From an uncultured Bacteroidota bacterium (GTDB lineage Bacteria > Bacteroidota > Bacteroidia > 2-12-FULL-35-15), in the NCBI GenBank assembly GCA_903870175.1, contig CAIQBY010000166.1, positions 1,395 to 65,394 of the forward strand: a stretch of 64,000 nt of DNA. The letters run 5' to 3'. This document shows positions 1-64,000 of this stretch, piece by piece (the first letter of the stretch is position 1; every line of letters starts with the position of its first letter). Made by a program: the position numbers and the translations under genes. The notes beneath the pieces are model-generated. The model made no database searches, was not told the origin of the DNA, and was given only the letters and a program-made list of their open reading frames with translations.

Positions 1-2
1 AA

Positions 3-2222
3 ATGCAAGACGAGCCCGTTATTGATATAGAACAGGAAAAAAAAGAAATTCTTAAAAGGTATCGTTCTTTATTAAGGGCGTGCAAACGTACTATAGAAAA
101 GGGCGACAAGCTTCTCATCCGCAAGGCCTTTGATATTGCGCTGGAAGCGCATAAAGATATGCGCAGGAAATCCGGCGAACCATATATTTATCATCCTATT
201 GCTGTAGCTCATATTTGTGCTGAAGAAATTGGGCTTGGAACAACGTCTGTAGTATGTGCTTTATTACATGATGTGGTGGAAGATACCGATTTAACTTTAG
301 AAGATATCAGAGGTTTGTTTGGTGACAAGGAGGCGAAAATTATTGATGGTCTCACAAAAATATCAGGTGTTTTTGATCAGGGTTCTTCACAACAGGCTGA
401 GAATTTCAGGAAAATGTTACTCACTCTTTCTGATGATATACGTGTAATACTTATTAAACTGGCCGATAGATTGCATAATATGCGTACTCTTGACAGCATG
501 CAGCGCGACAAACAATTAAAGATTGCTTCCGAAACACTTTATTTATATGCTCCTTTGGCGCATCGTCTCGGGTTGAATGTTATTAAAACAGAGCTGGAAG
601 ATTTAGGTTTGAAATATACCGAGCCTGCTGTTTATAATGATATTCAGCAGAAATTAAAAGATACTGAACCTGAGCGCAAGAAATTTATTGCCAAATTTAT
701 TATTCCGATTAAAGAAATTTTAGAAGAGCAGGGAATAAAATTTAAAATCATCGGGCGTCCCAAATCGATATATTCAATCTATTCTAAAATAAAAACCAAA
801 GGAGTTACTTTCGAAGAGATATTTGATTTGTTCGCTATCCGAATTATTATCGACACGCCTCTTGATACTGAAAAAGCTGATTGCTGGCGTGTGTATTCTA
901 TTGTTACCGATTTTTATTTGCCGAGTCCTGACCGTTTAAGAGATTGGATTTCTACACCGAAGGCAAATGGTTATGAAAGTCTGCATGCCACAGTAATGGG
1001 CCCTGAAGGCAAATGGGTGGAAGTGCAAATAAGGACAGCGCGCATGGATGAGCTGGCGGAGAAAGGATATGCCGCACACTGGAAATATAAAGACAGTGCT
1101 AACGAAACTCAATTGGACGAATGGATTAGAAAGATACGTGAAGTACTTGAAAACCCTGAAGAAAATGCACTTGAGTTTATTGATGATTTCAAACTGAATT
1201 TATTTGCTGATGAAATATTTGCATTTACTCCGAAAGGAGAAATAAAAACGCTGCCAAAAAATTCCACTGCTCTTGATTTTGCATTTGACATACATACTAA
1301 GGTTGGTGAAAAGTGTATCGGTGCAAAGGTTAATCATAAATTAGTTCCGTTAAGTTATAAATTAAAAAGCGGAGATCAGGTTGAAGTGCTTACATCGAGC
1401 AAACAAAAACCAAAGGAAGACTGGCTTAATTATGTGGTTACTGCACGGGCAAAGAGTAAAATAAAAGCAGCTTTAAAAGAAGAAAAACGAATAATTGCTA
1501 AAGAAGGAAAAGCAATATTGGAGCGCAAACTCAATCATTTAAAACTGGATTTTACTACTCATAATATCAATCAGCTTGTCACTCATTTCAAGCTTCCTAC
1601 GAGTCAGGAATTATTTTATCGTGTGGCGTTAGGTAATATTGATGTCAAACATTTAAAGGATTTTCATCAAGACAATGGTAAAATTACACATAAATCTGCC
1701 GGACAAAAGAAAGCGGATGCGCCGCCTACTTTAGAGCAAATGGTTACTGCGGCTCGCGGCAAAACGGATTTGCTGGTTATTGGTGAAAATCTTCAGAAGA
1801 TAGATTATAAACTTTCGCCCTGCTGTAATCCTATCCCGGGCGATGATGTGTTTGGATTTATAACTATTAATGAAGGAATAAAAATACATCGTGTTAATTG
1901 TCCTAACGCAATTCAGCTGTTATCTAACTATGCATACCGCGTGGTTAAAGCAAAATGGACCAGTCAGGAACTTATTTCATTTCTTGCAGGCATTAAAATT
2001 ACTGGTATTGACGAAGTAGGTATTGTAAATAATATTACAAAAATTATTTCGAATGAGTTGAATGTAAATATGCGTTCACTCAATTTTGATACTAACGACG
2101 GCACTTTCGACGGCACAGTTATGGTATTCGTTCAGGATACAAATCATCTTACCGAACTGATGAAAAAACTTAAAAAGGTAAATGGTGTACTTACAGTTAC
2201 CCGTATGGACGCTAACGATTAG
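3..2222 (+). CDS. relA: Bifunctional (p)ppGpp synthetase/hydrolase, RelA/SpoT homolog (RSH)
   Basis: 739 aa. HD hydrolase motif (LLHDVVEDT), RelA/SpoT synthetase region (IYSIYSKI..), TGS and C-terminal ACT-like regions. Full-length architecture typical of long RSH proteins. Confidence 0.95.
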   Translation: MQDEPVIDIEQEKKEILKRYRSLLRACKRTIEKGDKLLIRKAFDIALEAHKDMRRKSGEPYIYHPIAVAHICAEEIGLGTTSVVCALLHDVVEDTDLTLEDIRGLFGDKEAKIIDGLTKISGVFDQGSSQQAENFRKMLLTLSDDIRVILIKLADRLHNMRTLDSMQRDKQLKIASETLYLYAPLAHRLGLNVIKTELEDLGLKYTEPAVYNDIQQKLKDTEPERKKFIAKFIIPIKEILEEQGIKFKIIGRPKSIYSIYSKIKTKGVTFEEIFDLFAIRIIIDTPLDTEKADCWRVYSIVTDFYLPSPDRLRDWISTPKANGYESLHATVMGPEGKWVEVQIRTARMDELAEKGYAAHWKYKDSANETQLDEWIRKIREVLENPEENALEFIDDFKLNLFADEIFAFTPKGEIKTLPKNSTALDFAFDIHTKVGEKCIGAKVNHKLVPLSYKLKSGDQVEVLTSSKQKPKEDWLNYVVTARAKSKIKAALKEEKRIIAKEGKAILERKLNHLKLDFTTHNINQLVTHFKLPTSQELFYRVALGNIDVKHLKDFHQDNGKITHKSAGQKKADAPPTLEQMVTAARGKTDLLVIGENLQKIDYKLSPCCNPIPGDDVFGFITINEGIKIHRVNCPNAIQLLSNYAYRVVKAKWTSQELISFLAGIKITGIDEVGIVNNITKIISNELNVNMRSLNFDTNDGTFDGTVMVFVQDTNHLTELMKKLKKVNGVLTVTRMDAND

Positions 2223-2243
2223 TTGATTGCTGACTTCTTTCTT

Positions 2244-3098
2244 TTATAAACTTGCAATAAAAGGTATTATTACAAACAATCCTAAAATAATTATGCCCAA
2301 TACCAAACCTGTTATTGCATAATGACGATAAATAACATCTCTAGGATTATCCCGAATATATCTAAAAGTACGCACTGCTCTCGTAATAGCCATAATACTA
2401 AGTACGATTGCTGCAATGTAAAGAGCCGAACCTAAAATTATCAATGCAGCTCCGCCAACTCCTACTGTAAGCAGAGCAAATGCCCCAAGTAAAATAAATA
2501 GAAGTGCAGCTAAAATAAACCCTAAAGCAGCCAAACCAAAGTTCCTGGAACTTTTTGCTATATTTTCTGTTTCAGAATGTTTGACCATTTTATTGGAATC
2601 TTTTAATCTATAATCATCCGGTTCCGGTTCCTTATATGATTTCAGCACTTCCGGATTCTCTTCCTTCCCGTTGCTATAAGTAATTCCTGCTATTTTATCT
2701 TTACTTATTGTTCTTATTACTTCCCTAACATCGTCGCAATCTTTATATTTTACTGACGAATTATTTATCTCGGTTACTTTTCCATGAATTACTGATTTGT
2801 CTTTTAATCGTATTACGTCGCATGAATCGCTTACCGCAACAGGTTTTTCAATTGAGATTAATGGTGAAGGTTTTTCAATAATTATCGGCGTTATGTCGTT
2901 GCCGGCAGAAGCGGAAATATCATTCGAAATATTTTTTTCGTTATCAGTTGTCTCCTTTTCAGGGGCAGTATTTTTATTGGCATTTATTTTTTTATTCCAT
3001 TGGATGCTGTATCCATTCATATAATGACGTTTTTGGATGGAACAGCTTGTCATCAAAAAAACAATAAGCAAAGGAATCAGGAAGAATAATTTTTTCAT
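2244..3098 (-). CDS. Hypothetical lipoprotein with C-terminal multi-helix membrane anchor
   Basis: ORF 2244..3200, but the likely start is the internal ATG at 3098 (MKKLFFLIPLLIVFLMTSC, a lipoprotein signal with lipobox Cys). C-terminus has three hydrophobic helices. No recognisable catalytic domain. Confidence 0.55.
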   Translation of the reverse strand: MKKLFFLIPLLIVFLMTSCSIQKRHYMNGYSIQWNKKINANKNTAPEKETTDNEKNISNDISASAGNDITPIIIEKPSPLISIEKPVAVSDSCDVIRLKDKSVIHGKVTEINNSSVKYKDCDDVREVIRTISKDKIAGITYSNGKEENPEVLKSYKEPEPDDYRLKDSNKMVKHSETENIAKSSRNFGLAALGFILAALLFILLGAFALLTVGVGGAALIILGSALYIAAIVLSIMAITRAVRTFRYIRDNPRDVIYRHYAITGLVLGIIILGLFVIIPFIASL

Positions 3099-3389
3099 TA
3101 ATAAAATGATTGTTACAGGCTGCAAAGTTAGTTTAATAAATAAACTGATAAAATAAGTTGTGGGATTCGATTGACCTATTTCCAGATTTACTTTCGCCAA
3201 AAAATATTTTCCCTTTCTTCTCCTAATTCAACAAATTTAGCTTTGTATAAAATTCCTTTTCTGCCAGTTTTTATTTTCAGCCATCTTTTATAGAGTTTTT
3301 TTAAGACCACTTTTTGTTTTAACTTTTAGGGAAATGCTCAACTATTCTTCAACTAAACTTCTAAAAGGTGAAAAAGCACTTCTTCTCCA

Positions 3390-3625
3390 TTTTTCTGAAA
3401 ATCTGTTAAGATTTTCGGAAAACTTGTGATGATTTTCGGAAAACAATCAAACGATGATGAAAATTTGCAAAGATTTTCGGAAAACTTACAATGATTTTCA
3501 GAAAATTTGTGATGATTTCAAGTAATCTTTGAATGATTCATGAAATCAGTGAAGATTTTGTAAAAATGTTAAATGATTTTCAGTAAATCTTTGAAGAGTT
3601 TCAGTAAATCTTCAAAGATGTCCAA
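3390..3625. repeat. Degenerate 21-bp tandem repeat array (~11 units, consensus ~GATTTTCGGAAAACTTGTGAT) in divergent intergenic region
   Basis: Unit starts recur every 21 bp (gattttcggaaaacttgtgat / gattttcagaaaatttgtgat / gattttcagtaaatctttgaa ...). Lies between the start of the minus-strand lipoprotein gene and the plus-strand T9SS gene. Confidence 0.8.
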
Positions 3626-3867
3626 AAAAGGCTTTTTTGCGTTCAAAATATCAATTTAATACAGTGATAATAAGTAAATCAATCAATAATTAAACACTTA
3701 AAATTTAGAAATCATATTAAAGTTAAATGTTAAAATAGTGTTTTATTACTTTTTTATGGCATTTGTAAAGTATATGTCGGACGATTTTGGTTCATTTCAA
3801 AATAGATGACGTCCTGAAAGCAAAAGACGACTTATTTCCAAAAATCACTCTTATATATAAGATAGAT

Positions 3868-3880
3868 TGTTTAGTTTTGT
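3868..3880 (+). promoter_or_regulatory. Candidate Bacteroidota -7 promoter box (TAnnTTTG) upstream of T9SS gene, inside duplicated module A
   Basis: ttTAGTTTTGtaaaacc lies ~25 bp upstream of the TTG start. The identical box recurs at 4851..4863 upstream of the second gene. Confidence 0.35.
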
Positions 3881-3898
3881 AAAACCAAATCCGCACAA

Positions 3899-4843
3899 TT
3901 GAAAAAGTACCTGTTTTTATTTATTGGAATACTGTTTTTTGTGAATGTAAAGGCGCAAGTACCAAATTTTTTTGTTGATGGCTCTGTTTGGTCATATTAT
4001 ACACAGGAAAGCTATGAACCTAATATGTGTACAACTCAAAACACATTGGAGAATGATTCAATACAAGGAGATACGGTAATAAATAGTATTAGTTATAAAA
4101 AATTATTTGCCTTGAGTCAGGTATCTATTCAAACTTATTATCCTTGTTATAATGGCACTACTTATCCAGTTGGTACAACTCTAAAATTTATTCGATATGA
4201 TACAGTAACGAGAAAACTATTTATGAAAAATGATACCGGCACTTATGTACCTGAAATACTGTTATACAATTTTAATCTCATCGCAGGAGATACGATTCCA
4301 CTTATTCCTGGCTACAATAGTGGTTTTAGTGGATGTAGAATTATTGATTCCGTAAAAAGTATTATATTTTTTGGAATCCCTGTTCGCAAATTTTATATGC
4401 CTTATATGCCGAGTAATCATCAGGGAAATTATATTATTGAAGGAATGGGAGGCTCAAATGGGTTAACTTTTTTTCAGCCTCAAATGATTTTATCGTCAGG
4501 CGGATATTATTTAACATCACTTAATTGTTTTAAATCTGGAAATAATGTTTACCCAAATGGGGCTTCTTGTCCTTCATTTATTCCAGTAGGCATCCAAGAA
4601 CTCCAAAACAAAACAACATTAGAACTTTCGCCAAACCCAAATAACGGCAGCTTCACAATTACAAGCAATAATCCACAACTAAAAACCATACATATATATA
4701 ATGTACTTGGCGAAGAAGTTTTTCATTCCGAAATCAACAATACTAAATCCGAAATCATAACAAACAATTTGCCAACGGGAATATATTTTGTAAAAGTTTC
4801 TTCGGAAAAAGAAGTGCTTACAAAAATGATGGTGAAGGAATAA
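3899..4843 (+). CDS. Secreted protein with T9SS (Por) C-terminal sorting domain
   Basis: 314 aa with a TTG start. Signal peptide MKKYLFLFIGILFFVNVKA. The last ~75 aa (LSPNPNNGSFTI...GIYFVKVSSEKEVLTKMMVKE) are a typical T9SS type-A CTD. Confidence 0.75.
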   Translation: MKKYLFLFIGILFFVNVKAQVPNFFVDGSVWSYYTQESYEPNMCTTQNTLENDSIQGDTVINSISYKKLFALSQVSIQTYYPCYNGTTYPVGTTLKFIRYDTVTRKLFMKNDTGTYVPEILLYNFNLIAGDTIPLIPGYNSGFSGCRIIDSVKSIIFFGIPVRKFYMPYMPSNHQGNYIIEGMGGSNGLTFFQPQMILSSGGYYLTSLNCFKSGNNVYPNGASCPSFIPVGIQELQNKTTLELSPNPNNGSFTITSNNPQLKTIHIYNVLGEEVFHSEINNTKSEIITNNLPTGIYFVKVSSEKEVLTKMMVKE

Positions 4844-4881
4844 GATAGATTGATTAGTTTTGTAAAACCAAATCCTCACAA

Positions 4882-5475
4882 TTGAAAAAGTACCTGTTTT
4901 TATTTATTGGAATACTGTTTTTTGTGAATGTCTCATGTAAAAAAGACCAGTCAATAATTAATGTAGTTATTCCAAACGGTGATTTTGAAAATTGGGATTG
5001 GTTACAATTCCCTCAAAATTGGAAAACTAATAGCTGCCCGCCATGCACACCACCTTACGAAATGAATATAGCTCAGGAAGATTCCCTTGAAGTATATCAT
5101 GGAAAATACAGTGTAAAATTAATATATAATTTAACTCCACCGATTTTGGGAGCTGCACCAACATGGTTAAAAAATAAATTTGCAATCACTGACCATCCTA
5201 ATAATTTGCATGGATATATTAAGTGCAATATACATGGTACAGATACTGTGTACATCGGAATCAAGTTGTTGAATAGAGGAGTAACAGTTGATGAAGGAAA
5301 TTGGAAAAGCACTGTAACAATAAACAATTGGACTTTAGTTAACATTCCAATTTCACAATCAAACTCAACAATTGATTCTGCTCTTATAACAATTATTGGA
5401 GGGAAATTCAAAGACTCAACCACAACTATGACGAATAGTACTACGTTTTGGGTTGATAATTTATTTTTGAATTGA
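4882..5475 (+). CDS. Hypothetical secreted protein (lipoprotein-like) sharing signal peptide with upstream T9SS gene, lacking a CTD
   Basis: 197 aa with a TTG start. The first 16 aa and ~90 bp upstream are identical to gene 3899. VNVSC suggests a lipobox. An in-frame stop comes before the orphan CTD fragment at 5508..5583. Confidence 0.5.
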   Translation: MKKYLFLFIGILFFVNVSCKKDQSIINVVIPNGDFENWDWLQFPQNWKTNSCPPCTPPYEMNIAQEDSLEVYHGKYSVKLIYNLTPPILGAAPTWLKNKFAITDHPNNLHGYIKCNIHGTDTVYIGIKLLNRGVTVDEGNWKSTVTINNWTLVNIPISQSNSTIDSALITIIGGKFKDSTTTMTNSTTFWVDNLFLN

Positions 5476-5507
5476 AAAAATTGAGATGGCAATAAAATTC
5501 ATATAGA

Positions 5508-5583
5508 TTTGCCAACGGGAATATATTTTGTAAAAGTTTCTTCGGAAAAAGAAGTGCTTACAAAAATGATGGTGAAGGAATAA
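5508..5583 (+). pseudogene. Orphan 3' fragment of a T9SS C-terminal sorting domain (duplicate of 4768..4843)
   Basis: 76 bp identical to the last 25 codons plus stop of gene 3899..4843. It is not in frame with, and is separated by a stop from, gene 4882..5475. Confidence 0.7.
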
Positions 5584-5760
5584 ACACCGCGATTCGTAAA
5601 TTCGTACTATTAGTTATCCGTACCTACTTTGCTCCCTATGCAGAAAATAAAATAACATATCTTCATTATTTATCAACCAATAAAAATTCACACACTTATT
5701 ATCCTTAATTTTGCCGCGCAACTTTCAAACTTTGAACTTTACAATTTTGAACTAATTAAA

Positions 5761-6858
5761 ATGAGCGGCAATACTTTCGGAACAATTTTCAAATTAACCA
5801 CTTTTGGCGAATCTCACGGAGAAGCCATCGGCGGAATAATTGACGGTTGTCCTGCCGGATTAGTCATTGATTTCGATTTTATTCAACATGAATTGGAACG
5901 CAGAAAACCCGGGCAATCCAACATCGTTTCGCAACGAAAAGAAAGCGACAAAGTTCAATTTCTTTCCGGCATTCTCGACGGCAAAACCATAGGCACTCCA
6001 ATAGGTTTTATTATTAAAAACGAAAATCAAAAACCGCAGGATTACGAACATATAAAAGACATCTATCGCCCGTCTCACGCCGATTATACTTACCAGACAA
6101 AATACGGAATAAGAGATTATCGTGGCGGCGGACGGTCATCTGCCCGCGAAACAATAAGCAGAGTGGTGGCAGGAGCAATTGCAAAATTAATATTGAAACA
6201 GTCCGGAATATCAATAAATGCCTACACTTCGCAGGTTGGTGATATTAAATTATTGAAGGATTATCACGAACTCGATTTATCAATGACAGAATCAAACGCC
6301 ATCCGTTGTCCCGATAAATTAATTGCCGAAACAATGATTCAGCGCATCGAGCAGGTTCGCAAAGCAGGAGATACAATAGGCGGAATAATAAGCTGCATAA
6401 TTAAAGGAACACCTGCAGGGCTTGGCGAGCCTGTGTTTGATAAGCTTCATGCTGATTTAGGAAAAGCAATGCTGAGCATCAATGCAGTAAAAGGTTTTGA
6501 ATATGGCAGCGGTTTCGAAGGAGTAAAAATGAAAGGCAGTGAACATAATGATGCTTTTATTCCGAACACCAGTCTTGATGAAATGATGATGAGACATCAA
6601 ACCAAAACCAATAACAGCGGCGGAATTCAAGGAGGAATATCAAATGGAGAAGATATTTATTTCAGAGTAGCATTTAAACCTGTCGCTACTATTATGCAAT
6701 CTCAGGAAACAATAAATTCAAAAGGAGAACCGGCAGAAATGCAAGGCAAAGGCAGGCACGACCCTTGCGTATTGCCACGCGCAGTGCCTATTATAGAAGC
6801 TATGGCTGCACTCGTTTTAGCAGATCATTTATTAAGAAATAAAACAAATAAAATGTAA
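5761..6858 (+). CDS. aroC: Chorismate synthase
   Basis: 365 aa. N-terminal FGESHG, and conserved chorismate synthase blocks ([19 protein letters not shown]). Confidence 0.95.
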
Positions 6859-6875
6859 AAACAAAGTACTTCACA

Positions 6876-6926
6876 TTCCGTCACCCCTCTCCTTTTTTCA
6901 AGGAGAGGGGCTGGGGGTGAGGTAGC
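6876..6926. terminator. GC-rich palindrome after aroC (CCCCTCTCC..GGAGAGGGG, with a second overlapping inverted repeat)
   Basis: tcacccctctccttttttcaaggagaggggctgggggtgagg forms a stable hairpin in an AT-rich region between aroC and the OmpA gene. Confidence 0.5.
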
Positions 6927-6938
6927 AACAAAAAATAT

Positions 6939-8951
6939 ATGTACAAAACCATCCTCTTTTTATTCTTCACTTTTATTTATTTCAATTCTTTTTCACAGGA
7001 CGAAAAACCTTGTCAGGAAATTGATAATGCTAAAGCAGTAGCTCTTTATAAACAAGGTATCGATAAGAAAAATAAAAAAGAAGAACGGCTTGATTATCTT
7101 AAAAAAGCACTTGATTTGGAACCAGATTATGTAGATGCCAATTTTGCTTATGCTGAAGAAAAAATAAAAACATTGATTTATCAGAACGCACCTTTTAAGC
7201 CTACTGAGCCTTATTTTAAGAAGGTAATTCAAATCTGTCCAAAGTATCATTCCGATCCGTATTATTATCTTGGTTTTATTTATTATGAAGAAGAAAAATG
7301 GGATAGCTGTGCAAAATATTTAAAAAGTTTCATGAATTATAAATCGGATGATGATACTAAATTCAATAAAAATTATCCTGCATTTATGTCGCAGGCAAAG
7401 GATATGATGAGTTATGCAAAAGTGTATAATGAAATATTCAATCATCCTGTTCCCTTCGATCCGAAACCTGTGGAAGGAATAAGTACAGAGCGTGATGAGT
7501 ACCTGCCGATAATTTCTCCGGATGATGAAACAATGTATTTCACACGCCGAATGCCATATCAAAGCAAAACTGGAATATCAGGTGCAACATACGATAACGA
7601 AATAGAAGTTTTTAGTTTAAGTAAACGAGATGGTGTAACTCATAAATTCAGTAAAGGCGGAGCAATGCCTCCTCCATTTAATACAGGGAACAATGAAGGC
7701 GGTGCAACAATAAGTATTGACAATAAACATTTGTATTTCACAATTTGTAAGGATGAAAAAGGAGCGGCAGGAAATTGTGATATATATTATTCAGATTTGG
7801 TGGACGGAGTCTGGACAAAACCTGAGAAAGTGCCGGGAATAAACGATCCTGTTTACTGGGATTCACAGCCTACTCTAGCTTCCGATGGTAAAACATTGTA
7901 TTTTGCAAGTGACCGGAAAGGCGGTTATGGTGGTGTTGATTTATATGTAACAGTAAAAGATGAAGTTACAAACCAATGGAGCAAGCCTGAAAATCTCGGT
8001 AAGACTATTAATACCAATGGAGATGAAAAGTCACCTTTTATTCACTCCGATTTTCAAACACTCTACTTTTCTTCAAACGGACTGCCCGGTGTTGGAGGAT
8101 TTGATATTTTCTTTTCCCGTAAAAATGAGAAAGGTGCCTGGTCAGAGCCTAAAAATATTGGAGTTCCGATCAATACCAATTCGGATGACTTAGGCTTTTT
8201 TGTTAGTACCGACGGGCATCTTGGCTACTTCGCTTCCAATGTTCATTCGCAAATGAAAAATAAATCTATTGGGGGATATGATATTTACGCATTTGATTTG
8301 TATAAAGAGGCGCGACCTGATGAAGTAGCTTTTATCAAAGGAAAGGTTGAAGATTTAGGGAACGCACCGGCTAAGAAATTTGATGTGGAAGTGAAAGATG
8401 CCACCACAAAGAAAACTACTAAAGCGATGGTAGATACTATTACCGGCGAATATTCGGTGGTTGTTGACAGAAAGGAAAAACATGATTTGATTGTGGAAGT
8501 TAAAAAGGAAAATTACGCTTTCAGTTCTCAGTTAATTCATAAGGATTCAATAGTGAATGCTAAACCTGTTAAAGTAAAAGTAACTGCCGATACTATCAAA
8601 GTTGGGCAAACTTATTTACTTAACAATATTTATTATGCGACCAATTCATCGGTTCTCGATCCTCGCTCTAATATTGTTATAGATGAGTTTGTCGAGTTTT
8701 TGAAAGCGCATCCTTCAATGAAAATTGAAATTCACGGACATACTGATAATGTAGGAAATGACAAAGCAAATCTTGCTTTGTCAACAGACAGAGCATTTAC
8801 AGTTCGTGATTTATTGCTTGCAAAAGGAATTGCTGAAAAACGTTTGATAGCCTTTAAGGGATTCGGTGCCACAAAACCTATAGCTGATAATTCTTCGGAA
8901 GCAGGGCGTGCAAAGAACAGAAGAACCGAGTTTGTAATCGTTGAAAAGTAA
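6939..8951 (+). CDS. OmpA-family outer-membrane-associated protein with TPR and TolB-like beta-propeller (WD40-like) repeats
   Basis: 670 aa. Signal peptide. TPR-like N-terminus, repeated TolB/WD40-like blocks (DGKTLYFASDR.., TLYFSSNG..), and a C-terminal OmpA peptidoglycan-binding domain (HGHTDNVGNDKANLALSTDRAFTVRDLL..NRRTEFVIV). Confidence 0.85.
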   Translation: MYKTILFLFFTFIYFNSFSQDEKPCQEIDNAKAVALYKQGIDKKNKKEERLDYLKKALDLEPDYVDANFAYAEEKIKTLIYQNAPFKPTEPYFKKVIQICPKYHSDPYYYLGFIYYEEEKWDSCAKYLKSFMNYKSDDDTKFNKNYPAFMSQAKDMMSYAKVYNEIFNHPVPFDPKPVEGISTERDEYLPIISPDDETMYFTRRMPYQSKTGISGATYDNEIEVFSLSKRDGVTHKFSKGGAMPPPFNTGNNEGGATISIDNKHLYFTICKDEKGAAGNCDIYYSDLVDGVWTKPEKVPGINDPVYWDSQPTLASDGKTLYFASDRKGGYGGVDLYVTVKDEVTNQWSKPENLGKTINTNGDEKSPFIHSDFQTLYFSSNGLPGVGGFDIFFSRKNEKGAWSEPKNIGVPINTNSDDLGFFVSTDGHLGYFASNVHSQMKNKSIGGYDIYAFDLYKEARPDEVAFIKGKVEDLGNAPAKKFDVEVKDATTKKTTKAMVDTITGEYSVVVDRKEKHDLIVEVKKENYAFSSQLIHKDSIVNAKPVKVKVTADTIKVGQTYLLNNIYYATNSSVLDPRSNIVIDEFVEFLKAHPSMKIEIHGHTDNVGNDKANLALSTDRAFTVRDLLLAKGIAEKRLIAFKGFGATKPIADNSSEAGRAKNRRTEFVIVEK

Positions 8952-9049
8952 GGTTTTCCACCTCATTTTATTCACTTTATTTAACCTGCCTTAACATCAA
9001 ATTATTATTATCTTTGCGCCCTTAAATTTCAGTTTTACATTAAAAATAA

Positions 9050-10942
9050 ATGGATAAAAATTCAGTAATAGGTCTTGTAATAATAGGCGGTATTTTAATG
9101 GGTTGGATGTACTTTTCAAGACCAAGTGCGGAACAGCTTGCAATTCAAAAACGTATGCAGGATTCTACTCTTGCTTATGTGAAAGTTCAGGAAACCCTTG
9201 CAACAACTCACAAAACTAATAAATCAACTCATACTGCAGGTTCAGGAATCTCAACAGATTCAATTGTTAACCTGAGCGATTCGGCCAAATCTGTTCTTAA
9301 GAAATCTGTATATGGCGATTTTGCTGATGCTTCCACTGGTGATAACAAAACAATTGTACTTGAAAATGAAGTGATGAAAGTAAATGTTTCTCCGAAAGGA
9401 GGACGCATTTCTTCTGTCGAATTAAAGAAATATAAAACATATGATGGCAAGCCTTTGATGTTATTTAATGCAGATTCTTCTACTCAAAAGCTAACATTTG
9501 CCACCTATAATAAGTCATTTGCAACAGATTCATTATATTTTACTCCAGTAGGTGATGCATTTATCCTGACAGGTAAAGCTTCCAAAAGCCTTGCTATGAG
9601 ATTGTATGCAGGCAGTAAAGAAAAATACATTGAATATGTTTATACTCTTACTGGAGATGAATATATGATGGGCTGTAAAATAAATACGGTAGGTATGCAA
9701 AGCGTAATCCCTGCAACCAAAGGGGAAATAGAGCTTAACTGGCAAATGAAAACACCTACGCAGGAACAAAATAAACAAAACCAACAACGTGCCTCCACCA
9801 TCTATTATAATACAATTGAAGATGGGGTTAAAAAGATAAGTGAAGGTACGGAAGATAAGATATCATTTGATACTAAAATGAAATGGGTGGCTTTTAAACA
9901 GCAGTTTTTTACTTCGATTATTATTGCCGATAATACATTTGAAAAACATACGGAAGTAGAATCTGCAATGGAAAAAACTTCTGCTAAATATATAGCAAAT
10001 TATGCCGCAACATTTTCTATTCCTTATAAAGGTTTACCAAATGAATCATTTGGAATGCGTTTTTATTTCGGTCCTAACCATTATCAAACACTCAAAAAAT
10101 ATGATGTTGATATAGAACGACAAATAAATCTTGGCTGGAAAATATTCGGATGGATTAATCGTTTCCTTGTTATTCCAATTTTTAATGTGTTGAATAGTTT
10201 TAATTGGAATTATGGAATTATTATTCTTGTACTTACTATTATTCTTAAATTATTATTGTTGCCGATAGCTTATAAAACAGTGCTTTCGTCTGCAAAAATG
10301 AAAGTATTGAAACCTGAGATTGATGAATTAAACGAGAAGTTTAAGGATGCAGAACCTGTTAAAAAACAACAGGCAACTATGGCTCTTTACAAGCAGGCAG
10401 GTGTTAATCCGATGGCAGGCTGTATTCCAGTACTGCTTCAAATGCCTATACTTATAGCTTTGTTTAACTTCTTCCCTGCGTCTATCGAATTACGTCAGCA
10501 GGGATTCCTTTGGGCGCATGATTTATCGTCTTACGATTCGGTTTACAACTTTGGTTTTTCCGTTCCATGGTATGGCGACCATGTTAGCTTGTTTGCTTTA
10601 TTGATGACTGGTTCCACATTATTATATACCTGGAGCAACAGTCAATTGATGGGCACTCAGCAACAAATGCCGGGTATGAAATGGATGATGTACTTGATGC
10701 CGATTATGTTCCTCGGTTTCTTGAATAATTACTCTGCAGGATTAAGCTGGTATTATTTCCTTGCCAATATGATTACTTTTGGACAGACTTGGGTGATGCA
10801 GAAATTTGTGATTGACCATGATAAATTGCATGCAAAAATTCAAGCCAATAAAAAGAAACCTGTTACAAAGTCAAAGTTTCAGGAGCGTTTGGAACAAATG
10901 ACAAAAGAGCGTCAGCAACAAACACCGGCGAAGAAAAAATAA
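9050..10942 (+). CDS. yidC: Membrane protein insertase YidC (long Bacteroidota form)
   Basis: 630 aa. Large periplasmic domain followed by a conserved YidC/Oxa1 core (LPIAYKTVLSSAKMKVLKPEIDELNEKFKD..ALYKQAGVNPMAGCIPVLLQMPI). Confidence 0.9.
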   Translation: MDKNSVIGLVIIGGILMGWMYFSRPSAEQLAIQKRMQDSTLAYVKVQETLATTHKTNKSTHTAGSGISTDSIVNLSDSAKSVLKKSVYGDFADASTGDNKTIVLENEVMKVNVSPKGGRISSVELKKYKTYDGKPLMLFNADSSTQKLTFATYNKSFATDSLYFTPVGDAFILTGKASKSLAMRLYAGSKEKYIEYVYTLTGDEYMMGCKINTVGMQSVIPATKGEIELNWQMKTPTQEQNKQNQQRASTIYYNTIEDGVKKISEGTEDKISFDTKMKWVAFKQQFFTSIIIADNTFEKHTEVESAMEKTSAKYIANYAATFSIPYKGLPNESFGMRFYFGPNHYQTLKKYDVDIERQINLGWKIFGWINRFLVIPIFNVLNSFNWNYGIIILVLTIILKLLLLPIAYKTVLSSAKMKVLKPEIDELNEKFKDAEPVKKQQATMALYKQAGVNPMAGCIPVLLQMPILIALFNFFPASIELRQQGFLWAHDLSSYDSVYNFGFSVPWYGDHVSLFALLMTGSTLLYTWSNSQLMGTQQQMPGMKWMMYLMPIMFLGFLNNYSAGLSWYYFLANMITFGQTWVMQKFVIDHDKLHAKIQANKKKPVTKSKFQERLEQMTKERQQQTPAKKK

Positions 10943-10961
10943 TCGAACTAAAATAATTGTT

Positions 10962-10999
10962 AACCTCTTTCAGAATTTAGATTTCTGAAAGAGGTTTTT
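10962..10999 (+). terminator. Rho-independent terminator after yidC
   Basis: cctctttcagaa..ttctgaaagagg hairpin followed by ttttttatttt. Confidence 0.7.
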
Positions 11000-11070
11000 T
11001 ATTTTGGAACCAATTCAAAAAAGAAGTAACTTTAACCATTAAATTTATTTCTAACTAATGCCTCCTCCTC

Positions 11071-11649
11071 ATGAAATTTGTATTCGCTACCAGAAATAAA
11101 CACAAAGTGGCTGAAATCCAGTTACTCATTCCAAATCCAATTCGTGTTTTAAGTTTACATGATGTACATTGTATGGAAGATATTCCTGAGACAACTCCAA
11201 CGATTGAAGGCAATGCATCGCAAAAAGCTTTTTATGTTTACGAAAAATATCATCATAATTGTTTTGCTGATGATACCGGTTTGGAGATTGAAGCATTGAG
11301 TGGAAATCCCGGTGTGAGGTCGGCGAGATATGCAGGTGAGGATATGAATGAAGAAAATAATATAAGAAAAGTGCTGAATGAAATGGACGGAATTGCCCAC
11401 CGGAAGGCGCGATTTAAAACTGTGATTTCACTTGTTATTGATGGCAGTGAAATGCAGTTTGATGGATTGATGCATGGTTCTATTCTGCATGAAAAACGCG
11501 GTTCGAATGGTTTTGGGTACGACCCGATATTTATACCTGATGGTTATTCCCGTACGTTTGCTGAAATGGAATTAAGCGAAAAAAACAAAATATCTCATCG
11601 GGCAATGGCAGTTAATAAACTTGTTGAATACTTGCAAAAACTTGCCTGA
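11071..11649 (+). CDS. rdgB: Non-canonical purine NTP pyrophosphatase (RdgB/HAM1, ITPase)
   Basis: 192 aa. FATRNKHKVAEI N-terminus and FGYDPIF..SHRAMAV C-terminal motifs of the Ham1 family. Confidence 0.9.
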   Translation: MKFVFATRNKHKVAEIQLLIPNPIRVLSLHDVHCMEDIPETTPTIEGNASQKAFYVYEKYHHNCFADDTGLEIEALSGNPGVRSARYAGEDMNEENNIRKVLNEMDGIAHRKARFKTVISLVIDGSEMQFDGLMHGSILHEKRGSNGFGYDPIFIPDGYSRTFAEMELSEKNKISHRAMAVNKLVEYLQKLA

Positions 11650-11730
11650 ATCCCCCACTTCAATAACTTACATTTGCATTACTTTAATTATCGAAACTCA
11701 TTCCTCTTTTATTAGGAATAAATTTTATTT

Positions 11731-14433
11731 ATGAAAATAGGAATAATATTCGGAGGGTTCTCCAAGGAGCGTGAAATATCATTTGCAGGCGGTAGAACAG
11801 TGTATGATAATCTCAATAAATCATTGTTTGAGGCAGTTCCGATTTTTGTGGACAGTTTCGGCAATTTTGTTTTGCTTAACTGGGGATACGTTTATAAAGG
11901 CAGTATTCGCGACTTTTATCCGCCTGCTGAATTTATTCCTAATAAGAAAGGCGACTTCCAGATATATGCTGAGCAGATAGGTGATTTATCCTCAGCCGAA
12001 CAATTAAAACTCATTAATAAAATCGGGAAAAAGATTGAGCCAAATGAGTTGAAGAATCATTTCGATTTCGCTTTTTTATGTCTGCATGGCCCGTATGGAG
12101 AGGATGGCAGGATACAGGGATTGTTTGAATATTTAAATATTCCTTATTCCGGTTCGGGGATTTTACCATCTTCCATCGGCATTGATAAATCGGTGCAAAA
12201 GAGGCTGATGGTGAATGCAGGATTTAATAGTCCGAAGTATATTACTATTGACAGAGAAGAATTTATCAGTGGAAATTGTAAAGAACCAATTCGAAAAGCA
12301 AAGGAGGAAATTGGTTTCCCGATGGTGGTGAAACCCGCTAATCAAGGGTCGTCTATTGGTGTTACTATTTTGCACGACAATGATGAATATAACATTGCAT
12401 TGATGGGAGCAATCGGAAAAGCTTTGTTTACCGAGTGGATAGATGCGAATGACTGGAAAAATTTATCCTCTGAAGACAAGACAAGTTTAATACGATTAAT
12501 GGCTGATATTCGTGAAGGTATAGGAATGCCTCTCGTAGTTTGGACTTCGACATATCCTGAAAAGAAAACAATTTGTCATCCTGCAGATTTAATTGAGTAT
12601 CTGGATTCTCTTTTTGAAAATGAAAAAGAAGGAGCAGTGCTCGAAGCACTTGATGGAGAAAGCAAAGTGCTGGTGGAAGGATTTATTGAAGGCAAAGAAT
12701 TCTCATGTATTGTGGCGCAGGTTGAAAATAGAAAAGCAATAGCGTTACCACCTACAGAGATAAGGAAGGGGAAAGAATTATTTGATTACAGGAGTAAATA
12801 TTTACCGGGATTATCAAGAAAGATTACACCGATTGATTTACCTAATGAGCAGATACAGGCTATCCGGAAGGAATGCGAGCGATTGTTTTATGAACTGAGC
12901 TTTGATGTGTATGCGCGTATTGATGGTTTTATTTCGAAGGAAGGAAAGATATTTTTGAATGATCCGAATACAACTTCCGGTATGATGCCGAGTTCTTTTT
13001 TCTTTCATCAGGCGGCTGAGATTGGGTTGAATCCTTCACAGTTTTTAACTTATATTATCCGTCAGTCTTTGTCGCAACGAATACTTGCCAGTAAAAACAA
13101 TGGCTTGTATGATGCGCTGATGGCGGATTTGGATAAGGCGATAACAAAAGATAAAACTTCATCTACAAAGAAAATAAAAGTGGCTGTGATACTTGGCGGC
13201 TATTCTTCGGAGCGACATATTTCTGTAGATAGCGGCAGAAATATTTATGAGAAACTTGCTTCTTCGGCTAAGTACGAGCCTATTCCGGTGTTTCTGACAG
13301 GCAATGCGGACGAACATATTATGTATCAGATTCCGATTAATATTTTGCTGAAAGATAATGCAGATGATATTAAAGATAAGATTGAACATTATAAAGTGCA
13401 CGAACTGGTAAAGGAAATTATTGGTGAATGTGCTGCCATTACAGGCAAATATGGCGCTGAGGATAATCTGGTGAAGCCAAAACGAATTACTTATACTGAC
13501 CTGGCGAAGATGGTAGATGCTGTATTCATTGCGTTACACGGTCGTCCGGGTGAAGATGGTGCGGTGCAGGCAAATCTGGAGAAGGTTGGATTGCCTTATA
13601 ACGGCTCGGGTGTGGCGAGTTCGCAGATTACGATTGACAAGTATAAAACGAATGAGATTTTAAAACAAAATGGTTTTCTGGTTGCCGAGCATCTTCTTAT
13701 TTCGGAAGAAGAATGGTTGAATAATAAAATTGAGGTGCTGGAAAATATAAAGAATAAAATTCATTTTCCTTTTATTGCAAAGCCTGTGGATGATGGCTGT
13801 TCGTCGGCTGTAAAGAAAATAAAAACGGTGGAAGAACTGGAAGCTTTTGCTTCTTTGATTTTCAGGAAGGATGAAGCATTAATAACTGATGCTGCGAATG
13901 TGCTGCATATAAAGGATAAGGAGGAGTTTCCTATGAAAAAATGTTTGTTGGTAGAGGAATTAATAAGCAAACGGGATGCAACTCATTTTCTGGAAATAAC
14001 AGGCGGAATGCTTACTAAATATAATGCTAAAGGAGAAGTGGAGTATGAAGTATTTGAAGCTTCGGAAGCATTATCGGAAGGAGAAGTATTATCGCTGGAA
14101 GAAAAATTTCTGGCAGGACAAGGGCAGAACATAACGCCGGCGCGTTATTCGGCTGATGTTACGGTGAGACAATTGATATCCGACAAGGTGAAAAAAACAT
14201 TTGGCGAAGCCGCAAAACTGCTTAATATAAACGGTTATACAAGGATTGATGCGTTTGTGCGCATATATGATTTGAGTAAAATAGAAGTTATTTTTATTGA
14301 AGTAAATTCGTTGCCGGGGATGACGCCTGCTACCTGCATCTTTCATCAGACGGCGATACAAGGTTATAAACCGTATGACTTTATTGACAGGATTCTTGAG
14401 TTTGGGTTTGAGAGGAAGAAACGAAATAGCTGA
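11731..14433 (+). CDS. Tandem (didomain) D-alanine--D-alanine ligase-like ATP-grasp protein
   Basis: 900 aa. Two complete Ddl-like modules: aa 1-~450 (MKIGIIFGGFSKEREISFAGG..LHGPYGEDGRIQG..KPANQGSSIGV) and aa ~480-900 (KVAVILGGYSSERHISVDSG..LHGRPGEDGAVQ..KPVDDGCSSAV..EVNSLPGMTPATCIF). The first module carries a long insertion. Confidence 0.8.
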   Translation: MKIGIIFGGFSKEREISFAGGRTVYDNLNKSLFEAVPIFVDSFGNFVLLNWGYVYKGSIRDFYPPAEFIPNKKGDFQIYAEQIGDLSSAEQLKLINKIGKKIEPNELKNHFDFAFLCLHGPYGEDGRIQGLFEYLNIPYSGSGILPSSIGIDKSVQKRLMVNAGFNSPKYITIDREEFISGNCKEPIRKAKEEIGFPMVVKPANQGSSIGVTILHDNDEYNIALMGAIGKALFTEWIDANDWKNLSSEDKTSLIRLMADIREGIGMPLVVWTSTYPEKKTICHPADLIEYLDSLFENEKEGAVLEALDGESKVLVEGFIEGKEFSCIVAQVENRKAIALPPTEIRKGKELFDYRSKYLPGLSRKITPIDLPNEQIQAIRKECERLFYELSFDVYARIDGFISKEGKIFLNDPNTTSGMMPSSFFFHQAAEIGLNPSQFLTYIIRQSLSQRILASKNNGLYDALMADLDKAITKDKTSSTKKIKVAVILGGYSSERHISVDSGRNIYEKLASSAKYEPIPVFLTGNADEHIMYQIPINILLKDNADDIKDKIEHYKVHELVKEIIGECAAITGKYGAEDNLVKPKRITYTDLAKMVDAVFIALHGRPGEDGAVQANLEKVGLPYNGSGVASSQITIDKYKTNEILKQNGFLVAEHLLISEEEWLNNKIEVLENIKNKIHFPFIAKPVDDGCSSAVKKIKTVEELEAFASLIFRKDEALITDAANVLHIKDKEEFPMKKCLLVEELISKRDATHFLEITGGMLTKYNAKGEVEYEVFEASEALSEGEVLSLEEKFLAGQGQNITPARYSADVTVRQLISDKVKKTFGEAAKLLNINGYTRIDAFVRIYDLSKIEVIFIEVNSLPGMTPATCIFHQTAIQGYKPYDFIDRILEFGFERKKRNS

Positions 14434-14578
14434 TATTATCAGTATTCAATAACGATTATAACTTAACATTCTCGCAAATAGTTATCGGTAGGATTATCTT
14501 TATTTCAGTAAATAATATCTGCTTAATATTTGTATTTTCGCACCCTGAAAATTAAAAACGTATTAATAAATAATAATA

Positions 14579-15955
14579 ATGAAGTATAGAAAAGCAAGTA
14601 ATAATATTCTGGAAACCATTGGTAACACACCTTTGGTGAGAATAAACAATATAACTAAGGACGCGAAAGCTACTGTGTATGCCAAGGTGGAAACGTTTAA
14701 CCCGGGCAATTCGATTAAGGACAGGATGGCGCTGAAGATGATTGAAGATGCTGAGAAGGATGGGCGTTTGAAACCGGGCGGAACGATAATTGAGGGTACG
14801 AGTGGAAATACGGGAATGGGACTGGCGATTGCTTCGATTATAAAGGGTTATAAATGTATTTTTACTACTACAGATAAACAATCGAAAGAAAAAGTGGATG
14901 CTTTGCGTGCTTTCGGTGCGGATGTGATTGTATGCCCTACGAATGTGGAGCCGGAAGACCCGAGGAGTTATTATTCGGTGTCGTCGAGGTTGGTGAATGA
15001 AATTCCGAATGCTTGGAAGCCTAATCAATATGATAATTTGAGCAACAGTCAGGCGCATTATGAGCAGACCGGGCCGGAAATATGGGAACAGACGGAAGGT
15101 AAAATTACTCACCTGGTGGTGGGAGTGGGCACTGGCGGTACGATTTGCGGAACAGGAAAATATTTGAAGGAGAAAAATCCGAATGTGAAAATATGGGGGA
15201 TTGATACGTATGGTTCGGTATTTAAGAAGTATAAGGAGACTGGGATTTTTGATAAGAATGAGATATATCCGTACATTACGGAAGGGATTGGTGAGGATTT
15301 TTTGCCTGAAAATGTTGACTTTAATATTATCGACCGCTTTGAGAAAGTAACGGATAAAGATGCGGCGATAATGACGCGTGAAATAACAAAACAGGAAGGG
15401 ATATTTGCAGGAAACTCAGCTGGGTCGGCAATGGCGGGGCTGATGCAATTGAAAAATGAATTGAAGGAAACGGATGTGGTGGTTGTAATTTTTCATGATC
15501 ATGGAACTCGTTATTTAGGCAAGATGTTCAACGAAGAATGGATGCGTGAAAAAGGTTTCTTTGATAAAAAAGGACTGGTTGCGAAAGACCTTGTGAATGA
15601 ACATACGAATGCAAAACTGATAACTGTGGAGGCTAATGATACTGTGGAAAGTGCAGTGAAACTGATGAGCAAGATGGATATTTCGCAGATACCGGTTACG
15701 AATGATAAACGGATTGTGGGGTCGCTGAATGAGAGTTTGCTGTTTGCTAAGGTAATTGCCAACTCTGATATTAAAAATCAGAAGATTGAAACAATTATGC
15801 AGCCTGCATTTCCTTTTGTAGATATTTCGGCTCCTGTGGATTCGCTGTCGGGGATGATTACGGACAATAATCCGGCTGTTTTGGTTCGTGATTTTAAACT
15901 TGATAAAACGTATATTATTACGAGATACGATATAATAAATGCGTTGACGAAATAA
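14579..15955 (+). CDS. Cystathionine beta-synthase (PLP-dependent cysteine-synthase fold plus C-terminal CBS pair)
   Basis: 458 aa. LETIGNTPLVRIN..PGNSIKDRMAL, a glycine-rich loop (GTSGNTG), and a C-terminal tandem CBS/Bateman region. Confidence 0.85.
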   Translation: MKYRKASNNILETIGNTPLVRINNITKDAKATVYAKVETFNPGNSIKDRMALKMIEDAEKDGRLKPGGTIIEGTSGNTGMGLAIASIIKGYKCIFTTTDKQSKEKVDALRAFGADVIVCPTNVEPEDPRSYYSVSSRLVNEIPNAWKPNQYDNLSNSQAHYEQTGPEIWEQTEGKITHLVVGVGTGGTICGTGKYLKEKNPNVKIWGIDTYGSVFKKYKETGIFDKNEIYPYITEGIGEDFLPENVDFNIIDRFEKVTDKDAAIMTREITKQEGIFAGNSAGSAMAGLMQLKNELKETDVVVVIFHDHGTRYLGKMFNEEWMREKGFFDKKGLVAKDLVNEHTNAKLITVEANDTVESAVKLMSKMDISQIPVTNDKRIVGSLNESLLFAKVIANSDIKNQKIETIMQPAFPFVDISAPVDSLSGMITDNNPAVLVRDFKLDKTYIITRYDIINALTK

Positions 15956-15981
15956 GGTAATCGATAAATAATCAATTAATA

Positions 15982-16022
15982 AAATCTCTCTGGAACATTT
16001 GATTTCAGGGAGATTTTTTATT
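15982..16022 (+). terminator. Rho-independent terminator after the CBS gene
   Basis: aaatctctctgg..cagggagatttttt hairpin with a T-run. A second hairpin (cccttctcc..ggagaaggg) follows at ~16063..16095. Confidence 0.6.
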
Positions 16023-16256
16023 AATACGAGTATTGAATCTTTAATAGTTACGAAGACCTCATCCCCGGCCCTTCTCCTTGAAAAAAAGAGAAGGGTGCCA
16101 ATGTGTGAAGTGCTATATTAAAGGATTAGTTGTTGAGGAAAAGTATATTGACTTGCCCTTCTTTAATTGTTACCTTTGTTGAAATTAAGAACGTGAATTA
16201 GCAATTTGTTTTCTTCGTTTATTATTAAATGAAAAAATAAATCTAAACTAATTATC

Positions 16257-16814
16257 ATGTCTAAAAAGAAAATAGGATTTGTTTCACTTTACGAAACAGA
16301 AGTAAAAGACAGTTATGTGGGAACTGTACTGATTACTGACCACTACGGAATACCTCTGGAATTTAAATGTACTCATTCGGTAAAAGCAACTGCGATACAA
16401 AAAGCACTTTATGGTGAACGGCTGGAACCGTACATTGGTATTGAACTTTGCGCTATACCACTTTTAAAATCGATAACAAATACGCCTGATTTTATTTTTG
16501 TGAATGTTCCTTACCTGATTGCAATCCGTAAAAAGATTGATGTGCCCACAATTCTTATTAACAGGGCATCGAAAGAGGAAGTAACGGGAGAAATAATGGA
16601 AAACACAAAAGAAGGAAAAATACTGGTAGTGAATGAATATGGTACTTACGAGCCAGTAGAACTTGAATATCACCCTGATTATTTGAAAAAAGATACTACA
16701 AATTCACTGGAAGATATTAAATCAGTGTTCACTAATTTTGACTTGTACGAGCCGTTTGAAAGGATGAAAAAATCGGTGGAAATACTAGGAAAAAGTGATA
16801 GTAAATTCAAATAA
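16257..16814 (+). CDS. Hypothetical protein, first gene of a three-gene operon with SNF2-nuclease
   Basis: 185 aa with no recognisable motif. Its stop lies 2 bp before the start of the SNF2 gene (translational coupling). Confidence 0.5.
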   Translation: MSKKKIGFVSLYETEVKDSYVGTVLITDHYGIPLEFKCTHSVKATAIQKALYGERLEPYIGIELCAIPLLKSITNTPDFIFVNVPYLIAIRKKIDVPTILINRASKEEVTGEIMENTKEGKILVVNEYGTYEPVELEYHPDYLKKDTTNSLEDIKSVFTNFDLYEPFERMKKSVEILGKSDSKFK

Positions 16815-16816
16815 AA

Positions 16817-19360
16817 ATGAAGTCGGATAAACTTTCGTTTTTCCAAAAGACGAAATTAAATATTGCCAAATCTGTAGCGCCTGTTAAAGAAAAAATTACT
16901 GTAACTTTTAATGAAATAGATTTTTTTTTAGAGCCTCCCTCCTATCGTTCGAGTAAAGATTTTTTACTTTCGAATGTTACATTAAGCCAGGATTATTGCT
17001 ACTCGCCGGAAAATATTTCCATAACAAGTATTTCTGTTGTAGTTGACGCAGAACTTGAAGAGCCGAAAAGCAAATTAATAAAAGTTGGTTTTGATTCAAT
17101 ATTGATTCATGATTTGAGCAGTGTAAATGAGTTAACAGACTTGTATCCGGAGATTGAAAATTTCGTGATGAAATATAAGAAGCCGGCAATAAGAGGGAAA
17201 ATATATTCAAGGGAAGTTCCAAAAGAATTTGTGGCGAAAGTATATAAGCAACGAAATATAATAGAGAAAACCGAAACAGAGGAAATTGAAATACAAGAAA
17301 TAGAGGAGATTGAGGAAATAATAGAAGAGAAACCTGTGATTGAACAGCAATATAGAGATAAAAATAAATTTGATGTGTTTGATGTTTTCGATTTAATATT
17401 TCCTGCATTACAGCCTCCAATGGGGAAAACTTTTGATAATCCAATTGTGTTTCCTCGCCCATTATTAGCGTTTCAGCCGGAAGGAATTGAATTTTTGCTG
17501 GATAATCCTTCTGCATTATTGGGAGATGAAATGGGTCTGGGCAAAACGATTCAGGCGATTGTAGCATTGAAGGTTTTATTCGCTACAGGAAAAATAACTA
17601 CCTGTTGTATTGTATGTCCGAAAGCATTACTTACCAATTGGTATAATGAATTATGCCGATGGGCTCCGGAATTAAAAGCATTAAAACTGGAAGGCGGGCC
17701 TGCAAACCGTTATCATCTTTGGCATACAGGAGCACATATATATATATGCGTTTATGAATCGTTGCAAAAAGATTTGGAAAGAACCATTGAAATAAAAGGG
17801 TTGAAAGTGGATTCGTACGGTCATCATTTTGTATGTATAAATCCGGGATGTGACTGGGAGCTGGATATTCCTTTCGAGTTGCATTATACTACCATGGAAT
17901 GTCCGAAGTGTCATTATGAATTTTTCTATCCGTTAAAAGATGACCGGGCGCGAACGCATTTTGACGTGCTTATTTTTGATGAAATTCAGAAGACTAAAAA
18001 TCCAAAAACAAAAACAACAAAAGCATTAAGAACGCTGTATGCAAGATATAAATGGGCATTGAGCGGCACTCCGATGGAAAACAAACTGAAAGATTTGGTT
18101 ACTGTCTGCGAAACATTGGAAGAAGAAATGTTTAAGGATATGGATAAACGGAATGTTCAGGAAGTGATAAAAAGATACAGGCCGAAGTTTATCAGGAGAA
18201 AAAAAGATGATGTATTAAAAGATTTGGCACCTATACAACAAAAGTTTGAGTGGCTGGAACTGTCACCAAGTCAGCGAAGAAAATATGACCACGCTGAAGC
18301 GACCGGAATACTTGATTTGGAAGGAAAAAATGATGTGACGGTTCATCATATATTTGCATTGATAACAAAACTAAAACAGCTTTGTAATTTAGACCCTGAG
18401 ACACAGGAAAGTTCCAAACTTGAATATCTGAAAGAAAAACTGGAAGAGCTTACTTCGCAAGGTGATAAAGCGTTAATTTTTTCTCAGTTTCCGAAGAAAA
18501 CATTAGAACCATTGCTGCCACATTTGAAAGAATTTCATCCGTTATATTATCATGGGCAACTTAATTTGAATCAACGAGAATCAATGGTACGGACATTTCA
18601 GGATGCTAACAATACAGAAAATAAAATAATGCTAATTTCGTTAAAGGCAGGAAATTCGGGCATTACATTGACACGCGCGAATTATGTTTTTCATTTTGAT
18701 TTGTGGTGGAACCCTGCAGTATCTTCACAAGCAGCAGGAAGGGCACATAGGATTGGTCAGGAGAAAACAGTTTTTGAAACAATGCTTTTGGCTGAAGATA
18801 CTATAGAGAGAAGAATATTTGATATTCTGGAAACAAAGAAAAGTCTGTTTAATATTATTGTAGATGAATTGAGTGAAGAAGTAAATCTTGACAAACTGAT
18901 GTCGGAAGATGAAATTTTTGGGTTGTTCGGTTTGAAGAAGCGCCGAGCACCTGCAATTGCCGCTGATGTTGAAATAAGGAAAGATTTTCATAATTTTGAT
19001 GAAAATGAATTCGAGAAATTCATTTCGGATTTATTTACTCAGATGGGATACCATTTGAATCATCATAAAAAAAGTTATGATGGCGGAGTTTATATGTATG
19101 CGAAAATAATTAAACCAACAGGAATAGCAGAAGTTATTATTCAATCAATGAGAGTGGATAATGCGAATGCAGTGGTAACAGAAAATAATGTCAAGAAATT
19201 ACATGCTTTATTTTATGCCAATAAAAAGATTGCAAAAGCATATCTTGTTACCAATGGAAAATTTGAGGTGGAAGCAATTGAATTTGCAAAAAACAATTCG
19301 ATTGAATTAATAGATGGCATACAATTAAACGAATTTATAAAAAAACATTACTCGAAATAA
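16817..19360 (+). CDS. SNF2-family helicase with internal zinc ribbon and C-terminal Mrr-type (PD-(D/E)xK) restriction endonuclease-like domain
   Basis: 847 aa. SNF2 motif I (LLGDEMGLGKTIQAIV), motif II (DEIQKTKN), and a helicase-C block (LKAGNSGITLTRANYVFHFDLWWNPAVSSQAAGRAHRIGQ). A Cys4 ribbon (CINPGCDWE..CPKCH) is inserted between motifs I and II. C-terminal ~150 aa resemble Mrr_cat (YDGGVYMYAKII.., EVIIQSMRVD). N-terminal ~200 aa are unknown, with an acidic EEIE repeat. Confidence 0.85.
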   Translation: MKSDKLSFFQKTKLNIAKSVAPVKEKITVTFNEIDFFLEPPSYRSSKDFLLSNVTLSQDYCYSPENISITSISVVVDAELEEPKSKLIKVGFDSILIHDLSSVNELTDLYPEIENFVMKYKKPAIRGKIYSREVPKEFVAKVYKQRNIIEKTETEEIEIQEIEEIEEIIEEKPVIEQQYRDKNKFDVFDVFDLIFPALQPPMGKTFDNPIVFPRPLLAFQPEGIEFLLDNPSALLGDEMGLGKTIQAIVALKVLFATGKITTCCIVCPKALLTNWYNELCRWAPELKALKLEGGPANRYHLWHTGAHIYICVYESLQKDLERTIEIKGLKVDSYGHHFVCINPGCDWELDIPFELHYTTMECPKCHYEFFYPLKDDRARTHFDVLIFDEIQKTKNPKTKTTKALRTLYARYKWALSGTPMENKLKDLVTVCETLEEEMFKDMDKRNVQEVIKRYRPKFIRRKKDDVLKDLAPIQQKFEWLELSPSQRRKYDHAEATGILDLEGKNDVTVHHIFALITKLKQLCNLDPETQESSKLEYLKEKLEELTSQGDKALIFSQFPKKTLEPLLPHLKEFHPLYYHGQLNLNQRESMVRTFQDANNTENKIMLISLKAGNSGITLTRANYVFHFDLWWNPAVSSQAAGRAHRIGQEKTVFETMLLAEDTIERRIFDILETKKSLFNIIVDELSEEVNLDKLMSEDEIFGLFGLKKRRAPAIAADVEIRKDFHNFDENEFEKFISDLFTQMGYHLNHHKKSYDGGVYMYAKIIKPTGIAEVIIQSMRVDNANAVVTENNVKKLHALFYANKKIAKAYLVTNGKFEVEAIEFAKNNSIELIDGIQLNEFIKKHYSK

Positions 19361-19363
19361 AGA

Positions 19364-20161
19364 ATGATTTTTACAGATCAACTCAATAGAAAAATAGATT
19401 TACCGCAAACTCCCAAAAGAATTATTTCCCTTGTTCCTTCACAAACTGAATTACTTTATGATTTAGGACTACACGATGACGTCATTGGAATTACGAAATT
19501 CTGTATTCACCCAAAAGAATGGCATGAAACAAAAACAAGAATTGGCGGCACTAAGAATATTGACATTGAAAAAATAAAACAACTTGAACCGGATTTAATT
19601 ATCGGGAACAAAGAAGAAAATGACCAGCAACAGATAGAGGAATTATACAAACATTTTAATGTTTGGATGAGTGATATCAATACTCTTAAAGATTCTTTTG
19701 AAATGATAACAAGGTTGGGAGCGATGCTCGGGAAATACAATGAAAGCATTAATTTGAAAATTGAAATTGAATTCAAGTTCAATAATTTTAATACTCCTAA
19801 TAAATTTTCTTCTCCAAAAAACATTGCTTACTTTATTTGGAAAAAACCTTACATGGTTGCCGGGAGAAATACTTTTATAAACGATATGTTAACTCGTTGT
19901 GGTTTCAATAATGTGTTTGCATCTCCTGAATTTTCACATTATCCTGAAGTAACAAAAGAGCAAATTCAGGAAGCAAATCCTGAAATTATTTTTCTTTCTT
20001 CCGAACCTTTTCCTTTTAAAGAAGACCATATCGCGGAACTACAGGCTGTCTGCCCTGGTACAAAAGTTATGATTGTGGATGGAGAAATGTTTTCGTGGTA
20101 TGGCTCACGATTGTTGCAGGCTCCTGCCTATTTTACTAAACTTATTCAACTATTAATGTGA
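19364..20161 (+). CDS. Periplasmic-binding-protein fold protein (BtuF/FecB-like, cobalamin/siderophore-binding family) without signal peptide
   Basis: 265 aa. PRIISLVPSQTELLYDLGL..DVIGIT is typical of the PBP class III (TroA/BtuF) family. No N-terminal signal peptide. Starts 4 bp after the SNF2 gene stop. Confidence 0.7.
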   Translation: MIFTDQLNRKIDLPQTPKRIISLVPSQTELLYDLGLHDDVIGITKFCIHPKEWHETKTRIGGTKNIDIEKIKQLEPDLIIGNKEENDQQQIEELYKHFNVWMSDINTLKDSFEMITRLGAMLGKYNESINLKIEIEFKFNNFNTPNKFSSPKNIAYFIWKKPYMVAGRNTFINDMLTRCGFNNVFASPEFSHYPEVTKEQIQEANPEIIFLSSEPFPFKEDHIAELQAVCPGTKVMIVDGEMFSWYGSRLLQAPAYFTKLIQLLM

Positions 20162-20232
20162 ATAAAATTATTAATGAATATATTCTCCCTACTTATTCTT
20201 ACTAATTTTGTGAGAATTATAAATCAGCACTA

Positions 20233-22530
20233 ATGAGTATTTCAAAACAATCAACTTACAGTTTACTCTTTGTAATGTTGTTTTTGTTTTCTTTCAAAAT
20301 AATTCAGGCACAAAGAGTAGGGTTGGTACTTAGTGGTGGCGCAGCAAGCGGCATTGCTCATATTGGAGTGATTAAAGCCTTGGAAGAAAATCATATTCCG
20401 ATTGATTATATTACAGGCACTTCAATGGGCGCTTTTGTAGGTTCGCTATATGCAATGGGGTATTCTCCTGTGCAAATGGAAGAACTTGTAAAGTCTGAGC
20501 GATTCAGGAATATGTCAGAAGGTATAATTGACCAGAAATATGCTTATTATTTCAAGCGTGATGATGCTAATGCTTCCTGGATAACCGTTAGACTTTTTGA
20601 TTCTGCTCTTGTTTCGGCTTTACCTACTAATGTTATTTCTCCTACTTCCATGGATTTTGGGATGATGGAAATTGCCGGAGCACCTGCCGCAGCTGCCGGT
20701 TATAAGTTCGATAGTTTGTTTGTTCCTTTTCGTTGCGTTGCATCTGATATCGAAAAGAAAGAATCAATAGTTTTTAAAGACGGTGATTTGGCACAGGCGG
20801 TAAGGTCTTCCATGTCGTACCCTTTTTATATTCGTCCTATTTTAGTGGACGGAAAATTATTATTTGATGGTGGTTTGTATAATAATTTCCCTTCAAATAT
20901 TATGTATAGTGATTTTTATCCTGATTTTATGATTGGCTCAAACGTGAGCTCGAACAATCCTCCGCCGGATGAAGACAATATTCTATCACAAATAAAAAGC
21001 ATGTTGCAAAGTAAATCGAACTTTGATTTGCCATGTGAAAATGGAATAATTATTCAGCCGAAAACAAATGTTGGTCTTTTTAATTTTAGCAATGTGCAGC
21101 CATTAATTGATAGCGGATATGCTGCAACAATTCGGCAAATAGACTATATAAAAAGAAATGTTGAAAGAAGGACGGTTCCTTCAGAATTAACAGCAAAAAG
21201 AACTGCTTTTAAAGCCAAAGAACCACTTGTAATTTTCGATAATATTATTATTGAAGGCTTAAACATGACCGAATCGGATTATGCAAGGAAAGTACTTCGG
21301 AATAAAAATACCAAAGTGGATTTGGAAGCTATTAAAGCAGGATATTTTCGTCTTTCGGCAGATAATAAAATAAAATATATTTACCCTACTACAAAATATA
21401 ATTCTCAAACAGGATTTTACGATTTGTACCTGCGCATTAAAAAAGAGAAGCATCTTATTCTCGATTTTGGCGGAGTATTCTCAAGTCGCCCTATTAGTGA
21501 GGGATACATTGGCATAAAATATAATGAACTTGGTAAATTTGCTACGTCAATAATGGCGAATGGATATTTTGGAAAGCTATATAACTCGGCACAAATAAAA
21601 GCACGATTTGATTATCCATTTAGAGTTCCGCTATATATTGAGCCGGATATTACATGGAATAAATTTGATTATTATAAGAGCAGCAGCGCGTTTCTGCAGG
21701 ATATAAAACCTGAATATTTATTGCAAAATGAAGAATTTGCAATGTTGAATATCGGCCTGCCTACTGGCAAAAAAGGGCGTGTAGTGATGGGTGCTGGTGG
21801 CGGGCAAATAACTGATAAATATTACCAAACTACTGTATTTACTCCCAAAGACACTACCGACAGAAATGATTTTGACTTCTATTCAGTTCAGGCATATTAT
21901 GAAATTAATACGCTGAACCGAAAACAATATGCTAATCAAGGAGAATATTTGAATTTCAAAATCCGCTATGTAAGCGGTGTTGAAAAAAACGAACCCGGTT
22001 CTACTTCTACTGATACGGTTGATAATTATACGAATCGTCATGAATATTATGTATTGAAATTAACCGGTGAAAAATATTTCAATAGGAGAGGAACGATAAA
22101 AATCGGACTTTTTGGAGAAGGTGTTTATTCTACTCAAACATTATTCAGGAATTATATAGCTACCGTATTATCTGCTCCCGCTTTTCAACCTACTATGGAT
22201 AGCAGAACGCTTTTTCTGGAAAATTATCGTGCCAATGAATATTTTGCCGGAGGTTTAAAATTTGTCGTCAATATTCGAAAAAATGTTGAAATACGTTTTG
22301 AGGGATATATTTTCCAGCCGTATCAGGCTTATATCCGAACTGCGGATAATAAAACTGATTATACACTTCCTTTTGCTTTGCAACATTATATTGGGTCGGG
22401 AGCTATTGTTTGGGATACTCCAATCGGACCGATGAGCCTTGGTGTAAATTATTACGATCAGGTGGTGAATCCTTTCTCCATTGATTTCCACTTTGGTTAT
22501 ATTTTATTTAATAAACGGGCGTTGGAATAG
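20233..22530 (+). CDS. Patatin-like phospholipase fused to Omp85/BamA-like outer-membrane beta-barrel
   Basis: 765 aa. Signal peptide. Patatin motifs GGAASGIAHIGV and GTSMG (GxSxG). The long C-terminal region looks like a surface-antigen beta-barrel. Confidence 0.85.
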   Translation: MSISKQSTYSLLFVMLFLFSFKIIQAQRVGLVLSGGAASGIAHIGVIKALEENHIPIDYITGTSMGAFVGSLYAMGYSPVQMEELVKSERFRNMSEGIIDQKYAYYFKRDDANASWITVRLFDSALVSALPTNVISPTSMDFGMMEIAGAPAAAAGYKFDSLFVPFRCVASDIEKKESIVFKDGDLAQAVRSSMSYPFYIRPILVDGKLLFDGGLYNNFPSNIMYSDFYPDFMIGSNVSSNNPPPDEDNILSQIKSMLQSKSNFDLPCENGIIIQPKTNVGLFNFSNVQPLIDSGYAATIRQIDYIKRNVERRTVPSELTAKRTAFKAKEPLVIFDNIIIEGLNMTESDYARKVLRNKNTKVDLEAIKAGYFRLSADNKIKYIYPTTKYNSQTGFYDLYLRIKKEKHLILDFGGVFSSRPISEGYIGIKYNELGKFATSIMANGYFGKLYNSAQIKARFDYPFRVPLYIEPDITWNKFDYYKSSSAFLQDIKPEYLLQNEEFAMLNIGLPTGKKGRVVMGAGGGQITDKYYQTTVFTPKDTTDRNDFDFYSVQAYYEINTLNRKQYANQGEYLNFKIRYVSGVEKNEPGSTSTDTVDNYTNRHEYYVLKLTGEKYFNRRGTIKIGLFGEGVYSTQTLFRNYIATVLSAPAFQPTMDSRTLFLENYRANEYFAGGLKFVVNIRKNVEIRFEGYIFQPYQAYIRTADNKTDYTLPFALQHYIGSGAIVWDTPIGPMSLGVNYYDQVVNPFSIDFHFGYILFNKRALE

Positions 22531-22629
22531 TTTATTGGTTCATTAGTCTGTAAATAAAAAACTTTAATAATTTCGAGAAATAATGAATAATCGATTGATT
22601 TTATATTCCGGAAATGAACCAAAACTAAT

Positions 22630-22850
22630 TTTCCCACGCCCATAGGAAATTTTCCCGTTCCCGTTGGAACCATTCCCACTCCCGTTTGAATCGTTCCCTC
22701 TCCCGTTTGAACCGTTCCAGTTCCCGTTGGAACGGTTCCAATTACCGTGGGAACCGTTCCCATTACCGTGGGAATCTTTCCCGTTCCCGTTGGAACCGTT
22801 CCAACGACCGTGGGAACCATTCCCACTACCGTGGGAACCGTTCCCACGGC
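22630..22850. repeat. 21-bp tandem repeat array (~10.5 units, consensus TGGGAACCGTTCCCATTACCG) each containing the palindrome GGAACNGTTCC
   Basis: A periodic array sits in the 428-bp intergenic space between the convergent patatin and mlaD genes. Both overlapping ORFs (22497-22847 minus; 22664-22993 plus) are heptapeptide-repeat artefacts of the array. Confidence 0.85.
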
Positions 22851-22958
22851 TAATTATTTTAACTAAAGTGCTGTTTTATAGCATATTGACTTTATTAAGG
22901 AAGAGAAATTGGGCTTTGGAAGCTTTTTTGGAACGTGAATCTGGAAATCCAAATAGTA

Positions 22959-23942
22959 TTATTTCTTCTCTTTCTCTTTATCCTGCTTTTTGAAATACTT
23001 TTTGAAAGGCCAGGTATGTCGTAAAGCAATCATATTTTCATTAAAGTTTCCTGCACCTTCTTTCACGTTCAACATACTTTTATTAAGATTATGAACAAAC
23101 ATGGTATCAGTAAGCAACGTACCGATTGAGCCTTTTCCATTCTTCAAGTTATTGGAAATAGTTTTGAAATTGCCTGAAATAATAGCAACCGAATCGCTGA
23201 TGGAATGTATATTTACTATAGTTTGATTTAAAGTATGCGAAAAAGTGGTATCGGTAAGCAATGCACCCACAGAGCCTTTTCCGGATTTAATATCTTTTAC
23301 TATTTTGCTCAAATCCCCTGTGATAACTGCCGTATTGTCACCAGTAACTTTAAATCGAATAACAGCATTTCTAACATTTTCGGCTAAAGTTGAATCAGTC
23401 AACAAATGCCATAATGAATTGTTATTATTGAATTTTTCGGATACTCCTTTTAAATTATCAGTAATCACTTTTAAATTATCATTAGTCATTGTAAGGGTTC
23501 GCAAGGCATTGTCCATCTGTAATGGATTCAGCGTAATTAATACACTTCCTTCTTCCACAGATTTAGACCCTTCTTTACCCGGTGAAATATTTATCAGTTT
23601 ATTACCTAGCAATCCATCAGTACCAATAGATGCAATTGCATTTTTCATTATAAATTTTGTGGATTCCTTATCAATAGTAAAATCTACTTTAATAGTTGTA
23701 TCCGAAGAAGAAGATACTTTGGAAACAGTACCTACGTTGATTCCATTAAAACGCACATTATTGCCGGATACCAATCCATTAACATTATTAAAATTTGCAC
23801 TCACATTTATTGTTGAATGAAAAATATTTTTCTTGCTTCCTATATAATACAAACCAAGTATGAGGAAGGTGGTAGCGATTAATACAAAGGCTCCAAGTTT
23901 GGCTTTATTTGCTGATTGTTCTTTCATTTTTGTTTTAATCAA
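22959..23942 (-). CDS. mlaD: MlaD/MCE-family substrate-binding protein
   Basis: 327 aa. N-terminal TM followed by an MCE domain (NVNGLVSGNNVRFNGINVGTVSKV). Confidence 0.8.
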   Translation of the reverse strand: MIKTKMKEQSANKAKLGAFVLIATTFLILGLYYIGSKKNIFHSTINVSANFNNVNGLVSGNNVRFNGINVGTVSKVSSSSDTTIKVDFTIDKESTKFIMKNAIASIGTDGLLGNKLINISPGKEGSKSVEEGSVLITLNPLQMDNALRTLTMTNDNLKVITDNLKGVSEKFNNNNSLWHLLTDSTLAENVRNAVIRFKVTGDNTAVITGDLSKIVKDIKSGKGSVGALLTDTTFSHTLNQTIVNIHSISDSVAIISGNFKTISNNLKNGKGSIGTLLTDTMFVHNLNKSMLNVKEGAGNFNENMIALRHTWPFKKYFKKQDKEKEKK

Positions 23943-24687
23943 AAAATTGTTTAATTTTTATATCCGTCGATTTGCTTAGTTCTTCATAAGTTCCGGTTGC
24001 ATAACATACACCGTCAATCAACATTACAATACGGTTTGATGTTATCTTAACACAATTTATATCATGAGAAATAATTATAGAAGCTGTATTATATTTTTTT
24101 TGAATGTCCAGCATCAGATGACAAATTTCTTTGCCTGTTATGGGGTCAAGACCTGTTGTCGGCTCGTCATACAAAATAATTTTTGGTTTTAATATAAGAG
24201 TTCGTGCGAGTGCAATTCGTTTACGCATCCCTCCGGAAAGCTCCGCAGGCATCATATCCACAGTTTCCGCAAGTCCTACATTTGTCAATGCTTCCATTAC
24301 CAAATCATTTACACTTCCTTTTTCTGTTTTAATCCAATGTCTTCTCAACGGGAATTCAAGATTTTCCCTAACTGTCATGGAATCATACAAAGCATTACTT
24401 TGAAAAAGAAAACCAACTTTCACTCTCATCACATCCAAATCATCATGGGAAAGATCGGTAACTTCATCGCCAAAAACCTGAATACTTCCTGCATCAGGCA
24501 ACATTAAACCGATAATACATTTTATAAGTACCGATTTGCCTGACCCTGATTTGCCCAATACAACAAGGTTTTCAACATCATTCAAATCAAGATTAAAATT
24601 ACGCAGGACATAATTATCACCAAAAGACTTTTGTAAATCTTTGATTTGAATTACAGGTTGCCCAGTATTTGTTATGTTTTCGCTCAT
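23935..24687 (-). CDS. mlaF: ABC transporter ATP-binding protein MlaF
   Basis: 250 aa. Walker A (GKSGSGKS), ABC signature (LSGGMRKRIALAR), and Walker B (ILYDEP). Confidence 0.9.
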   Translation of the reverse strand: MSENITNTGQPVIQIKDLQKSFGDNYVLRNFNLDLNDVENLVVLGKSGSGKSVLIKCIIGLMLPDAGSIQVFGDEVTDLSHDDLDVMRVKVGFLFQSNALYDSMTVRENLEFPLRRHWIKTEKGSVNDLVMEALTNVGLAETVDMMPAELSGGMRKRIALARTLILKPKIILYDEPTTGLDPITGKEICHLMLDIQKKYNTASIIISHDINCVKITSNRIVMLIDGVCYATGTYEELSKSTDIKIKQFFD

Positions 24688-25451
24688 GTGATATGAAGTA
24701 TATCTGCAATTTGAGCAGCCATTAAATCAATAATAAAAACCACAAATGTGCAGGCGACTACTGCTGAATTAGCTGCCCTGCCTACTCCTTCTGTACCGTT
24801 TGTTGTATTGAATCCTTTAAAACAACCAATGATGCCGATGGCAAATCCAAAGAAAAATGATTTAATAATTGAAGGCACAATATCTCCAAAAGTAAGCTTG
24901 TCGAACACCTGACTGACGAATAGATGAAAAGTAATTATTTGTTTCATATTAGTTCCTAAAAATGAACCATACAACGAAATTGTATCACAAACAATAATAA
25001 GAAGTGGGAGCATGAGCATAGCAGCAAATACACGCGTTACAACAAGATATTTAAACGGATTGGTACCTGAAACTTCCATCGCGTCAATCTGTTCGGTTAC
25101 TTTCATGGAACCGAGTTCTGCACCTATGCCCGAACCAATTTTTCCTGCACATATCAGCGCAGTAATTACAGGAACTATTTCCCGAACCAATGAAACGGAA
25201 ACTACTGCAGGCAACCACGATTGCGCACCAAAAGCTTCAAGAGAAGGATGTGATTGTATTGTAATAACAAGCCCCATAATGAAACCAGTTACCCCCACAA
25301 GAGGAAGTGTTTTGTTTCCGATATAAAAACATTGCCTTAACAGTTCTGCAAATTCATATCTTGGTCTAAAACCTTCTCGAAAGAATTTAACTGCAAACCT
25401 ATAAAGTTCGCCTGTTTCAACTAAAAGCTTATGGAGTGCAGTAGATTTCAT
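24684..25451 (-). CDS. mlaE: ABC transporter permease MlaE
   Basis: 255 aa multi-TM permease of the MlaE/YrbE family. Overlaps mlaF by 4 bp. Confidence 0.85.
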   Translation of the reverse strand: MKSTALHKLLVETGELYRFAVKFFREGFRPRYEFAELLRQCFYIGNKTLPLVGVTGFIMGLVITIQSHPSLEAFGAQSWLPAVVSVSLVREIVPVITALICAGKIGSGIGAELGSMKVTEQIDAMEVSGTNPFKYLVVTRVFAAMLMLPLLIIVCDTISLYGSFLGTNMKQIITFHLFVSQVFDKLTFGDIVPSIIKSFFFGFAIGIIGCFKGFNTTNGTEGVGRAANSAVVACTFVVFIIDLMAAQIADILHIT

Positions 25452-25757
25452 TAGTTCTTTTCAATTATCCAATATAAAAACCGATATTGTCATTTCAAAT
25501 GAAGATGTAAAAAGCATATGAAAAATTTCTGTTTGCTAATAATATTAAAATACAAAGATAGGTAGTTGAATTATTTAATGTTTTATATAACTTTAAAATT
25601 ATATTACATTATATACATATTTTGGAGGCAGTTTAACTTGGAGCAATTTTAAATAGTCTGCCGTTTACTATTTGCTATTCAGTTAAAATGATTCGTAAAT
25701 GAATATACTGATGGAAGAAAATCTTTGCGTGAGTTTAATAGACTTTCTTAAAGAAAA

Positions 25758-26132
25758 TTATTTAACCGGTACTTTACTGAGAGATTCTCCCTGACTATTT
25801 TGTTCTTCAAGTGTCCATCCATCCGTCACTGTTGTTTCCAACCATACTTTACCTGATTTTCTGAAAACCTGCACTCCCAAACCATAAACATCACTAAATC
25901 TTTGTTCCAAATCTACAACAGTCATTTTGGAAGTTATTGTAATATGCCCTTTGTTATGAATTGTTCTGCATTCTTCCAATGTCTTACTTGAATGTTTTAT
26001 TAACTTTTTGGGCGATGCACCACTTTGTTTATGCGGTTTGGTAAAAAATTCAATTTTTAAATAAGGAAATTCTGTATTAAATTCCTCCTGAATAGCAGAT
26101 ATTTTTCTATGGTCGTTAATGGTTATTTTCAT
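25758..26132 (-). CDS. Hypothetical protein
   Basis: 124 aa ORF with no recognisable motif, downstream of the UspA gene on the same strand. Confidence 0.4.
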   Translation of the reverse strand: MKITINDHRKISAIQEEFNTEFPYLKIEFFTKPHKQSGASPKKLIKHSSKTLEECRTIHNKGHITITSKMTVVDLEQRFSDVYGLGVQVFRKSGKVWLETTVTDGWTLEEQNSQGESLSKVPVK

Positions 26133-26183
26133 TTTTGCGAATTTTAATTTTATTTCTATTTTAATCTCTATTCAAAGTTATTT

Positions 26184-27014
26184 TTATTCATGCAAAGCAA
26201 GCAAAGGAATTGTAGAATGAAACGCCATACGTTTAGTATTGCTTTCATGAAAAATACTGTCAAAAAATCCATGCTTTTTTGGAATAAAAACAAGCATGTC
26301 TGCCTTTTTATGAGTAACAAATTCATTGATACCTGCAACCATATCTTCATTTTTAATAAAATGAAAAGAATGATCTATTCCTTCCAGAAGATGTTCGATT
26401 CCTACCCCATTGGCTGCCTTTTTAACTGAAGGAAGTTTCTTGACCTCTTTTACTACATTTACTATGTATAACTGAGCTTTAAAAAGGGTAATAAATTTCT
26501 TTAGTAAATCAAAAAATGATTTGTCAGGTATATTCTGATAATCATATCCTAAAACAATTTTTTTAATAATTCTGAATTTCGCCTTTTCATTTATTACCAA
26601 TATAGGGCATCTCGAACGTTTTATTAATTCTGTTGCATTGCTGCCAATCAATTTTTCCCCTAAATATCCTGCACCATTCATTCCCATTATTATTAATTCA
26701 ATGTTTCGGTCTTCAGTATATTGTTTAATAATCTCATCCACTGCAAATCCCATCTGATATATACACTCAATCTTAAGTTCCTTGTCGTATTTGCGTTGAA
26801 GACTATTTTTTATTTTATTCAAAGAAAGCATGCAGTCTTTTTCAATGTCTTCCCAAACCGGCAATATAACAGGGGCCTCAGAAGAAACTACCGGAACGTG
26901 GTAAATATGCATTAAAATTAATTTTGATTTGGTGCGTATGGCAATTTCGGCAGCATAATCAACAGCATTACGTGCGATTTTGGAAAAGTCCGTTGGTACT
27001 AAAATTGCTTTCAT
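26184..27014 (-). CDS. Universal stress protein (tandem UspA domains)
   Basis: 276 aa. MKAILVPTDFSKIARNAVDYAAEIA.. and a second Usp-like half. The ATP-binding G-x2-G-x9-G(S/T) motif region is present. Confidence 0.85.
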   Translation of the reverse strand: MKAILVPTDFSKIARNAVDYAAEIAIRTKSKLILMHIYHVPVVSSEAPVILPVWEDIEKDCMLSLNKIKNSLQRKYDKELKIECIYQMGFAVDEIIKQYTEDRNIELIIMGMNGAGYLGEKLIGSNATELIKRSRCPILVINEKAKFRIIKKIVLGYDYQNIPDKSFFDLLKKFITLFKAQLYIVNVVKEVKKLPSVKKAANGVGIEHLLEGIDHSFHFIKNEDMVAGINEFVTHKKADMLVFIPKKHGFFDSIFHESNTKRMAFHSTIPLLALHE

Positions 27015-27335
27015 TTTTTATTAAGCTTAGTTATTTATGCCGAAAATTATATTATCAACTGACCACCGATTCATGGAATGCGGCACTAACAATAAAAAAA
27101 TCAGCAATGTTAATCTAGGGAATACAAAACGGAAGATGGCATCATATCTTTGAAAAAAGAATTGCAGGCCACAAAAAATTGGGGCTATTAAAACAGCTAT
27201 TGCTTCATGATGTTGATTGAAAATTTCCATTACTTTGTTCCTTGCCAATTATATGAAACAAAAGTAATGGTGTTCCTTTAGGAACAAAATGAGTGAGGTC
27301 AGAAATGAATATGATTGTTATCAGTTATTCCACCT

Positions 27336-28394
27336 CTAGTTCTTCATCCTGGCGAGTTTATCGTAGTTAAGAATAGTGATTGTTCCGCCTGCTACTTCAA
27401 TTAATTTATCTTCTTTGAAGTCGCTGAGAGTGCGGATTACAGTTTCAGTAGCGGTACCTACAATATTTGCAAGGTCTTCTCTGGAAACATGCATACTGAA
27501 TTTAGTATCCCCTTCCTTTTTATATTTATCCGAAAGTTTTACCAGAGCTTCGGCAACTCTTTTCCTTACAGAGTTGTAGGCTAATTTTACAAGTTGTAAT
27601 TCTGTTTCTCTTAAATTATTAGAAAGCATTTCAATAAACTTTTTCGACACTTCTGAATTTTTGTAAATAAGTGCGAAAAAATCTTCTTTTGGAATCATGT
27701 AAATCTGAGAATCTTCAAGGGTAGTAGCAGTACTGGTATGCTTTTCCTCTTGTAACAATGAAAGGTAACCAAAGAAATCGCCTTCTTTGTGCAACTCTGT
27801 AATTAGTTCCTTTCCGAATTCATTGGCTTTATAAATCTTTACTTTCCCTTTACTTATAAAATAGATTCCTTTCGGATAGCTGCCTTCGGTATATATATCA
27901 TCTTTCTTTTTATAAATCCTTACATCTCGTTCTTCCGAAAGTTTTTTAAGCGATTCAATTCCTTTTGCCTGATTTATAAAGTCATTGATGCCTTCAATAT
28001 TTTTCGAAAACTCTTTCTTGAGAATATTATTCTTTTTTAAACGGCTTTCAATTGCATTAAGCAATTCTACGTCATCAAAAGGTTTTGTAAGATAATCATC
28101 AGCTCCCATTTCCATTCCCTTTCTAAAATCACTTCGCTCCGCTTTTGCTGTTAAAAAGATAAACGGAATACTTGCTGTTTCTTCGTTTTTTGACAGCATG
28201 TGCAATGCTCCATGACCATCAAGAACAGGCATCATGATATCACAGATAATTAAATCCGGCTTCTCCTTTTGAGCCATCTCCACGCCTTCTTTGCCGTTTT
28301 TAGCAGTTAATACATTGTAATTTGCCAGCTTTAAAATTTCAGCTGTGTTTTCACGCACATCTTTGTTGTCTTCGATTAATAATATTTTTTTCAT
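27336..28394 (-). CDS. Response regulator with receiver domain fused to cNMP-binding and Crp/Fnr-type HTH domain
   Basis: 352 aa. REC (LLIEDNKDVREN..DLIICDIMMP..D), a cNMP-binding beta-barrel (GDFFGYLSLL), and a C-terminal HTH (SREDLANIVGTATETVIRTLS). Confidence 0.85.
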   Translation of the reverse strand: MKKILLIEDNKDVRENTAEILKLANYNVLTAKNGKEGVEMAQKEKPDLIICDIMMPVLDGHGALHMLSKNEETASIPFIFLTAKAERSDFRKGMEMGADDYLTKPFDDVELLNAIESRLKKNNILKKEFSKNIEGINDFINQAKGIESLKKLSEERDVRIYKKKDDIYTEGSYPKGIYFISKGKVKIYKANEFGKELITELHKEGDFFGYLSLLQEEKHTSTATTLEDSQIYMIPKEDFFALIYKNSEVSKKFIEMLSNNLRETELQLVKLAYNSVRKRVAEALVKLSDKYKKEGDTKFSMHVSREDLANIVGTATETVIRTLSDFKEDKLIEVAGGTITILNYDKLARMKN

Positions 28395-28398
28395 GTGT

Positions 28399-29604
28399 TT
28401 ATTGGGGTATTATAATTGTAAATGTTGTTCCTGTATTTTCTATGCTTTCAAAGTCCAGTGAGCCATTCATAAGTTCTGCGTATTTCGCAACTATGTTTAA
28501 TCCTAAACCAGTTCCTTGAATATGTGTAGCGTTATGCCCTCTGAAAAAACGCTCGAATAAATGTTTCTGGTCTTCCTTGGAAATACCAATTCCATTATCT
28601 TTCACTGAAATTTTTATTGATGAATTTAAAACCTGTGCACTTATTTCAACTATTCCTCCTTCAGGAGAAAATTTCAATGCATTTGAAACCAGATTAAATA
28701 AAACATTTTTCAAAAGCTTCTTATCTACCATAACCATTTCATTGCCGGTATGCAACTGATTTATCTTTTGTCCGTTGGTAGCCATCGATTGCATCTCGGA
28801 AATAACATCTGAAATAAACTTCTTCAGGTTTATTTCTTCCGGCATGTTTTCAATTTTCCCTTCTTCCAGTTTACTTACAGAAAGGAAATCATTCAATATA
28901 TCTGTCAGATTATTTATTGAAGTTTTTATTTTTGCAACATGCTTCAACTGGCTTTCTTTATCATTTTGTTCTCCATACTTGGTAACCAGGCTTAGAGAAG
29001 ACATCATAGTTGTAAGCGGAGTTCTGAATTCGTGAGAAGCCATTGAAACAAATCGTGATTTTAATTCATTCAACTCTTTTTCTTTATTAAGTGAATTGTG
29101 TAAATCTATTTTTGTTTTCTCTAATTCTTCTATTGCTTCTTCCAAAATAAGAGTTCGGTTCTTTACCTGTTTTTCAAGCTCTGCTGAATAATCTTTCAGT
29201 TTTTCTTCAGCAAGTTTTCTTACTGTAATATCAATTATAAAAGCAATTACATATTTGCCAGTTAAGCCAATATAAGGGCTCAAACTAATTTCAACAGGAA
29301 ACTCGGAGCCGTCTTTTTTCAATCCATATAACTCTCTCCCTGCGCCCATAGTACGCGGGCTGGGAGCATGATTATATTTTTCTCTTTGGTCAACATGCTT
29401 ATGAGTAAGCCGTTTTGGAATCAACAATTCTATTTTTTTCCCTTTAAGTTCTCCAGTTTCATAACCAAAAAGCCTCTCCGCACTCGGATTAGCGCGAGTA
29501 ATTTCTCCACTCTCGTTTGCAACAATAATACCTTCAGACGCGAATAAAAAAAGCGCGTCAACACCTTCTTTACTATCCATTTTGTTTTTTACTATATTAT
29601 CCAT
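28399..29604 (-). CDS. PAS-domain sensor histidine kinase
   Basis: 401 aa. PAS, H-box (HEFRTPL), and HATPase (GTGLGLNIV). Overlaps/abuts the response regulator gene. Confidence 0.9.
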   Translation of the reverse strand: MDNIVKNKMDSKEGVDALFLFASEGIIVANESGEITRANPSAERLFGYETGELKGKKIELLIPKRLTHKHVDQREKYNHAPSPRTMGAGRELYGLKKDGSEFPVEISLSPYIGLTGKYVIAFIIDITVRKLAEEKLKDYSAELEKQVKNRTLILEEAIEELEKTKIDLHNSLNKEKELNELKSRFVSMASHEFRTPLTTMMSSLSLVTKYGEQNDKESQLKHVAKIKTSINNLTDILNDFLSVSKLEEGKIENMPEEINLKKFISDVISEMQSMATNGQKINQLHTGNEMVMVDKKLLKNVLFNLVSNALKFSPEGGIVEISAQVLNSSIKISVKDNGIGISKEDQKHLFERFFRGHNATHIQGTGLGLNIVAKYAELMNGSLDFESIENTGTTFTIIIPQ

Positions 29605-29741
29605 CGCAAATCTAAGAAAATTAATCTACAATAATAGAAACTTTGTTTTTTTCAAAATATGACGAAAGTCAGTTTTTGGTCTGACCGACCTCAGAACGGG
29701 ATAGTTTTGCAAAGTCGATATTTGTCAAATATTAATAAATT

Positions 29742-32156
29742 ATGAAACCAAATAATTACAAAGTTGATAAATCTACGCTTGTTGAGTGCTACCACTGTGG
29801 CGAATCCTGCAAAGCAGAAACAATTCATTTTGATGAAAAAAGTTTTTGTTGCGAAGGATGCAAGCTTGTTTACGATATTTTAAAAGAAAATAATCTTTGC
29901 ACCTATTATAATCTTAATACCAATCCCGGTATATCTCCGGCAAAATTTCTTTATTCGGGCAAGTACAGTTATCTGGATAATGAAGAAATAAGGAAAAAGC
30001 TCATTCGATTTACTGATGGGCACCAGACACATATAACTTTTTATATCCCTAAAATACATTGCAGTTCATGTATCTGGTTGCTCGAAAACCTTCATCGTTT
30101 GAATGAAGGAGTTATCAGTTCGACTGTAAATTTTCTGAAGAAAGAAGCGACAATTGTATTTAACAGTGAGAAAGTGAAACTGTCGGAAATAGCGGAATTG
30201 CTTGGACATATAGGATATGAGCCTCTGATAAATCTGAATGATTTGGAAAGCAAACCCGAAAAGGCAACAAACAGAACTCAGATAATAAAGATAGGACTTG
30301 CAGGTTTTTGTTTCGGTAATATAATGATGTTGAGTTTTCCTGAATATTTTTCGCTGGGCAATTTTCATGAGCAACCCGAACTTAAAACATTTTTCGGGTA
30401 TCTCAATCTTATACTTTCTCTACCAGTATTTTTTTATAGTTCTTCCGGATTTTTTGTTTCTGCATGGAAAAGTATTCAATATAAATACCTGAATATTGAT
30501 GCGCCCATCGCGCTTGCATTGGTTGTAACTTTTCTGCGAAGTGCTTATGAAATACTTACTCATACCGGTGCCGGATATATGGATTCGCTTTGCGGAATCA
30601 CTTTTTTTATGCTTGTCGGCAGGTTTTTTCAGAACAGAACTTATGAAACACTTTCTTTTGAACGCGACTATAAATCATACTTTCCGGTAGGTGTTACCGT
30701 AAAAAAAGATAATGGTACGGAAGAAAATCTACCCGTATCTCAACTCAAAAAAGGCAATAGGATTATCATCAGAAATAATGAATTAATTCCTTCGGATTCT
30801 GTTTTACTGAGCGAACAAACTCATATTGATTATAGCTTTATCACCGGCGAATCGGAACCTGTAAGCAAGAAAAGAGGTGAACTTATATATGCAGGCGGGA
30901 AACAACTGGATGGTGCTGTGGAGCTCGAAATTATTAATCCTACATCACAAAGTTATCTTACTCAGCTTTGGAACAAAGAAAGCAAAGCCCAGCAGACAGA
31001 GGGAAATCAGACGTATATCGACCGGATAAATAAATATTTTACAATAATTGTTTTGATTATTGCTTTTGCCGCTGCCGGATACTGGATGATAATGGACAGC
31101 AGCAAAGCGCTGAATGCCTTTACGGCTGTGCTTATTGTGGCTTGCCCTTGCGGATTGCTTTTGACCAATACTTTTGCGACAGGTAATATTCTTCGCATAT
31201 TGGGCAGTAATAAATTCTATCTAAAAAATGCTGCTGTTATTGATAAATTAGCGAAAACAGATACTGTTCTTTTTGATAAAACAGGAACAATTACGCATGG
31301 TTCGGCAGTTGATTTTGTAGGACCTAAATTAAAAGAATACGATTTGCAACTTGTTACTTCGCTTGCTGCGCAATCATCTCACCCATTGAGCAGAAAGATT
31401 CATACTCAATTTGAAACAGGAAAACTATTTACTGTTAAAGATTTTATAGAAATACCGGGCAAAGGAACGAAAGGATATGTGGATGGAAAATATATGATAC
31501 TCGGTTCCGAATATTTTGTAACGGGCGCTGTTTCTTCCTCTGCCAATACTTCGGCTAAAGTATTTCTGATGATTGATGGAGAAATAATCGGTTATTTTAG
31601 TTTTGCAAACGCCTATCGTTCGGGGTTGAATAAAGTGGTAATGAAACTTTCTGAAACTTTAAATCTGAAACTTTTATCGGGTGATAATGACTCGGAACGA
31701 ACAACTCTTGAAACTATATTTGGCAAGAAAGCTGATTTATTTTTTAATCAGAAACCGGAAGAAAAGATGAATTATGTGCAAGGTTTGCAGCATAGCGGAC
31801 ATAAAGTGATGATGATTGGCGATGGGCTGAATGATGCGGGAGCATTGCGTCAGGCGGATGTAGGCATAGCAGTTTCGGATGATACAAATAATTTTTCGCC
31901 GGCTTGCGATGCTATTCTCGATGGTTCTTCATTTGCCAAAATGCCTGCATTTATCAGTCTTGCGAAAGCGAGTAAAAAAGTAATTATTACCACATTTGTA
32001 ATATCTCTTTTCTATAATTTTATAGGGTTATCGTTTTCAGTGCAGGGCATTTTATCGCCTGTGGTAGCAGCTATTCTGATGCCGATAAGTTCGGTTTCCA
32101 TTGTATTGCTTGCTACTGTTTCTACTACTCTTATTGCAAAAAGCAAACGATTGTAA
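29742..32156 (+). CDS. ccoI: Copper-translocating P1B-type ATPase, cbb3 oxidase maturation type (CcoI/FixI)
   Basis: 804 aa. N-terminal Cys-rich metal-binding region, CPC motif (ACPCGL), DKTGT phosphorylation site, and GDGxND hinge. Genomic linkage to the cco cluster. Confidence 0.9.
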   Translation: MKPNNYKVDKSTLVECYHCGESCKAETIHFDEKSFCCEGCKLVYDILKENNLCTYYNLNTNPGISPAKFLYSGKYSYLDNEEIRKKLIRFTDGHQTHITFYIPKIHCSSCIWLLENLHRLNEGVISSTVNFLKKEATIVFNSEKVKLSEIAELLGHIGYEPLINLNDLESKPEKATNRTQIIKIGLAGFCFGNIMMLSFPEYFSLGNFHEQPELKTFFGYLNLILSLPVFFYSSSGFFVSAWKSIQYKYLNIDAPIALALVVTFLRSAYEILTHTGAGYMDSLCGITFFMLVGRFFQNRTYETLSFERDYKSYFPVGVTVKKDNGTEENLPVSQLKKGNRIIIRNNELIPSDSVLLSEQTHIDYSFITGESEPVSKKRGELIYAGGKQLDGAVELEIINPTSQSYLTQLWNKESKAQQTEGNQTYIDRINKYFTIIVLIIAFAAAGYWMIMDSSKALNAFTAVLIVACPCGLLLTNTFATGNILRILGSNKFYLKNAAVIDKLAKTDTVLFDKTGTITHGSAVDFVGPKLKEYDLQLVTSLAAQSSHPLSRKIHTQFETGKLFTVKDFIEIPGKGTKGYVDGKYMILGSEYFVTGAVSSSANTSAKVFLMIDGEIIGYFSFANAYRSGLNKVVMKLSETLNLKLLSGDNDSERTTLETIFGKKADLFFNQKPEEKMNYVQGLQHSGHKVMMIGDGLNDAGALRQADVGIAVSDDTNNFSPACDAILDGSSFAKMPAFISLAKASKKVIITTFVISLFYNFIGLSFSVQGILSPVVAAILMPISSVSIVLLATVSTTLIAKSKRL

Positions 32157-32287
32157 TACTGGTTCATTAGTTTATTTGTTCATTAGTCTGCATAAAAAAA
32201 GCCCCGAATTTCTTCGGAGCTAAATTATCGCATCTTCCTCTCAAACCTCTTTTTAAAGTCAATGCAATAATGAACTATAATTTCTCC

Positions 32288-32950
32288 TTAAATAATAAGC
32301 GTATTAAATGCTTCCCCATCTTCTCCTTTTTCATTTGTAGGGCTTAAATAATAAGCAATCATCCAAAACTGCTTGCCTACATCGGGAAGTGTGAGAAGAC
32401 GTTGAAACTTTGAATTTTTTTCAGGGATTTGAGTCGCATAATCAGTATCCACAGGCACAACTCCAACCGGCATTATTGCTATTTTCCATCCATACGAACC
32501 TGCTCCATAAGGTTTTGTTGTTTTATCTGGGAATTCAGGGTCAAACACAAATAAGCCAATAGACATTGATGATTTTCCGGTACTTGTTACATTTGGTTTC
32601 GCTTTGGTTACCGGTATTTTACTTTTACGTGTTGCTACAATTGGAATTACAAGGCTCAAACGGTCGGCTCCGGTTAACGGCACTATGGCAACATTGCCTC
32701 TCAAAACATTTTTTATTCCCTCGGTTATCACATAATTTGTATTATATAACCCATTCATATCTGATGTAACTCCGCCATTATTTTGAGCAGGGTCGGTGTA
32801 CATATCAAAATTTATAGTCCACGCTTTCCACATATCTGTAAGAACAAGTGCCTGTGCTGCTAATTGTAATCTTACCTGATTATTGTTGATGTAATTTACA
32901 AATATTCTTAAAAAAAAGTTGTAAAGGATAATTTTTATTGAATTTTTCAT
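32288..32950 (-). CDS. Hypothetical protein
   Basis: 220 aa ORF with no recognisable motifs. The start is uncertain. Confidence 0.4.
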   Translation of the reverse strand: MKNSIKIILYNFFLRIFVNYINNNQVRLQLAAQALVLTDMWKAWTINFDMYTDPAQNNGGVTSDMNGLYNTNYVITEGIKNVLRGNVAIVPLTGADRLSLVIPIVATRKSKIPVTKAKPNVTSTGKSSMSIGLFVFDPEFPDKTTKPYGAGSYGWKIAIMPVGVVPVDTDYATQIPEKNSKFQRLLTLPDVGKQFWMIAYYLSPTNEKGEDGEAFNTLII

Positions 32951-33088
32951 GATTTTGTTGTTTTTAATTGTTAAATTATTAATTGTTTATTGCTGATTTT
33001 TTATTGTTAAACTGACCTGTAATTGCTTGATTTGTACTCTTTAAATCCTATTTATTTTTTGGATTCAACCTCCAAAACACATTTTTTT

Positions 33089-33350
33089 ACCTTGTTTTTC
33101 TCCTTGTTTCAATAAGAATGGATATTGTTTGAATGATATCCGATATTATTTGAACAAGAACCAATCTTATTTGAACAAGAACCAATCTTGTTTCAATATG
33201 AACCTACCTTGTTTAAATGATATCCGATCTTGTTTGAATGATATCGGATATTATTTGAACAAGAACCATTATTGTTTCAATAAGAACCAATCTTATTGAA
33301 ACAAGATCCATTCTTGTATGAATAAGATCCATTCTTATTGAAACAAGGAG
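33089..33350. repeat. 21-bp tandem repeat array (~12 units, consensus ~RTTTGAAYAAGAWCCAATCTT) bounded by 24-bp inverted repeats
   Basis: Units include gtttgaatgatatccgatatt, atttgaacaagaaccaatctt and others. The terminal inverted repeat is ctccttgtttcaataagaatggat (33100-33123) paired with atccattcttattgaaacaaggag (33327-33350). Located in an 840-bp divergent intergenic region. Confidence 0.85.
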
Positions 33351-33789
33351 ATTTTTACCCTTTTCAAGTTCTTATTTCCTGTTTTAGAGAACTAAAAATG
33401 CACTTCAAAGAACTGTTTTTTTGCTTTTTAATGTTGAGGAAAGCTTCCTTTAAAAATCTTTTAATCTTTAATAAGACAGATTTAAGGAAGAAGGGGCACA
33501 GAATCTTACTGATGAGTTACCCGCTAACTTTGGATGCATCTCGAAACTATTTGTTTCTACCGGTAAAATTATGTTTTAAACGAATACCAAATGAATAAAT
33601 CTTTTTGAAATACCAGTATTTTCAGATATTTGGGCTGGAGAGGAGTGCTATGATAGATTATAAAAGTTATCAACCGTCTTAAATTATTTTCTTAAAAGAC
33701 GTTTTGAAGAGATAATTGCGTAGTATTTAGAAATTATACGCATTATATTATATACATTTGTATTATCAAATAAATTAATCCTCCTTAAA

Positions 33790-35880
33790 ATGAAAAGAAT
33801 TACTCTCTCCTTATCAGTTATTGTAGCACTTACAATTCTTTCGTTTACAAGCCGAGCACAAACAAATGTGAGTGGCGGAATACACGTAAATACTACTTGG
33901 ACTTTAGCAAATAGTCCGTATATAGTAGTAGATACTGTGGTTGTATTTCCGGGGATAACGCTTACTATACAACCGGGTGTTGTTGTGAAATTTAATAATA
34001 CAATGCAACTTGAAATAAGGCAGGCAACGCTAATAACAAATGGAACAAGTGCAAATCCAATTACTTTTACAAGTAATTCAAGTTCGCCGACACCAGGTAT
34101 TTGGGAAAGTATTTATTTAAACCAATGTGTTTCTGCGGGTTTTAATTACTGTAATTTTAGTTATTCAAAATATGGAATTGCTAATTCAAGTACTCTTCAA
34201 ATATCAATTAAAAACTCAAATTTTACATTTAATACAAATGGAATTTATCAATGTTTTATCAATATGGATTCATGTGTTTTCAAACATAATACAAATGGTA
34301 TTAATACTGCCATGGGTCCTGGGAAAATACTTAATTCCATTTTTACAAATAATCAGAGTGGATTATTAAATAATGACGGCTCCAAAACAATAAATTGTAT
34401 TTTCAATTCCAATCAAACTGGAATAACCATAAGCGGATATAGGGTTTTAATAAAAAATTGTGTAGTTGATTCTAATACCACATTAGGAGTTAGTTTACCC
34501 CCAAGTGGAAATTATGATACCATATTTAATAATCAGATAAAATATAACGGCATTGGTTTGGAAAGTGCCGCTGCTTCAAGTGGTGCAATAATAACTAAAA
34601 ATGTTTTTGATAATAACAATATAGGCATTAAAGAAAGCAATAATGTCGATTCTATATATTGTAATAGAATTTGTAACAGTACTTCCTACGCTTTTTATTA
34701 TAATGCAAATTCTAATTATAATGCATATTTAGGAAATAATTATTTTTGTACCCCCGATTCTATTTCAACAGCAGCTGTAGTTTATGATGGATATGACAAT
34801 ATAAATTATGGCTTAGTAAATTTTATGCCGCTTGATACAACCAATTGTTATCAAACTGGTTGCAATCTTCATGTCTCAGCAAATATTACCAGTGCAACTT
34901 GCAGGACTTGCCCAAATGGTTCAGCAATTGCTCATGTTCTATACGGTTTTCCTCCATATACATACACTTGGTATTCTACACCAATTCAAAACACACAAAC
35001 AGCTATAGGTTTGGCTTCCGGCAATTATGGAATATGTGTTACAGACGCAAACGGATGTTCCGCCTGCGACACTATTTTTGTAGACTCTACAAATTGTACT
35101 GGGTTTTCCATTGTTCCAAACTCAACTAATGCTTCGTGTACTACCTGTGCTGATGGTACAGCTAAAGTTATTCCAACAGGCGGCACAGCACCATATCATT
35201 ATACTTGGTACACTAGCCCTATGCAAACAACAGACTCTATTTCAGGATTAATTCATGGTACTTATCATGTTTGTGTTACTGATGCGAATGGTTGTATATC
35301 CTGCGATTCAACTACTGTGAATGTTGGAAGTTGTTCGGCACATTATAATCTGTATTCTACTGCCACTCCGCATTATTATACAGCTGTGAATATGGCTTCG
35401 GGCGCAGCGCCTTTAACCTATTACTGGAGTTGGGGAGATGGCACACACGATACAGCAGCATATCCAAGTCATACCTATGCTGCAACAGGTTTTTACAATA
35501 TCTGCCTCACTATTACCGATAATGCTGGATGTACCAATACCTATTGTTCTTCATATTATTTACTCCGTCCGCAAAGTCAAATGGTTTATGTAAATGTAAT
35601 TTCAAATACAACAGTTGGTATAAATCAATTGATAGCAGATAATTCTATTTCAATTTATCCCAATCCATTCACCTCCCAAACAACAATTTCTTTTTCTACC
35701 GAACAAACAAATACTTCAATAAAAATAACAGATGTGGTAGGCAAAGAAATAAAAACAATAAACTTTACCGGCACACAATATATTTTGGAAAAAGGAATAA
35801 TGAAGCCAGGTATTTATTTCGTGCAGATAACGGATGCCAATAAAAATGTGGTGAACAGAAAAATAATTATTAATGATTAG
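33790..35880 (+). CDS. Secreted parallel beta-helix / Cys-rich repeat protein with T9SS C-terminal sorting domain
   Basis: 696 aa. Signal peptide. Beta-helix-like N-rich repeats, then three ~80-aa Cys-rich modules (C.TC..G.A...GG.PYTYTWY...GL..G.Y.VCVTDANGC), a PKD-like segment, and a T9SS CTD (SIYPNPF...GIYFVQITD). Confidence 0.8.
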   Translation: MKRITLSLSVIVALTILSFTSRAQTNVSGGIHVNTTWTLANSPYIVVDTVVVFPGITLTIQPGVVVKFNNTMQLEIRQATLITNGTSANPITFTSNSSSPTPGIWESIYLNQCVSAGFNYCNFSYSKYGIANSSTLQISIKNSNFTFNTNGIYQCFINMDSCVFKHNTNGINTAMGPGKILNSIFTNNQSGLLNNDGSKTINCIFNSNQTGITISGYRVLIKNCVVDSNTTLGVSLPPSGNYDTIFNNQIKYNGIGLESAAASSGAIITKNVFDNNNIGIKESNNVDSIYCNRICNSTSYAFYYNANSNYNAYLGNNYFCTPDSISTAAVVYDGYDNINYGLVNFMPLDTTNCYQTGCNLHVSANITSATCRTCPNGSAIAHVLYGFPPYTYTWYSTPIQNTQTAIGLASGNYGICVTDANGCSACDTIFVDSTNCTGFSIVPNSTNASCTTCADGTAKVIPTGGTAPYHYTWYTSPMQTTDSISGLIHGTYHVCVTDANGCISCDSTTVNVGSCSAHYNLYSTATPHYYTAVNMASGAAPLTYYWSWGDGTHDTAAYPSHTYAATGFYNICLTITDNAGCTNTYCSSYYLLRPQSQMVYVNVISNTTVGINQLIADNSISIYPNPFTSQTTISFSTEQTNTSIKITDVVGKEIKTINFTGTQYILEKGIMKPGIYFVQITDANKNVVNRKIIIND

Positions 35881-35898
35881 TTTATAATATCACTCAAA

Positions 35899-35941
35899 CC
35901 AAAAAAACTCTTTACAAAACGTAAAGAGTTTTTTTGTTTTA
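35899..35941. terminator. Bidirectional hairpin terminator (AAAAAAACTCTTTAC..GTAAAGAGTTTTTTT), copy 1 of a 43-bp direct repeat
   Basis: Perfect 11-bp stem flanked by A- and T-runs. Identical sequence (1 mismatch) recurs at 36556..36598. Confidence 0.75.
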
Positions 35942-35988
35942 AAATAAGAAGGAAGTAAATAACGTATCTTTGTAAGAAAATAAAAACA

Positions 35989-36222
35989 ATGAAAGGGAAA
36001 ATAATAAATATAGACAAGGATATTTTAGGAGGCACGCCGGTATTCAGCGGCACAAGAGTTCCTGTAAAAAATTTATTCGATTATCTGGAAGCAGGTAAAT
36101 CTATTGACGAATTTGTTGAAGACTTTGATACGATAAAGAAAAAACAAATACTTGAACTATTGCAAATATCAAATAAATTATTAATTAACTCAACCAAGAT
36201 ATTAAATGAAAATTTTGCTTGA
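35989..36222 (+). CDS. DUF433-family protein (putative antitoxin)
   Basis: 77 aa. GGTPVFSGTRVPV..L..YLEAG is characteristic of DUF433. Overlaps the downstream gene by 17 bp. Confidence 0.65.
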   Translation: MKGKIINIDKDILGGTPVFSGTRVPVKNLFDYLEAGKSIDEFVEDFDTIKKKQILELLQISNKLLINSTKILNENFA

Positions 36223-36529
36223 TGAGTGTGTTACCAAAAAAATAAAAACTTTACTTCCCGAGCATAAAGTTTTTACAATAGGACAAATGGGATGGGCTGG
36301 ACTTAAAAATGGGAAGTTGCTTACTAAAGCTGTTGAAAACAAGTTTGACATATTGCTTACGATTGATAAAAATATTAATTACCAACAAAACATTTCGAAA
36401 TATAATATTTCGCTTATTGTATTAAATGTAAATGACAGTAATATTGAAACAATAGCAGATTTTATTCCGAATTTTAATGCGCAAATAAAAAAAATTGAAA
36501 AAGGGAGAACGTATCTTATTGAGAAATAA
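36206..36529 (+). CDS. DUF5615-family PIN-like protein (putative toxin)
   Basis: 107 aa. MKILLDECV..K N-terminus typical of DUF5615 proteins, which pair with DUF433. Confidence 0.6.
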   Translation: MKILLDECVTKKIKTLLPEHKVFTIGQMGWAGLKNGKLLTKAVENKFDILLTIDKNINYQQNISKYNISLIVLNVNDSNIETIADFIPNFNAQIKKIEKGRTYLIEK

Positions 36530-36555
36530 TATGTGATTCTACTCATTACTTTACT

Positions 36556-36598
36556 ACAAAAAAACTCTTTACAAAACGTAAAGAGTTTTTTTGTTTTA
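36556..36598. terminator. Hairpin terminator, copy 2 of the 43-bp direct repeat
   Basis: Same sequence as 35899..35941, immediately after the DUF5615 gene. Confidence 0.75.
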
Positions 36599-36801
36599 TG
36601 CAGTTTCAGTAAATACACTTCCCCATCAACCCAATCTGGGAAATATGCTAGCCATATAACACCAAGCTTAGCAGTTCTGCGTCTTTTAACCTTGAAAACT
36701 CAGAAATAAAAAACTGACTAATATCAGTTTTTTTAATGATTTCTCTCATGTATGTAATTTAAATATCCTTCTATTTTTGCTCTGTAAAAAAACAGAAAAT
36801 A

Positions 36802-36990
36802 ATGGGCGTTTTAGTCATTTTAGTAGGTATAAGTATTATAGTAGCATTAGGGTTCTTAATCGCTTTTATATGGAGTGTGAAAACGGGGCAGTATGAAGAT
36901 GATTATACACCGTCAGTAAGAATGCTGTTTGACAACGAACCGATAATAAAAAAGAGTAACGAAGATAAATCAATAATAAATAATCAGTAA
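36802..36990 (+). CDS. ccoS: cbb3-type cytochrome oxidase maturation protein CcoS/FixS
   Basis: 62 aa. A single TM (VLVILVGISIIVALGFLIAFIWSVKTGQYED), typical of CcoS. Upstream of ccoNO. Confidence 0.7.
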   Translation: MGVLVILVGISIIVALGFLIAFIWSVKTGQYEDDYTPSVRMLFDNEPIIKKSNEDKSIINNQ

Positions 36991-37015
36991 TAAATAATCA
37001 ATAATCAGTAACACT

Positions 37016-39160
37016 ATGGAAATAGAAAAATTTCAGTACGACAACAAAATTGTAAAACAATTTGCTTATGCCACCATACTTTGGGGTTTGGTAGGAATGT
37101 TAGTAGGATTATGGGTTTCGCTCGAACTTATCTTCCCGTCATTTAACATTATTCCTATTACTGCTTTCGGGCGGTTACGACCATTGCATACCAATGCAGT
37201 AATTTTTGCCTTTGTTGGTAATGGTATGTTTATGGGAATTTATTATTCGTTGCAACGCTTGTGTAAAGCGCGTATGTTCAGTGATAAATTAAGTGCTATT
37301 CACTTTTGGGGATGGCAATTGATTATTGTTTCGGCAGCGTTGACACTTCCTTTCGGTATCACTACCGGTAAAGAATATGCCGAGCTTGAATGGCCGATAG
37401 ATATTGCTATCACTCTTATCTGGGTGGTATTTGCATGGAACTTTTTCGGAACAATAATTAAAAGAAGAGAGCGCCATTTATATGTTGCTATCTGGTTTTA
37501 TATTGCAACTATTGTTACAGTAGCAGTACTTCACATCGTTAACTCGATGGAAATGCCTGTATCGTTTTTGAAAAGTTATTCGATGTACGCCGGAGTTCAG
37601 GATGCGCTTGTGCAATGGTGGTACGGCCATAATGCAGTTGCATTTTTCCTTACCACTCCTTATTTAGGATTGATGTATTATTTTATTCCAAAGGTTGCCG
37701 AACGTCCGGTTTATTCGTATCGGTTATCAATTATCCACTTCTGGGCATTGATATTCCTGTATATCTGGGCTGGTCCTCACCACTTGTTATATACTGCATT
37801 GCCTGACTGGGCACAATCGCTGGGAGTCGTTTTCTCGATAATGCTTATTGCTCCATCATGGGGAGGTATGATAAACGGCTTATTGACTTTGCGCGGTGCT
37901 TGGGATAAAGTTCGTGAATCGGTAGTATTGAAATTTATGGTGGTAGCTGTTACTGCTTACGGTATGGCTACATTCGAAGGTCCAATGCTTGCCATTAAAA
38001 AAGTAAATTCAATTGCTCACTTTACTGATTGGGTAATTGCTCACGTTCACATTGGTGCATTAGGCTGGAATGGTTTCTTAACATTCGGTGTATTGTATTG
38101 GTTGATCCCGAAAATATTCCAGACAAATTTATGGTCTAATAAACTTGCTAACTGGCATTTCTGGTTAGGTTCGTTAGGTATTTTATTTTACGCAATCCCA
38201 ATGTATTGGGCAGGTTTCACACAGTACTTAATGTGGCAGGAATTTACAGCTGCAGGTTTCCTGAGATACCCTAACTTCCTTGAAACAGTAATTCAATTGC
38301 GCCCGATGTACATTATGCGTTCTATGGGAGGAGCTATGTATATCATCGGATTTGTGATGATGGCTTATAACTTGATTAAAACAATTAAAGGAGGTGTATT
38401 GCTTGCAAATGAAGATGCAGAAGCACCTGCTTTGCAAAAAGGATATACTAAACATGCAACTGACCATTGGCATAGAGTGATTGAGCGTAAACCAATTCAG
38501 TTTATGATATTATCATTAGTGGTAATTCTGGTAGGAGGAATGGTAGAAATGGTTCCTACCTTCCTTATCAAATCAAACATTCCTACTATATCAAGTGTAA
38601 AACCATATTCACCGCTTGAATTGCAGGGAAGAGATATTTACATCCGTGAAGGCTGTTATGTATGTCACTCGCAAATGGTACGTCCTTTACGTTTCGAAAC
38701 AGAAAGATATGGAGAGTATTCTAAAGCAGGAGAATTTGTGTACGACCATCCATTCCAGTGGGGAAGTAAACGTAACGGACCTGATTTGGCTCGTGTAGGA
38801 GGAAAATATCCAAACTCATGGCATTATAATCACATGATGGATCCTAGGTCGATGTCGCCGGGCTCTATTATGCCTACTTATCCATTCCTGCTTGACAAGG
38901 AAATAGATACAGCAAGTACACCTGCCAAGATAAGAGCAATGATTAAACTTGGAGTGCCATATCCTGAAGGTTATGATAAAATAGCCAACAGAGATTTGAT
39001 GATTCAGGCACAAACTATTGCTGATAATTTGAAAGTAGATAAGATAGAAACAGTAAGCGACAAAGAGATAATCGCTTTGATTTCGTATTTGCAAAAATTA
39101 GGCAGAGACTTAAAAATATATCATTTAATTAACGACAAACAACCAAGTACTAATAAATAA
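37016..39160 (+). CDS. ccoNO: cbb3-type cytochrome c oxidase subunits I and II, fused (CcoNO)
   Basis: 714 aa. Haem-copper oxidase subunit I helices with conserved His. C-terminal CcoO-like monohaem c domain (CYVCHSQ). Confidence 0.95.
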   Translation: MEIEKFQYDNKIVKQFAYATILWGLVGMLVGLWVSLELIFPSFNIIPITAFGRLRPLHTNAVIFAFVGNGMFMGIYYSLQRLCKARMFSDKLSAIHFWGWQLIIVSAALTLPFGITTGKEYAELEWPIDIAITLIWVVFAWNFFGTIIKRRERHLYVAIWFYIATIVTVAVLHIVNSMEMPVSFLKSYSMYAGVQDALVQWWYGHNAVAFFLTTPYLGLMYYFIPKVAERPVYSYRLSIIHFWALIFLYIWAGPHHLLYTALPDWAQSLGVVFSIMLIAPSWGGMINGLLTLRGAWDKVRESVVLKFMVVAVTAYGMATFEGPMLAIKKVNSIAHFTDWVIAHVHIGALGWNGFLTFGVLYWLIPKIFQTNLWSNKLANWHFWLGSLGILFYAIPMYWAGFTQYLMWQEFTAAGFLRYPNFLETVIQLRPMYIMRSMGGAMYIIGFVMMAYNLIKTIKGGVLLANEDAEAPALQKGYTKHATDHWHRVIERKPIQFMILSLVVILVGGMVEMVPTFLIKSNIPTISSVKPYSPLELQGRDIYIREGCYVCHSQMVRPLRFETERYGEYSKAGEFVYDHPFQWGSKRNGPDLARVGGKYPNSWHYNHMMDPRSMSPGSIMPTYPFLLDKEIDTASTPAKIRAMIKLGVPYPEGYDKIANRDLMIQAQTIADNLKVDKIETVSDKEIIALISYLQKLGRDLKIYHLINDKQPSTNK

Positions 39161-39165
39161 AAGAA

Positions 39166-39348
39166 ATGAAATTCATCAATTATCTTCAATCGATAGCGGG
39201 AGTTGGAATTTTCCCAATGATATCTTTAATAATGTTCTTTATTTTCTTTACAGTGCTTGTGGTATGGGCACTTAAAGTAGATAAAACTTATATAAGTGAT
39301 ATGAAAAATATTCCATTAGATAACAATAATGAATCAACACAACTTTAA
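39166..39348 (+). CDS. ccoQ: Small membrane protein, CcoQ-like cbb3 oxidase subunit
   Basis: 60 aa. A single TM. Sits between ccoNO and ccoP. Confidence 0.5.
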   Translation: MKFINYLQSIAGVGIFPMISLIMFFIFFTVLVVWALKVDKTYISDMKNIPLDNNNESTQL

Positions 39349-39358
39349 ATCGTAAAAT

Positions 39359-40582
39359 ATGAAAAACAGAATAGACAATAAAATTCAGCCTCAAAAAGCA
39401 AGCACCGCAAAATATTTGATAACCGCATTTGCTTTAGTTATAAGTTTTGGTTTGTTTGCTCAAGAAGCAAAACCTGCACCATCGGATGATACGTTATGGT
39501 TATTTTCGAATGGCTTATTTGATGCTTTGTTAGGCGTAGTAATAATGCTATTAATAATTATTGCAGTGTTAGGCAGTGTATTAAAAAATGTTGCACGATA
39601 TGCTACAGATAAATCAAGAAATAAAACCGGTGGAACAGCGGCAGGTATTATCGCTTTGATTCTTTTTGTTTCTTCGGCTCATTCTTCTATGGCACAAACT
39701 GTAGCAGCAACAGCAGCACCAAATGTACAGAAACCTTATGATTATATGGGTCTTGGCGCAGGCATGTTCTTCCTGATGATAATTATTATTGTTATCGAAC
39801 TGGTTATTGTTTGGGGATTGATTAACAGCATTCAACTGTTGATTAAACGCGAAATGAAAGCTGCTGAAATAGAAGTAAAGGCAGGACCAACACTTTTGGA
39901 TAGAATAAATGCAACTGTTCCTATTGAAAAAGAGTCCGACATTTTACTCGACCATAATTATGATGGAATTCAGGAGTTGGATAATGATTTGCCGCCTTGG
40001 TGGAAATATGGTTTTTATGTAACTATTATATTTGCATTTGTGTATATGATACTTCACCATGTTACTAAAACAAGTGATTTGCAGGGACCGGCTTATGAAA
40101 AATCAATGGAAGCAGCTCGTATTGCAAAAGAGGAATATCAGAAAAAGGATGCTAATAATATTACCGAGAATAATGTGAAAATGATTACTGATAAAAACAG
40201 ACTAGCAGCAGGTAAAGAAACTTTCCTTACTAACTGTGCTGTTTGTCATGGTAAACTGGGAGAAGGAATTGTTGGTCCTAACCTTACTGATGATTATTGG
40301 TTGCATGGAGGAAGTATTAATCAAATATTTCACACTATTACTTTCGGATGGCCTGATAAAGGAATGAAATCATGGCAGGCAGATTTTCCGCCGGCAAAAA
40401 TAAATGAACTTGCAAGTTATGTAAAAACATTGCATGGCACTAATCCTCCAAATGGAAAAGCTCCACAAGGAGATATGTATTTAGAACAGGCAGAAAAAAG
40501 TGATTCAACTAAAAAGGATAGCACTAAAGTAATAGTTCCTGCAATTGACAGCACTAAAGCTAAAGCAGGGAAGAAAAAATAA
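39359..40582 (+). CDS. ccoP: cbb3-type cytochrome c oxidase subunit III (CcoP), membrane-anchored c-type cytochrome
   Basis: 407 aa. TM helices and a CxxCH motif (CAVCHGKLGEG) in the C-terminal cytochrome c domain. Confidence 0.8.
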   Translation: MKNRIDNKIQPQKASTAKYLITAFALVISFGLFAQEAKPAPSDDTLWLFSNGLFDALLGVVIMLLIIIAVLGSVLKNVARYATDKSRNKTGGTAAGIIALILFVSSAHSSMAQTVAATAAPNVQKPYDYMGLGAGMFFLMIIIIVIELVIVWGLINSIQLLIKREMKAAEIEVKAGPTLLDRINATVPIEKESDILLDHNYDGIQELDNDLPPWWKYGFYVTIIFAFVYMILHHVTKTSDLQGPAYEKSMEAARIAKEEYQKKDANNITENNVKMITDKNRLAAGKETFLTNCAVCHGKLGEGIVGPNLTDDYWLHGGSINQIFHTITFGWPDKGMKSWQADFPPAKINELASYVKTLHGTNPPNGKAPQGDMYLEQAEKSDSTKKDSTKVIVPAIDSTKAKAGKKK

Positions 40583-40584
40583 TA

Positions 40585-41994
40585 ATGGAAAATACGGACG
40601 ACACGAAACATGATTCTTTCAGGGATTCAATTGCAACAATAAAAGACGGAAAAAGAGCTTGGATATATGCACAGAAGCCCAAAGGAAAATTATATAATAA
40701 ACGCACCGTATTATCCCTTGCCTATTTAGTAATATTCTTTGTTCTTCCATTTATTAAAGTTAGTGGAGAGCCTTTTTTCCTGATTGACATTCCGGATAGA
40801 AAATTTATTCTGTTTGGAGCGATATTCTGGCCGCAGGACACATTTCTTTTTGTGATTGGTATGCTCACCTTTGTTGTGTTCATCGTACTGTTCACAGTAA
40901 TTTTCGGCAGGGTTTTCTGTGGCTGGGCATGTCCGCAAACAATATTTATGGAAATGATTTTCCGTAAAATTGAATATTGGATTGAAGGAGATGCAACACA
41001 TCAAAAAGCATTAAACAAACAACCTTACAACACAGAGAAGATATTAAAGAAATCTGCAAAAATTTCTTTATTCTTTATTGTCTCCTATATAATTGCCAAC
41101 ACTTTTCTGTCGTATATTATCGGTATGAATTCGGTGCTGGCTTTATATACCGAAGGAATAGCAAAAAATGCAGGTTCACTTGTTTCTTTAACAATATTCA
41201 CTACTATATTCTTTCTTGTATATCTTTGGTTCAGAGAACAGGTATGTATTGTGGTTTGCCCTTATGGCAGATTGCAGGGAGTACTTCTCGATAGAAACTC
41301 AATCATAGTTGCTTATGATTATATAAGAGGAGAAAAAAGAGGAAAGTTCAAAAAGAATGAAGAACGTACAAATGGCGATTGTATTGATTGTGCTCAATGT
41401 GTTAAAGTTTGTCCTACAGGAATTGACATAAGAAACGGGACTCAGTTGGAATGTATCAACTGTACTGCCTGTATTGATGCCTGCAATCACATGATGGAAA
41501 GTGTGAATTTGCCAAAAGGCTTAATCCGCTTTGATTCTGAAAATGGTATTGCAAACAAACAAAAACTAAAACTAACAGCTAGAATAAAAGCTTATATAGT
41601 TGTGCTTCTTTTGTTGCTAGTGGTTCTTGCAAGTTTATTGGTAAGCAGAGAAGATGTAGCTACATCAATATTAAGAACACCCGGCCTGCTTTATCAGGAA
41701 CAGCCGAACAATCAGATTAGTAATCTGTATAACATTAAAATGGTAAATAAAACTCATAAAAAATTACCAATAACATTAAAATTAGAATCGGGAACAGGAA
41801 CTTTAAAAATGGTTGGAAACGAAATAATAAATGTGGAAAAAGAAAGCGTTGGCAGTTCGGAGTTCTTTATATATGTTGACAGAAGCCAGATAAAAGAAAG
41901 AAAAACAAAATTCAAAGTTACTCTATATTCAGGAGATAAAAAGATAGAAACAGTGGAAACAAGTTTTCTTGGGCCTATTTCAGTTAAGCACTAA
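40585..41994 (+). CDS. ccoG: cbb3 oxidase accessory protein CcoG/FixG (4Fe-4S ferredoxin-type)
   Basis: 469 aa. TM helices and two ferredoxin Cys clusters (CIDCAQCVKVCP ; CINCTACIDAC). Confidence 0.9.
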   Translation: MENTDDTKHDSFRDSIATIKDGKRAWIYAQKPKGKLYNKRTVLSLAYLVIFFVLPFIKVSGEPFFLIDIPDRKFILFGAIFWPQDTFLFVIGMLTFVVFIVLFTVIFGRVFCGWACPQTIFMEMIFRKIEYWIEGDATHQKALNKQPYNTEKILKKSAKISLFFIVSYIIANTFLSYIIGMNSVLALYTEGIAKNAGSLVSLTIFTTIFFLVYLWFREQVCIVVCPYGRLQGVLLDRNSIIVAYDYIRGEKRGKFKKNEERTNGDCIDCAQCVKVCPTGIDIRNGTQLECINCTACIDACNHMMESVNLPKGLIRFDSENGIANKQKLKLTARIKAYIVVLLLLLVVLASLLVSREDVATSILRTPGLLYQEQPNNQISNLYNIKMVNKTHKKLPITLKLESGTGTLKMVGNEIINVEKESVGSSEFFIYVDRSQIKERKTKFKVTLYSGDKKIETVETSFLGPISVKH

Positions 41995-42019
41995 TAAATA
42001 ATTTTTAAAACATAAAGTC

Positions 42020-42466
42020 ATGATAAAAGTAAGTTGGGGAATCAAAATTGCTGTGCTGTACACAAGTTTCGTAGCATTGGTTGTAGTTATGGTTGTGATG
42101 AGTATGCACCAAAAAATTGATTTGGTAAGCGAAGATTATTATAACAAAGAATTAGCTTTTCAGAATCAAATTGATGAGATGAAAAATGCGAATGCATTGA
42201 CATCGACTATTACTCACGCTTTTACAAATTCTGAACTTGAATTACAATTTCAACCTGAGTTCAAATCAAAAAAGTTAACAGGCGAAATAGTATTTTTCCG
42301 CCCTTCAGATGCTTCAAAAGATTTTAAAACTTCTATTGTTTTAAATGAAGATGGCAAGCAAAAAATAGGTTTGAGTAACCTGAGCAAAGGAATGTATAAA
42401 ATGCAAATCTCCTGGAAAGATGAGAAGACGCCTTACTTTTCGGAAGAAACAATAGTAATACCTTAA
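42020..42466 (+). CDS. ccoH: FixH/CcoH family protein
   Basis: 148 aa. N-terminal TM. Sits immediately downstream of ccoG, as in other cbb3 clusters. Confidence 0.65.
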   Translation: MIKVSWGIKIAVLYTSFVALVVVMVVMSMHQKIDLVSEDYYNKELAFQNQIDEMKNANALTSTITHAFTNSELELQFQPEFKSKKLTGEIVFFRPSDASKDFKTSIVLNEDGKQKIGLSNLSKGMYKMQISWKDEKTPYFSEETIVIP

Positions 42467-42482
42467 TTATTTTCAATCCCAA

Positions 42483-43193
42483 ATGAATATTTTCTGGACT
42501 GCTATAACTCTTGGATTTCTTGGAAGTTTCCATTGTGTGGGAATGTGCGGGCCGATTGCTTTAGCTTTGCCGTTAAATCAAAATTCAGTGCTCTCAAAAA
42601 TTACGGGTGTTTTACTATATAATTTCGGCAGGATGTTTACTTATGCTTTGTTTGGCGGTCTCTTTGGATTGGTTGGGCAAAGTTTTGTGATAGCAGGATA
42701 TCAGCAGGCATTATCAATAACATTGGGAATAGCAATATTGGTAATGGTTTTGTTGCCTTCTCAATTAGTAAGCCGATTTAGAATTACTACTTCTATTTTT
42801 TCTTTTATTGGAAAAATTAAACAACAGCTAGGTTCGTTATTCAAAAAGAAAAGTTATAGTTCATTATTTTTTATCGGCACTTTAAACGGATTATTGCCAT
42901 GCGGGCTGGTGTATTTAGGGATTGCTGGTGCCATTGCAACAGGAAACAGTTTGCAGGGAAGTTTTTTTATGGCTACCTTTGGCTTTGGAACTTTTCCTGC
43001 TATGGTAATTTTATCTTTGCTGGGAAACTCTATAAGTATTAACTTCAGAAGTAAAATAAGAAAAGTGATGCCGCTTTTTGTAATTTCGATGGCATTGTTA
43101 TTAATATTAAGAGGAATGAATCTTGGAATACCTTATGTAAGTCCGGAAATGTCGGCTACAAAAGTGGAATGTCATAAGTGTTGTCATAAATAG
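42483..43193 (+). CDS. TauE/SafE-DsbD_2-like membrane protein with HCxxMCGP motif
   Basis: 236 aa multi-TM. N-terminal GSFHCVGMCGPIALAL. Commonly the last gene of Bacteroidota cco clusters. Confidence 0.6.
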   Translation: MNIFWTAITLGFLGSFHCVGMCGPIALALPLNQNSVLSKITGVLLYNFGRMFTYALFGGLFGLVGQSFVIAGYQQALSITLGIAILVMVLLPSQLVSRFRITTSIFSFIGKIKQQLGSLFKKKSYSSLFFIGTLNGLLPCGLVYLGIAGAIATGNSLQGSFFMATFGFGTFPAMVILSLLGNSISINFRSKIRKVMPLFVISMALLLILRGMNLGIPYVSPEMSATKVECHKCCHK

Positions 43194-43198
43194 AAAGA

Positions 43199-43654
43199 AT
43201 GAGTACTGTAAGATTAACAAAAGAATTTAATTTCGAGATGGCTCATGCTCTTTTCGGTTATGATGGCCCCTGCAAAAATGTGCACGGACATTCGTATAAA
43301 CTTTCCGTTACCATAAAAGGGAAACCGATAATTAATGGAAAGGATGCAAAATTCGGGATGGTAATGGATTTTAACGAATTGAAAAGTATTGTAAAACCAA
43401 TTATTGACGAGCTTGATCATGCAACAATGCTGAATACGAACTCGCCGCATAAAAAACTTGCAGAAAAAAATTCGCTGTTCGAAAAGCTTGTTTTGGTGAA
43501 TTATCAGCCAACTTGTGAAAATATGCTTATCGATATGGCAGATTATATTAAGCTTCGCTTGCCAAAAAATGTTACCTTGCATCACTTAAAATTACAAGAG
43601 ACGCCAACTTCGTACGCTGAATGGTTTGCTGAGGATAATTTAAAAGAAAAATAA
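43199..43654 (+). CDS. 6-pyruvoyl-tetrahydropterin synthase / QueD-family protein
   Basis: 151 aa. EFNFEMAHAL..CKNVHGHSY, a catalytic Cys/His triad typical of PTPS/QueD. Confidence 0.85.
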   Translation: MSTVRLTKEFNFEMAHALFGYDGPCKNVHGHSYKLSVTIKGKPIINGKDAKFGMVMDFNELKSIVKPIIDELDHATMLNTNSPHKKLAEKNSLFEKLVLVNYQPTCENMLIDMADYIKLRLPKNVTLHHLKLQETPTSYAEWFAEDNLKEK

Positions 43655-43677
43655 ATATTAACTAAACGCCCTGTACC

Positions 43678-45039
43678 GTGAACAATCATCTAATAAAAAA
43701 GTACAATGTAGCCGGCCCTCGCTACACAAGTTATCCAACAGTTCCTTATTGGAACGATAAACCGATAACAATAAAAGACTGGAAAAAGTCTATAAAAAAC
43801 ACATTTGATGCTACCAACGAACATGATGGTATTTCACTTTATATACATTTACCTTTTTGCGAAAGTTTGTGTACATATTGCGGCTGCAATACCCGGATTA
43901 CAATTAATCATGCAGTGGAAATTAAATACCTGAATGCGGTATTGAAAGAATGGAAAATGTATCTGGAAGTGTTGAAAGAAACTCCCCGAATTAAAGAAAT
44001 TCATTTGGGAGGAGGAACACCTTCTTTCTTTTCGCCGGAAAATTTGAAGAAGCTTATTGATGGAATTATGGAAAATTCCAAAAAATGCAAGGATGCAGAA
44101 TTCAGTTTTGAAGCGCATCCGAACAATACTACTTTCGAGCATTTAAAGACACTTTACGATATTGGTTTCAGAAGATTGAGTTTGGGAATTCAGGATTTTG
44201 ATGTCAAAGTTCAAGAAATTGTAAATCGTATTCAGCCATTTGAAACGGTAGAAAAGGTTGTAAATCAGGCAAGAAATCTGGGTTATACTTCCATTAATTT
44301 TGATTTGATTTATGGGTTGCCTTTGCAGACACGCAAATCGGTAATTGATACTATTAATAAGGTAAATATTCTTCGACCTGACCGGATTGCGTTTTACAGT
44401 TATGCGCATGTGCCTTGGGTAAAACCGGGACAACGTAAATTTACAGAATTGGATTTGCCTGTAGATGAGGAAAAAAGAGCTTTGTATGAAATCGGCAAGG
44501 AAAAATTCTCGGAAATGGGATATTGTGAAATAGGAATGGACCATTTTGCATTGAAAACCGATAGCTTATATACAGCTGCAGAATATGGTAAATTGCATCG
44601 TAACTTTATGGGTTACACTCATTCTTATACTAAATTAATGATTGGGCTGGGCGTTTCGTCTATCAGTGATACCTGGAATGCGTTTGCACAAAACGTGAAA
44701 AAGGTGGAAGAATATTATGAGTGTATTAATAATAATGAAATTCCTATTTTCAGAGGGCATGTACTGAGCAAGGAGGATTTGATTATAAGGAAACACATAC
44801 TTAATATTATGTGTAAATTCAATACGAGCTGGGAAAAAGAGGAAGAACAATGTCAGGCTGTATATGATGCGGTGATGCGATTGGCGGAGATTGAAAGGGA
44901 TAAATTAATAACACTTAGTCCTTATCATTTGAAGGTGAAAAAGACGGGACGACCATTTATCCGGAATATTTGTATGGCTTTTGATGCTAAATTGTGGAGG
45001 AATATTCCACAATCGCAGATTTTCAGCAGTACTGTTTAG
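43678..45039 (+). CDS. hemN: Oxygen-independent coproporphyrinogen III oxidase (radical SAM, HemN)
   Basis: 453 aa. YTSYPT N-terminal motif, radical-SAM cluster (CESLCTYCGC), and a HemN C-terminal domain. Confidence 0.9.
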   Translation: MNNHLIKKYNVAGPRYTSYPTVPYWNDKPITIKDWKKSIKNTFDATNEHDGISLYIHLPFCESLCTYCGCNTRITINHAVEIKYLNAVLKEWKMYLEVLKETPRIKEIHLGGGTPSFFSPENLKKLIDGIMENSKKCKDAEFSFEAHPNNTTFEHLKTLYDIGFRRLSLGIQDFDVKVQEIVNRIQPFETVEKVVNQARNLGYTSINFDLIYGLPLQTRKSVIDTINKVNILRPDRIAFYSYAHVPWVKPGQRKFTELDLPVDEEKRALYEIGKEKFSEMGYCEIGMDHFALKTDSLYTAAEYGKLHRNFMGYTHSYTKLMIGLGVSSISDTWNAFAQNVKKVEEYYECINNNEIPIFRGHVLSKEDLIIRKHILNIMCKFNTSWEKEEEQCQAVYDAVMRLAEIERDKLITLSPYHLKVKKTGRPFIRNICMAFDAKLWRNIPQSQIFSSTV

Positions 45040-45116
45040 TGTCATAAATTTTATGACTTATAAATCTTAAATGTTTTTTTGTGCGGGCAACATCCTTCCA
45101 TGTTGCAATATTCTAA

Positions 45117-45220
45117 CCCGCTTTCCCCTCCAATCTTATTTGCCTTGAAAAAAGGCAAATAAGGATTTCCGGTATAATCGGGCGCAGTTGCAAGTGCATC
45201 GTTCTCCTAAAGTTTTCCAT
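45117..45220. ncRNA. Conserved ~105-nt intergenic element, copy 1 (strand unresolved). Contains hairpin TTATTTGCCTT/AAGGCAAATAA
   Basis: Near-identical to 62207..62310 outside the hairpin. The hairpin stems differ but both pair perfectly (compensatory). Confidence 0.45.
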
Positions 45221-45278
45221 ACCAGGAGAGTAGTTAAAATAGCAATTCATCCAAAACCAACAAGTTACAATTAACAAA

Positions 45279-45520
45279 ACTCCAAGTTTAGTCAGCCAAC
45301 CTCCAAGTATTGACACCAAACCTCTAAGTTTAGTCAGCCTGCCTCCAAGTATTGACACCAAATCTCCAAGTTTAGTCAGCCTGCCTCCAAGTATTGACAC
45401 CAAACCTCTAAGTTTAGTCAGCCTGCCTCCAAGTATTGACACTAAATCTCCAAGTTTAGTCAGCCTGCCTCCAAGTTTAGTTAGCCAACCTCCAAGTTTA
45501 CCAAGCAAACTTTTAAGTTC
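45279..45520. repeat. 42-bp (2 x 21-bp) tandem repeat array (~5.5 units: CTCCAAGTTTAGTCAGCCTGC + CTCCAAGTATTGACACCAAAY)
   Basis: Perfect or near-perfect copies immediately after conserved element copy 1, upstream of uvrD. The minus-strand ORF 45113-45571 is a heptad artefact of the array. Confidence 0.85.
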
Positions 45521-45615
45521 GTTCAATAGACTCACAAAAAAACTCGCCACAATCACCAACCTCCCCATCATTACTTTTCAACAACCAAATTTCCCAACAA
45601 CAATTTAATCTACCT

Positions 45616-48090
45616 TTGAGCCTCTTAAAGAGAAAACAATTGATGCATAATAATTATTTAGAAGAATTAAATCCGATACAGCGGGAAGCAGTGGAATGTA
45701 CGGAAGGTGCGGTGATGATAATAGCAGGTGCGGGTTCGGGAAAAACGCGTGTGCTGACTTACCGGATTGCTCATTTGATGAAAAAGGGGATTGACCCTTT
45801 TAATATTCTTTCGCTTACGTTTACCAATAAAGCGGCGCGTGAAATGAAGGAGCGGATAGCGAAAATAGTGGGTGAAAATGAGGCGAAGAATCTTTGGATG
45901 GGTACATTTCACTCGGTGTTTGCAAGGATTTTGAGAAGTGAGGCGGAGAAGCTTGGTTACCCAAGCAACTTTACGATATATGATACGGATGATACGAAGA
46001 GCCTTATAAAATCGATACTTAAGGAGCAGGGACTTGATGATAAAATATATAAACCGAGCATTATTCTTCATCGAATTTCTACTGCTAAAAATAATTTAAT
46101 TTCAGCTTCGGCGTATCTTAATAATCCGCAGATAATGGAGGAAGACCGGCAGGCGGTGAAGCCGAAAATGGGGATTGTGTATCAGATGTATGCCAACAGA
46201 TGTTTCAAAGCAGGGGCAATGGATTTTGATGATTTGCTTTTTAATACTAATATTTTGCTTCGCGATTTTCCGGCTGTGCTCCATAAATATCAGCATAAAT
46301 TCAAATATATTCTGGTGGATGAGTATCAGGATACTAACTTTTCGCAATATGTAATTGTGAAACAACTGGCGGCTGCTTTCCGCAATATATGCGTGGTTGG
46401 GGATGATGCTCAAAGTATTTATTCGTTCAGAGGTGCGAATATTCAGAACATTTTAAATTTTGAGAAGGATTACCCTGAATTGAATACGTTTAAATTGGAG
46501 CAGAATTATCGGTCAACCAAAAACATTGTTGGTGCTGCAAATTCTGTTATCAAGAATAATAAAGAACAACTCAAAAAAAATAGTTTTACTGCTAATCCCG
46601 AAGGAGAATTGATAAAAGTGGTGCGTACTGAAAGTGATAATTCGGAAGGGAATTATGTGGCTAATTCGATATTCGATACGAAGATGAATGCGCAGGCGCA
46701 TAACCGAGATTTTGCGATACTTTACCGCACCAATGCTCAGTCGAGAGCGATGGAAGAGGCGCTTCGGAAACAGAATATTGATTATCGGATTTATGGTGGA
46801 GTTTCTTTTTATCAACGAAAAGAAGTGAAGGATTTGCTTGCGTATTATCGGTTGACGATAAATAATAACGATGAGGAATCGTTGAAACGGATTATTAATT
46901 ATCCTGCACGAGGCATCGGCGATACTACATTGGACAGAATAATAGTGGCTGCAAACGACCACAACATAAGCCTTTGGAAAGTAATCGAAAATATTAATGA
47001 ATTTGAAATAGGATTACATGCTGGAGCAAAAACGAAAGTGGATGAATTTGCTTCGATGATAAAAAGTTTTTCCGCAATGCTTCATTATCAAAATGCGTAT
47101 GATTTGGGGCAACATATTGCTGTGCATTCAGGTATTCTTCGTGATTTATATGCTGATAAAACGCCGGAAGGTGTGAGCAGACACGAGAATATTCAGGAGC
47201 TTTTAAATGGTTTGAAAGAATTTTCGGAAAGTGAGATTGAGGTATTGAATGATATTGGGGAGGAAGAAGAAGTTGAAAGTTTAAAGTTGAAAGTTGAGGA
47301 CGATGTTCAGGAAGAAAAAAAGGAAGGATTGAAAATTGAACCGATGTTTCAGGATGAACAAAACAATGATTCGGCAGGATCAGCAACCAAAACAAAAGAG
47401 CCGACATTAAATATTTTTATGCAGGATATTGCATTGATGACGGATTCTGATAAAAAAGCGGAAACGGAAGAAGATAGAAATAAAGTTACTTTGATGACGA
47501 TACATTCGGCAAAGGGATTGGAATTCAAATATGTTTTTATTGTTGGATTGGAAGAAAATTTATTTCCTTCGCAGATGTCGCTCACTGACAGAGCGGATTT
47601 GGAAGAGGAACGAAGATTATTTTATGTGGCACTTACGAGAGCGGAAAAGCGCGCAACACTCACCTACTCTACTTCACGATATAAATGGGGAAATTTAATT
47701 TACAGTGAACCGAGCCGTTTTATTGAAGAACTGGATGAAAAATATCTTGAATTACCTTCAGAAAATAGTGGCGGAATGTTTGGTGCAGAAGATTATTCAA
47801 TCAAGCCAAAATTGAGGACAGGCAAAGCAAAAGAGACGTTTACACAACGTCCTGTTATTGGAAAAAAATTAGTCAAAGTTAATAGTGCACAAAAATCAAC
47901 TACTGATTTTGATACTGAAAGTCTTCGTAATTTGCAGGTAGGAATGAATGTGCTTCATGATAGATTTGGGAATGGCAAAGTGATTAGTATGGAGGGTGCT
48001 TTCCCGAATAATAAGGCTACTGTGTTTTTTGAAGGTGTTGGGCAAAAACAATTGCTTATTAAATTTGCTAAATTGTGGATTGTAGCATAG
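45616..48090 (+). CDS. uvrD: ATP-dependent DNA helicase UvrD/PcrA family
   Basis: 824 aa. Motif I (AGAGSGKTRVLTYRIA) and the SF1 UvrD motifs throughout. Confidence 0.95.
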   Translation: MSLLKRKQLMHNNYLEELNPIQREAVECTEGAVMIIAGAGSGKTRVLTYRIAHLMKKGIDPFNILSLTFTNKAAREMKERIAKIVGENEAKNLWMGTFHSVFARILRSEAEKLGYPSNFTIYDTDDTKSLIKSILKEQGLDDKIYKPSIILHRISTAKNNLISASAYLNNPQIMEEDRQAVKPKMGIVYQMYANRCFKAGAMDFDDLLFNTNILLRDFPAVLHKYQHKFKYILVDEYQDTNFSQYVIVKQLAAAFRNICVVGDDAQSIYSFRGANIQNILNFEKDYPELNTFKLEQNYRSTKNIVGAANSVIKNNKEQLKKNSFTANPEGELIKVVRTESDNSEGNYVANSIFDTKMNAQAHNRDFAILYRTNAQSRAMEEALRKQNIDYRIYGGVSFYQRKEVKDLLAYYRLTINNNDEESLKRIINYPARGIGDTTLDRIIVAANDHNISLWKVIENINEFEIGLHAGAKTKVDEFASMIKSFSAMLHYQNAYDLGQHIAVHSGILRDLYADKTPEGVSRHENIQELLNGLKEFSESEIEVLNDIGEEEEVESLKLKVEDDVQEEKKEGLKIEPMFQDEQNNDSAGSATKTKEPTLNIFMQDIALMTDSDKKAETEEDRNKVTLMTIHSAKGLEFKYVFIVGLEENLFPSQMSLTDRADLEEERRLFYVALTRAEKRATLTYSTSRYKWGNLIYSEPSRFIEELDEKYLELPSENSGGMFGAEDYSIKPKLRTGKAKETFTQRPVIGKKLVKVNSAQKSTTDFDTESLRNLQVGMNVLHDRFGNGKVISMEGAFPNNKATVFFEGVGQKQLLIKFAKLWIVA

Positions 48091-48654
48091 ATGAGAAAAT
48101 TAATATACAAGCTGCTTTTACTAATCAGAAATAAAAAAGTAAGAACGAGACCAAATAATTTAAAGATGCTAGCAAATGCAAAATCGTTTTATGATTTCAA
48201 ACTGAAATCAATTAATGGAAAGGAAATTGATTTTTCAATTTATAAAGGGAAAAAGATTATGGTTGTGAATACTGCATCAGCATGTGGTTATACGCCGCAA
48301 TATGATGATTTGCAACAATTGTTTGAGAAGCATAAAGACAAGCTAATTATTCTCGGGTTTCCATCAAATAATTTTGGCGGGCAGGAACCTGCAAGCAATA
48401 ATGAGATATTAGCTTTCTGTATTAAAAATTATGGAGTAACTTTTCCTTTGTTTGAAAAGTCGGATGTGACAGGAACAAATCAAAATATACTCTATAAATG
48501 GCTAACAGATAAACAGCAAAACGGCTGGAATACTCAGTCTCCGGACTGGAATTTTTGTAAATATCTTATTAATGAGAACGGCGAATTAATAAAGTTTTAT
48601 TCTTCATCAGTAAATCCACCGAGTGATGAGGTTTTGAAAATTGTTTCTGATTAA
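48091..48654 (+). CDS. Glutathione peroxidase
   Basis: 187 aa. A catalytic Cys block (NTASACGYT), then FPSNNFGGQEP and WNF motifs. The true start may be the internal Met (MLANAKS..). Confidence 0.9.
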   Translation: MRKLIYKLLLLIRNKKVRTRPNNLKMLANAKSFYDFKLKSINGKEIDFSIYKGKKIMVVNTASACGYTPQYDDLQQLFEKHKDKLIILGFPSNNFGGQEPASNNEILAFCIKNYGVTFPLFEKSDVTGTNQNILYKWLTDKQQNGWNTQSPDWNFCKYLINENGELIKFYSSSVNPPSDEVLKIVSD

Positions 48655-48788
48655 TCTTTTTAATCGACTTAATTGCTTTCAAATGCAACCTTTTATAATG
48701 TTTATGAGTCTTTAAGTTATAAAATCATTAATTTATTTTTATTCGAACTCAATTTTTTTTATATTTGTACTTTAATTAATAAAACACC

Positions 48789-51206
48789 ATGAAAAAATTA
48801 TTTACTCTTAGCCTTTTTGTCCTATGTGCTTTTATAACTGCATTTAGCACAAACTACAATTCAACAGGAAGCACTGCCTGGAATCTTACTTCTACCTGGA
48901 TTTCTGTACCAGGAGGTGTGCATGCGGTTCCTGGCTCTGGGGATAATGTTACAATCCTGAATACTCATAATGTGGAAGTGTCTCGTTTTGGGTCGTGTGC
49001 CAATCTTACCATTAATTCAGGTGGAACATTAACCTATTTGGCAAATGTTGCAATTACTGTAAATGGCAGTTATACTTTATTGGGGACTGAGTCAGGCACA
49101 GGACAGTTAAAGTTTTCCGGTTCAGGTTCTACCCTAACGGTAACAGGTACTGTAGGTGCAAATGTTATTTATAATTTCAATGCGACCTGTTCAATTGCTG
49201 GTTCTTCTGTGATTTCTAAAACTACAAATACAGTTATAAATTCAGGTTGCACAGTTACAAACAATGGAACTTATACAATGGGTTCTTTCACAACTGCTGC
49301 AAGTTCTCAATGGACAAATGTGGGTACTTTAACTTTGACAATTAATGGCTTTATGCCAAACGGTTCAGGCACTTTCGATGCTTCATCGGCATCAAATACG
49401 GTAGTGATTAATTATGCAACGGGTGATATTCCTAAAACGTCAGCCGGTTATTACCATTTAACAGTTTCCGGTACAGGAACAAAAAACTTATTGCAAAATT
49501 TGATAACAGCAAAAAATCTTACAATCAGTTCAGGCGCCACTTTAAATTCAAATAATTTCAATTTAACCATTGGAGGCAATTGGAGTAAACCAGGTACTTT
49601 TACAGCAAGTGCTGGCCACACAGTAACTTTTAATGGCACTGCTGGACAAACCATTTCAGGTTCTGGAACAACAACTTTTGAACAACTAACCGTGAGTAAC
49701 ACGACGGCTAATCCTTTATTGGCCATAGTTTCTATTACCTCAGGATCGTATATTCTTAATGATGTACTTACAATGAATCATGGAATATTTAACACCAATG
49801 GAAATAATTTTACAATGATTTCGGATGCGACAAAAACTGCTAGAATTGCACAAGTTGCAAGTGGATGTAATATATTGGGCAATTTTATTATTGACAGATA
49901 CATTTCTACTAGAGACACAACATGGGCAGACTTATCATCACCTGTTCAAGGTTCTACTTTTAATGACTGGGCCAGCGAATTGCAGGCAATAAGCTATAAT
50001 TATGTTGCAGGTTCCTCATGGCCAACACAGGAGACTTGGAGCGAATCGGCTAATGATTTTGTCCCTCTTACTTCTTCAAGTACAACTTTAACACCTGGGA
50101 AAGGGTTTGAAGTATATTTGTCCGGTGATTTTGCCATGGCGAATTTACCAAATACCACACTTACTACAGTTGGAGTACCAAACTATGGAGACCAGAGTTT
50201 AACAAGTTTGATTTCTTATACTCATGCCTATCCTGCGGGAAGTTCGAATTTAGTTGGTAATCCATTTGCTTCCAGCATTTCCTGGAGTGCTGTTTTAGCT
50301 GCTTCAACTCATCTAGACCCTACCATTGATATGTTTGATTACACGGCGGGTGCTTATACAAATTATAGTGCAGGAACGGTTATAGGTTCTACTCAAGGAT
50401 TTTGGGTATATACCCTTACAAACACTGCCACCTTCAACATACCGGAAAGTGCAAAAACTACTGCGACCAGTAGCAGTTTAAGAACCAGTATTCCTGAAGA
50501 TTTTTTCACTTTGAAACTCTCCAGTGCAGATAATAAAACTCCATATTATCAAATATTAAAAGTTGGTGCTTCTCAAGATGCAACAGACGGATTTGATATC
50601 GGAAAAGACCATTGGTTCAGAAAAAGCCCAATGAAGACAACTCCTGTTTTGTTTTCAACAATAGACAGATATCAATCAAGTATTAATGTTTTTAATTCCA
50701 ATGACGAAAATTATGATATGCCTATTTCCACTTCAGTTGGAATTTCAGGTTATTATAAATTGGATGCAAACAACTTTGGTATTCTAAGTGAGTATAGCTG
50801 CATTACTCTTGAAGATAAATTATTGAATAAAACAATTGACTTGAAAGCTCAACCTTCATATTCATTCAGATTAAACACAACAGATAATGAAAATCGTTTT
50901 ATCATTCATTTCAGCAAGTCAGGAAACTGTAATGTTTCTTCAGGATTAAAAAACCTTTCAACATTTGAAAATCATACTGAAATATTACCAACGCTTTATG
51001 GAAATATAATCAACTTTAATTTAAATGAAACAACTAATTCAAAAGTTAGTGTAGTAAATTTATTAGGTCAAACTATTGTTGAACCAACAAACGTTGAGGC
51101 ATTAAATCAATCTATCAATATCCACTTACCTGAAGGATTCAGTGGAATGTATTTAGTAAAAATTGAATCTGAGAAGGAAACTACTATAAAGAAATTTATA
51201 AAATAA
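48789..51206 (+). CDS. Large secreted repeat protein with T9SS C-terminal sorting domain
   Basis: 805 aa. Signal peptide. Thr/Ser/Gly/Asn-rich beta-strand repeats. C-terminal CTD (NVLGQTIVEP...GMYLVKIESEKETTIKKFIK). Confidence 0.75.
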   Translation: MKKLFTLSLFVLCAFITAFSTNYNSTGSTAWNLTSTWISVPGGVHAVPGSGDNVTILNTHNVEVSRFGSCANLTINSGGTLTYLANVAITVNGSYTLLGTESGTGQLKFSGSGSTLTVTGTVGANVIYNFNATCSIAGSSVISKTTNTVINSGCTVTNNGTYTMGSFTTAASSQWTNVGTLTLTINGFMPNGSGTFDASSASNTVVINYATGDIPKTSAGYYHLTVSGTGTKNLLQNLITAKNLTISSGATLNSNNFNLTIGGNWSKPGTFTASAGHTVTFNGTAGQTISGSGTTTFEQLTVSNTTANPLLAIVSITSGSYILNDVLTMNHGIFNTNGNNFTMISDATKTARIAQVASGCNILGNFIIDRYISTRDTTWADLSSPVQGSTFNDWASELQAISYNYVAGSSWPTQETWSESANDFVPLTSSSTTLTPGKGFEVYLSGDFAMANLPNTTLTTVGVPNYGDQSLTSLISYTHAYPAGSSNLVGNPFASSISWSAVLAASTHLDPTIDMFDYTAGAYTNYSAGTVIGSTQGFWVYTLTNTATFNIPESAKTTATSSSLRTSIPEDFFTLKLSSADNKTPYYQILKVGASQDATDGFDIGKDHWFRKSPMKTTPVLFSTIDRYQSSINVFNSNDENYDMPISTSVGISGYYKLDANNFGILSEYSCITLEDKLLNKTIDLKAQPSYSFRLNTTDNENRFIIHFSKSGNCNVSSGLKNLSTFENHTEILPTLYGNIINFNLNETTNSKVSVVNLLGQTIVEPTNVEALNQSINIHLPEGFSGMYLVKIESEKETTIKKFIK

Positions 51207-51229
51207 TAGAACAAAAAAAATCAAAAGTT

Positions 51230-51463
51230 ATGAGAAAGAAAATTTTTAAAGTATCGATAGTATTATTTTTAATAGGTTCACCATTATTTATTTCCAATGC
51301 ATTTGCAGGCATGGGCGGCGGTGGCGGTCACGGCAAACCCTGCGGCGGTCCATTTCCTCCTTGCCCGGTTCCAATTGATGGCGGAATAAGTTTGCTGCTG
51401 ATTGCAGGTGCTGCTTACGGAGGCAAAAAAATATATGACCTTTCAAAAAAGAATCCCGCATAG
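51230..51463 (+). CDS. Tiny secreted Gly/Pro/Cys-rich peptide with PEP-CTERM-like tripartite C-terminal sorting signal (PVPIDGG-TM-KK)
   Basis: 77 aa. Signal peptide (MRKKIFKVSIVLFLIGSPLFISNAFA) and a ~20-aa mature region (GMGGGGGHGKPCGGPFPPC). Then PVPIDGG, a hydrophobic helix (ISLLLIAGAAYGG), and KK. Sits immediately upstream of the exosortase-like gene. Confidence 0.5.
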   Translation: MRKKIFKVSIVLFLIGSPLFISNAFAGMGGGGGHGKPCGGPFPPCPVPIDGGISLLLIAGAAYGGKKIYDLSKKNPA

Positions 51464-51482
51464 GGATTCTTTTATTTTATAG

Positions 51483-52004
51483 TTGATTATGAACTTTTCT
51501 TTCTTTAAAAATCCTACTGTAAAATTTCTCTTCTTCATTTTTCTCTTTTACATTTCCTGGTACTGCATTTACAATTTATGGTTGCACCCAAATGAAATTT
51601 TAGATACGTTTGTTATTAATAAATCAAGAGATACAAGTAAATGGATTTTGGAACACTTGGGCTATGTTGTGTTTACAGGTGAAGAGGGTGTTGTCGGGAT
51701 TGATGGCAGCGGCGGAATTTGGATCGGCGACGGATGTAATGGAATTGCGCTGTTTGCTTTGTTTACAGGTTTTATAGTTGCTTACAGAGGAAACTGGAAA
51801 TTAAAAATAGTTTATATCATTTTAGGAATTGCCTGCATTCAATTCTTAAATGTCATTCGTTTTGTTGCTCTGGCAATATTAGATGTTCACAGCAGAGCTT
51901 GGACTGAATTTAATCATACATACACCTTTACCATAATTATCTATGCGTTTATTTTTATGCTTTGGATTTTATGGGTGAATAAATTTTCGAAGAAAAAAGT
52001 CTAA
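51483..52004 (+). CDS. Exosortase-family intramembrane transpeptidase (XrtF-like)
   Basis: 173 aa polytopic membrane protein. Candidate catalytic Cys (IGDGCNG) and the N..R motif in a TM helix (FLNVIRFVAL), as in exosortase/archaeosortase families. Small size matches the XrtF subgroup. Confidence 0.6.
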   Translation: MIMNFSFFKNPTVKFLFFIFLFYISWYCIYNLWLHPNEILDTFVINKSRDTSKWILEHLGYVVFTGEEGVVGIDGSGGIWIGDGCNGIALFALFTGFIVAYRGNWKLKIVYIILGIACIQFLNVIRFVALAILDVHSRAWTEFNHTYTFTIIIYAFIFMLWILWVNKFSKKKV

Positions 52005-52058
52005 TAACTAAAAAGATTTTATTTAAATTTTTCAATTCAAATTTTGGAGGAATCAAAT

Positions 52059-53147
52059 TTATTCCTCTTCCAGAGAATTACTCGCAGAATAACCTCTCCA
52101 TTTTTTAATTACTGAAAGCATATCATCCGGCAATTCAGAATCAAAATAAAGTTCATTTCCGGTAATAGGATGAATAAAGCCCAATGACTTGGCATGCAAA
52201 GCCTGGCGTGGCAATAAATCAAAACAATTATCTACAAATTGTTTGTATTTGGCAAAAGTAGTTCCTTTCAAAATCCGGTCGCCGCCATAGGTATTATCAT
52301 TAAACAATGAGTGCCCGATATGCTGCATGTGCGCCCTTATCTGGTGTGTACGACCTGTTTCCAATTTACATTCTATTAAGGTAACATACCCGAAACGCTC
52401 TAAAACCTTATAATGTGTAACGGCATGTTTCCCGAATTCGCTGTCAGGAGGAAACACATCCATCTTTTTCCTGTCCTTCAAATGCCTGCCGATATTGCCT
52501 GTCACCGTTCCTTCCTCCTCTTTAAAATCACCCCAAACCAAAGCAACATACTTTCTGTCCATGTTTCTGTCAAAAAAATCTTTTGCCAATCGAGTCATTG
52601 CAATTTCTGTTTTTGCAACAACCATTATTCCGGTTGTATCTTTATCCAATCGATGCACTAATCCAGGACGCATAACAGACGGCGAATGCTTGCTGTCCGA
52701 AGACTCAGAATAACTAGATGTAGGGGTCGGCAAATTTTGAAAATGATAAACGAGTGCATTGACCAAAGTGCCTTTATAATTGCCGTATCCGGGATGTACC
52801 ACAATTCCGGCATCTTTATTTATGATAATTAAATCATCATCCTCATACACAATTTTTATAGGAATGTTTTCCGGAATAAGTTCTATTTCGCGCGGTGGAT
52901 GGGCGAATACAACTGTGATTACATCGTAGGGCTTAACTTTATAATTAGATTTTACAGGCTTATCATTTACCAGCACATTTCCGTTTTCAACCGAATGCTG
53001 AACCCTGTTTCTTACTGCATTTTCAATATGATTAGTAAGATATTTATCAATACGAATAAGCCCTTGCCCTTTATCAACAACTATTCTATGATGCTCGAAT
53101 AATTCCTTATCTTCCTGTTCGTCCAGAACATCTTCTTCTTCATTCAT
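52059..53147 (-). CDS. rluD: RluA-family 23S rRNA pseudouridine synthase (RluD-like) with S4 domain
   Basis: 362 aa. S4-like N-terminus and a catalytic HRLDKDTTG motif. Confidence 0.9.
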   Translation of the reverse strand: MNEEEDVLDEQEDKELFEHHRIVVDKGQGLIRIDKYLTNHIENAVRNRVQHSVENGNVLVNDKPVKSNYKVKPYDVITVVFAHPPREIELIPENIPIKIVYEDDDLIIINKDAGIVVHPGYGNYKGTLVNALVYHFQNLPTPTSSYSESSDSKHSPSVMRPGLVHRLDKDTTGIMVVAKTEIAMTRLAKDFFDRNMDRKYVALVWGDFKEEEGTVTGNIGRHLKDRKKMDVFPPDSEFGKHAVTHYKVLERFGYVTLIECKLETGRTHQIRAHMQHIGHSLFNDNTYGGDRILKGTTFAKYKQFVDNCFDLLPRQALHAKSLGFIHPITGNELYFDSELPDDMLSVIKKWRGYSASNSLEEE

Positions 53148-53165
53148 AAAATAATCAGTAAATAT

Positions 53166-55208
53166 TTATTTGATTTTGATGAACCTGTTTGTCGAAATTG
53201 TTGTTTCATCTTTTATGGTGATGAAATATATCCCTTCGGAAAGGTTTGATATATCAATACTTTCAACAGCATTTATTCTGTTTTCTGAAATTAAACTGCC
53301 ATAAATATCAGTAATCGAATATGTGATTTTTGCTGATTGATAAGAAGAATTTATTTTAATAAATAATTTATCGTTGGCCGGATTTGGATAAACGGAAATA
53401 TTTTTATCCGCAACTGGAATATTTTTAATCCCTGTAAATTCAGCAGCAGTACCAAACACAGCACGCATCATCATTGAACCTGGATATGGTGATGTATACC
53501 AGGTACCTGTTGTATTGTAAAATACTTTATTCATATTATTTGTCCTTTTATCCACTCCAACATTTAAAAACTGATTGGTGTTTTGTAAAAAACCAACGTA
53601 AAAAGTAGATGCATGAAGATAAAGCGGAAGATAAATCGGATTTGTTAAATAATATCGAATAAAATGGTCAGGACCATAATTGATTGTATCATATTCCGGC
53701 GTAAGTTGAAGATTAATATTATCAGAATAAATTTCGGCACCCGGCTGACCTCCAACATCATTCCAAACTTTCATTACGATGGTATATAAAGTTGCATCAT
53801 TCCAAAGAGGATTAAAATAAATATCTATACAGCGCAAAGTATCAGGTATTGTAGAAGTAAATTGTTGGGCTAGTTCGCCAAGCACCATTGAGGTTCCACC
53901 AAGTGCAAAGGCACTTTCCGCCGAGCCGTCGTCGTAGGCATAATAATTTAGAAACTTTTGTTTTGTTCTTACAGTATCATTTAGATGGTTTTTATCAGGA
54001 TTGGTGTTAAGCACTGCTTCAAAATTATATGTAATAGAATCATTTAATACAGGTATTACTGGCAGCGGACTTGCATTGTAAGTATAATATCCGGAAGAAG
54101 TATAAGGGTTAACATTATCAGAAGAATTTGGGGAACAAAATACTTGTATATGAATACTATCAACACAAAAATCAAAATTCACGTTTTTGGGAATGTTATA
54201 ATTATTTCGTAACAAAACATGAATGGAGTCTTGCATAAAAGATGTTTTATAATGCTTCCAAGGCATGGCTGTATATGTTTTCAATAATGAGGGAGGGTCA
54301 TAAACAAAAGCAACATCTTCAAATAAAGTATCATACATATTCCTATTTTTAGCCAGATAAACATTATCAATACTCCACTGGTCACCATTGCCGCTGAGCG
54401 TAGCCCAATTTCTAAATCGAAATTGAAAACCTGCTTTCAGAAACGTAGTATCAGTTACAGGAAGTATAACATATTTCCAACTGCTGTCATTTGCAGGAAG
54501 CGGATATCCGAAATGCGCCCAGCGTTCCTGCCATATCACCGAATCGTAAGGTTTAACGTAATCGACTATCTGGCCAATTGCATCAGATATTGAAACTATA
54601 GTATCTGTAAATGTAACTGAATCGTAAGAAAATAATGTGTCTTTTACAAATGTAGTATCATGAATAGTTTTATAAGCAGTTGTTTTTTTGCCAAACTCAA
54701 GTATTAACGAATCCGCTGATTCAGGCGCATTCCCACGGCCCTGCGGCTGATAATAAAAACTTAAATATATTGAATCTCCTGCAACTTTGTTTTTCAAATT
54801 TATTCTTTTCGAAGTGAGTACATCAGCCTTACCTGTAGAATATTGACTTGCTAAAAAGTCGTAAGGATAACCGTGCTCATTTACTCCATCAAAAGTTGCA
54901 ACACCAATGGTAGGCGGTGCAATAGGGTAATCTCGATTTATAAAAACATAATTATCCAGCCATAATGCAGTATCAGGAAATGGACCTCTCTTTGAAAAAT
55001 CATCTAAAAAGGGAGAAGAATCAATGTTCAGAGTGTCATAAACTGAAGGAGCAACATAAACCGATTTTTGATTTTTGATTTCATTCCATTTTTGTAACAA
55101 CACATGATTTGTACTCAATGGCACTTCAATCAGTCCCTGAGAGCACAGAATGTTGGATAGCAACATACAAATTGAAGCTAAAAATATATTATTGATCGTA
55201 ATTTTCAT
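53166..55208 (-). CDS. Secreted hypothetical protein with T9SS C-terminal sorting domain
   Basis: ORF 53166..55238. The likely start is the internal Met with a signal peptide (MKITINNIFLASICMLLSNILCSQG). C-terminal CTD (ISVYPNPANDKLFIKI...GIYFITIKDE). Confidence 0.7.
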   Translation of the reverse strand: MKITINNIFLASICMLLSNILCSQGLIEVPLSTNHVLLQKWNEIKNQKSVYVAPSVYDTLNIDSSPFLDDFSKRGPFPDTALWLDNYVFINRDYPIAPPTIGVATFDGVNEHGYPYDFLASQYSTGKADVLTSKRINLKNKVAGDSIYLSFYYQPQGRGNAPESADSLILEFGKKTTAYKTIHDTTFVKDTLFSYDSVTFTDTIVSISDAIGQIVDYVKPYDSVIWQERWAHFGYPLPANDSSWKYVILPVTDTTFLKAGFQFRFRNWATLSGNGDQWSIDNVYLAKNRNMYDTLFEDVAFVYDPPSLLKTYTAMPWKHYKTSFMQDSIHVLLRNNYNIPKNVNFDFCVDSIHIQVFCSPNSSDNVNPYTSSGYYTYNASPLPVIPVLNDSITYNFEAVLNTNPDKNHLNDTVRTKQKFLNYYAYDDGSAESAFALGGTSMVLGELAQQFTSTIPDTLRCIDIYFNPLWNDATLYTIVMKVWNDVGGQPGAEIYSDNINLQLTPEYDTINYGPDHFIRYYLTNPIYLPLYLHASTFYVGFLQNTNQFLNVGVDKRTNNMNKVFYNTTGTWYTSPYPGSMMMRAVFGTAAEFTGIKNIPVADKNISVYPNPANDKLFIKINSSYQSAKITYSITDIYGSLISENRINAVESIDISNLSEGIYFITIKDETTISTNRFIKIK

Positions 55209-56013
55209 CATCTTTTGTATTTGTTGATGTTGTATCAACGCTAATTACAGGTATTTTATTGTGGTCGGTCGTGAAAAATAAATCGACAGTAGAACCCATT
55301 TTTAAACTTTTATCTCTTCCGCACTTTGGTAATTGTCTGTAAACCTTTGACGTTGCAGAGTCTTTAGGTTCGTCAAACGATATTGCTCCTGCACTTAAAG
55401 AAGCATCCGTTAATTTTTCCAACGCTTCTTTTTTTGACAATCCATATAAACAAGGTACGCCCACCTCTTCATCACTCAATCCTTTTCCCACAACCAAATT
55501 AATAACAGTTCCTTTAGCAATGCTTTCTCCCTGTGTAATTTTTTTCCCTTTTACAAGTTGATCCAGCACACAATTAGCGCATTGATCGGGGACAAATTTT
55601 ACTTTTCCAAGTTTCAAACCATAAGTTGTCAGCATTGCCTGAGCTTGTCTTAACGAACGGTCGATTAATTTTGGCATCACCACAGAAGGCGGCATTAATG
55701 AGTTAACATATAAATAAATTGTCCGTCCGTCTTTCACTTCTGCCTTTGGTTCCGGCTCTTGTTTTATTACTGTCCCCTTTGGTGATTTAGTATCGTAAAT
55801 TGAATCAACCACTAAATATTTTACACTTTTATCAGAAATGAAATTATCCAAATCACCTAATTTAACACCGGTAAAATCAGGTACTTTAATAGTTTTTCCA
55901 TGACTTGTGTATGAACTTAGCCAGAAAGTAATTATCAGGCAAACCATTGCAATAAACACCAAATATAAAATAAGATGTTTTAAAAATGCTTTGCTTTTAA
56001 TAAAATTAAACAT
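55189..56013 (-). CDS. PASTA-domain membrane protein
   Basis: 274 aa. N-terminal TM followed by three PASTA-like repeats. PASTA–rluD linkage is conserved in Bacteroidota. Confidence 0.7.
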   Translation of the reverse strand: MFNFIKSKAFLKHLILYLVFIAMVCLIITFWLSSYTSHGKTIKVPDFTGVKLGDLDNFISDKSVKYLVVDSIYDTKSPKGTVIKQEPEPKAEVKDGRTIYLYVNSLMPPSVVMPKLIDRSLRQAQAMLTTYGLKLGKVKFVPDQCANCVLDQLVKGKKITQGESIAKGTVINLVVGKGLSDEEVGVPCLYGLSKKEALEKLTDASLSAGAISFDEPKDSATSKVYRQLPKCGRDKSLKMGSTVDLFFTTDHNKIPVISVDTTSTNTKDDENYDQ

Positions 56014-56126
56014 ACCCTTTTCTCCCGGTATTTTTTATAATTGTAAGTATAGAATGTTTGTAGGTTTGCAATTATTCCTGATTAAAGGAATGTGTAATCC
56101 CTTTAAACCATCAATGGAATTTGCAG

Positions 56127-56429
56127 TTACAGCAATGGATATTTTTCGTTAAAATCTGAAGCAATATCCTCAATTATCATTGCTTTTTCATAAACAATAA
56201 TAACATCTAAATTCAAACCTTTCATCTTTTCAGAGTGATCTTTGTTTAAATCTAAATTTTCAAAACTATTTATTTGAGGCTTGGTCCGCGGTTCATTTTT
56301 TGAGCTAACCAATTCGCAGAGATAAACTTTTTTTATGGTTATCTTCTCTTTAAATTCTTCAATATGTAATTGCTTTCCAATAAATTTGGAAAACTCTTTT
56401 GCTTTATCAAGTGCTTCCTTGTATTCCAT
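56127..56429 (-). CDS. Hypothetical protein
   Basis: 100 aa ORF with no motifs. Confidence 0.4.
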   Translation of the reverse strand: MEYKEALDKAKEFSKFIGKQLHIEEFKEKITIKKVYLCELVSSKNEPRTKPQINSFENLDLNKDHSEKMKGLNLDVIIVYEKAMIIEDIASDFNEKYPLL

Positions 56430-56615
56430 TTTATTTTTTTGTAGTATTAATTATAATCTTTGGTAATATTAGTAAATATTCTTGTATTACTAATTCAATT
56501 TTATACATTTTTATGAAATTTAGTTGTGAATTCATTTTGAATATTTCGAGTTATTTTTTTCAATTGACATTTAATTATCTTTGACAAATAAATCAGAATA
56601 CTAATTCAAAAAATA

Positions 56616-57164
56616 ATGCAGACTTACATTTCGATTTTAAGGGGAATAAATGTTAGTGGAAAAAGAATAATAAAAATGGAGGACTTGCGCAAAATGTTCG
56701 AAACTTTTAATTTCAAAAACACTACGACATATATCCAAAGCGGGAATGTAGTTTTTCAGTCTGTTAAAAAGAATAATGAAGATTTGGAGAATAGAATATC
56801 CAGACAGATTTTAAATCAATTTGGATTTGAAGTACCAGTTATAGTGAAAAACAAGGATGAATTTGTTGAAGTATTAAATAACAATCCTTTTGTTAAAGTT
56901 AGAAAAGAAGATACATCAAAACTTCATGTTACATTTTTGTCAAAGGCACCGGAAACAAATTTGATTGATAAAATAACAACAGGTAATTATGGTGAAGATG
57001 AATTCATCTTGTCAGGAACCACCATTTATTTGTTTTGCCCCAACGGCTATGGAAACACTAAGCTTAGTAACGCTTTTTTCGAATCAAAATTAAAAGTTGT
57101 TGCTACAACTAGAAACTGGAAAACAATTAATGAATTAGTAAGAATTGCAGGCAGTATGCCGTAA
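56616..57164 (+). CDS. DUF1697-family protein
   Basis: 182 aa. MQTYISILRGINVSGKRIIKMEDL..YIQSGNVVF is typical of DUF1697. Confidence 0.75.
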   Translation: MQTYISILRGINVSGKRIIKMEDLRKMFETFNFKNTTTYIQSGNVVFQSVKKNNEDLENRISRQILNQFGFEVPVIVKNKDEFVEVLNNNPFVKVRKEDTSKLHVTFLSKAPETNLIDKITTGNYGEDEFILSGTTIYLFCPNGYGNTKLSNAFFESKLKVVATTRNWKTINELVRIAGSMP

Positions 57165-57165
57165 A

Positions 57166-57531
57166 TTAAAATTTATAGCACAAATTATTCTTCATTTTCC
57201 CCTTTTTCTTTACTCGCCTTCCTCCTTTTCTAAACAAATAATTTCTTGTTTTAAAATGAAATTTTCTGAATGTAAACCCAACAATATTTCCATTTGCCTT
57301 ACCGGATTTTAATGAAATTGAAATCCCCTTCTCGCCTTTACTCTTCTTGAACTCATCTTCTGCCATTTTCTGATATTTATGACAGGGGCAATCCGGATTT
57401 CTCGGGTCATTTAATGCATAGTTTCGTTTCAAACTATCTGTTGGCGCATTCGCTTTTAGCAATGAAGCACTAAAAATAAACCATAGATTAAACAGACAAT
57501 AAGGAATTAATATTTTATGAATAGTTCTCAT
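57166..57531 (-). CDS. Hypothetical secreted basic protein, downstream of A2M in same orientation
   Basis: 121 aa. Signal peptide, then a CPCH motif and a Lys/Arg-rich C-terminus. Confidence 0.4.
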   Translation of the reverse strand: MRTIHKILIPYCLFNLWFIFSASLLKANAPTDSLKRNYALNDPRNPDCPCHKYQKMAEDEFKKSKGEKGISISLKSGKANGNIVGFTFRKFHFKTRNYLFRKGGRRVKKKGKMKNNLCYKF

Positions 57532-57570
57532 CCTTCTTACCTGTTTAATCCATGGTTTTAAATAATCAAT

Positions 57571-60500
57571 TTATATTTTTGGTTTTACGATTTTCACTCT
57601 ATTCATTCCGCTCCAGGTTTTATATTCATTGGTATAATATAAGTAGGCGGATGAAGCAGGAGCATCGTATTCGCCGGGCATTTCAGCTTTCAAATCCAGA
57701 TTGATTTCTTTTACTGCATTAGGTGCCATACAACGATAATATACTGCGATATTATTTCCTGAAACTTCGTAATAGTCAAACACTTTTTTCTCCTGCATTT
57801 CCTTTAATTGCCAAGGCTGAACAGTAAATCCTGCAGGTATTCCTATAATTGCCATAGTACTTGGTATGCCTTTATTTTCTCTATTGGTAAGCGTAGCAGC
57901 CATTCTTAATGTTTCACCAACATTGGCTGTTTTAGCAGATAATTTAGTAGTGAAATTTACAGCACATTCTTTTGCACTGGCAGGTAATGTTGTATTCCAG
58001 CTCACCGAAACTGAATAAGGCAAAGGCGTTTTCACTCCAATGTATTTTACTTTCAGCGTGTGTTGACCTTCTCCATTGATGTATTGTCCAATATTATCAA
58101 TTACCAACGCATCCTTTTCTCCTGCTTTATATGATTTATCAGTTACTTTTTTGCCATCAACATAAATTGCAACAGTGCCATTTTCATTTGTTTTCTTACT
58201 TGCCTTGGCATATTCTGTCAACGCTTTTAATGCAAGAATTGTTCCCTGTGTGTTACCGAATTCACCATAACCACTGCGCGAACCCACAATATATTTTACA
58301 CCACTTGCAAGTGCATTTGCATTTCTGTTTCCCGATTTGATTATTGCCAGCACAGCTAATGAAGAAGTTTCAATTGTCAACGATTGCCCGGTAGAATAAG
58401 TAATTGAATGTTCGGCACCTGTCCAGCTTCCGTTCTTTTCCTGTTTTGTCAACAGCAAATCCAACGCTTCATTTGCTTTCTCTTTTTCATTAAGATTATA
58501 TGCCGAACAGGCTACCAATCCCAATACATAAGGGTCTTTACTTTTCATTGCATAATTATACGAAGCAGCGAATTCCTTTTTCATATCCGTAAATCCTGCT
58601 TCGGATAAGGCATACACAATATACGCATCAGTTATTTCTTTTCTTGCTCTTCCAAAATTATCCAGTGCTTCTGCGCTTCTTTTAAATCCTCCATCTCCGT
58701 CTCTTCTGCTGAATAACCAGTTGGCTGTGCGTTCTACCATTTTATCATCCACTTTCTCACCTGCCCTTTTCATATCACTGAACTGCATCAAGCCGTAAGC
58801 AGTCAATGCTTCATGCCCCGGATTACTGCCAAACCATTCATATCCTCTGTCTTTGGTTTCAAATGTTATTAATCTTTTATACCCTTTATCAAGCAAATTG
58901 CCTGCGTATGAAATCGTCTTGTCATCTTTGCTGTCCGTTGCTTTCAAGTAATCAAGCACCATTGCATTAGGGTACGAACTCATTGAAGTCTGTTCAAAAC
59001 AGCCGTACGGCTCACGAAGTATTCCTTCCACACCTTTCATCAAATCGGAAACTACATTTGGATAAGCCGTAAACGAAGCTTTTAATGAGCCATTCACCAC
59101 ATTTGTCATATCAAAAGAATATTCCTTTTCAACCTCCTGTCCCGAGAACGAAGCATTCACAGGGAATCCCTTAGGTGCAATTTTTATTGATTGCGTAAAT
59201 GCATCTCCCAATCCGCACGATTTAAAACTGATTGTAAAATCTCCATAACCAATTTTATCAAGCACTTTATAATCAAGATAAATTGTTTTTGCCTTGCCAG
59301 GCATTATGGTTTGTACCGATGGAATTTCAGCCAGCGATTTTAATCCGTCAGGCGATGTTATTGTAATCACCCCTCCCAAAGGCTTATCAGTATTATTCTT
59401 TAAAGTCAACGGGATAGAAACATTATCCTCTGTAGCTACTTCCACAGGTATTTTTGTACTCATTGCAAAAGGCAATTGTGTAAATACATTTTTCTCTGTT
59501 CTTCCTATAGACCCATCAGACGCAATGCCTTCAACTGTAGTACGGAAAGACGTAATATCATCACTTGCATAAAACTCAACAGTTTTTGTTCCTGTTCTAT
59601 CCACTTCCACATTCGGATTCCAATAAATTGTATTTCTGAAATCTGTTCTGTTTTCCACTGTTTCCTGTTTATCATAAACGGGTGCGGCAAACTGTCTTGC
59701 CCTGTAATAAACAGATGCAGCCATTTGTTGTTCAGCAAGACCATTTATATTCTTTTGTTTTCCTTTTTCTGCAACTGTATCTTCCATCCTGAAACGCTCA
59801 TTACGATTATCATTTGCTTTAGCCGCAACTTCCTTCAAATTCAGATTCGCTTCCTTTGTTTCACCCTTCACTTTTGTAACATCTGCAACTGCAAAGTTCA
59901 CATTAGCTGCTAACACATCCGGCTGTCTTTCTGCTTTATCTTTTTTCCCTTCATGTTTTGCCAATGCCATTTTCATCGGACGTTTCTCCAGCTTCTTTTC
60001 ATCTGCTCTTTCTACCTCCATTGCAGGTAAATCTTCCTGATTTGCTCCTCTGGCAGCAGCCACCGGCGCATTCACCATCATCTCATCCATCTCAGGTCTT
60101 CCTTGCGCTACTTTATTCACACCTCCTCCGTAATAACCATAATTATAATAATTGGTTGGATATAAATAATAAACCTGATTATCACCATATCCATTTATCG
60201 CCTGAACCTGCGATGTATAGGCATTTTTCGACATTGTCAAATTCACAGGAGAACTTAAATCCAGTTTATTGAAAATAAATTTACCATTTTCATCTGTCTC
60301 ATAATCTGCACCTGCATTCACTTTTATCTTAGCATTGGCAAGCGGTTTCCCGGTTACAGCATCCATCACAATTCCCGAAACAATTGCTTTTTCATTTTGA
60401 TAAGCTACCTGTGGTAAATTATCACCCATCATTTTTTCCCATGTAAACCGGCGCCAGCCCGATGTCATCAACAAATAATCAAGTGCCACATCTGCCTTCT

Positions 60501-62079
60501 GTTCTTTAGTGTCAAAATAAAATGCAGGCTCTTCCACTTTATCTTTTAAATCCTGCTGCAATAAAAGTTGCGATAGTATATTTCCTGATTTATCATCCGC
60601 AAACGAAAGCAGCTGATCATTTACTACCGCCATCGAAAGGTTTGCCGGCATTGGCATTCCGCGTTCATCTTTTACAGTCAGCGTCATTTTTATTTTCTCA
60701 CGTGGCAGATATTTTTCCTTATCTGTCGCCACCGAAATACTTAATTGTTTGTCTTTATTTACAAACGCAAGTCGCTCGGCACGCGCTATTCCTTTCGAAT
60801 CAAACAAAGTGATTTGAGCAACGCCGATAGGAAAATTAGAAGTAGGAAATATAATTTTGTTTGCTCCTTTTTTCACATTCACAGCAGTCGAATAATAAAT
60901 CTTTCCTCTCACCTGAGCCACCAGCGACAGTTCTTCTGTCTCCGTAGTATTAATGTTTACGCCTATTTCGCCTGCTTTATTATTTTCAACATTCAAAACA
61001 TAACCTCTCTGGAAAGTTTCCGGCAACTTAAATGTTTCTTTTATTCCTTCCGGTTTAGTAATCCTCACCACATACTTTTCAGTAGCTTTCGGTGTAAAAT
61101 CAAATGCACCCATACCGTTATGAAAGCTGCTGAAAGAAGCTACCTGAGCACCTTTTTCGTTCTCTACTATTCCTTCCACATCCGCAGGTTTATTAAATTC
61201 ATTCATAGCTCTGAAAGCAACTTTACTTTCCAAACCACCAATTAAATCGCCTCCTTCAGGAAATAATTCAAATTTTATTTTATTTAATAATATAGGTATC
61301 GACCGCGAAACACTCTCCGTACTTCCATTATAATCAATAATCACATTCAATAATCCATCACTAGTTTTCAACTCTTTTGGCAAATTGAATTTTATATACT
61401 TAATTCCTGCTTCGTCCGTAATGTCCGATTTTGCAAGCAATTGAGCACCATCCAGATTCGCCACAAATCTTATTTTATAATCACCAAGCGGTTTATTTTC
61501 ATTCGTATTCAATTCCAGTTTCGCCACCACTTCATCGCCTGCACCAAATGCTTTACGCTCAAATTCCAGTTTCATTTTTAAGTTCGGCAACACCACATCC
61601 TGCACCTGCACATCCTTTTCAAACGCATTATTCTCCCCTTCATTTTTCATCCAGTTGGTATACGCACGCACTTTATACATCCCTCCCAGCGCCTCTTTAT
61701 CAAGCGCAAAATCTCCGGCAGCCACACCATTTTTAGCAATCAGATTTATCGATTTCTCCACCGTTCCCTTCGGATTCAAAAACTCAACATGCACTATCTC
61801 ACTCTTCGTACTCGCCTTCATCGACAGCCCATCCCGCACATAAGCACCAAACCAGATATTATCTCCCGGCTCATACATCGGCTTGTCAAACTGCACATAT
61901 ATGCGGTCTTCCGGCAACTGCTCATTATAGGTCGCCACCTTCTTTTTCAATGCACGGATAAAATCATTGTCCTGCGCCAGCTCATAATAATTTACAGGAC
62001 TGATAAACGCAACCAATGCCACCAAAGCAACACTCAATAGTGCTACAGGCAAAACTTTTTTCATTTTTAAATTTTTCAT
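57571..62079 (-). CDS. Alpha-2-macroglobulin family protein (bacterial A2M with MG domains and thioester-region motif CFEQ)
   Basis: The ORF extends to 62313, but its first 78 codons are the conserved intergenic element. The likely start is at 62079 or 62064 (MKNLKMKKVLPVALLSVALVALVAF signal peptide). ~1500 aa. Repeated MG/Ig-like domains, GCFEQ thioester-like motif, and a C-terminal receptor-binding-like domain. Confidence 0.85.
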   Translation of the reverse strand: MKNLKMKKVLPVALLSVALVALVAFISPVNYYELAQDNDFIRALKKKVATYNEQLPEDRIYVQFDKPMYEPGDNIWFGAYVRDGLSMKASTKSEIVHVEFLNPKGTVEKSINLIAKNGVAAGDFALDKEALGGMYKVRAYTNWMKNEGENNAFEKDVQVQDVVLPNLKMKLEFERKAFGAGDEVVAKLELNTNENKPLGDYKIRFVANLDGAQLLAKSDITDEAGIKYIKFNLPKELKTSDGLLNVIIDYNGSTESVSRSIPILLNKIKFELFPEGGDLIGGLESKVAFRAMNEFNKPADVEGIVENEKGAQVASFSSFHNGMGAFDFTPKATEKYVVRITKPEGIKETFKLPETFQRGYVLNVENNKAGEIGVNINTTETEELSLVAQVRGKIYYSTAVNVKKGANKIIFPTSNFPIGVAQITLFDSKGIARAERLAFVNKDKQLSISVATDKEKYLPREKIKMTLTVKDERGMPMPANLSMAVVNDQLLSFADDKSGNILSQLLLQQDLKDKVEEPAFYFDTKEQKADVALDYLLMTSGWRRFTWEKMMGDNLPQVAYQNEKAIVSGIVMDAVTGKPLANAKIKVNAGADYETDENGKFIFNKLDLSSPVNLTMSKNAYTSQVQAINGYGDNQVYYLYPTNYYNYGYYGGGVNKVAQGRPEMDEMMVNAPVAAARGANQEDLPAMEVERADEKKLEKRPMKMALAKHEGKKDKAERQPDVLAANVNFAVADVTKVKGETKEANLNLKEVAAKANDNRNERFRMEDTVAEKGKQKNINGLAEQQMAASVYYRARQFAAPVYDKQETVENRTDFRNTIYWNPNVEVDRTGTKTVEFYASDDITSFRTTVEGIASDGSIGRTEKNVFTQLPFAMSTKIPVEVATEDNVSIPLTLKNNTDKPLGGVITITSPDGLKSLAEIPSVQTIMPGKAKTIYLDYKVLDKIGYGDFTISFKSCGLGDAFTQSIKIAPKGFPVNASFSGQEVEKEYSFDMTNVVNGSLKASFTAYPNVVSDLMKGVEGILREPYGCFEQTSMSSYPNAMVLDYLKATDSKDDKTISYAGNLLDKGYKRLITFETKDRGYEWFGSNPGHEALTAYGLMQFSDMKRAGEKVDDKMVERTANWLFSRRDGDGGFKRSAEALDNFGRARKEITDAYIVYALSEAGFTDMKKEFAASYNYAMKSKDPYVLGLVACSAYNLNEKEKANEALDLLLTKQEKNGSWTGAEHSITYSTGQSLTIETSSLAVLAIIKSGNRNANALASGVKYIVGSRSGYGEFGNTQGTILALKALTEYAKASKKTNENGTVAIYVDGKKVTDKSYKAGEKDALVIDNIGQYINGEGQHTLKVKYIGVKTPLPYSVSVSWNTTLPASAKECAVNFTTKLSAKTANVGETLRMAATLTNRENKGIPSTMAIIGIPAGFTVQPWQLKEMQEKKVFDYYEVSGNNIAVYYRCMAPNAVKEINLDLKAEMPGEYDAPASSAYLYYTNEYKTWSGMNRVKIVKPKI

Positions 62080-62206
62080 TGTAATGGATTTTAAGTGAAT
62101 TATTAAATTGTTTTTATAGTGAGATGCATCCCCCTTTAAAATTCCATAAACAATTTTGAAATATTTTTTTTGGCGACCAAAGTTCCTGCCATCCATCAAG
62201 TTCGTT

Positions 62207-62310
62207 CCCGCTTTCCCCTCCAATCTTTTTATTTTTGAAGAAAAAATAAAAAGGATTTCCGGTACAATCGGGCGCAGTTGCAGCAGTATCGTCCTCCTCC
62301 AGTTTTCCAT
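62207..62310. ncRNA. Conserved ~105-nt intergenic element, copy 2. Contains hairpin CTTTTTATTTTT/AAAAATAAAAAG. Lies in 5' leader of A2M gene on minus strand
   Basis: See copy 1 at 45117..45220. Flanks are conserved (CCCGCTTTCCCCTCCAATCT ... GGATTTCCGGTAyAATCGGGCGCAGTTGCA ... ATCGTyCTCCT..AGTTTTCCAT). Confidence 0.45.
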
Positions 62311-62391
62311 CAAAGCACAAAAAAAGCCTCGTATTTCTACGAAGCTTTCTTCTTCAAACTTTTAAACTTTAAACTTTCAAACTTTGAACTA

Positions 62392-63312
62392 TTAAACCGC
62401 CACCGGCGTCACAAAATCAAAAGTCATTTTATCCACCTCACCTTTTATAAAATAATGTTTAAACGTTTTATCAGGAAACCCTGCCAGTACCACCGTCACA
62501 TTTTTATTACCATGAGTTACATACATCGGTTTGCAGTTCCCATTCACAGTACTGTCATTCTTCTTTTTCCCGATTGTTATTGAGCCGCCAATACTACCAA
62601 CACCATCCAGCGTAATCGTAGCAGCCATTCCTGTATGTCTCACCCCAATATCATCTCTCACAGCAGCCTTTTCAAGCCCCGTCACAAAACTCTCATTTAA
62701 TGGCAGAAAATTCGTTTTCAACCCAAGCATCTTATCAACACACATTCTCATCGTATCCACAAAAACAGTAATATCCACATTCGCAGTATCCGCCACCACA
62801 ATAATACTCTTGCTCACACCAATATTATCATTAAAATCATCAGCCATACTCACAGCAGCGTCCACCATCGCAGTCGTAATTTCATAATCCATAAAATCAG
62901 TATTCGCAAGCAGCACATCAGTAAATATTTTACTCCTCAAACTATCACCAAACCCCTTAATCTCCGAATCCTTCAACTCACCAATATCAGAGATCGACAT
63001 CTTCACCTGTCCCGCAAGCGTAGTATCGCCAAACTCAATAGCATACTGTTTCGCAATCGAAAAAAAACCGCCAACAGTAGTCGAAAACGATTTTTTCAAA
63101 TCCTCCTGCGACACCGTCACACTCTTTCCCGATTGCTCCTTCTGCGGCACCAGATTATTAATACTCTTTATCGAATCATTAAGAATATTCACCTGTTTAT
63201 TAAACGGCTTATAAATACTCCAGATTGCCGGATACGGGTCAATGTTCAAATAACTAATCAACTTCTTACCCCTGTTCAATTCCTTTGTTTGTTCAGCATT
63301 CAATTCATTCAT
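62392..63312 (-). CDS. Hypothetical protein upstream of A2M (same strand)
   Basis: 306 aa with no recognisable domain. No signal peptide. Confidence 0.45.
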   Translation of the reverse strand: MNELNAEQTKELNRGKKLISYLNIDPYPAIWSIYKPFNKQVNILNDSIKSINNLVPQKEQSGKSVTVSQEDLKKSFSTTVGGFFSIAKQYAIEFGDTTLAGQVKMSISDIGELKDSEIKGFGDSLRSKIFTDVLLANTDFMDYEITTAMVDAAVSMADDFNDNIGVSKSIIVVADTANVDITVFVDTMRMCVDKMLGLKTNFLPLNESFVTGLEKAAVRDDIGVRHTGMAATITLDGVGSIGGSITIGKKKNDSTVNGNCKPMYVTHGNKNVTVVLAGFPDKTFKHYFIKGEVDKMTFDFVTPVAV

Positions 63313-63536
63313 AGTTTCTATTTATTTAAGGTTATTAATTTATAATGCCCGAAACTATACAAACCAATCCAGCTTTCCCTTTTATTTATTTTTATTAAAT
63401 CCATCACCAAATGTATTTCGCATCATTAATTAAGGTAGATGTCCAAAAATGTTTTTCCCATCAAATGAAAATTTATTTTGTTCTTAATACCAAACAAAAA
63501 ACTCTTCACATTTTTTATGCAAAGAGTTTTTGTTTT

Positions 63537-63632
63537 TACGACTCCGTAGGAGTCAAATATTAATAACCCCCAGTGAAACTGGGGGTCAAAGATTCCCTCC
63601 CAATCTCACGACCCCAGCGGGGTCGAATAATT
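63537..63632. terminator. Cluster of three consecutive GC-rich hairpins (GACTCC..GGAGTC ; CCCCCAG..CTGGGGG ; CGACCCC..GGGGTCG)
   Basis: Three different 6-7 bp GC stems with 3-5 nt loops in a ~95-bp stretch downstream of the minus-strand gene 63636..63932. Confidence 0.45.
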
Positions 63633-63635
63633 AAT

Positions 63636-63932
63636 CTATCTTATCTGCCGCTGGATTTTTTCTTTAGATAAAATAACTTCATCCATAAGTACGAAAATAA
63701 AATTAACATTTTCATCTCCTGTATCTCTTAAAGCATCCCGTCCAAAATAAAAATACTCTCCATCAGGCATAAGGTCTGACCACTCTTTCCAAACACCAGA
63801 AGTCGCAATATTTACTATCATTAACGACAATCTTTCCTCCATTTCTTCCAATTGTTCAACCGCTTCCTTTAGCATATTTTGATAATCAGAAGATAAATTA
63901 TATAGTTCAGATATCTTGATTATTTCACCCAT
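63636..63932 (-). CDS. Hypothetical protein
   Basis: 98 aa acidic ORF with no motifs. Confidence 0.4.
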   Translation of the reverse strand: MGEIIKISELYNLSSDYQNMLKEAVEQLEEMEERLSLMIVNIATSGVWKEWSDLMPDGEYFYFGRDALRDTGDENVNFIFVLMDEVILSKEKIQRQIR

Positions 63933-64000
63933 TCTATTTTTTAATATTCCATGTGATACAATTTAAAATACCGCCCTCAGCCGCTATCTCTTTACTTTCA

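Follow-up and report, generated by a model that had tools for sequence, protein, structure and literature searches.

A degenerate 21-bp tandem array between divergent surface-protein genes of an uncultured Bacteroidota bacterium belongs to a class of repeats with constant size and variable sequence

The DNA analyzed in this study, called the window hereafter, is a stretch of 64 kb from the genome of an uncultured member of the Bacteroidota, and it was considered together with short loci from relatives. The array A1 lies in a divergent gap between the genes for a lipoprotein-like membrane protein and a T9SS-cargo protein (Table 1). The gap (3099-3898) measures 800 bp, in agreement with the ~800-bp divergent position given in a first-pass annotation of this DNA. 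The lipoprotein-like protein matched no Pfam family above the cut-off, and just six homologues of it were found. The TTG start of the T9SS-cargo gene is supported by the next gene, which has an identical 17-aa signal peptide. Likely −7 boxes were found ahead of both genes, the Bacteroidetes-type consensus being TAnnTTTG (PMC9723704), and A1 is almost equally far from the two: 258 bp separate unit 1 from position 3130 on the minus strand, and 256 bp separate the last unit from position 3872 on the plus strand. The plus-strand TAnnTTTG box at 3238 would presumably drive transcription into A1. The module duplication that had been noted for the surface-protein locus is real, as a 92-nt head (3857-3948), which contains the −7 box, the TTG start, and the signal peptide, recurs at 4840-4931 with 98% identity, and a 77-nt tail (4767-4843) recurs at 5507-5583 with 100% identity. 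MITE-like or target-site-duplication flanks were considered for A1 and rejected, the only candidate being a weak 24-nt inverted pair with 71% complementarity; no target-site duplication or mobile-element signature was present in the flanks of any array.

Table 1. Features of the A1 locus and the other 21-bp arrays of the window
Feature	Position	Strand	Description or basis
Gene for lipoprotein-like membrane protein	2244..3098	-	Signal peptide with ...LMTSC, hydrophobic C-terminus
-7 box TAACTTTG	3123..3130	-	~25 bp ahead of the lipoprotein ATG at 3098
Overlapping TAnnTTTG boxes, both strands (+3238, -3239)	3232..3245	.	Best-conserved block of the gap (versus L091)
Array A1	3388..3616	.	TRF, unit table, autocorrelation and shuffles, stops in all frames
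A1 sub-block a, units 1-6	3388..3513	.	Core (G)ATTTTC-N-GAAAA(Y)
A1 sub-block b, units 7-11	3514..3616	.	Core GATTT-TCAGT-AAATC, dyad axis as in sub-block a
Vestigial twelfth A1 unit	3617..3639	.	GATGTCC, then hairpin CAAAAAAGGCTTTTTTG at the array edge; read directly off the sequence
-7 box TAGTTTTG (TAnnTTTG, Bacteroidetes-type)	3872..3879	+	20 bp upstream of the TTG start of the T9SS-cargo gene
T9SS-cargo gene	3899..4843	+	Por_Secre_tail C-terminal domain (Pfam); TTG start, signal peptide MKKYLFLFIGILFFVNVKAQ
Array A2	22640..22849 (TRF 22652-22846)	.	~10 units of 21 bp, 63-bp higher order; convergent (3'-3') gap
Array A3	33103..33347	.	~11.6 units of 21 bp, 42/84/105-bp higher orders; divergent gap
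Array A4	45275..45500	.	~10.5 units of 21 bp, 42-bp higher order, 89% matches

A1 consists of eleven head-to-tail units with lengths of 22, 21, 22, 19, 21, 21, 21, 19, 21, 21, and 21 bp (mean, 20.8 bp), which agrees with the eleven units of 19-22 bp that had been described from the sequence. The first-pass annotation had named a tandem-repeat finder and autocorrelation as checks on the period, and both returned it. TRF reported a period of 21 at 3391-3518 (6.1 copies, 69% matches) and again at 3564-3618 (2.6 copies). The autocorrelation peaked at lags 21, 42, and 62-63, reaching 0.586 at the first and 0.51 at the second of these; the lag-21 value was reached by none of 2000 dinucleotide shuffles, whose maximum over lags 8-59 was 0.478. 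The presence of stops in all six frames, leaving ORFs of 22-34 aa at most over the array, ruled out a coding repeat, in line with the earlier expectation. One 31-aa ORF runs into A1; in an alignment to the relative L091, based on our own translation, 9 of its 31 residues were changed at 89% DNA identity, and it is therefore not conserved as a protein. A period of 21 bp does equal two helical turns, but the further claim that every unit lies on the same DNA face holds within blocks only, because the 19- and 22-bp units let the dyad centers drift by ~0.29 turn between the first and the eleventh unit, which is ~105 degrees.

Each unit is composed of a dyad box of 13-15 bp and a linker of 6-7 bp. 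The core GATTTTCRGWAAAY quoted previously is exact in units 2, 3, 5, 6, and 10 and has one mismatch in unit 11, whereas units 1, 4, 7, 8, and 9 are degenerate relative to it. The palindromic core TTTTCNGAAAA occurs six times in the window compared to 0.64 expected (a ninefold excess), and five of the six occurrences lie inside A1. It is retained in five of the six units of sub-block a, unit 4 being eroded. In sub-block b the outer arms of the dyad are retained and the inner pair is gone; with 7-5-7 arms this dyad was significant (P=0.02). The linkers TTTGAA and TTCAAA are reverse-complementary and thus create a near-palindrome of ~25 bp around unit 11 (inverted repeats I3 and I4). The A/T hairpin of the vestigial twelfth unit (3621-3639, A6-GGC-T6) was not called by the terminator scan.

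A1 is not an assembly artefact, as it is base-for-base identical in L001, and its 741-bp gene-to-gene spacing is equal in L086 and Ntgnf3m5, two assemblies from other samples. Its length is thus unchanged in four assemblies of the same species, which possibly represent one strain; a phase-variable VNTR or contingency locus would vary in copy number among strains or inside a population. In the relative L091, whose lipoprotein is 83% identical, the first two units are retained with 3 mismatches in 45 bp, and A1 is common only to the window species and this close relative. Orthologous arrays were also sought beside two remoter relatives of the T9SS gene, with 65% and 56% identity, but the context there was different and no array was present.

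As stated in the first-pass annotation, the window contains four 21-bp-period arrays of unrelated sequence, and of everything in that finding, this remark on a broader pattern proved the most informative. The consensus units of the four were no more alike than shuffled ones. The unit of A2 is a near-complete palindrome, CCGTGGGAAC-C-GTTCCCACGG (dyad P=0.001; z=−8.5). A3 lies upstream of another T9SS-cargo gene (33790..35880), and a minus-strand Flavo-1 element (45110-45189) is situated 85 bp away from A4. In each of the three other arrays, the higher-order periods are multiples of 21. The only ORFs over A2 and A3 are of low complexity and do not extend beyond the repeats, and the 152-aa ORF overlapping A4 and Flavo-1 (45113..45571) is probably spurious; open frames in A2 and A4 would be expected anyway from stop-free 21-mers. 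A general link between Flavo-1 and the arrays was rejected, since Flavo-1 adjoins A4 and is not near A1, A2, or A3; in the literature, Flavo-1 matches are found irrespective of transcript strand. A phage origin was rejected as well, as the A1 pattern and the A4 unit were unmatched in viral contigs and a 14-mer of A2 gave single chance matches only.

Comparable arrays were found in sister species: 16.4 × 21 bp in L006, 8.3 × 21 bp and 3.6 × 22 bp in L100, and a 21-bp array in L105, where the contig begins inside the array. In total, 8 arrays of 21-22 bp were counted in ~131 kb of the clade, compared to at most 1 in 1.41 Mb of RelA loci from other Bacteroidota. Several contigs end at array edges; short-read assemblies break at such arrays, and this biases which arrays are visible. 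The arrays occupy divergent, convergent, and tandem gaps, and the presence of unrelated 21-bp arrays in a convergent gap and beside Flavo-1 shows that the period is not peculiar to divergent promoters. In the intergenic slot that follows the patatin gene, the window and L100 have arrays unrelated to each other, and L103, L105, and L106 have no array. The arrays therefore turn over, and finding different arrays or none in the same slot of sister species points to turnover rather than conserved regulation.

We searched for a feature common to all arrays. No shared motif was detected between them, circular unit identities being at shuffle level in any rotation and on either strand. Dyad symmetry was significant only in A2 and in sub-block b of A1 and was ruled out as a class property by five other arrays in which it was not significant (A3, A4, L006, L100a, and L105). 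Predicted curvature, computed with a set of wedge parameters and indicative only, was absent from A2, A3, and L100a, which were straight; with the same parameters A1 was curved by 20 degrees per 21 bp, and 33% of synthetic 21-bp arrays were more curved. Intrinsic curvature was rejected as a class property, A1 being ordinary among 21-bp arrays and three others being straight. Among motif, dyad, and curvature there is no class-wide feature for a protein to read, an observation that speaks against a phased protein platform.

Tandem repeats of constant size and variable sequence, with units of 20-21 nt and also 22/44 nt, were reportedly described in bacteria by Subirana and Messeguer in J Bacteriol in 2020, and were treated by them again in Int J Mol Sci in 2021 (PMC8161180). 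A1 is an addition to this published and still unexplained class. The published arrays, 20-21 nt in unit length, constant in size and variable and species-specific in sequence, are scattered across bacteria; their two-turn length was remarked on, and protein polymerization on DNA or small RNAs were proposed as explanations (PMC8161180). The period of 21 of A1 falls within the unit length of the class (20-21 nt, up to 23 nt), the array is non-coding, the window contains four period-21 arrays of the same size and unrelated sequence, and the units in L006, L100, and L105 differ, so that the families are species-specific. A short signal common to most arrays of a species has been reported in some Bacillus and is accessory, not defining (PMC8161180); no such unit similarity was seen among the arrays compared here.

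A1 is thus an old and eroding representative of the non-coding 21-bp satellites of this clade, and we tentatively lean towards the view that it acts as a phased protein platform. The ancestral 15-bp box would have been GATTTTC-N-GAAAATC, and a 21-bp unit made up of this box and a 6-bp linker would have been amplified in tandem via slippage or unequal recombination, before A1 decayed through point changes and 1- to 3-bp indels into two sub-blocks. The presumed partner would be an oligomerizing architectural or nucleoid-type protein that is arranged along one face of the helix, and since the promoters are 256-258 bp away, it would affect them, if at all, only indirectly, by way of local topology or by insulation. 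The observation that arrays of unrelated sequence all have a two-turn period suggests that helical phasing is kept and sequence is not. The erosion and phase drift of A1 suggest weak or no current constraint, and as an eroded example A1 is unlikely to be important for its two flanking genes.

The turnover between species is equally compatible with neutral or selfish DNA, in which a mutational process of the clade would favor 21-bp duplications (by slippage or repair bias, or by staggered nicks two turns apart), unequal recombination would expand them, and drift would erode them, with no cellular function. We consider such a by-product rather unlikely, albeit a serious candidate. It would account for unrelated sequences in any long gap, for presence or absence varying among sister species, for the visible decay of A1, and for the failure to find a common sequence, symmetry, or curvature feature, and unequal crossing-over typically gives rise to higher-order periods such as the 42, 63, 84, and 105 bp observed. 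However, known slippage mechanisms do not fix a 21-bp unit, and the same size occurs in distant phyla with unrelated sequences (PMC8161180), which points to a physical limit set by the helix and not to an enzyme quirk of one lineage. Moreover, A1 has not changed in length among the four assemblies of its species and is still represented by its first units in the diverged relative, and none of the arrays lies beside a target-site-duplication or mobile-element signature. Transcription of A1 into a non-coding RNA, a sponge or a small-RNA precursor reaching, for example, from the box at +3238 to the hairpin at 3621-3639, appears improbable. The −7-type box directed into A1 does fall within the part of the gap that is conserved best, the distal array edge has a hairpin with a T-run behind it, transcription has been reported for 52-nt Bacillus satellites (PMC8161180, PMC8625621), and A1 folded better than its shuffles (z=−3.3). 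The opposite strand, however, folded equally well (z=−3.2), as expected for an array of DNA palindromes and not for a strand-specific RNA, and unit hairpins would be marginal because the dyad has a 1-nt center and A/U-only arms. Noise aside, no Rfam match was obtained at A1 even at E≤10, and the only ORF entering the array lacks conservation as a protein. Least probable by far is a replication or partition element, that is, origin iterons or a centromere of the plasmid type (parC or sopC, for example). Iterons and centromere repeats do look similar to tandem direct repeats of ~20 bp that contain dyads; but the locus is a housekeeping part of the chromosome (relA/spoT, aroC, yidC, ddl), and with ~60 arrays per Mb it is impossible that every one is an origin or a centromere. 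The label "iteron-like", taken in the replication sense, had to be abandoned: the neighborhood lacked rep, par, and dnaA genes, and DnaA boxes formed no cluster within 370 bp of A1, the nearest DnaA-like 9-mer (1 mismatch) being located at 3997 inside a gene.

A more specific alternative, which we regard as unlikely, is an operator array in which one dimeric regulator of the winged-helix type recognizes GATTTTC-N-GAAAATC, binds its sites cooperatively two turns apart, and acts at the divergent promoters of the lipoprotein and T9SS-cargo genes by repression, insulation, or titration. In agreement with this assumption, the 15-bp dyad box is present in 10 of the 11 units on one common axis, and the excess of TTTTCNGAAAA in the window is owed to A1. 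Unit 6, GATTTTCAGAAAATT, departs from the 15-nt consensus AATTTTCWGAAAATT of CodY, a wHTH regulator of known structure, by a single mismatch, unit 1 by two, and units 2, 5, and 10 by three. An unrelated low-GC contig (L095) carries a pair of perfect GATTTTCSGAAAATC boxes with a spacing of exactly 21 bp, 65-100 bp upstream of an ORF, an operator-like layout, and the same core is arrayed at 20-21 bp in Metabacillus (L097) and in L096; the metagenome matches were picked by the search pattern and thus do not count as independent support. On the other side, the box occurred at background frequency outside A1 in 141 kb of clade DNA, so that no regulon is visible, and CodY-consensus matches with up to three mismatches were at chance level window-wide (22 found and 21.8 expected). 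No CodY-like domain (CodY combines GAF and wHTH) was detected in the ~39 window ORFs scanned, and PMC5314169 and PMC10415144 describe CodY as a regulator of low-G+C Gram-positives. Cooperative CodY sites overlap by 6 nt, giving a 9-nt offset and a 24-nt composite (PMC10415144), a rule from which the center-to-center spacing of 19-22 bp in A1 departs. The canonical 5-1-5 dyad taken alone was not significant in A1 (P=0.12), the array is 256-258 bp away from both −7 boxes, half of its units are eroded, and each of the other arrays would require a regulator of its own. The likeness to the CodY box may simply reflect the ease with which A/T-rich dyads arise. The earlier expectation of cooperative sites for a regulator or nucleoid protein is thus upheld as far as the 15-bp dyad box is of the kind bound by dimers, and is weakened by the distance from the promoters, the lack of a visible regulon, and the turnover of arrays. 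More speculatively, and with a smaller chance of being correct, the clade may possess a system not described before, one that generates or exploits two-turn-phased arrays, either an oligomerizing DNA-binding protein or a dedicated amplification machinery, with A1 as the amplified operator of a Bacteroidota regulator that converged on CodY-box specificity.

The clade studied here combines an unusually high local array density and clear turnover between sister species with array-poor relatives for contrast (L007-L014, RelA 69-77% identical), and a search for a protein or mechanism that co-occurs with the arrays requires this contrast. If a dedicated system exists, the array-poor relatives would make the clade tractable for identifying the missing factor by phylogenetic profiling. 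For annotation, such arrays yield spurious heptad-repeat "hypothetical proteins" (e.g., 45113..45571 in the window and 3093..3569 in L100), they fragment short-read contigs, and a promoter-proximal location by itself does not suffice to call them regulators.

Several known repeat systems invite comparison with A1. Iterons (17-22 bp), parC of pSK41 and R1, and sopC of F consist of head-to-tail sites of ~20 bp that lie on one helical face and are bound cooperatively. A1 shares with them the head-to-tail arrangement of ~20-bp repeats and differs by its chromosomal housekeeping context without a Rep or Par gene or DnaA boxes, and by the many different arrays per genome. Tandem ARG boxes are 18-bp palindromes spaced 21 bp center to center, arrays of the Lrp/AsnC type are similar, and operators of both types comprise 2-6 sites at the controlled promoter. 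Like these, A1 has dyad boxes at two turns (13-18 bp across these systems and A1), so that an oligomer could bind one face or wrap the DNA; in contrast to them it has 11 sites, lies 256-258 bp from either promoter, and has dissimilar box sequences. LytTR-type sites are non-palindromic 9-bp direct repeats with a 12- to 13-bp spacer, present in 2-3 copies abutting the −35 region, and were rejected as a model for A1 because its units are dyad-symmetric, number 11, and lie 256-258 bp from the −7 boxes. REP and BIME elements of enterobacteria and pseudomonads form one dispersed family per genome with alternating orientation. They resemble A1-type arrays as short palindromic intergenic clusters that sometimes form regular tandem blocks, whereas the arrays described here are each unique in sequence, head-to-tail, and strictly of 21 bp. 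CRISPR arrays are likewise non-coding, regularly spaced short repeats with partial dyad symmetry; A1 was rejected as one of them, since CRISPR repeats of 23-47 nt alternate with unique spacers of about their own length and A1 has only a 6- to 7-bp linker, and since it has no cas genes, and no Rfam CRISPR match. A true CRISPR array with a 34-nt repeat and ~32-nt spacers is present in the sister locus L100 at 3689-4317.

The CodY box and the A1 box are both 15-bp pseudo-palindromes with the arms ATTTTC-N-GAAAAT, and cooperative binding of several CodY dimers to repeated sites is known (PMC10415144). A1 differs from a CodY operator in the phylum of its host, in that no CodY-like gene was seen in the window, in its 21-bp spacing compared to the 9-nt offset required for contacts across CodY dimers, and in the lack of a box excess outside the array. 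The closest counterpart is the published class of constant-size repeats itself, whose hosts are Bacillus, other Firmicutes, Cyanobacteria, and Actinobacteria, whereas the host here is an uncultured member of the Bacteroidota. The arrays of Bacillus weihaiensis have the common signature TCGCGG, and none was found among the arrays here. At ~60 arrays per Mb, the local density is about tenfold higher than in the most array-rich Bacillus genomes published, the "21-nt-rich" ones with ~5-7 per Mb (Table 4 of PMC8161180), a rough comparison given that the detection criteria differ.

Within the divergent intergenic region of about 800 bp that separates a lipoprotein gene from a T9SS gene (3099-3898), the first-pass annotation had described eleven head-to-tail units of 19–22 bp, and an in-register reading of array A1 bore this out (Table). 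The tandem repeat finder (TRF) reported period 21 at 3391-3518 (6.1 copies, 69% matches, 5% indels) and again at 3564-3618 (2.6 copies). The autocorrelation of A1 reached 0.586 at lag 21 and peaked again at lags 42 and 62-63; in each of 2000 shuffles that preserved dinucleotide composition, the highest value at any lag from 8 to 59 was ≤0.478. As had been proposed, A1 is not coding sequence: stops close all six frames, leaving ORFs of at most 22-34 aa. An independent assembly (L001) is identical to the window across A1 and differs by only two SNPs in the entire gap, neither within A1, and the 741-bp spacing between the called genes is kept in two further assemblies. Given this identity and equal spacing, A1 is not an assembly artefact, and the original observation is confirmed. 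Both SNPs (3783, 3798) are in a hairpin-forming stretch, GGACGATTTTGGTTCATTTCAAAATAGATGACGTCC, at 3784-3830, just before a minus-strand terminator-like site (3829-3810).

Table. Array A1, its surroundings and the other 21-bp arrays of the window.
Feature	Position	Strand	Description
Lipoprotein-like gene	2244..3098	-	one flank of the A1 gap
-7 box TAACTTTG	3130	-	immediately upstream of the lipoprotein ATG
Overlapping TAnnTTTG pair	3238 (+) / 3239 (-)	+/-	best-conserved block of the gap
A1, eleven in-register units	3388-3616		lengths 22, 21, 22, 19, 21, 21, 21, 19, 21, 21, 21
Vestigial twelfth unit	3617-3639		ends with A/T hairpin CAAAAAAGGCTTTTTTG
-7 box TAGTTTTG	3872	+	20 bp upstream of the TTG start of the T9SS-cargo gene; within the duplicated 92-nt head
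Gene with T9SS C-terminal sorting domain	3899..4843	+	other flank of the A1 gap
A2	22652-22846		9.3 x 21 bp, higher order 63; convergent gap, patatin-like gene / mlaD (TRF)
A3	33103-33347		~11.6 x 21 bp, higher order 42/84/105; divergent gap upstream of another T9SS-cargo gene (TRF)
A4	45275-45500		10.5 x 21 bp, higher order 42; gap beside Flavo-1 element, upstream of uvrD (TRF)

Promoter boxes in the gap were sought with the Bacteroidetes sigma-A -7 consensus TAnnTTTG (PMC9723704), and three sets were obtained. Because the gene-proximal boxes lie at 3872 and 3130, A1 is 256 and 258 bp away from them. The box pair falls in a block, 3220-3300, that is nearly invariant relative to L091, a contig from a relative, and conserved above the adjacent lipoprotein gene (89% DNA versus 83% protein identity). 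A short minus-strand ORF in this block is not conserved in length (40 aa in the window, 64 aa in L091).

The two neighbouring surface-protein genes downstream of the gap have a cassette-like architecture, in agreement with the module duplication noted earlier. A 92-nt head (3857-3948), containing the -7 box, the TTG start and a signal peptide of 17 aa identical in both genes, recurs at 4840-4931 with 98% identity, and a 77-nt tail (4767-4843), which represents the final 25 codons of the T9SS sorting domain, recurs at 5507-5583 with 100% identity. The second tail copy is positioned beyond the stop codon of the second gene (4882..5475), so this gene is either a remnant of recombination or one whose sorting domain has been lost. 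Elsewhere in the window (27336-29604, minus strand), a PAS histidine kinase lies beside an unusual response regulator in which a receiver domain, a cNMP-binding domain and a Crp-type HTH are fused.

Ten of the eleven A1 units have a dyad of 13-15 bp whose axis they share. The sequence is (G)ATTTTC-N-GAAAA(Y) in units 1-6 and GATTT-TCAGT-AAATC in units 7-11, where the outer arms are retained and one inner pair is gone. The simplest ancestor would be GATTTTC-N-GAAAATC plus a 6-bp linker, and the two sub-blocks seem to differ because a single palindrome eroded independently in each, not through compensatory change. TTTTCNGAAAA occurs six times in the 64 kb (0.64 expected), five times inside A1. 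The symmetry has to be taken cautiously: in comparison with shuffles, significance was reached by the 7-5-7 arms of the second sub-block (P=0.02) but not by the canonical 5-1-5 dyad on its own (P=0.12). The proposal that a period of two helical turns places every unit on one DNA face holds for the period of 21 bp, but a common face exists only block by block, because the 19- and 22-bp units shift the dyad centres by 0.29 helical turn between unit 1 and unit 11.

The window does contain four unrelated 21-bp arrays, as had been stated: A2, A3 and A4 are real, and comparison of every rotation on both strands revealed no relatedness among the units of A1-A4. A Flavo-1 RNA motif (RF01705; 45110-45189, minus strand; 58.5 bits, above the gathering threshold) lies 85 bp from A4, and a 152-aa ORF covering A4 is probably spurious because it overlaps this match. 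A second Flavo-1 motif (62200-62279, minus strand; 67.7 bits, above the gathering threshold) abuts a small 8/15/23-bp repeat at 62352-62397.

The window belongs to an uncultured lineage of Bacteroidota. The closest species representative, MAG ELA565 (L006), whose RelA is 90% identical (next relatives 69-77%), has its own array (16.4 x 21 bp, higher order 63 bp), the unit of which is unrelated. Three sister species (L100, L103, L105) were obtained via patatin orthologues (79-83% identical). L100 carries an 8.3 x 21-bp array and a 3.6 x 22-bp array beginning at the patatin stop codon, the L105 contig starts within a 21-bp array, and the L103 locus has none. The slot after the patatin gene is occupied by unrelated arrays in the window and L100 and by none in L103, L105 and the further locus L106. 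With period 21-22 and at least three copies as criterion, clade DNA contains eight arrays in ~131 kb, and RelA loci of other Bacteroidota at most one in 1.41 Mb, an ambiguous 21/28-bp case in Pedobacter alpinus. Contig ends repeatedly fall at 21-bp arrays, so short-read MAGs under-report them.

In L091 (lipoprotein 83% identical), the gap is 89% identical to that of the window and the first two A1 units are retained with 3 mismatches in 45 bp; the contig ends inside the array. More distant T9SS-gene homologues have a different context and no array. In L006 a PALP/CBS gene directly follows relA/spoT (L006 11919-12118), which means that the 12-kb block bearing A1 (window 2244-14500: lipoprotein gene, T9SS genes, aroC, ompA, yidC, ham1, ddl) is absent or elsewhere there. 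The sequence upstream of the PALP gene differs yet again in L100 and L103, and this region appears to be a hot spot of rearrangement. As a genuine non-coding array of 21-bp period, A1 belongs to a clade-wide population of arrays that have the same period, are unrelated in sequence and turn over fast; it is old and eroding, yet length-stable among the available assemblies.

Two of these loci contain further repeats. At L006 15209-16065, a 336-bp unit is present in 2.2 tandem copies (97% identical) and a 126-bp unit in 2.9, both with REP-like GC hairpins, e.g. CCGTAGGAGCG...CGCTCCTAC; their periods are multiples of 21, yet no 21-bp sub-periodicity was found (autocorrelation 0.22 at lag 21). L100 3689-4317 is a genuine CRISPR array (~10 repeats of 34 nt, TGTGATTTGATTTCAAAGATTGATAAATGACATT, unique ~32-nt spacers, period 66), 250 bp from the 21-bp array of this locus. 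The adjacent 461-aa and 110-aa genes gave no Pfam/NCBIfam match, so no cas gene could be recognised in the neighbouring sequence available.

No common sequence was found among the arrays. Dyad symmetry is present in A1 and strong in A2 (consensus 8-1-8 arms, P=0.001; one unit a perfect 10-1-10 palindrome; RNA-fold z-score -8.5), and absent in A3, A4 and the arrays of L006, L100 (L100a) and L105. A wedge model, taken as indicative, predicted a bend of ~20 degrees per unit for A1, a value within the highest 2% of genomic windows but ordinary among 21-bp repeats, and straight DNA for A2, A3 and L100a. By these tests and RNA folding, the arrays share only the period, its higher-order multiples, a length of ~190-345 bp and residence in long gaps.

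A1 may have originated by tandem amplification of a dyad box with its linker, and the fixed two-turn period would reflect an interaction that depends on phase, not on sequence, most plausibly with an architectural protein that oligomerises; the flanking genes would at most be affected indirectly. We favour this explanation as a whole, class identity together with phased-protein mechanism, tentatively and at slightly less than even likelihood. That A1 belongs to a class of constant size and variable sequence is highly probable; the phase-dependent interaction with an architectural protein, taken separately, is doubtful. Alternatively, the arrays might be a neutral by-product of a length-biased mutational process, which we consider fairly unlikely. 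Transcription of A1 into a repeat RNA appears very improbable. A transcript from the predicted box at 3238 could enter A1, but A1 folds as RNA equally well on both strands, as expected from a DNA palindrome array. A replication or partition element is barely credible in what is ordinary chromosome (relA/spoT, aroC, OmpA/PD40 protein, yidC, ddl).

The earlier view of A1 as a regulator-binding array is supported in part: it agrees with its non-coding nature, two-turn period and dyad boxes, but not with the face drift, the distance from the -7 boxes and the background frequency of the box elsewhere in the clade. Its specific form, an operator array for a CodY-box-like regulator, is distinctly unlikely. 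A literature search with the A1 core recovered the CodY consensus AATTTTCWGAAAATT (PMC10415144), against which unit 6 has one mismatch, unit 1 two and units 2, 5 and 10 three. However, matches with at most three mismatches are at chance level across the window, the window ORFs scanned contain no CodY domain, CodY is described as a regulator of low-G+C Gram-positives (PMC5314169, PMC10415144), and its cooperativity requires a 9-nt offset (PMC10415144), not the 21-bp spacing of A1. Pattern scanning of metagenome contigs for two adjacent cores yielded four independent loci: six tandem copies, at 21 bp, of a perfect CodY consensus box (AATTTTCAGAAAATT) on a 35% GC contig (L096 911-1035); a 4.6 x 20-bp array of the core in the Firmicute Metabacillus (L097/L099); a 5.9 x 21-bp array with other arrays adjoining on a 51% GC contig (L098), three different arrays (31, 21, 21 bp) being stacked within 450 bp at 1041-1484; and, upstream of an ORF, two perfect GATTTTCSGAAAATC boxes at a distance of 21 bp (L095). 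Chosen by the search pattern itself, these loci show just that such arrays exist elsewhere; those of L096 and L098 appear to be additional members of the fixed-period class.

A1 is a newly found example of an array class that is already known but unexplained. Alone it is modestly interesting, and it is the enrichment at clade level that deserves further work. Subirana and Messeguer described 'enigmatic' bacterial tandem repeats of constant size (20-21 nt, remarked to equal two helical turns, or 52 nt), variable and species-specific in sequence, mostly non-coding and scattered among species of several phyla; as explanations they proposed small RNAs or, in a nucleoid role, a protein that polymerises on the DNA (PMC8161180). 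The arrays described here lack the optional shared short signal of that class and possess every defining feature tested. With differing detection criteria, their local density looks about tenfold higher than in the '21-nt-rich' Bacillus species, which have ~22-29 arrays in 4.4-5.5 Mb (Table 4 of PMC8161180).

Follow-up and report, generated by a model that had tools for sequence, protein, structure and literature searches.

The DNA analysed here, a stretch of 64,000 nucleotides that we call the window, comes from a freshwater Bacteroidota genome. TRF and autocorrelation locate period-21 arrays at four places in it, A1 to A4 (Table 1). An earlier note on the same DNA had reported these four arrays with their 21-bp spacing, and its coordinates and copy numbers are correct to within a unit; A1, which it took for an array of 42-bp period, has a base period of 21 (autocorrelation 0.58 vs. 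0.50). Under strict TRF settings A1 corresponds to 3391-3518 and 3564-3618, its units form two sub-families with the core TTTTCgGAAAA, and its autocorrelation lags are 21, 83 and 62. The A2 unit has dyad arms of 8 bp and a higher-order repeat of 63 bp, the A3 unit has arms of 7 bp and higher-order repeats of 84/105 bp. The 42-bp unit of A4 consists of two 21-bp subunits with a common 9-bp core, CCTCCAAGT, and decayed units are found at both edges of the array.

Table 1. Tandem arrays, Flavo-1 elements and spurious reading frames of the window, with their genomic setting.
Feature	Position	Strand	Description	Setting
A1	3391..3654	.	~11.5 degenerate 21-bp units, 62-79% match (TRF, permissive settings)	divergent gap, lipoprotein gene (2244..3200, minus) vs. 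T9SS-secreted protein gene (3899..4843, plus)
A2	22631..22847	.	10.3 units of GTTCCCACTACCGTGGGAACC, ~80% match (TRF, autocorrelation)	convergent gap, patatin gene (20233..22530, plus) vs. mlaD (22959..23942, minus)
Spurious ORF over A2	22497..22847	minus	116 aa; annotated as gene in public assemblies
A3	33103..33347	.	~11.7 units of CTTGTTTGAACAAGAACCAAT, ~75% match (TRF, autocorrelation)	divergent gap, g220 (32288..32950, minus) vs. T9SS PKD/SprB protein gene (33790..35880, plus)
Flavo-1 no. 1	45097..45234	minus	Rfam RF01705 core 45110-45189 and ~35-nt conserved 5' extension; 58.5 bits (Rfam gathering score 42)
Spurious ORF over A4	45113..45571	minus	152 aa, heptads LGGRLTK/LGDLVSI
A4	45254..45519	.	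core 45275-45500 with 5.4 copies of a 42-bp unit, 89% match (TRF, autocorrelation)	between a Flavo-1 element and the uvrD/pcrA promoter region
Flavo-1 no. 2	62186..62326	minus	Rfam RF01705 core 62200-62279 and 5' extension; 67.7 bits	directly upstream of alpha-2-macroglobulin-like gene (57571..~62190, minus)
Short tandem repeat	62352..62397	.	7-8-bp CTTTAAA, ~6 copies

A1-A4 are the only strong tandem repeats of the window: ten TRF rows score at least 90, all with periods of 21, 42, 63, 84 or 105, and no row of such a score was found in 60 shuffled windows. The earlier note had suggested a histogram of repeat periods as a check. With the focal genome sampled as 64 kb and its relatives as ~1.7 Mb (1.66-1.84 Mb) from related Bacteroidota MAGs, the excess at 21 is sharp; among arrays of at least 3.8 copies in the relatives, 15 have a period of 21, none 20, two 22, four 18 and none 24. 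All arrays of the relatives that have at least 100 bp and at least 4 copies are of period 21 or 42, with units that are all different, and the excess is replicated in the independent loci L123 and L125. The sample amounts to ~16 arrays from short-read MAG contigs, which tend to break at arrays. Short noncoding repeats are present at many periods, and the repeats that grow in noncoding DNA are those of 21/42 bp (Fisher p = 0.010). A1-A4 represent a class of noncoding minisatellites (VNTRs) that extends across the clade, and the relatives carry many further, unrelated arrays of this kind. The excess supports the earlier suggestion that arrays of unrelated sequence share a generating or selecting mechanism, one that would act on the period and not on the sequence. 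The spread across the clade, the long-term persistence at the same positions and the directional link to Flavo-1-type hairpins go beyond the earlier note.

The arrays are noncoding. Stops interrupt every frame of A1, A3 and L039 (A1 and A3 in all six), no codon-phase (mod-3) pattern in unit variability was found across the arrays, and the 83- and 104-bp higher-order repeats, which break any reading frame, were themselves amplified. The ORFs that gene finders call over A2 and A4 are artefacts that arise because the units are stop-free; the A2 unit is open in 4-5 frames, and the count of open frames is that expected of a random 21-mer. Neither ORF has a non-repeat N-terminus. The A2 ORF overlaps the 3' end of the patatin gene and its length follows copy number (116 or 123 aa), while the A4 ORF extends with its 3' end into the Flavo-1 element, measures 152, 138 or 124 aa or is absent, depending on the allele, and has no counterpart in L092. 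The term intergenic was therefore correct in substance. Genes for heptad-repeat proteins, or their remnants, had also been proposed as the origin of the arrays, and it is true that 21 is a multiple of three and equals one heptad (7 aa), that the A4 frame reads as heptads, and that weak 21-bp periodicity is enriched inside real genes as well. Given the stops, the lack of a mod-3 pattern and the frame-breaking repeats, however, this origin is effectively refuted and hardly credible.

The strain-to-strain variation in copy number that the earlier note had proposed to look for does exist. A4 occurs in alleles of 0, -42, -84 and -189 bp, where the -42 allele bears a private SNP and the -189 allele, present in two independent assemblies, is a near-loss, which means that A4 is dispensable. 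A2 has a +21 bp allele in L116, i.e. a perfect extra unit, and a SNP in L118. L004 and L092 have a common unit family, yet 15 vs. ~20 copies, ordered differently. Slipped-strand expansion, one of the causes suggested earlier, is directly visible in these alleles that differ by whole units: 21-bp units or blocks of units are gained and lost through slippage or unequal exchange, and concerted evolution keeps the arrays internally similar, yielding higher-order repeats. The periods of the latter are 42/63/84/105 bp, or 62/83/104 bp where one 20-bp unit is included, which corresponds to an average unit length of 20.75-20.8 bp and puts 10.4 bp in each helical turn. Units of 22 bp did not turn up in the arrays, and the tolerance of an 83-bp period shows that multiples of three are not required. 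No population variation was found in A3: the gap measures 840 bp in 10 of 10 contigs, and the 6 contigs for which DNA was available agree in every base.

The arrays can be followed at orthologous positions. The patatin/mlaD gap holds an array in the window (A2) and, with an unrelated 21-bp unit, in L003, and the gap downstream of rSAM (rSAM->uvrD) holds A4 in the window and 21/42-bp arrays unrelated to it in L004/L083, L092 and L024. In the latter gap, arrays are present in four of the five lineages with at least 76% identical rSAM and in none of ~17 more distant lineages. The identity at fourfold sites is 0.43 between the window and L003 and 0.25-0.30 between the window and L004/L092/L024, at a saturation value of 0.30. 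The arrays have thus kept their places between genes well past the point at which neutral sequence is scrambled: the sequence of the units drifts without restraint, and what is retained is the tandem layout and the period. This age, with sequence drifting at about the neutral rate, could also be expected if one ancestral mobile element with a 21-bp internal satellite had spread, its period being inherited and its sequences diverging. Some arrays do lie beside Flavo-1-type repeats, and BOX-like modular elements with variable internal tandem units, which occur in other bacteria, provide a precedent. We nevertheless consider such common descent very improbable: shared flanks, terminal inverted repeats and solo units are absent from the 1.66-1.84 Mb, array positions differ in lineages at 52-60% CcoI identity (L039, L020, L022), and 20-bp unit variants arise and get amplified, so that a period of 21 would not have lasted this long by inheritance alone.

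The period is the sole property that is common to the arrays. The unit sequences are unrelated, as had been claimed: the similarity between units of different arrays, including the consensus sequences of A1-A4, is not above that of shuffled units, and each unit type is restricted to its own locus. In a prediction with wedge parameters, the bending of the units lies between the 21st and 80th percentile of random intergenic 21-mers and A2 and A3 come out as straight, so a simple 'curved DNA' function would not be general. Autocorrelation detected no internal 7-bp periodicity within the 21-bp units. Several 7-bp repeats are also present in the window. About 12 of 14 arrays are in gaps with at least one gene start. 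Dyad symmetry is strong in five of the nine arrays tested (A1, A2, A3, L024c and L024_42; z from -3.5 to -6.9 on both strands, with self-complementary A1 units at z = -4.7) and absent in the other four.

Phased binding sites for paralogous regulators were among the causes suggested in the earlier note. Each unit would be an iteron- or operator-like site of ~21-bp geometry, recognised by dimeric HTH proteins on the dyad or by LytTR/AraC-type proteins on direct repeats, and different arrays would be cooperative or titrating platforms for different regulators. The operator-like dyads of some units fit this suggestion, and so does A4, where an invariant 9-bp core and a 12-bp variable spacer resemble the 9+12 layout of LytTR-type sites; plasmid iterons also combine unrelated sequence with a ~21-22-bp spacing. 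A conserved regulator should keep its site, however, and the units are not conserved between arrays in the same orthologous gap, even if this is a weak test at that divergence. Moreover, ten to twenty tandem sites are unusual for an operator, neither a regulator nor a rep gene adjoins any of the arrays, no DnaA boxes are found beside them, four arrays are without any symmetry, and the clustering of variable positions within units is explicable by a few inherited variants. We regard binding sites as rather unlikely.

The self-complementarity of A1, A2, A3 and both L024 arrays could also be read at the level of RNA, as hairpins in series, transcribed within untranslated regions or as small RNAs, that would stabilise mRNAs, terminate transcription or sequester proteins in the manner of REP/BIME elements. 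A2, which has the patatin stop codon on one side and a terminator-like T-run hairpin near 22908-22927 on the other, would form ten hairpins with 8-bp stems at -0.41 to -0.49 kcal/mol per nt (z about -4.4). On the other hand, the hairpin potential of A4, L004/L092, L039 and L003 does not exceed that of column-shuffled controls, the arrays themselves match no Rfam family, the units are equally symmetric on the two strands, which points to a dyad in the DNA itself, and the common period would be left unexplained. Structured RNA thus seems quite improbable as a general explanation.

The conserved element next to A4 is the Flavo-1 RNA motif, Rfam RF01705 (Weinberg et al. 2010, PMC2864571). Flavo-1 matches in F. 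psychrophilum occur in either orientation relative to transcripts, sense or antisense, and also away from transcripts (PMC9723704). The window has two canonical copies, and the arrays lie outside the motif; A4 starts 20 bp from the 5' end of the first copy. The short repeat that the earlier note had mentioned as a caveat is indeed present 26 bp from the 5' end of the second copy, in the same relative position as A4 and with a period that is not 21. A tandem array is found within 400 bp on the 5' side of six of the seven Flavo-1-type hairpins, and five of these six arrays are of 21/42 bp; Flavo-1-related hairpins adjoin arrays in L024, L123 and L125. This pairing, in which a subset of arrays usually lies to one side of a Flavo-1-type hairpin, is a new finding, and the published descriptions of Flavo-1 that we searched do not mention an association with tandem repeats.

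The fact that the repeats are always on the 5' side of the hairpin would point to a strand-asymmetric process. A lineage-specific DNA-processing activity might make, or preferentially expand, duplications of exactly ~21 bp of any local sequence, possibly by recognising Flavo-1-type hairpins, in which case the arrays may be functionless by-products. The near-loss allele of A4 agrees with this, as does a period that stays constant across arrays of differing sequence, genomic context, symmetry and predicted curvature. However, a Flavo-1-type element or any other long hairpin is missing from the vicinity of ~11 of 16 arrays, the repeat beside the second Flavo-1 copy departs from 21, and the many periods of short noncoding repeats mean that the birth of repeats is not limited to 21. 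No candidate enzyme was identified, and persistence past synonymous saturation is hard to square with neutral by-products under deletion bias. We hold such a purely mutational origin to be unlikely.

We tentatively favour the view that the arrays are a noncoding VNTR class whose period is held by a constraint that would read length and not sequence, most likely helical phase. At 10.5 bp per turn, no integer length below 21 bp makes up complete turns, so arrays of such repeats could lengthen or shorten and leave the promoter or hairpin elements at either side in the same rotational relation. Each unit would present the same face of the helix, and short repeats of other periods, which do arise, would neither grow nor persist. 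The higher-order periods, at 10.4 bp per turn, and the gene starts in most of the array gaps are in line with this view. If the hairpin is transcribed, an array on its 5' side would occupy its upstream or promoter region. Helical phase is what we infer first, even though several observations speak against it. A2 and the L003 array are in convergent gaps, where no promoter spacing obviously needs to be kept; periods of 10-11 bp are nearly phase-neutral too, yet no long arrays of this kind were seen; A3 does not vary in the population; and since 21 = 3x7, a numeric coincidence with heptad coding is conceivable, though the coding tests failed.

The arrays can be compared with several known repeat systems. 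Bacterial VNTR or minisatellite loci (MLVA markers, mycobacterial MIRUs) are likewise head-to-tail, noncoding intergenic repeats that differ between strains by whole units through slippage or unequal exchange, and with which gene finders and assemblers cope badly. In described species, however, the known periods of VNTR loci are spread widely among loci (e.g. 6-125 bp), whereas here the long arrays of a whole clade all have a 21-bp period, and arrays persist at orthologous positions beyond synonymous saturation. The iterons of plasmid and phage origins are direct repeats of ~17-22 bp that follow each other at roughly two turns of the helix, and their spacing is common between systems with unrelated sequences. 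Unlike iterons, the present arrays lack a neighbouring rep gene, a cluster of DnaA boxes and an AT-rich unwinding element, lie between chromosomal housekeeping genes, and have unconserved units in 10-20 copies as opposed to 3-7. BOX elements of Streptococcus pneumoniae and the REP/BIME elements of Enterobacteria are also intergenic and contain hairpins, and the variable tandem boxB units beside the conserved modules of BOX resemble the pairing of array and Flavo-1. The units described here are, on the other hand, locus-specific and not dispersed, most arrays are without a hairpin partner, and conserved modules or inverted repeats at the ends are absent. The heptanucleotide STRR repeats of cyanobacteria are lineage-wide noncoding tandem repeats with a characteristic unit length as well, but STRR families have sequences common to several loci, which the arrays do not, and the 21-bp units lack an internal 7-bp periodicity. 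Finally, the satellite DNA of eukaryotes, e.g. alpha-satellite, differs in host and scale (megabases as opposed to ~250 bp in a bacterium) and in the length of its unit, which is that of a nucleosome and not of two helical turns, and we do not propose a centromere-like role for the arrays. Both nevertheless have concerted evolution, higher-order repeats and positions that outlast sequence, and in both the period outlives the sequence, which may reflect a structural ruler.

The earlier note had reported four intergenic arrays in the window with a common 21-bp spacing and unrelated units, and both Tandem Repeats Finder (TRF) and plain autocorrelation bear this out: the base period of the four arrays, A1-A4, is 21 bp in each case. 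Their unit consensus sequences resemble each other no more than shuffled units do, the best pairing (12 of 21 positions) lying at the 95th percentile of the null obtained from shuffled units. By TRF these are the sole strong tandem repeats in the window; all 10 rows scoring at least 90 have a period of 21, 42, 63, 84 or 105, and 60 shuffled windows yielded no row at that score. The window's single non-21 candidate of any length is a weak array with a 22-bp period. Short 7-bp tandem repeats occur near or adjoining 21-bp arrays or gene starts, in the window and in the related contig L092, and no internal 7-bp periodicity is present within the 21-bp units.

Tandem arrays, Flavo-1-type elements and short repeats (unprefixed coordinates are window positions; L numbers denote loci from related uncultured Bacteroidota)
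Feature	Location	Strand	Description	Method or score
A1, lipoprotein/T9SS gap	3391-3654		degenerate, two sub-families, ~11.5 units	TRF + autocorrelation
A2, patatin/mlaD gap	22631-22847		10.3 units, 63-bp higher-order repeat	TRF + autocorrelation
A3, g220/T9SS PKD/SprB gap	33103-33347		~11.7 units, 84/105-bp higher-order repeats	TRF + autocorrelation
A4, rSAM-uvrD gap	45254-45519		core is a 42-bp unit x5.4, 89% match	TRF + autocorrelation
Weak 22-bp-period array	56422-56546		AT-rich, 5.8 copies, 55% match, in divergent gap	
TTAATTG repeat	32964-33010		x6.6	
AATCAAT repeat	36968-37011		x6.3, immediately 5' of ccoNO ATG	
CTTTAAA repeat	62352-62397		x6	
TCTCAAA repeat	L092 905-936		x4.6	
Flavo-1	45110-45189	minus		58.5 bits (gathering threshold 42)
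Flavo-1	62200-62279	minus		67.7 bits (gathering threshold 42)
Flavo-1	L122			55.3 bits (gathering threshold 42)
Flavo-1-type, sub-threshold	L024 22126-22282		opposite side of L024 array	29.8 bits, E = 0.023 (Rfam model)
Variant-class hairpin	L125 2708-2863			
Variant-class hairpin	L123 20277-20443			
Variant-class hairpin	L024 21010-21215			

A3 lies within a ~4.7-kb insertion (32157-37015) that parts ccoI from ccoS/ccoNO relative to L004-L015 and contains an unknown 220-aa gene (g220), a T9SS PKD/SprB protein gene and a DUF433/DUF5615 pair; a homology of g220 to a gene of L022, suspected by eye, was dropped as it had no BLASTP support. A gene pair kept clade-wide beside ccoI consists of a fusion of a response-regulator receiver, a cNMP-binding domain and a Crp-type HTH (27336-28394) and an adjoining PAS histidine kinase gene. 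A GTTCATTGGTT-like motif directly follows the stop codons of patatin and ccoI (22530-22540; 32162-32172) and makes up 16-bp tandem repeats in a pair of relatives (L003 12417-12450; L031 4347-4443); as a flank motif it was rejected, since it is no more frequent in the window than chance would have it. The end of A4 is ~100 bp upstream of TACCTTTG, which is kept upstream of uvrD (window ~45612-45619, L092 ~1368) and which matches the Bacteroidota -7 promoter box TAnnTTTG. Three near-consensus DnaA-box 9-mers lie within 50 bp at 62732-62779, in or adjoining ORF 62392..63312.

The flanking proteins are found on lake-metagenome contigs. Species-representative genomes, scanned with the copper ATPase CcoI, yielded 80 loci of uncultured Bacteroidota, and metagenomes scanned with the radical-SAM protein (rSAM) yielded just two usable close relatives. 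The nearest CcoI relatives are 95%, 81% and 75% identical, and several at ~72% are labelled Crocinitomicaceae. In total the related DNA compared amounts to 1.66-1.84 Mb, the focal genome being represented by 64 kb. The sequences of the relatives come from short-read MAGs, whose contigs frequently stop within or just past arrays (L002 at 3554, L004 at 21862, L083 and several gene-call-only contigs), so that array frequency and length are probably underestimated, and array lengths that seem to cluster at 217-270 bp probably reflect the maximum that such assemblies reach. A SAM riboswitch (RF00162, 83 bits; L020 1293-1407, minus strand) was also seen, unconnected to arrays.

A period histogram with no excess at 21 bp had been named beforehand as a possible refutation of the common spacing, and an excess is what we found. 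Under the default settings of TRF, 35 of the 110 repeat clusters have period 21, and all arrays of at least 100 bp with at least 4 copies have period 21 or 42, each with a different unit. With permissive settings, and with the window and same-strain contigs left out, arrays of at least 3.8 copies number 15 at period 21, as against 0 at 20, 2 at 22, 4 at 18 and 0 at 24. The strong period-21 arrays are intergenic, and the weak intragenic ones (52-65% match) have the look of heptad periodicity in proteins. The noncoding DNA of the relatives contains short repeats at many periods, yet 6 of 8 repeats of period 21/42 reach at least 3.8 copies, compared with 8 of 34 others (Fisher p = 0.010), and the three longest arrays belong to period 21/42. 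Period-21 repeats thus grow preferentially. Loci added later for another purpose (n=3) brought new intergenic 21-bp arrays (L123 19844-19915, L125 2925-3013).

Copy number varies between strains, as the earlier note had suggested checking. Contigs that encode an identical neighbouring protein carry A4 alleles that fall short of the window's allele by exactly 42, 84 and 189 bp. The −189 allele is present in two independent assemblies, and the ~15-25 bp shared at its junction are too short for k=141 assembly collapse to explain it; the −42 allele has a private SNP. The −84 allele, a loss of exactly one 84-bp super-repeat, could be an assembly collapse, which is not so for the other two. One A2 allele has a perfect extra unit (+21 bp) and another a SNP, and copy number also differs between the arrays of L004 and L092. 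A3 is invariant: its sequence is identical in all 6 contigs that provide one and its gap is 840 bp in 10 of 10. The arrays are therefore VNTRs that change by whole units.

They are also noncoding. Every frame is interrupted by stop codons in A1, in A3 and in the array of a relative (L039); A2 has four or five open frames solely because its unit lacks stop triplets, and each array has as many open frames as a random 21-mer would give. Variable unit positions form contiguous blocks with no mod-3 or codon-phase pattern. In the arrays orthologous to A4 (L004/L083 and L092) higher-order units of 83 and 104 bp, i.e. 4×21−1 and 5×21−1, have been amplified, which would break any reading frame, and the L092 ORFs across this array are fragmented by frame shifts. 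Gene finders place ORFs across A2 (116 aa, 123 aa in other calls, overlapping the patatin gene) and across A4 (152 aa, also 138/124 aa, overlapping Flavo-1), with lengths that vary with array copy number; among public gene calls such spurious repeat ORFs stand at 22497..22847 and 45113..45571 (minus strand) and give rise to false protein-database entries. A heptad-repeat (coiled-coil) gene was rejected, as no uninterrupted frame across the repeats is kept in relatives. The heptad-coding origin that the earlier note had listed among the causes, to which a 21-bp unit would lend itself as seven codons, fails on the stop codons, on the lack of third-position bias and on length changes that are not multiples of 3, and we give it next to no credence.

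Comparison of orthologous gaps shows that position persists as sequence drifts. The convergent patatin/mlaD gap of L003, where the two proteins are 89% and 90% identical to those of the window, holds a 21-bp array like A2 with an unrelated unit. Downstream of the hemN-like radical-SAM gene, the site of A4, a 21/42-bp array is found in the window, L004/L083, L092 and L024 with three unrelated unit types, that is, in 4 of 5 lineages whose rSAM is at least 76% identical to that of the window and in none of ~17 more distant ones. Not even in the same gap did we find shared or distantly related units between such arrays. At fourfold-degenerate sites of the flanking genes the window is 43-44% identical to L003 and 25-30% identical to L004, L092 or L024, the saturation value being 30%; unrelated units at one position are therefore what neutral drift would lead one to expect. 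What survives is the tandem layout, the within-array similarity (75-89%) and the period. L004 and L092, with 86% identity at fourfold sites, have a unit family in common and differ in copy number and unit order. The arrays in orthologous gaps are long-lived and undergo concerted evolution, and it is very likely that the arrays as a whole are VNTRs evolving in this manner: whole units are gained and lost, they are homogenised into higher-order repeats, and positions stay fixed with drifting sequence. Synteny upstream of aroC, at the A1 locus, is not kept in relatives, whose contigs break there. In L083 (~9137-9208) an IS-like ORF (MATRTQFKMTESERRSRTFSDTFK...) starts directly after the array, where L092 has uvrD, so an insertion adjoins the array.

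The period is the sole property that the arrays have in common. They occur in divergent, tandem and convergent gaps. No solo or dispersed copy of any unit was found across 1.66 Mb, each unit being confined to its own array; nor did we find terminal inverted repeats, left-right inverted repeats or conserved terminal modules at the arrays, and flank likeness is restricted to orthologous loci. A dispersed family (REP/BIME, BOX, MITE) was rejected on the lack of solo copies, shared flanks and terminal inverted repeats. Descent of all arrays from one mobile, satellite-bearing element could be read from the common period, and the same observations on copies and flanks make it very improbable. Dyad symmetry is not universal either and was rejected as a common property: by a folding test 5 of 9 arrays (A1, A2, A3 and both of L024) have dyad-symmetric units, with z from −3.5 to −6.9 on both strands, and A4, L004, L039 and L003 do not; a perfect-arm test is significant for A2 and A3 alone. 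That the symmetric subset acts as RNA hairpin arrays thus has the folding scores in its favour, and is in our estimate quite improbable. Intrinsic curvature was judged with a wedge model run on provisional parameters. It predicts A1, A4, L004 and L092 to be strongly curved as whole arrays and A2 and A3 to be straight, the curvature of the former arising from repetition in helical phase; the units themselves are predicted to bend no more than random intergenic 21-mers and so give no sign of selection for curvature.

The conserved element that the earlier note had mentioned, with a short repeat following its second copy, turned out to be the Flavo-1 motif (RF01705), with two copies in the window. 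Diverged relatives beside the L125 and L024 arrays were found through flank match, and an HMM built from five elements retrieved a further one in L123 (E = 6e-14). As Rfam's model misses the L125, L123 and L024a variants (E>1), the label Flavo-1-type is for these three our own and rests on our alignment, the HMM and a similar fold. The variant class follows the pattern ACTGCRCC.GACCCGCG.GAAGTATCC T-run ... A-run GATACCGCGTG.GGGC.GG and may deserve its own family or sub-model. In single-sequence folds all seven elements form one long imperfect hairpin with an A/U-rich stem and a variable apical insert, and the closing stem covaries among them (CCCG/CGGG, CCUG/CAGG, CCGG/CCGG); RNAalifold gave no consensus for the seven since the apical insertions spoiled the alignment. 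Conservation among the Flavo-1 copies (45097-45234 and 62186-62326, minus strand; L125 2708-2863) reaches ~35 nt beyond the Rfam motif on its 5' side, with the pattern ATGGAAAACT..AGGAG.ACGAT; this extension starts with ATG in 3 of 5 elements and is not conserved as an ORF.

Tandem repeats lie within 400 bp of six of the seven elements, in each case on the element's 5′ side. Five of these repeats are 21/42-bp arrays, where the L024 array, placed between two divergent elements, enters the count for each of them, and the sixth is the 7-8-bp repeat beside the second window copy. Random oriented placement in noncoding DNA would give four of six with P ≈ 2.5e-7, a count that is biased since two elements were found by reading array flanks; among the four elements located blind to arrays (two in the window, L122 and L123), two have a 21-bp array (P ≈ 8e-4 at 0.0114 per element). 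Most arrays, namely A1-A3, L003, L004/L092, L039, L024c, L020, L022 and L031, have neither a Flavo-1-type element nor another long hairpin nearby. A4 and Flavo-1 as a single module was rejected, the two Flavo-1 loci of the window being alike just over the ~150-nt element. Flavo-1 is an abundant, computationally defined motif, located on the sense or antisense strand of transcripts or outside transcribed stretches (PMC2864571, PMC9723704, PMC9029176), and the searchable papers on it (the same three) do not mention repeats. The searchable literature holds neither a described 21-bp repeat class in Bacteroidota nor a link between Flavo-1 and repeats; the directional association is unreported so far.

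As the same two-turn period is found throughout the clade, independent of sequence and outlasting neutral scrambling, something reads the repeat length, and we infer that this is where the constraint acts; what reads it may be the geometry of the DNA, a protein of architectural type or some process dedicated to it. The most economical reading is that helical phase locks the period, although we hold it tentatively, at somewhat less than even chances. At 10.5 bp per turn, no length in whole base pairs shorter than 21 completes full turns; array length could then change without rotating the flanking elements, and the arrays would present the same helix face periodically. Higher-order periods are exact multiples of 21 or one base short (62, 83, 104), the latter meaning 20.75-20.8 bp on average or ~10.4 bp per turn, and no 22-bp units were seen. 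Periods need not be multiples of three, and most arrays are situated in gaps with promoters. A mutational ruler, possibly tied to the Flavo-1 hairpins, would draw on the directional pairing; the many arrays with no such hairpin nearby speak against the tie, and we consider such a ruler unlikely. Quite unlikely is a molecular ruler new to science and particular to this Bacteroidota lineage, which would gauge two turns of the helix and make or preserve 21-bp arrays out of arbitrary local sequence, with Flavo-1-type hairpins as recognition or partner element; a DNA-processing enzyme or an architectural protein would be the candidates. If true, such a ruler would give the orphan and very abundant Flavo-1 motif a DNA-level function and would be a new kind of repeat-generating system.

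Whatever reads the length, the clade lends itself to studying, in a natural setting, the influence of helical phasing on intergenic DNA. To our knowledge, the directional pairing with Flavo-1-type hairpins is the first contextual clue for an orphan RNA/DNA motif that is among the most abundant in Flavobacteria. In practice the arrays break short-read assemblies and yield false protein predictions of copy-number-dependent length, MAG-based surveys will under-count them, and they would serve as strain-typing markers for uncultured freshwater Bacteroidota.

It is useful to compare the arrays with known repeat systems. Iterons are direct repeats of 17-22 bp spaced by ~21-22 bp, a spacing that the arrays share, but iterons are accompanied by a rep (initiator) gene, by DnaA boxes and by an AT-rich region for unwinding; here the neighbours are housekeeping or secreted-protein genes and no DnaA-box cluster was found near any array, so that the iteron/origin reading was rejected. 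In CRISPR arrays unique spacers part the repeats (23-47 bp) and are about as long as these, whereas the units here abut with no spacers at a 21-bp period; this reading was rejected too, the sole matches being sub-threshold CRISPR-DR6 hits in A3 (23.8 bits against a gathering score of 39). Operators of the LytTR/AraC type consist of a core of ~9-17 bp plus spacer every ~21 bp, and the A4 unit, in which a 9-bp core is invariant and the other 12 bp vary, could be read in this way; the other arrays are patterned differently, no regulator of this type is encoded next to any array, and in orthologous arrays, at a divergence near saturation, the units are unrelated and no operator-like core is conserved. 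Sequence-specific operator- or iteron-like arrays are unlikely. Bacterial minisatellites are commonly regarded as locus-specific slippage accidents. A1-A4, as head-to-tail direct repeats with a unit in the 10-100 bp class and, at A2 and A4, with copy numbers that differ by whole units between identical flanks, belong with the VNTRs or minisatellites, and they are bacterial VNTRs with a clade-wide locked period and long positional persistence, a phenomenon more general than could be seen from the window.

What the first reader, a model, noticed from the sequence alone, without database searches (positions are those of the whole stretch)
11731..14433. 900-aa protein made of two complete D-Ala–D-Ala ligase-like ATP-grasp modules in tandem
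- **What the sequence shows:** both halves carry the Ddl N-terminal Rossmann motif (IIFGG.S.EREIS / VILGGYSSERHIS), the central (LHG..GEDG..QG) motif and the C-terminal ATP-grasp motifs (KP…GSS.GV, EVN..PGMT). The first module has a long insertion (~130 aa).
- **Why it is unusual:** canonical Ddl is ~300-360 aa and acts as a homodimer. A covalently fused heterodimer-like Ddl-Ddl protein could have altered or dual substrate specificity (e.g. D-Ala-D-Ser or D-Ala-D-Lac in one module). Or one module could be a degenerate regulatory pseudo-enzyme.
- **Context:** no separate ddl is present in this window. In Bacteroidota ddl normally sits next to rluD/PASTA, a linkage that is interrupted here (53 kb away).
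Basis: partly seen in the sequence, partly recalled or inferred. Interest (0 to 1): 0.55.

Follow-up and report, generated by a model that had tools for sequence, protein, structure and literature searches.

The report
Asymmetric tandem D-Ala–D-Ala ligase

Summary
ORF 11731-14433 (+) is an intact 900-aa protein made of two complete Ddl modules (aa 1-450 and 481-900) joined by a helical linker. It is not an assembly artefact: the same single ORF occurs in at least 572 species genomes.

The modules share only about 26% identity. Both keep the ATP, Mg2+ and acyl-phosphate residues, but each has its own signature, constant or nearly so from Bacteroidota (~900 aa) to Patescibacteria/CPR (~790 aa):
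- **Module 1:** Ser150/Tyr216/Ser281, with Glu270->Asp.
- **Module 2:** Cys150/Phe216/Thr281.

Phe at position 216 is the known dipeptide/depsipeptide switch.

In 34 of 80 relatives the gene is followed directly by a TM-PASTA gene, then rluD. In other lineages the PASTA protein is fused on, giving Ddl-Ddl-TM-PASTA. Cardinium, which makes peptidoglycan, has only a stand-alone module-2-type gene beside PASTA.

Best reading: this is the lineage's housekeeping ligase, an ancient asymmetric pseudo-dimer with two active sites, functionally coupled to a PASTA protein. Three things are untested: the product of module 2, whether a second ddl exists elsewhere in the genome, and the inter-module interface. 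I found no literature on this form. I rate it a new variant of a known kind.

The parts
11731..14433 (+). Tandem ddl gene: 900-aa Ddl-Ddl protein plus stop codon
   Evidence: Intact ORF. Pfam and NCBIfam Ddl hits in both halves. 100%-identical protein P0001 on 12 public contigs. Orthologues in at least 572 species genomes.
11731..13080 (+). Module 1 (aa 1-450): complete Ddl module of the 'Tyr type'. It has E13, H119, E124, K153, K201, S207, S208, E316, E323, K356-Y357, R396, D398, D411 (in place of Glu270), N413, G417 and S422.
   Evidence: Alignment and hhalign to DdlB. All these residues are invariant in 53 orthologues and in the CPR homologues of alignment A1, and nearly invariant across distant representatives. 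Codons verified.
11854..12024 (+). Module 1 N-domain insertion (aa ~42-98) relative to DdlB
   Evidence: Modelled with pLDDT ~75-94. Module 2 has a comparable insertion at aa ~521-582.
12394..12648 (+). Module 1 central-domain insertion (aa ~222-306), a predicted alpha/beta sub-domain. It is absent from DdlB and from the compact CPR tandem proteins.
   Evidence: CPR proteins match the query from aa ~311. AF2 secondary structure with pLDDT 82-94. It is one of the two least conserved parts of the protein, 0.42.
12766..12816 (+). Module 1 omega loop (aa 346-362) carrying K356-Y357 (DdlB K215-Y216)
   Evidence: Low pLDDT, as expected for a mobile lid.
13081..13170 (+). Inter-module linker (aa 451-480), predicted helical and poorly conserved
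   Evidence: In frame with no stop. Helix 458-477 in the AF2 model. Conservation 0.35.
13171..14430 (+). Module 2 (aa 481-900): complete Ddl module of the 'Phe type'. It has E494, H603, E608, K637, K684, C690 (in place of Ser150), S691, A693, E742, E755, K792-F793 (Tyr216->Phe), R838, D840, E857, N859, G863, T868 (Ser281->Thr) and C869.
   Evidence: The same signature is found in the stand-alone proteins of Cardinium and Amoebophilus.
13780..13809 (+). Module 2 phosphate-loop segment K684-P-V-D-D-G-C690-S-S-A693, aligned to DdlB K144...G149-S150-S151-V-G153
   Evidence: hhalign. Cys690 is invariant in 53 orthologues and in nearly all intact tandem representatives, including CPR.
14074..14124 (+). 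Module 2 omega loop (aa 782-798) carrying K792-F793. The DdlB aromatic residues Y210/Y212 are replaced by L787/L789.
   Evidence: Low pLDDT.
11071..11649 (+). rdgB/Ham1-family NTP pyrophosphatase, the conserved upstream neighbour
   Evidence: Pfam PF01725. Directly upstream of the tandem gene in 33 of 80 related loci.
55189..56013 (-). Single-pass membrane PASTA-domain protein (N-terminal TM helix, three PASTA repeats). It is the usual downstream partner of the tandem gene, relocated and inverted in this genome.
   Evidence: Pfam PF03793, three stretches. TM at aa ~7-30 with a basic N-terminus. Directly downstream of the tandem gene in 34 of 80 loci and on a 5.25-Mb contig. Fused to the tandem protein in other lineages.
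53166..55238 (-). T9SS C-terminal-sorting-domain protein lying between PASTA and rluD, part of the relocated block
   Evidence: Pfam PF18962. The same position between PASTA and rluD is inferred from the ~2-kb gap in 19 loci. A T9SS-tail gene follows PASTA in L111.
52059..53147 (-). rluD-type pseudouridine synthase, the end of the relocated PASTA-X-rluD block
   Evidence: Pfam PF00849 plus S4. Downstream of tandem ddl-PASTA in 19 of 80 loci.

Best explanation
The gene encodes this lineage's housekeeping D-alanyl-D-alanine-forming ligase in an ancient tandem form. Two long-diverged Ddl modules sit in one cytoplasmic chain and pack into a fixed pseudo-dimer. Each module has a full ATP-grasp active site: ATP plus Mg2+ phosphorylates the carboxylate of D-Ala(1), and a second D-configured substrate attacks the acyl-phosphate. 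The product is handed to MurF.

The two sites are not equivalent:
- **Module 1** has the classical D-Ala-D-Ala specificity residues (Ser150/Tyr216/Ser281), but an Asp in place of the Mg2+ ligand Glu270.
- **Module 2** has a constant Cys150/Phe216/Thr281 set. This breaks the Glu15-Ser150-Tyr216 hydrogen-bond triad. In characterised Ddls, that change leaves dipeptide synthesis intact while relaxing the second-substrate site, which permits D-lactate.

A module-2-type protein alone appears sufficient for peptidoglycan synthesis in Cardinium, so module 2 is a working ligase.

The enzyme is functionally coupled to a single-pass membrane protein with periplasmic PASTA repeats. I infer that this protein tethers or regulates the ligase at the inner membrane.

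**Shown:** the architecture, residue conservation, distribution, synteny and fusions.
**Inferred:** catalytic activity of both modules, sole-Ddl status, the pseudo-dimer packing, and the PASTA coupling mechanism.
For: **A real and conserved gene**
- Intact ORF.
- More than 120 protein clusters of ~900 aa at 74-100% identity.
- At least 572 species genomes.
- 705 representatives at E<=1e-30, including ~50 full-length tandem forms at 40-61% identity.

**Both modules look catalytic**
- E15, H63, E68, K97, K144, E180, E187, K215, R255, D257, N272 and G276 are invariant in both halves of 53 orthologues, and invariant or nearly so in distant representatives and CPR homologues.
- The two cores are about equally conserved, 0.78 against 0.75.
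- Foldseek matches are all Ddl structures, with target TM-scores of 0.8-0.9.

**The asymmetry is ancient**
- S/Y/D/S in module 1 and C/F/E/T in module 2 are constant or nearly so from Bacteroidota to Patescibacteria at ~31% identity.
- Module 1 sequences score best against other module 1 sequences, and module 2 against module 2.

**The Phe/Tyr switch is documented**
- DdlB Y216F was crystallised with ADP and the phosphorylated transition-state analogue (PDB 1iow).

**Housekeeping role**
- No other ddl-like gene in the window or in 977 kb of related loci.
- The tandem gene lies rdgB | ddl-ddl | PASTA | X | rluD in many relatives.
- The complete 887-kb Cardinium cEper1 genome has ftsH | module-2-type ddl | PASTA, with the same C/F/T signature.
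- The Cardinium genome paper says the organism makes peptidoglycan. Its table lists murA-G, murF, mraY and PBPs but no ddl (PMC3486910).

**Fixed arrangement of the modules**
- AF2 mean pLDDT 83.7 and pTM 0.84 for the whole 900-aa chain. Only the two omega loops and aa 729-751 are uncertain.

**PASTA coupling**
- Adjacency in 34 of 80 loci.
- Ddl-Ddl-TM-PASTA fusions, whose TM motif 'FLKN' matches the N-terminal TM of the window's PASTA protein.
Against: - There is no biochemical data for any family member.
- I could not read whole genomes, so a canonical single-module ddl elsewhere in tandem-bearing genomes is not excluded.
It was tested only indirectly, through Cardinium.
- Module 1 has Asp for the Mg2+ ligand Glu270 and Ser for Pro275, which could lower or change its activity.
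- The module 2 hinge segment containing E742 (DdlB E180) is modelled with pLDDT below 50. Its assignment rests on the conserved LLVEELI motif, not on structure.
- pTM is only an indirect indicator of the inter-module interface. No coordinates or PAE were available.
- The PASTA linkage is absent in the window itself and in about half of the relatives. It is also absent in the three CPR loci inspected.
- Absence of ddl from the Cardinium table is an argument from silence.
Confidence: 0.6

Rival explanations
1. Division of labour by product. Module 1 makes D-Ala-D-Ala. Module 2 is a dedicated D-Ala-D-X ligase (D-lactate, D-serine or another D-substrate). The cell would then make two kinds of precursor termini, or switch between them.
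For: - Module 2 has Phe at the Tyr216 position, Cys at Ser150, Thr at Ser281, and lacks Y210/Y212. All are constant or nearly so across two phyla.
- Phe at this position defines the D-Ala-D-Lac-forming Ddls of lactic acid bacteria (PMC5996685).
- Such strict conservation of a non-canonical set suggests selection for a specific property, not drift.
Against: - Module 2 scores far below the NCBIfam cut-offs for every Van-type D-Ala-D-Lac or D-Ala-D-Ser ligase.
- From my recollection of Park, Lin and Walsh (1996), DdlB Y216F still makes D-Ala-D-Ala, so Phe alone does not prove depsipeptide synthesis.
- In Cardinium a module-2-type protein seems to be the only Ddl while MurF and PBPs are ordinary. 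That fits a D-Ala-D-Ala-competent enzyme at least as well.
- No D-lactate dehydrogenase or VanX-like gene was seen beside the gene.
Confidence: 0.2
2. Accessory paralogue. Tandem-bearing genomes also have an ordinary single-module ddl elsewhere. The tandem protein would then be a specialised second ligase tied to the PASTA protein, for example for stress, recycling or envelope remodelling, and not the housekeeping enzyme.
For: - Whole genomes could not be inspected.
- Many bacteria carry two ddl paralogues (ddlA and ddlB in enterobacteria, established knowledge).
- Some Ddl-Ddl-TM-PASTA proteins have lost their catalytic residues, which implies another Ddl exists in those genomes.
Against: - No second ddl-like gene in the 64-kb window or in 977 kb of related loci.
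- In many relatives the tandem gene sits directly upstream of PASTA and rluD, the position I recall for canonical ddl in Bacteroidota (untested here).
- The gene was found in at least 572 species genomes at 59-86% identity among the 80 kept, a level of conservation typical of an essential gene.
- Cardinium retains a module-2-type gene as its only evident Ddl.
Confidence: 0.2
3. One module is a non-catalytic, regulatory or purely structural pseudo-enzyme that replaces the second subunit of the usual homodimer.
For: - Each module departs from the canonical pattern somewhere: module 1 has Glu270->Asp and Pro275->Ser, module 2 has Ser150->Cys and Tyr216->Phe.
- Each half alone scores below the curated NCBIfam Ddl cut-offs.
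- Degenerate descendants exist among the PASTA-fused forms.
Against: - All ATP-, Mg2+- and acyl-phosphate-binding residues are invariant in both modules of 53 orthologues and nearly all intact tandem representatives in two phyla.
- The substitutions are conservative (Asp for Glu, Cys for Ser, Phe for Tyr, Thr for Ser).
- Both cores evolve at about the same rate.
- True pseudo-enzyme relatives look very different, for example P0179 and P0202.
- A module-2-type protein functions alone in Cardinium.
Confidence: 0.1
4. Artefact: two adjacent ddl paralogues joined by an assembly or sequencing error.
For: None found.
Against: - The same uninterrupted ORF occurs in at least 572 independent species genomes, including a complete chromosome and multi-Mb contigs.
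- It also occurs in a second phylum.
- The junction is in frame.
Confidence: 0.01

Closest known systems
Single-module D-alanine--D-alanine ligases (E. coli DdlB, PDB 2dln; DdlA-type, PDB 3i12; T. thermophilus Ddl, PDB 2yzg/6u1x)
   Same: Each module has the same three-domain ATP-grasp fold, with target TM-scores of 0.8-0.9. The ATP/Mg2+/catalytic residues are the same. Module 1 also has the same Ser150/Tyr216/Ser281 specificity residues.
   Different: The window protein is one 900-aa chain with two non-identical modules (26% identity) instead of a homodimer of ~300-360-aa subunits. Both modules carry large insertions. Module 1 has Asp for Glu270, and module 2 has Cys/Phe/Thr for Ser150/Tyr216/Ser281. 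No solved structure covers both modules; query TM-scores are at most 0.34.
Phe-type Ddl of vancomycin-resistant lactic acid bacteria (Leuconostoc LmDdl2, PDB 1ehi; Lactobacillus Ddl) and the DdlB Y216F mutant (PDB 1iow)
   Same: Module 2 has Phe at the omega-loop position where Tyr gives dipeptide and Phe gives depsipeptide activity (PMC5996685).
   Different: The window gene comes from Gram-negative Bacteroidota or CPR, not Firmicutes. Module 2 additionally has Cys150 and Thr281 and lacks Y210/Y212. It is fused to a Tyr-type module. Its product is unknown.
MurC-Ddl fusion proteins of Chlamydiae (NCBIfam NF011171)
   Same: Ddl is part of a larger multi-module peptidoglycan-precursor enzyme. 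JGI even mislabels many tandem proteins 'UDP-N-acetylmuramate--alanine ligase'.
   Different: The partner here is a second Ddl module, not MurC. NF011171 scores 190 bits against a cut-off of 1015.
PASTA-domain signalling and synthesis proteins (PknB/PrkC/StkP-type Ser/Thr kinases; PBP2x)
   Same: In the fused relatives the architecture is a cytoplasmic catalytic part, one TM helix, then extracytoplasmic PASTA repeats. This is the layout of PASTA kinases (established knowledge).
   Different: The cytoplasmic part is a metabolic ligase or its pseudo-enzyme descendant, not a kinase. In the window the PASTA protein is a separate gene about 40 kb away. No ligand or signalling role has been shown.
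Carbamoyl-phosphate synthetase large subunit (two tandem ATP-grasp modules with different jobs)
   Same: It is a precedent for an internally duplicated ATP-grasp enzyme whose two modules have diverged to non-identical roles (established knowledge).
   Different: It belongs to a different ATP-grasp family, has different chemistry, and passes an intermediate through a tunnel. There is no sign of sequential chemistry here.

Membership tests
D-alanine--D-alanine ligase family (Pfam PF01820 + PF07478; EC 6.3.2.4) | N-terminal, central and C-terminal Ddl domains present (three-domain ATP-grasp fold), checked for each module | tested here: met
   Pfam N and C domains are found in both halves. The AF2 model has pLDDT 83.7. 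Foldseek hits are exclusively Ddl, with target TM-scores of 0.8-0.9.
D-alanine--D-alanine ligase family (Pfam PF01820 + PF07478; EC 6.3.2.4) | ATP/Mg2+/acyl-phosphate residues (DdlB K97, K144, E180, E187, K215, R255, D257, E270, N272) | tested here: met
   All are present and invariant in module 2. All are present in module 1 except Glu270, which is a conservative, invariant Asp411.
D-alanine--D-alanine ligase family (Pfam PF01820 + PF07478; EC 6.3.2.4) | D-Ala site triad Glu15-Ser150-Tyr216 plus Ser281 | tested here: inconclusive
   Module 1 meets it (E13, S207, Y357, S422). Module 2 does not (E494, C690, F793, T868). The protein as a whole therefore has one canonical site and one non-canonical site.
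D-alanine--D-alanine ligase family (Pfam PF01820 + PF07478; EC 6.3.2.4) | Score above the curated NCBIfam cut-off | tested here: inconclusive
   The full protein exceeds the subfamily cut-offs (TIGR01205 386 bits against 245.65; NF002527 312.6 against 310). Each half alone falls below them (232 and 161 against 245.65).
D-alanine--D-alanine ligase family (Pfam PF01820 + PF07478; EC 6.3.2.4) | ATP-dependent synthesis of D-Ala-D-Ala that feeds MurF | not testable with these tools
   The evidence is indirect only: the gene's position upstream of PASTA and rluD in relatives, and the Cardinium case.
Van-type D-Ala-D-Lac ligases (VanA/B/D/F/M...) | Score above the NCBIfam exception/equivalog cut-offs (550-775 bits) | tested here: not met
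   The best generic D_ala_D_lac score is 216 bits for the whole protein, 121 for module 1 and 102 for module 2, against a cut-off of 550.
Van-type D-Ala-D-Ser ligases (VanC/E/G/L/N) | Score above the NCBIfam cut-offs (495-775 bits) | tested here: not met
   VanG scores 275 bits for the whole protein against 495, and each half scores 162 or less.
Phe-type depsipeptide-forming Ddl (lactic acid bacteria type) | Phe at the omega-loop position equivalent to DdlB Tyr216 | tested here: met
   Met for module 2 only: K792-F793 aligns to K215-Y216 and is invariant. Module 1 has Tyr.
Phe-type depsipeptide-forming Ddl (lactic acid bacteria type) | D-Ala-D-lactate as product; vancomycin-insensitive precursor termini | not testable with these tools
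   This needs an enzyme assay or precursor mass spectrometry.
Pseudo-enzyme (catalytically dead ATP-grasp module) | Loss of ATP/Mg2+/catalytic residues in a module | tested here: not met
   Neither module of the window protein has lost them. Distant PASTA-fused relatives such as P0179, P0202 and P0275 have.
PASTA-coupled transmembrane proteins (cytoplasmic catalytic domain - TM - PASTA) | Catalytic part, TM helix and PASTA repeats in one polypeptide | tested here: not met
   The window protein has no TM helix or PASTA domain. Its PASTA partner is a separate gene at 55189-56013. Relatives P0130, P0131 and P0133 and loci L087-L094 do have the single-chain form.

The most novel reading that the evidence does not exclude
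The tandem ligase and the PASTA protein form a previously unrecognised control point. A periplasmic peptidoglycan- or muropeptide-sensing PASTA module is wired directly to the cytoplasmic enzyme that makes the stem-peptide terminus, rather than to a kinase or a PBP. Module 2 (Cys150/Phe216/Thr281) makes a non-canonical terminus such as D-Ala-D-Lac or another D-Ala-D-X. Many Bacteroidota and CPR bacteria would then build or switch between two kinds of precursor termini from a single polypeptide.
Probability: 0.2. Interest if true: 0.85.

Novelty: new variant of a known kind. Interest (0 to 1): 0.6.

Why it matters
Ddl is an essential enzyme, an antibiotic target (D-cycloserine), and the determinant of glycopeptide susceptibility through its Tyr/Phe specificity switch.

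This finding points to a large, apparently unstudied branch of the family, present in hundreds of Bacteroidota species and in Patescibacteria. In it the usual homodimer has been replaced by a fused pair of non-equivalent active sites, one Tyr-type and one Phe-type. That pair has been frozen since before the two phyla's versions diverged.

If both sites work, this is a natural experiment in dividing labour within one ATP-grasp enzyme. It could also mean non-canonical precursor termini in Gram-negative and CPR cell walls.

The recurrent adjacency and outright fusion to a TM-PASTA protein gives a concrete, testable hypothesis for the function of the orphan PASTA proteins of Bacteroidota. It would also be a route by which envelope status could control precursor supply.

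There is an annotation gain as well. CPR copies are labelled 'hypothetical protein', the Cardinium cEper1 copy is labelled 'uncharacterized', and many JGI copies are mislabelled as MurC.

Tried and rejected
**Ideas rejected**
- Mis-assembly or frameshift, rejected.
- One half being degenerate, rejected.
- Van-type identity of either half, rejected on the NCBIfam scores.
- 'Stand-alone module 1' representatives (P0190, P0204, P0226, P0230, P0232, P0233) as evidence for a split two-gene form. Their ends look truncated or frameshifted, so I did not use them.
- Intermediate-length hits of 460-650 aa as a new architecture. They are N-terminally truncated tandem proteins.
- Conserved CPR context as a functional clue. 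glmM-ytxH-vanW lies upstream in two Peregrinibacteria loci but not in a third, which is too thin to use.
- Stand-alone Ser150/Phe216 relatives (P0502, P0498) as a bridge to canonical Bacteroidota Ddl. Their contexts were uninformative.

**Searches that gave nothing useful**
- The AFDB50 fold search, meant to get named organisms, was unavailable on the machine.
- Cluster look-ups returned almost no organism names.
- Literature searches for tandem or fused Ddl-Ddl, PASTA plus ddl in Bacteroidetes, and Pollutiaquabacter found nothing relevant.
- The reviews and papers on intracellular bacteria and Peregrinibacteria did not address Ddl copy number.

**What I could not do**
- No model coordinates or PAE were available, so I could not test directly whether the modules pack like the Ddl homodimer.

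Full report
**Observation.** The ORF at 11731-14433 (+) is intact and encodes 900 aa. Pfam finds the Ddl N-terminal domain twice and the Ddl C-terminal domain in both halves. NCBIfam Ddl subfamily models hit aa 1-460 (TIGR01205, 232 bits) and aa 481-900 (161 bits) independently. Each half alone is below the curated cut-off of 245.65, while the whole protein is above it. The two halves align to each other over ~469 residues at 26% identity, E=2e-28. Profile-profile alignment to E. coli DdlB gives 100% and 99.9% probability. My DdlB reference sequence is identical to PDB 2dln/1iov. The junction at nt 13081-13170 is in frame. tblastn with DdlB and both halves finds no other ddl-like sequence in the window.
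- 'EVN..PGMT' exists only in module 2. Module 1 reads LNDPNTTSGMM.
- The ~135 extra residues of module 1 are two insertions, aa ~42-98 and aa ~222-306. Module 2 has ~110 extra residues of its own.
- The rluD/PASTA block lies at window 52-56 kb, about 40 kb from the gene.

**Not an artefact, and not rare.** The identical protein is on 12 public contigs. More than 120 clusters (at 90% identity) of 894-951 aa share 74-97% identity with it, nearly all labelled Bacteroidota or Bacteroidia MAGs. The 80 kept are 59-86% identical over the full length and include a complete chromosome, CP185379.1, of order Ca. Pollutiaquabacterales. An exhaustive HMMER search of 1.84 billion 50%-identity representatives found 705 at E<=1e-30, among them ~50 full-length tandem proteins at 40-61% identity. 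Truncated copies labelled Pontibacter, Cytophagales, Cyclobacteriaceae and Saprospiraceae are N-terminally cut tandem proteins. A compact form of ~790 aa at ~31-33% identity, lacking the large insertions, belongs to Patescibacteria, mostly Ca. Peregrinibacteria, where NCBI calls it 'hypothetical protein'.

**Anatomy of the two active sites.** I anchored on DdlB numbering and scored 53 orthologues, 87 distant representatives and a 40-sequence alignment spanning both phyla.
- *Shared by both modules:* Glu15, His63, Glu68, Lys97, Lys144, Glu180, Glu187, Lys215, Arg255, Asp257, Asn272 and Gly276. This is the whole ATP, Mg2+ and acyl-phosphate apparatus, as I recall it from the DdlB structure and the Shi and Walsh mutagenesis.
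- *Module 1:* it also keeps Ser150, Ser151, Tyr216 and Ser281, but has Asp411 for Glu270 and Ser416 for Pro275.
- *Module 2:* it keeps Glu270 but has Cys690 for Ser150, Ala693 for Gly153, Phe793 for Tyr216, Leu/Ser/Leu for Tyr210/Asp211/Tyr212, Thr868 for Ser281 and Cys869 for Leu282.

Each signature is invariant in the 53 orthologues and constant in nearly all intact tandem proteins across both phyla. The module cores are about equally conserved, 0.78 and 0.75, against 0.35 for the linker and 0.42 for the central insertion of module 1. By BLAST score, module 1 sequences group with module 1 and module 2 with module 2 across phyla. So the duplication and the asymmetry predate the Bacteroidota/CPR divergence of this gene, or the gene moved between them as a unit. 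One caveat: the module 2 hinge (aa 729-751, containing Glu742) has pLDDT below 50, and its assignment rests on the conserved LLVEELI motif.

[quoted passage not shown] DdlB Y216F is catalytically competent enough to trap the phosphorylated transition-state analogue (PDB 1iow, seen). From memory, it still makes D-Ala-D-Ala while gaining D-Ala-D-Lac activity. Cys for Ser150 together with Phe for Tyr216 removes the Glu15-Ser150-Tyr216 hydrogen-bond triad. Module 2 is therefore predicted to be an active ligase with a relaxed or altered second-substrate site, not a dead domain. Neither module resembles Van-type D-Ala-D-Lac or D-Ala-D-Ser ligases by NCBIfam.

**Structure.** AlphaFold2 on the 40-sequence alignment gave mean pLDDT 83.7 and pTM 0.84 for the whole chain. 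Low confidence is confined to the two omega loops (346-362 and 782-798) and aa 729-751. The linker is a helix at 458-477, and the module 1 insertion is a confident alpha/beta sub-domain. A pTM that high for a two-module chain implies a defined mutual arrangement, but I had no coordinates or PAE to compare it with the Ddl homodimer. Foldseek against the PDB returns only Ddl-family chains, each covering one module (target TM 0.8-0.9, query TM at most 0.34). No tandem Ddl has been solved.

**Context and the PASTA connection.** In the window the neighbours are yidC and rdgB upstream and a CBS-domain PLP enzyme downstream. In related genomes rdgB is directly upstream in 33 of 80 loci. A TM-PASTA gene follows on the same strand, ~40 nt downstream, in 34 of 80 loci, of which about 70 have enough flank to tell. 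rluD follows ~2 kb further in 19. A 5.25-Mb contig shows tandem ddl, then PASTA, then a T9SS-tail protein. The window has the same PASTA / T9SS-tail / rluD block intact, but inverted and about 40 kb away at 52059-56013. Another clade has an unrelated context.

More telling, 13 representatives and about 12 metagenomic loci encode Ddl-Ddl, one TM helix and PASTA repeats as a single protein of 1115-1285 aa. Their TM segment carries the same 'FLKN' motif as the N-terminal TM of the window's PASTA protein. This puts the ligase on the cytoplasmic face and the PASTA repeats outside, which is the layout of PASTA kinases. Three of these fusions keep both catalytic signatures (P0130, P0131, P0133). At least ten have lost them in both modules.

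**Is it the housekeeping enzyme?** The evidence in favour:
- There is no second ddl-like gene in the window or in 977 kb of fetched loci.
- The gene occupies the PASTA/rluD neighbourhood.
- Its conservation is strong and its distribution wide.
- In the Amoebophilaceae endosymbionts, complete Cardinium genomes encode a stand-alone protein of 420-440 aa with exactly the module 2 signature. In cEper1 it lies ftsH | ddl | PASTA. The cEper1 genome paper states that Cardinium can make peptidoglycan, and its curated table lists murA-G, murF, mraY and PBPs but no ddl (PMC3486910). The module-2-type protein was deposited there as 'uncharacterized'.

So a module-2-type ligase alone probably supplies MurF in that organism.

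The evidence against or missing:
- I could not scan whole genomes, so a canonical ddl elsewhere is not excluded.
- The claim that single-module ddl normally sits beside PASTA/rluD in other Bacteroidota is recollection, not something tested here.

**Verdict.** The best-supported reading (confidence ~0.6) is an ancient, asymmetric, two-active-site tandem Ddl that serves as the lineage's D-Ala-D-X dipeptide supplier and works with a membrane PASTA protein. The rivals are:
- A dedicated second product from module 2 (0.2).
- An accessory paralogue alongside a canonical ddl (0.2).
- One pseudo-enzyme module (0.1).
- An artefact (0.01).

I found no paper describing a Ddl-Ddl tandem or a ddl-PASTA link in Bacteroidota. 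The proteins exist in databases only under generic or wrong names. It is a new variant of a known enzyme kind: of moderate-to-good interest to cell-wall specialists, directly testable, and not categorically new.

Noticed in passing
Relatives P0168, P0176, P0179, P0185, P0186, P0188, P0202, P0218, P0235, P0275; loci L086 8001-11606, L090 and L098 8001-11729: These Ddl-Ddl-TM-PASTA proteins (1115-1236 aa) have lost most catalytic residues in both ligase modules. They appear to be membrane-anchored pseudo-enzymes derived from the Bacteroidota tandem ligase. No intact ddl lies within +-8 kb of the ones fetched.
   Followed up: partly
L081 3373-6347 and L082 2169-5099 (Peregrinibacteria): In two CPR loci the compact tandem ddl is preceded, divergently, by a phosphoglucosamine-mutase-like gene, ytxH and a VanW-domain gene, with a PBP a few kb away. 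A third CPR locus (L083) lacks this arrangement.
   Followed up: partly
window 16257-19360 (+): A 185-aa ORF with no Pfam hit is followed, with a 2-nt gap, by an 847-aa SNF2-related helicase fused to an Mrr-type restriction-endonuclease domain. This looks like a possible defence or restriction module.
   Followed up: no
window 57571-62313 (-): A 1580-aa bacterial alpha-2-macroglobulin-like protein with MG2, A2M, TED and receptor-binding domains.
   Followed up: no
window ~63545-63640 (read on the - strand): Three short G+C-rich hairpins lie in a row in an A+T-rich intergenic region: gaccccgctggggtc, gacccccagtttcactgggggt and gactcctacggagtc. They could be terminators or a small repeated element.
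   Followed up: no
window 53166-55238 and 55189-56013 (-): The T9SS-tail ORF as listed (TTG start) overlaps the end of the PASTA ORF by 50 nt, so its true start is probably further downstream. A T9SS-tail gene also follows PASTA in L111, and the ~2-kb PASTA-rluD gap in 19 loci suggests the same arrangement there.
   Followed up: partly
window 37016-39160 (+): cbb3-type oxidase subunits CcoN and CcoO are encoded as one fused 714-aa protein (COX1 plus FixO domains).
   Followed up: no
P0268 (987 aa, representative search): A CPR-type compact tandem Ddl carries an additional N-terminal GNAT acetyltransferase domain.
   Followed up: no
Database annotations of the family: Annotation is inconsistent. 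JGI often labels the tandem protein 'UDP-N-acetylmuramate--alanine ligase'. NCBI labels the CPR copies 'hypothetical protein'. The Cardinium cEper1 copy is 'Putative uncharacterized protein'.
   Followed up: yes
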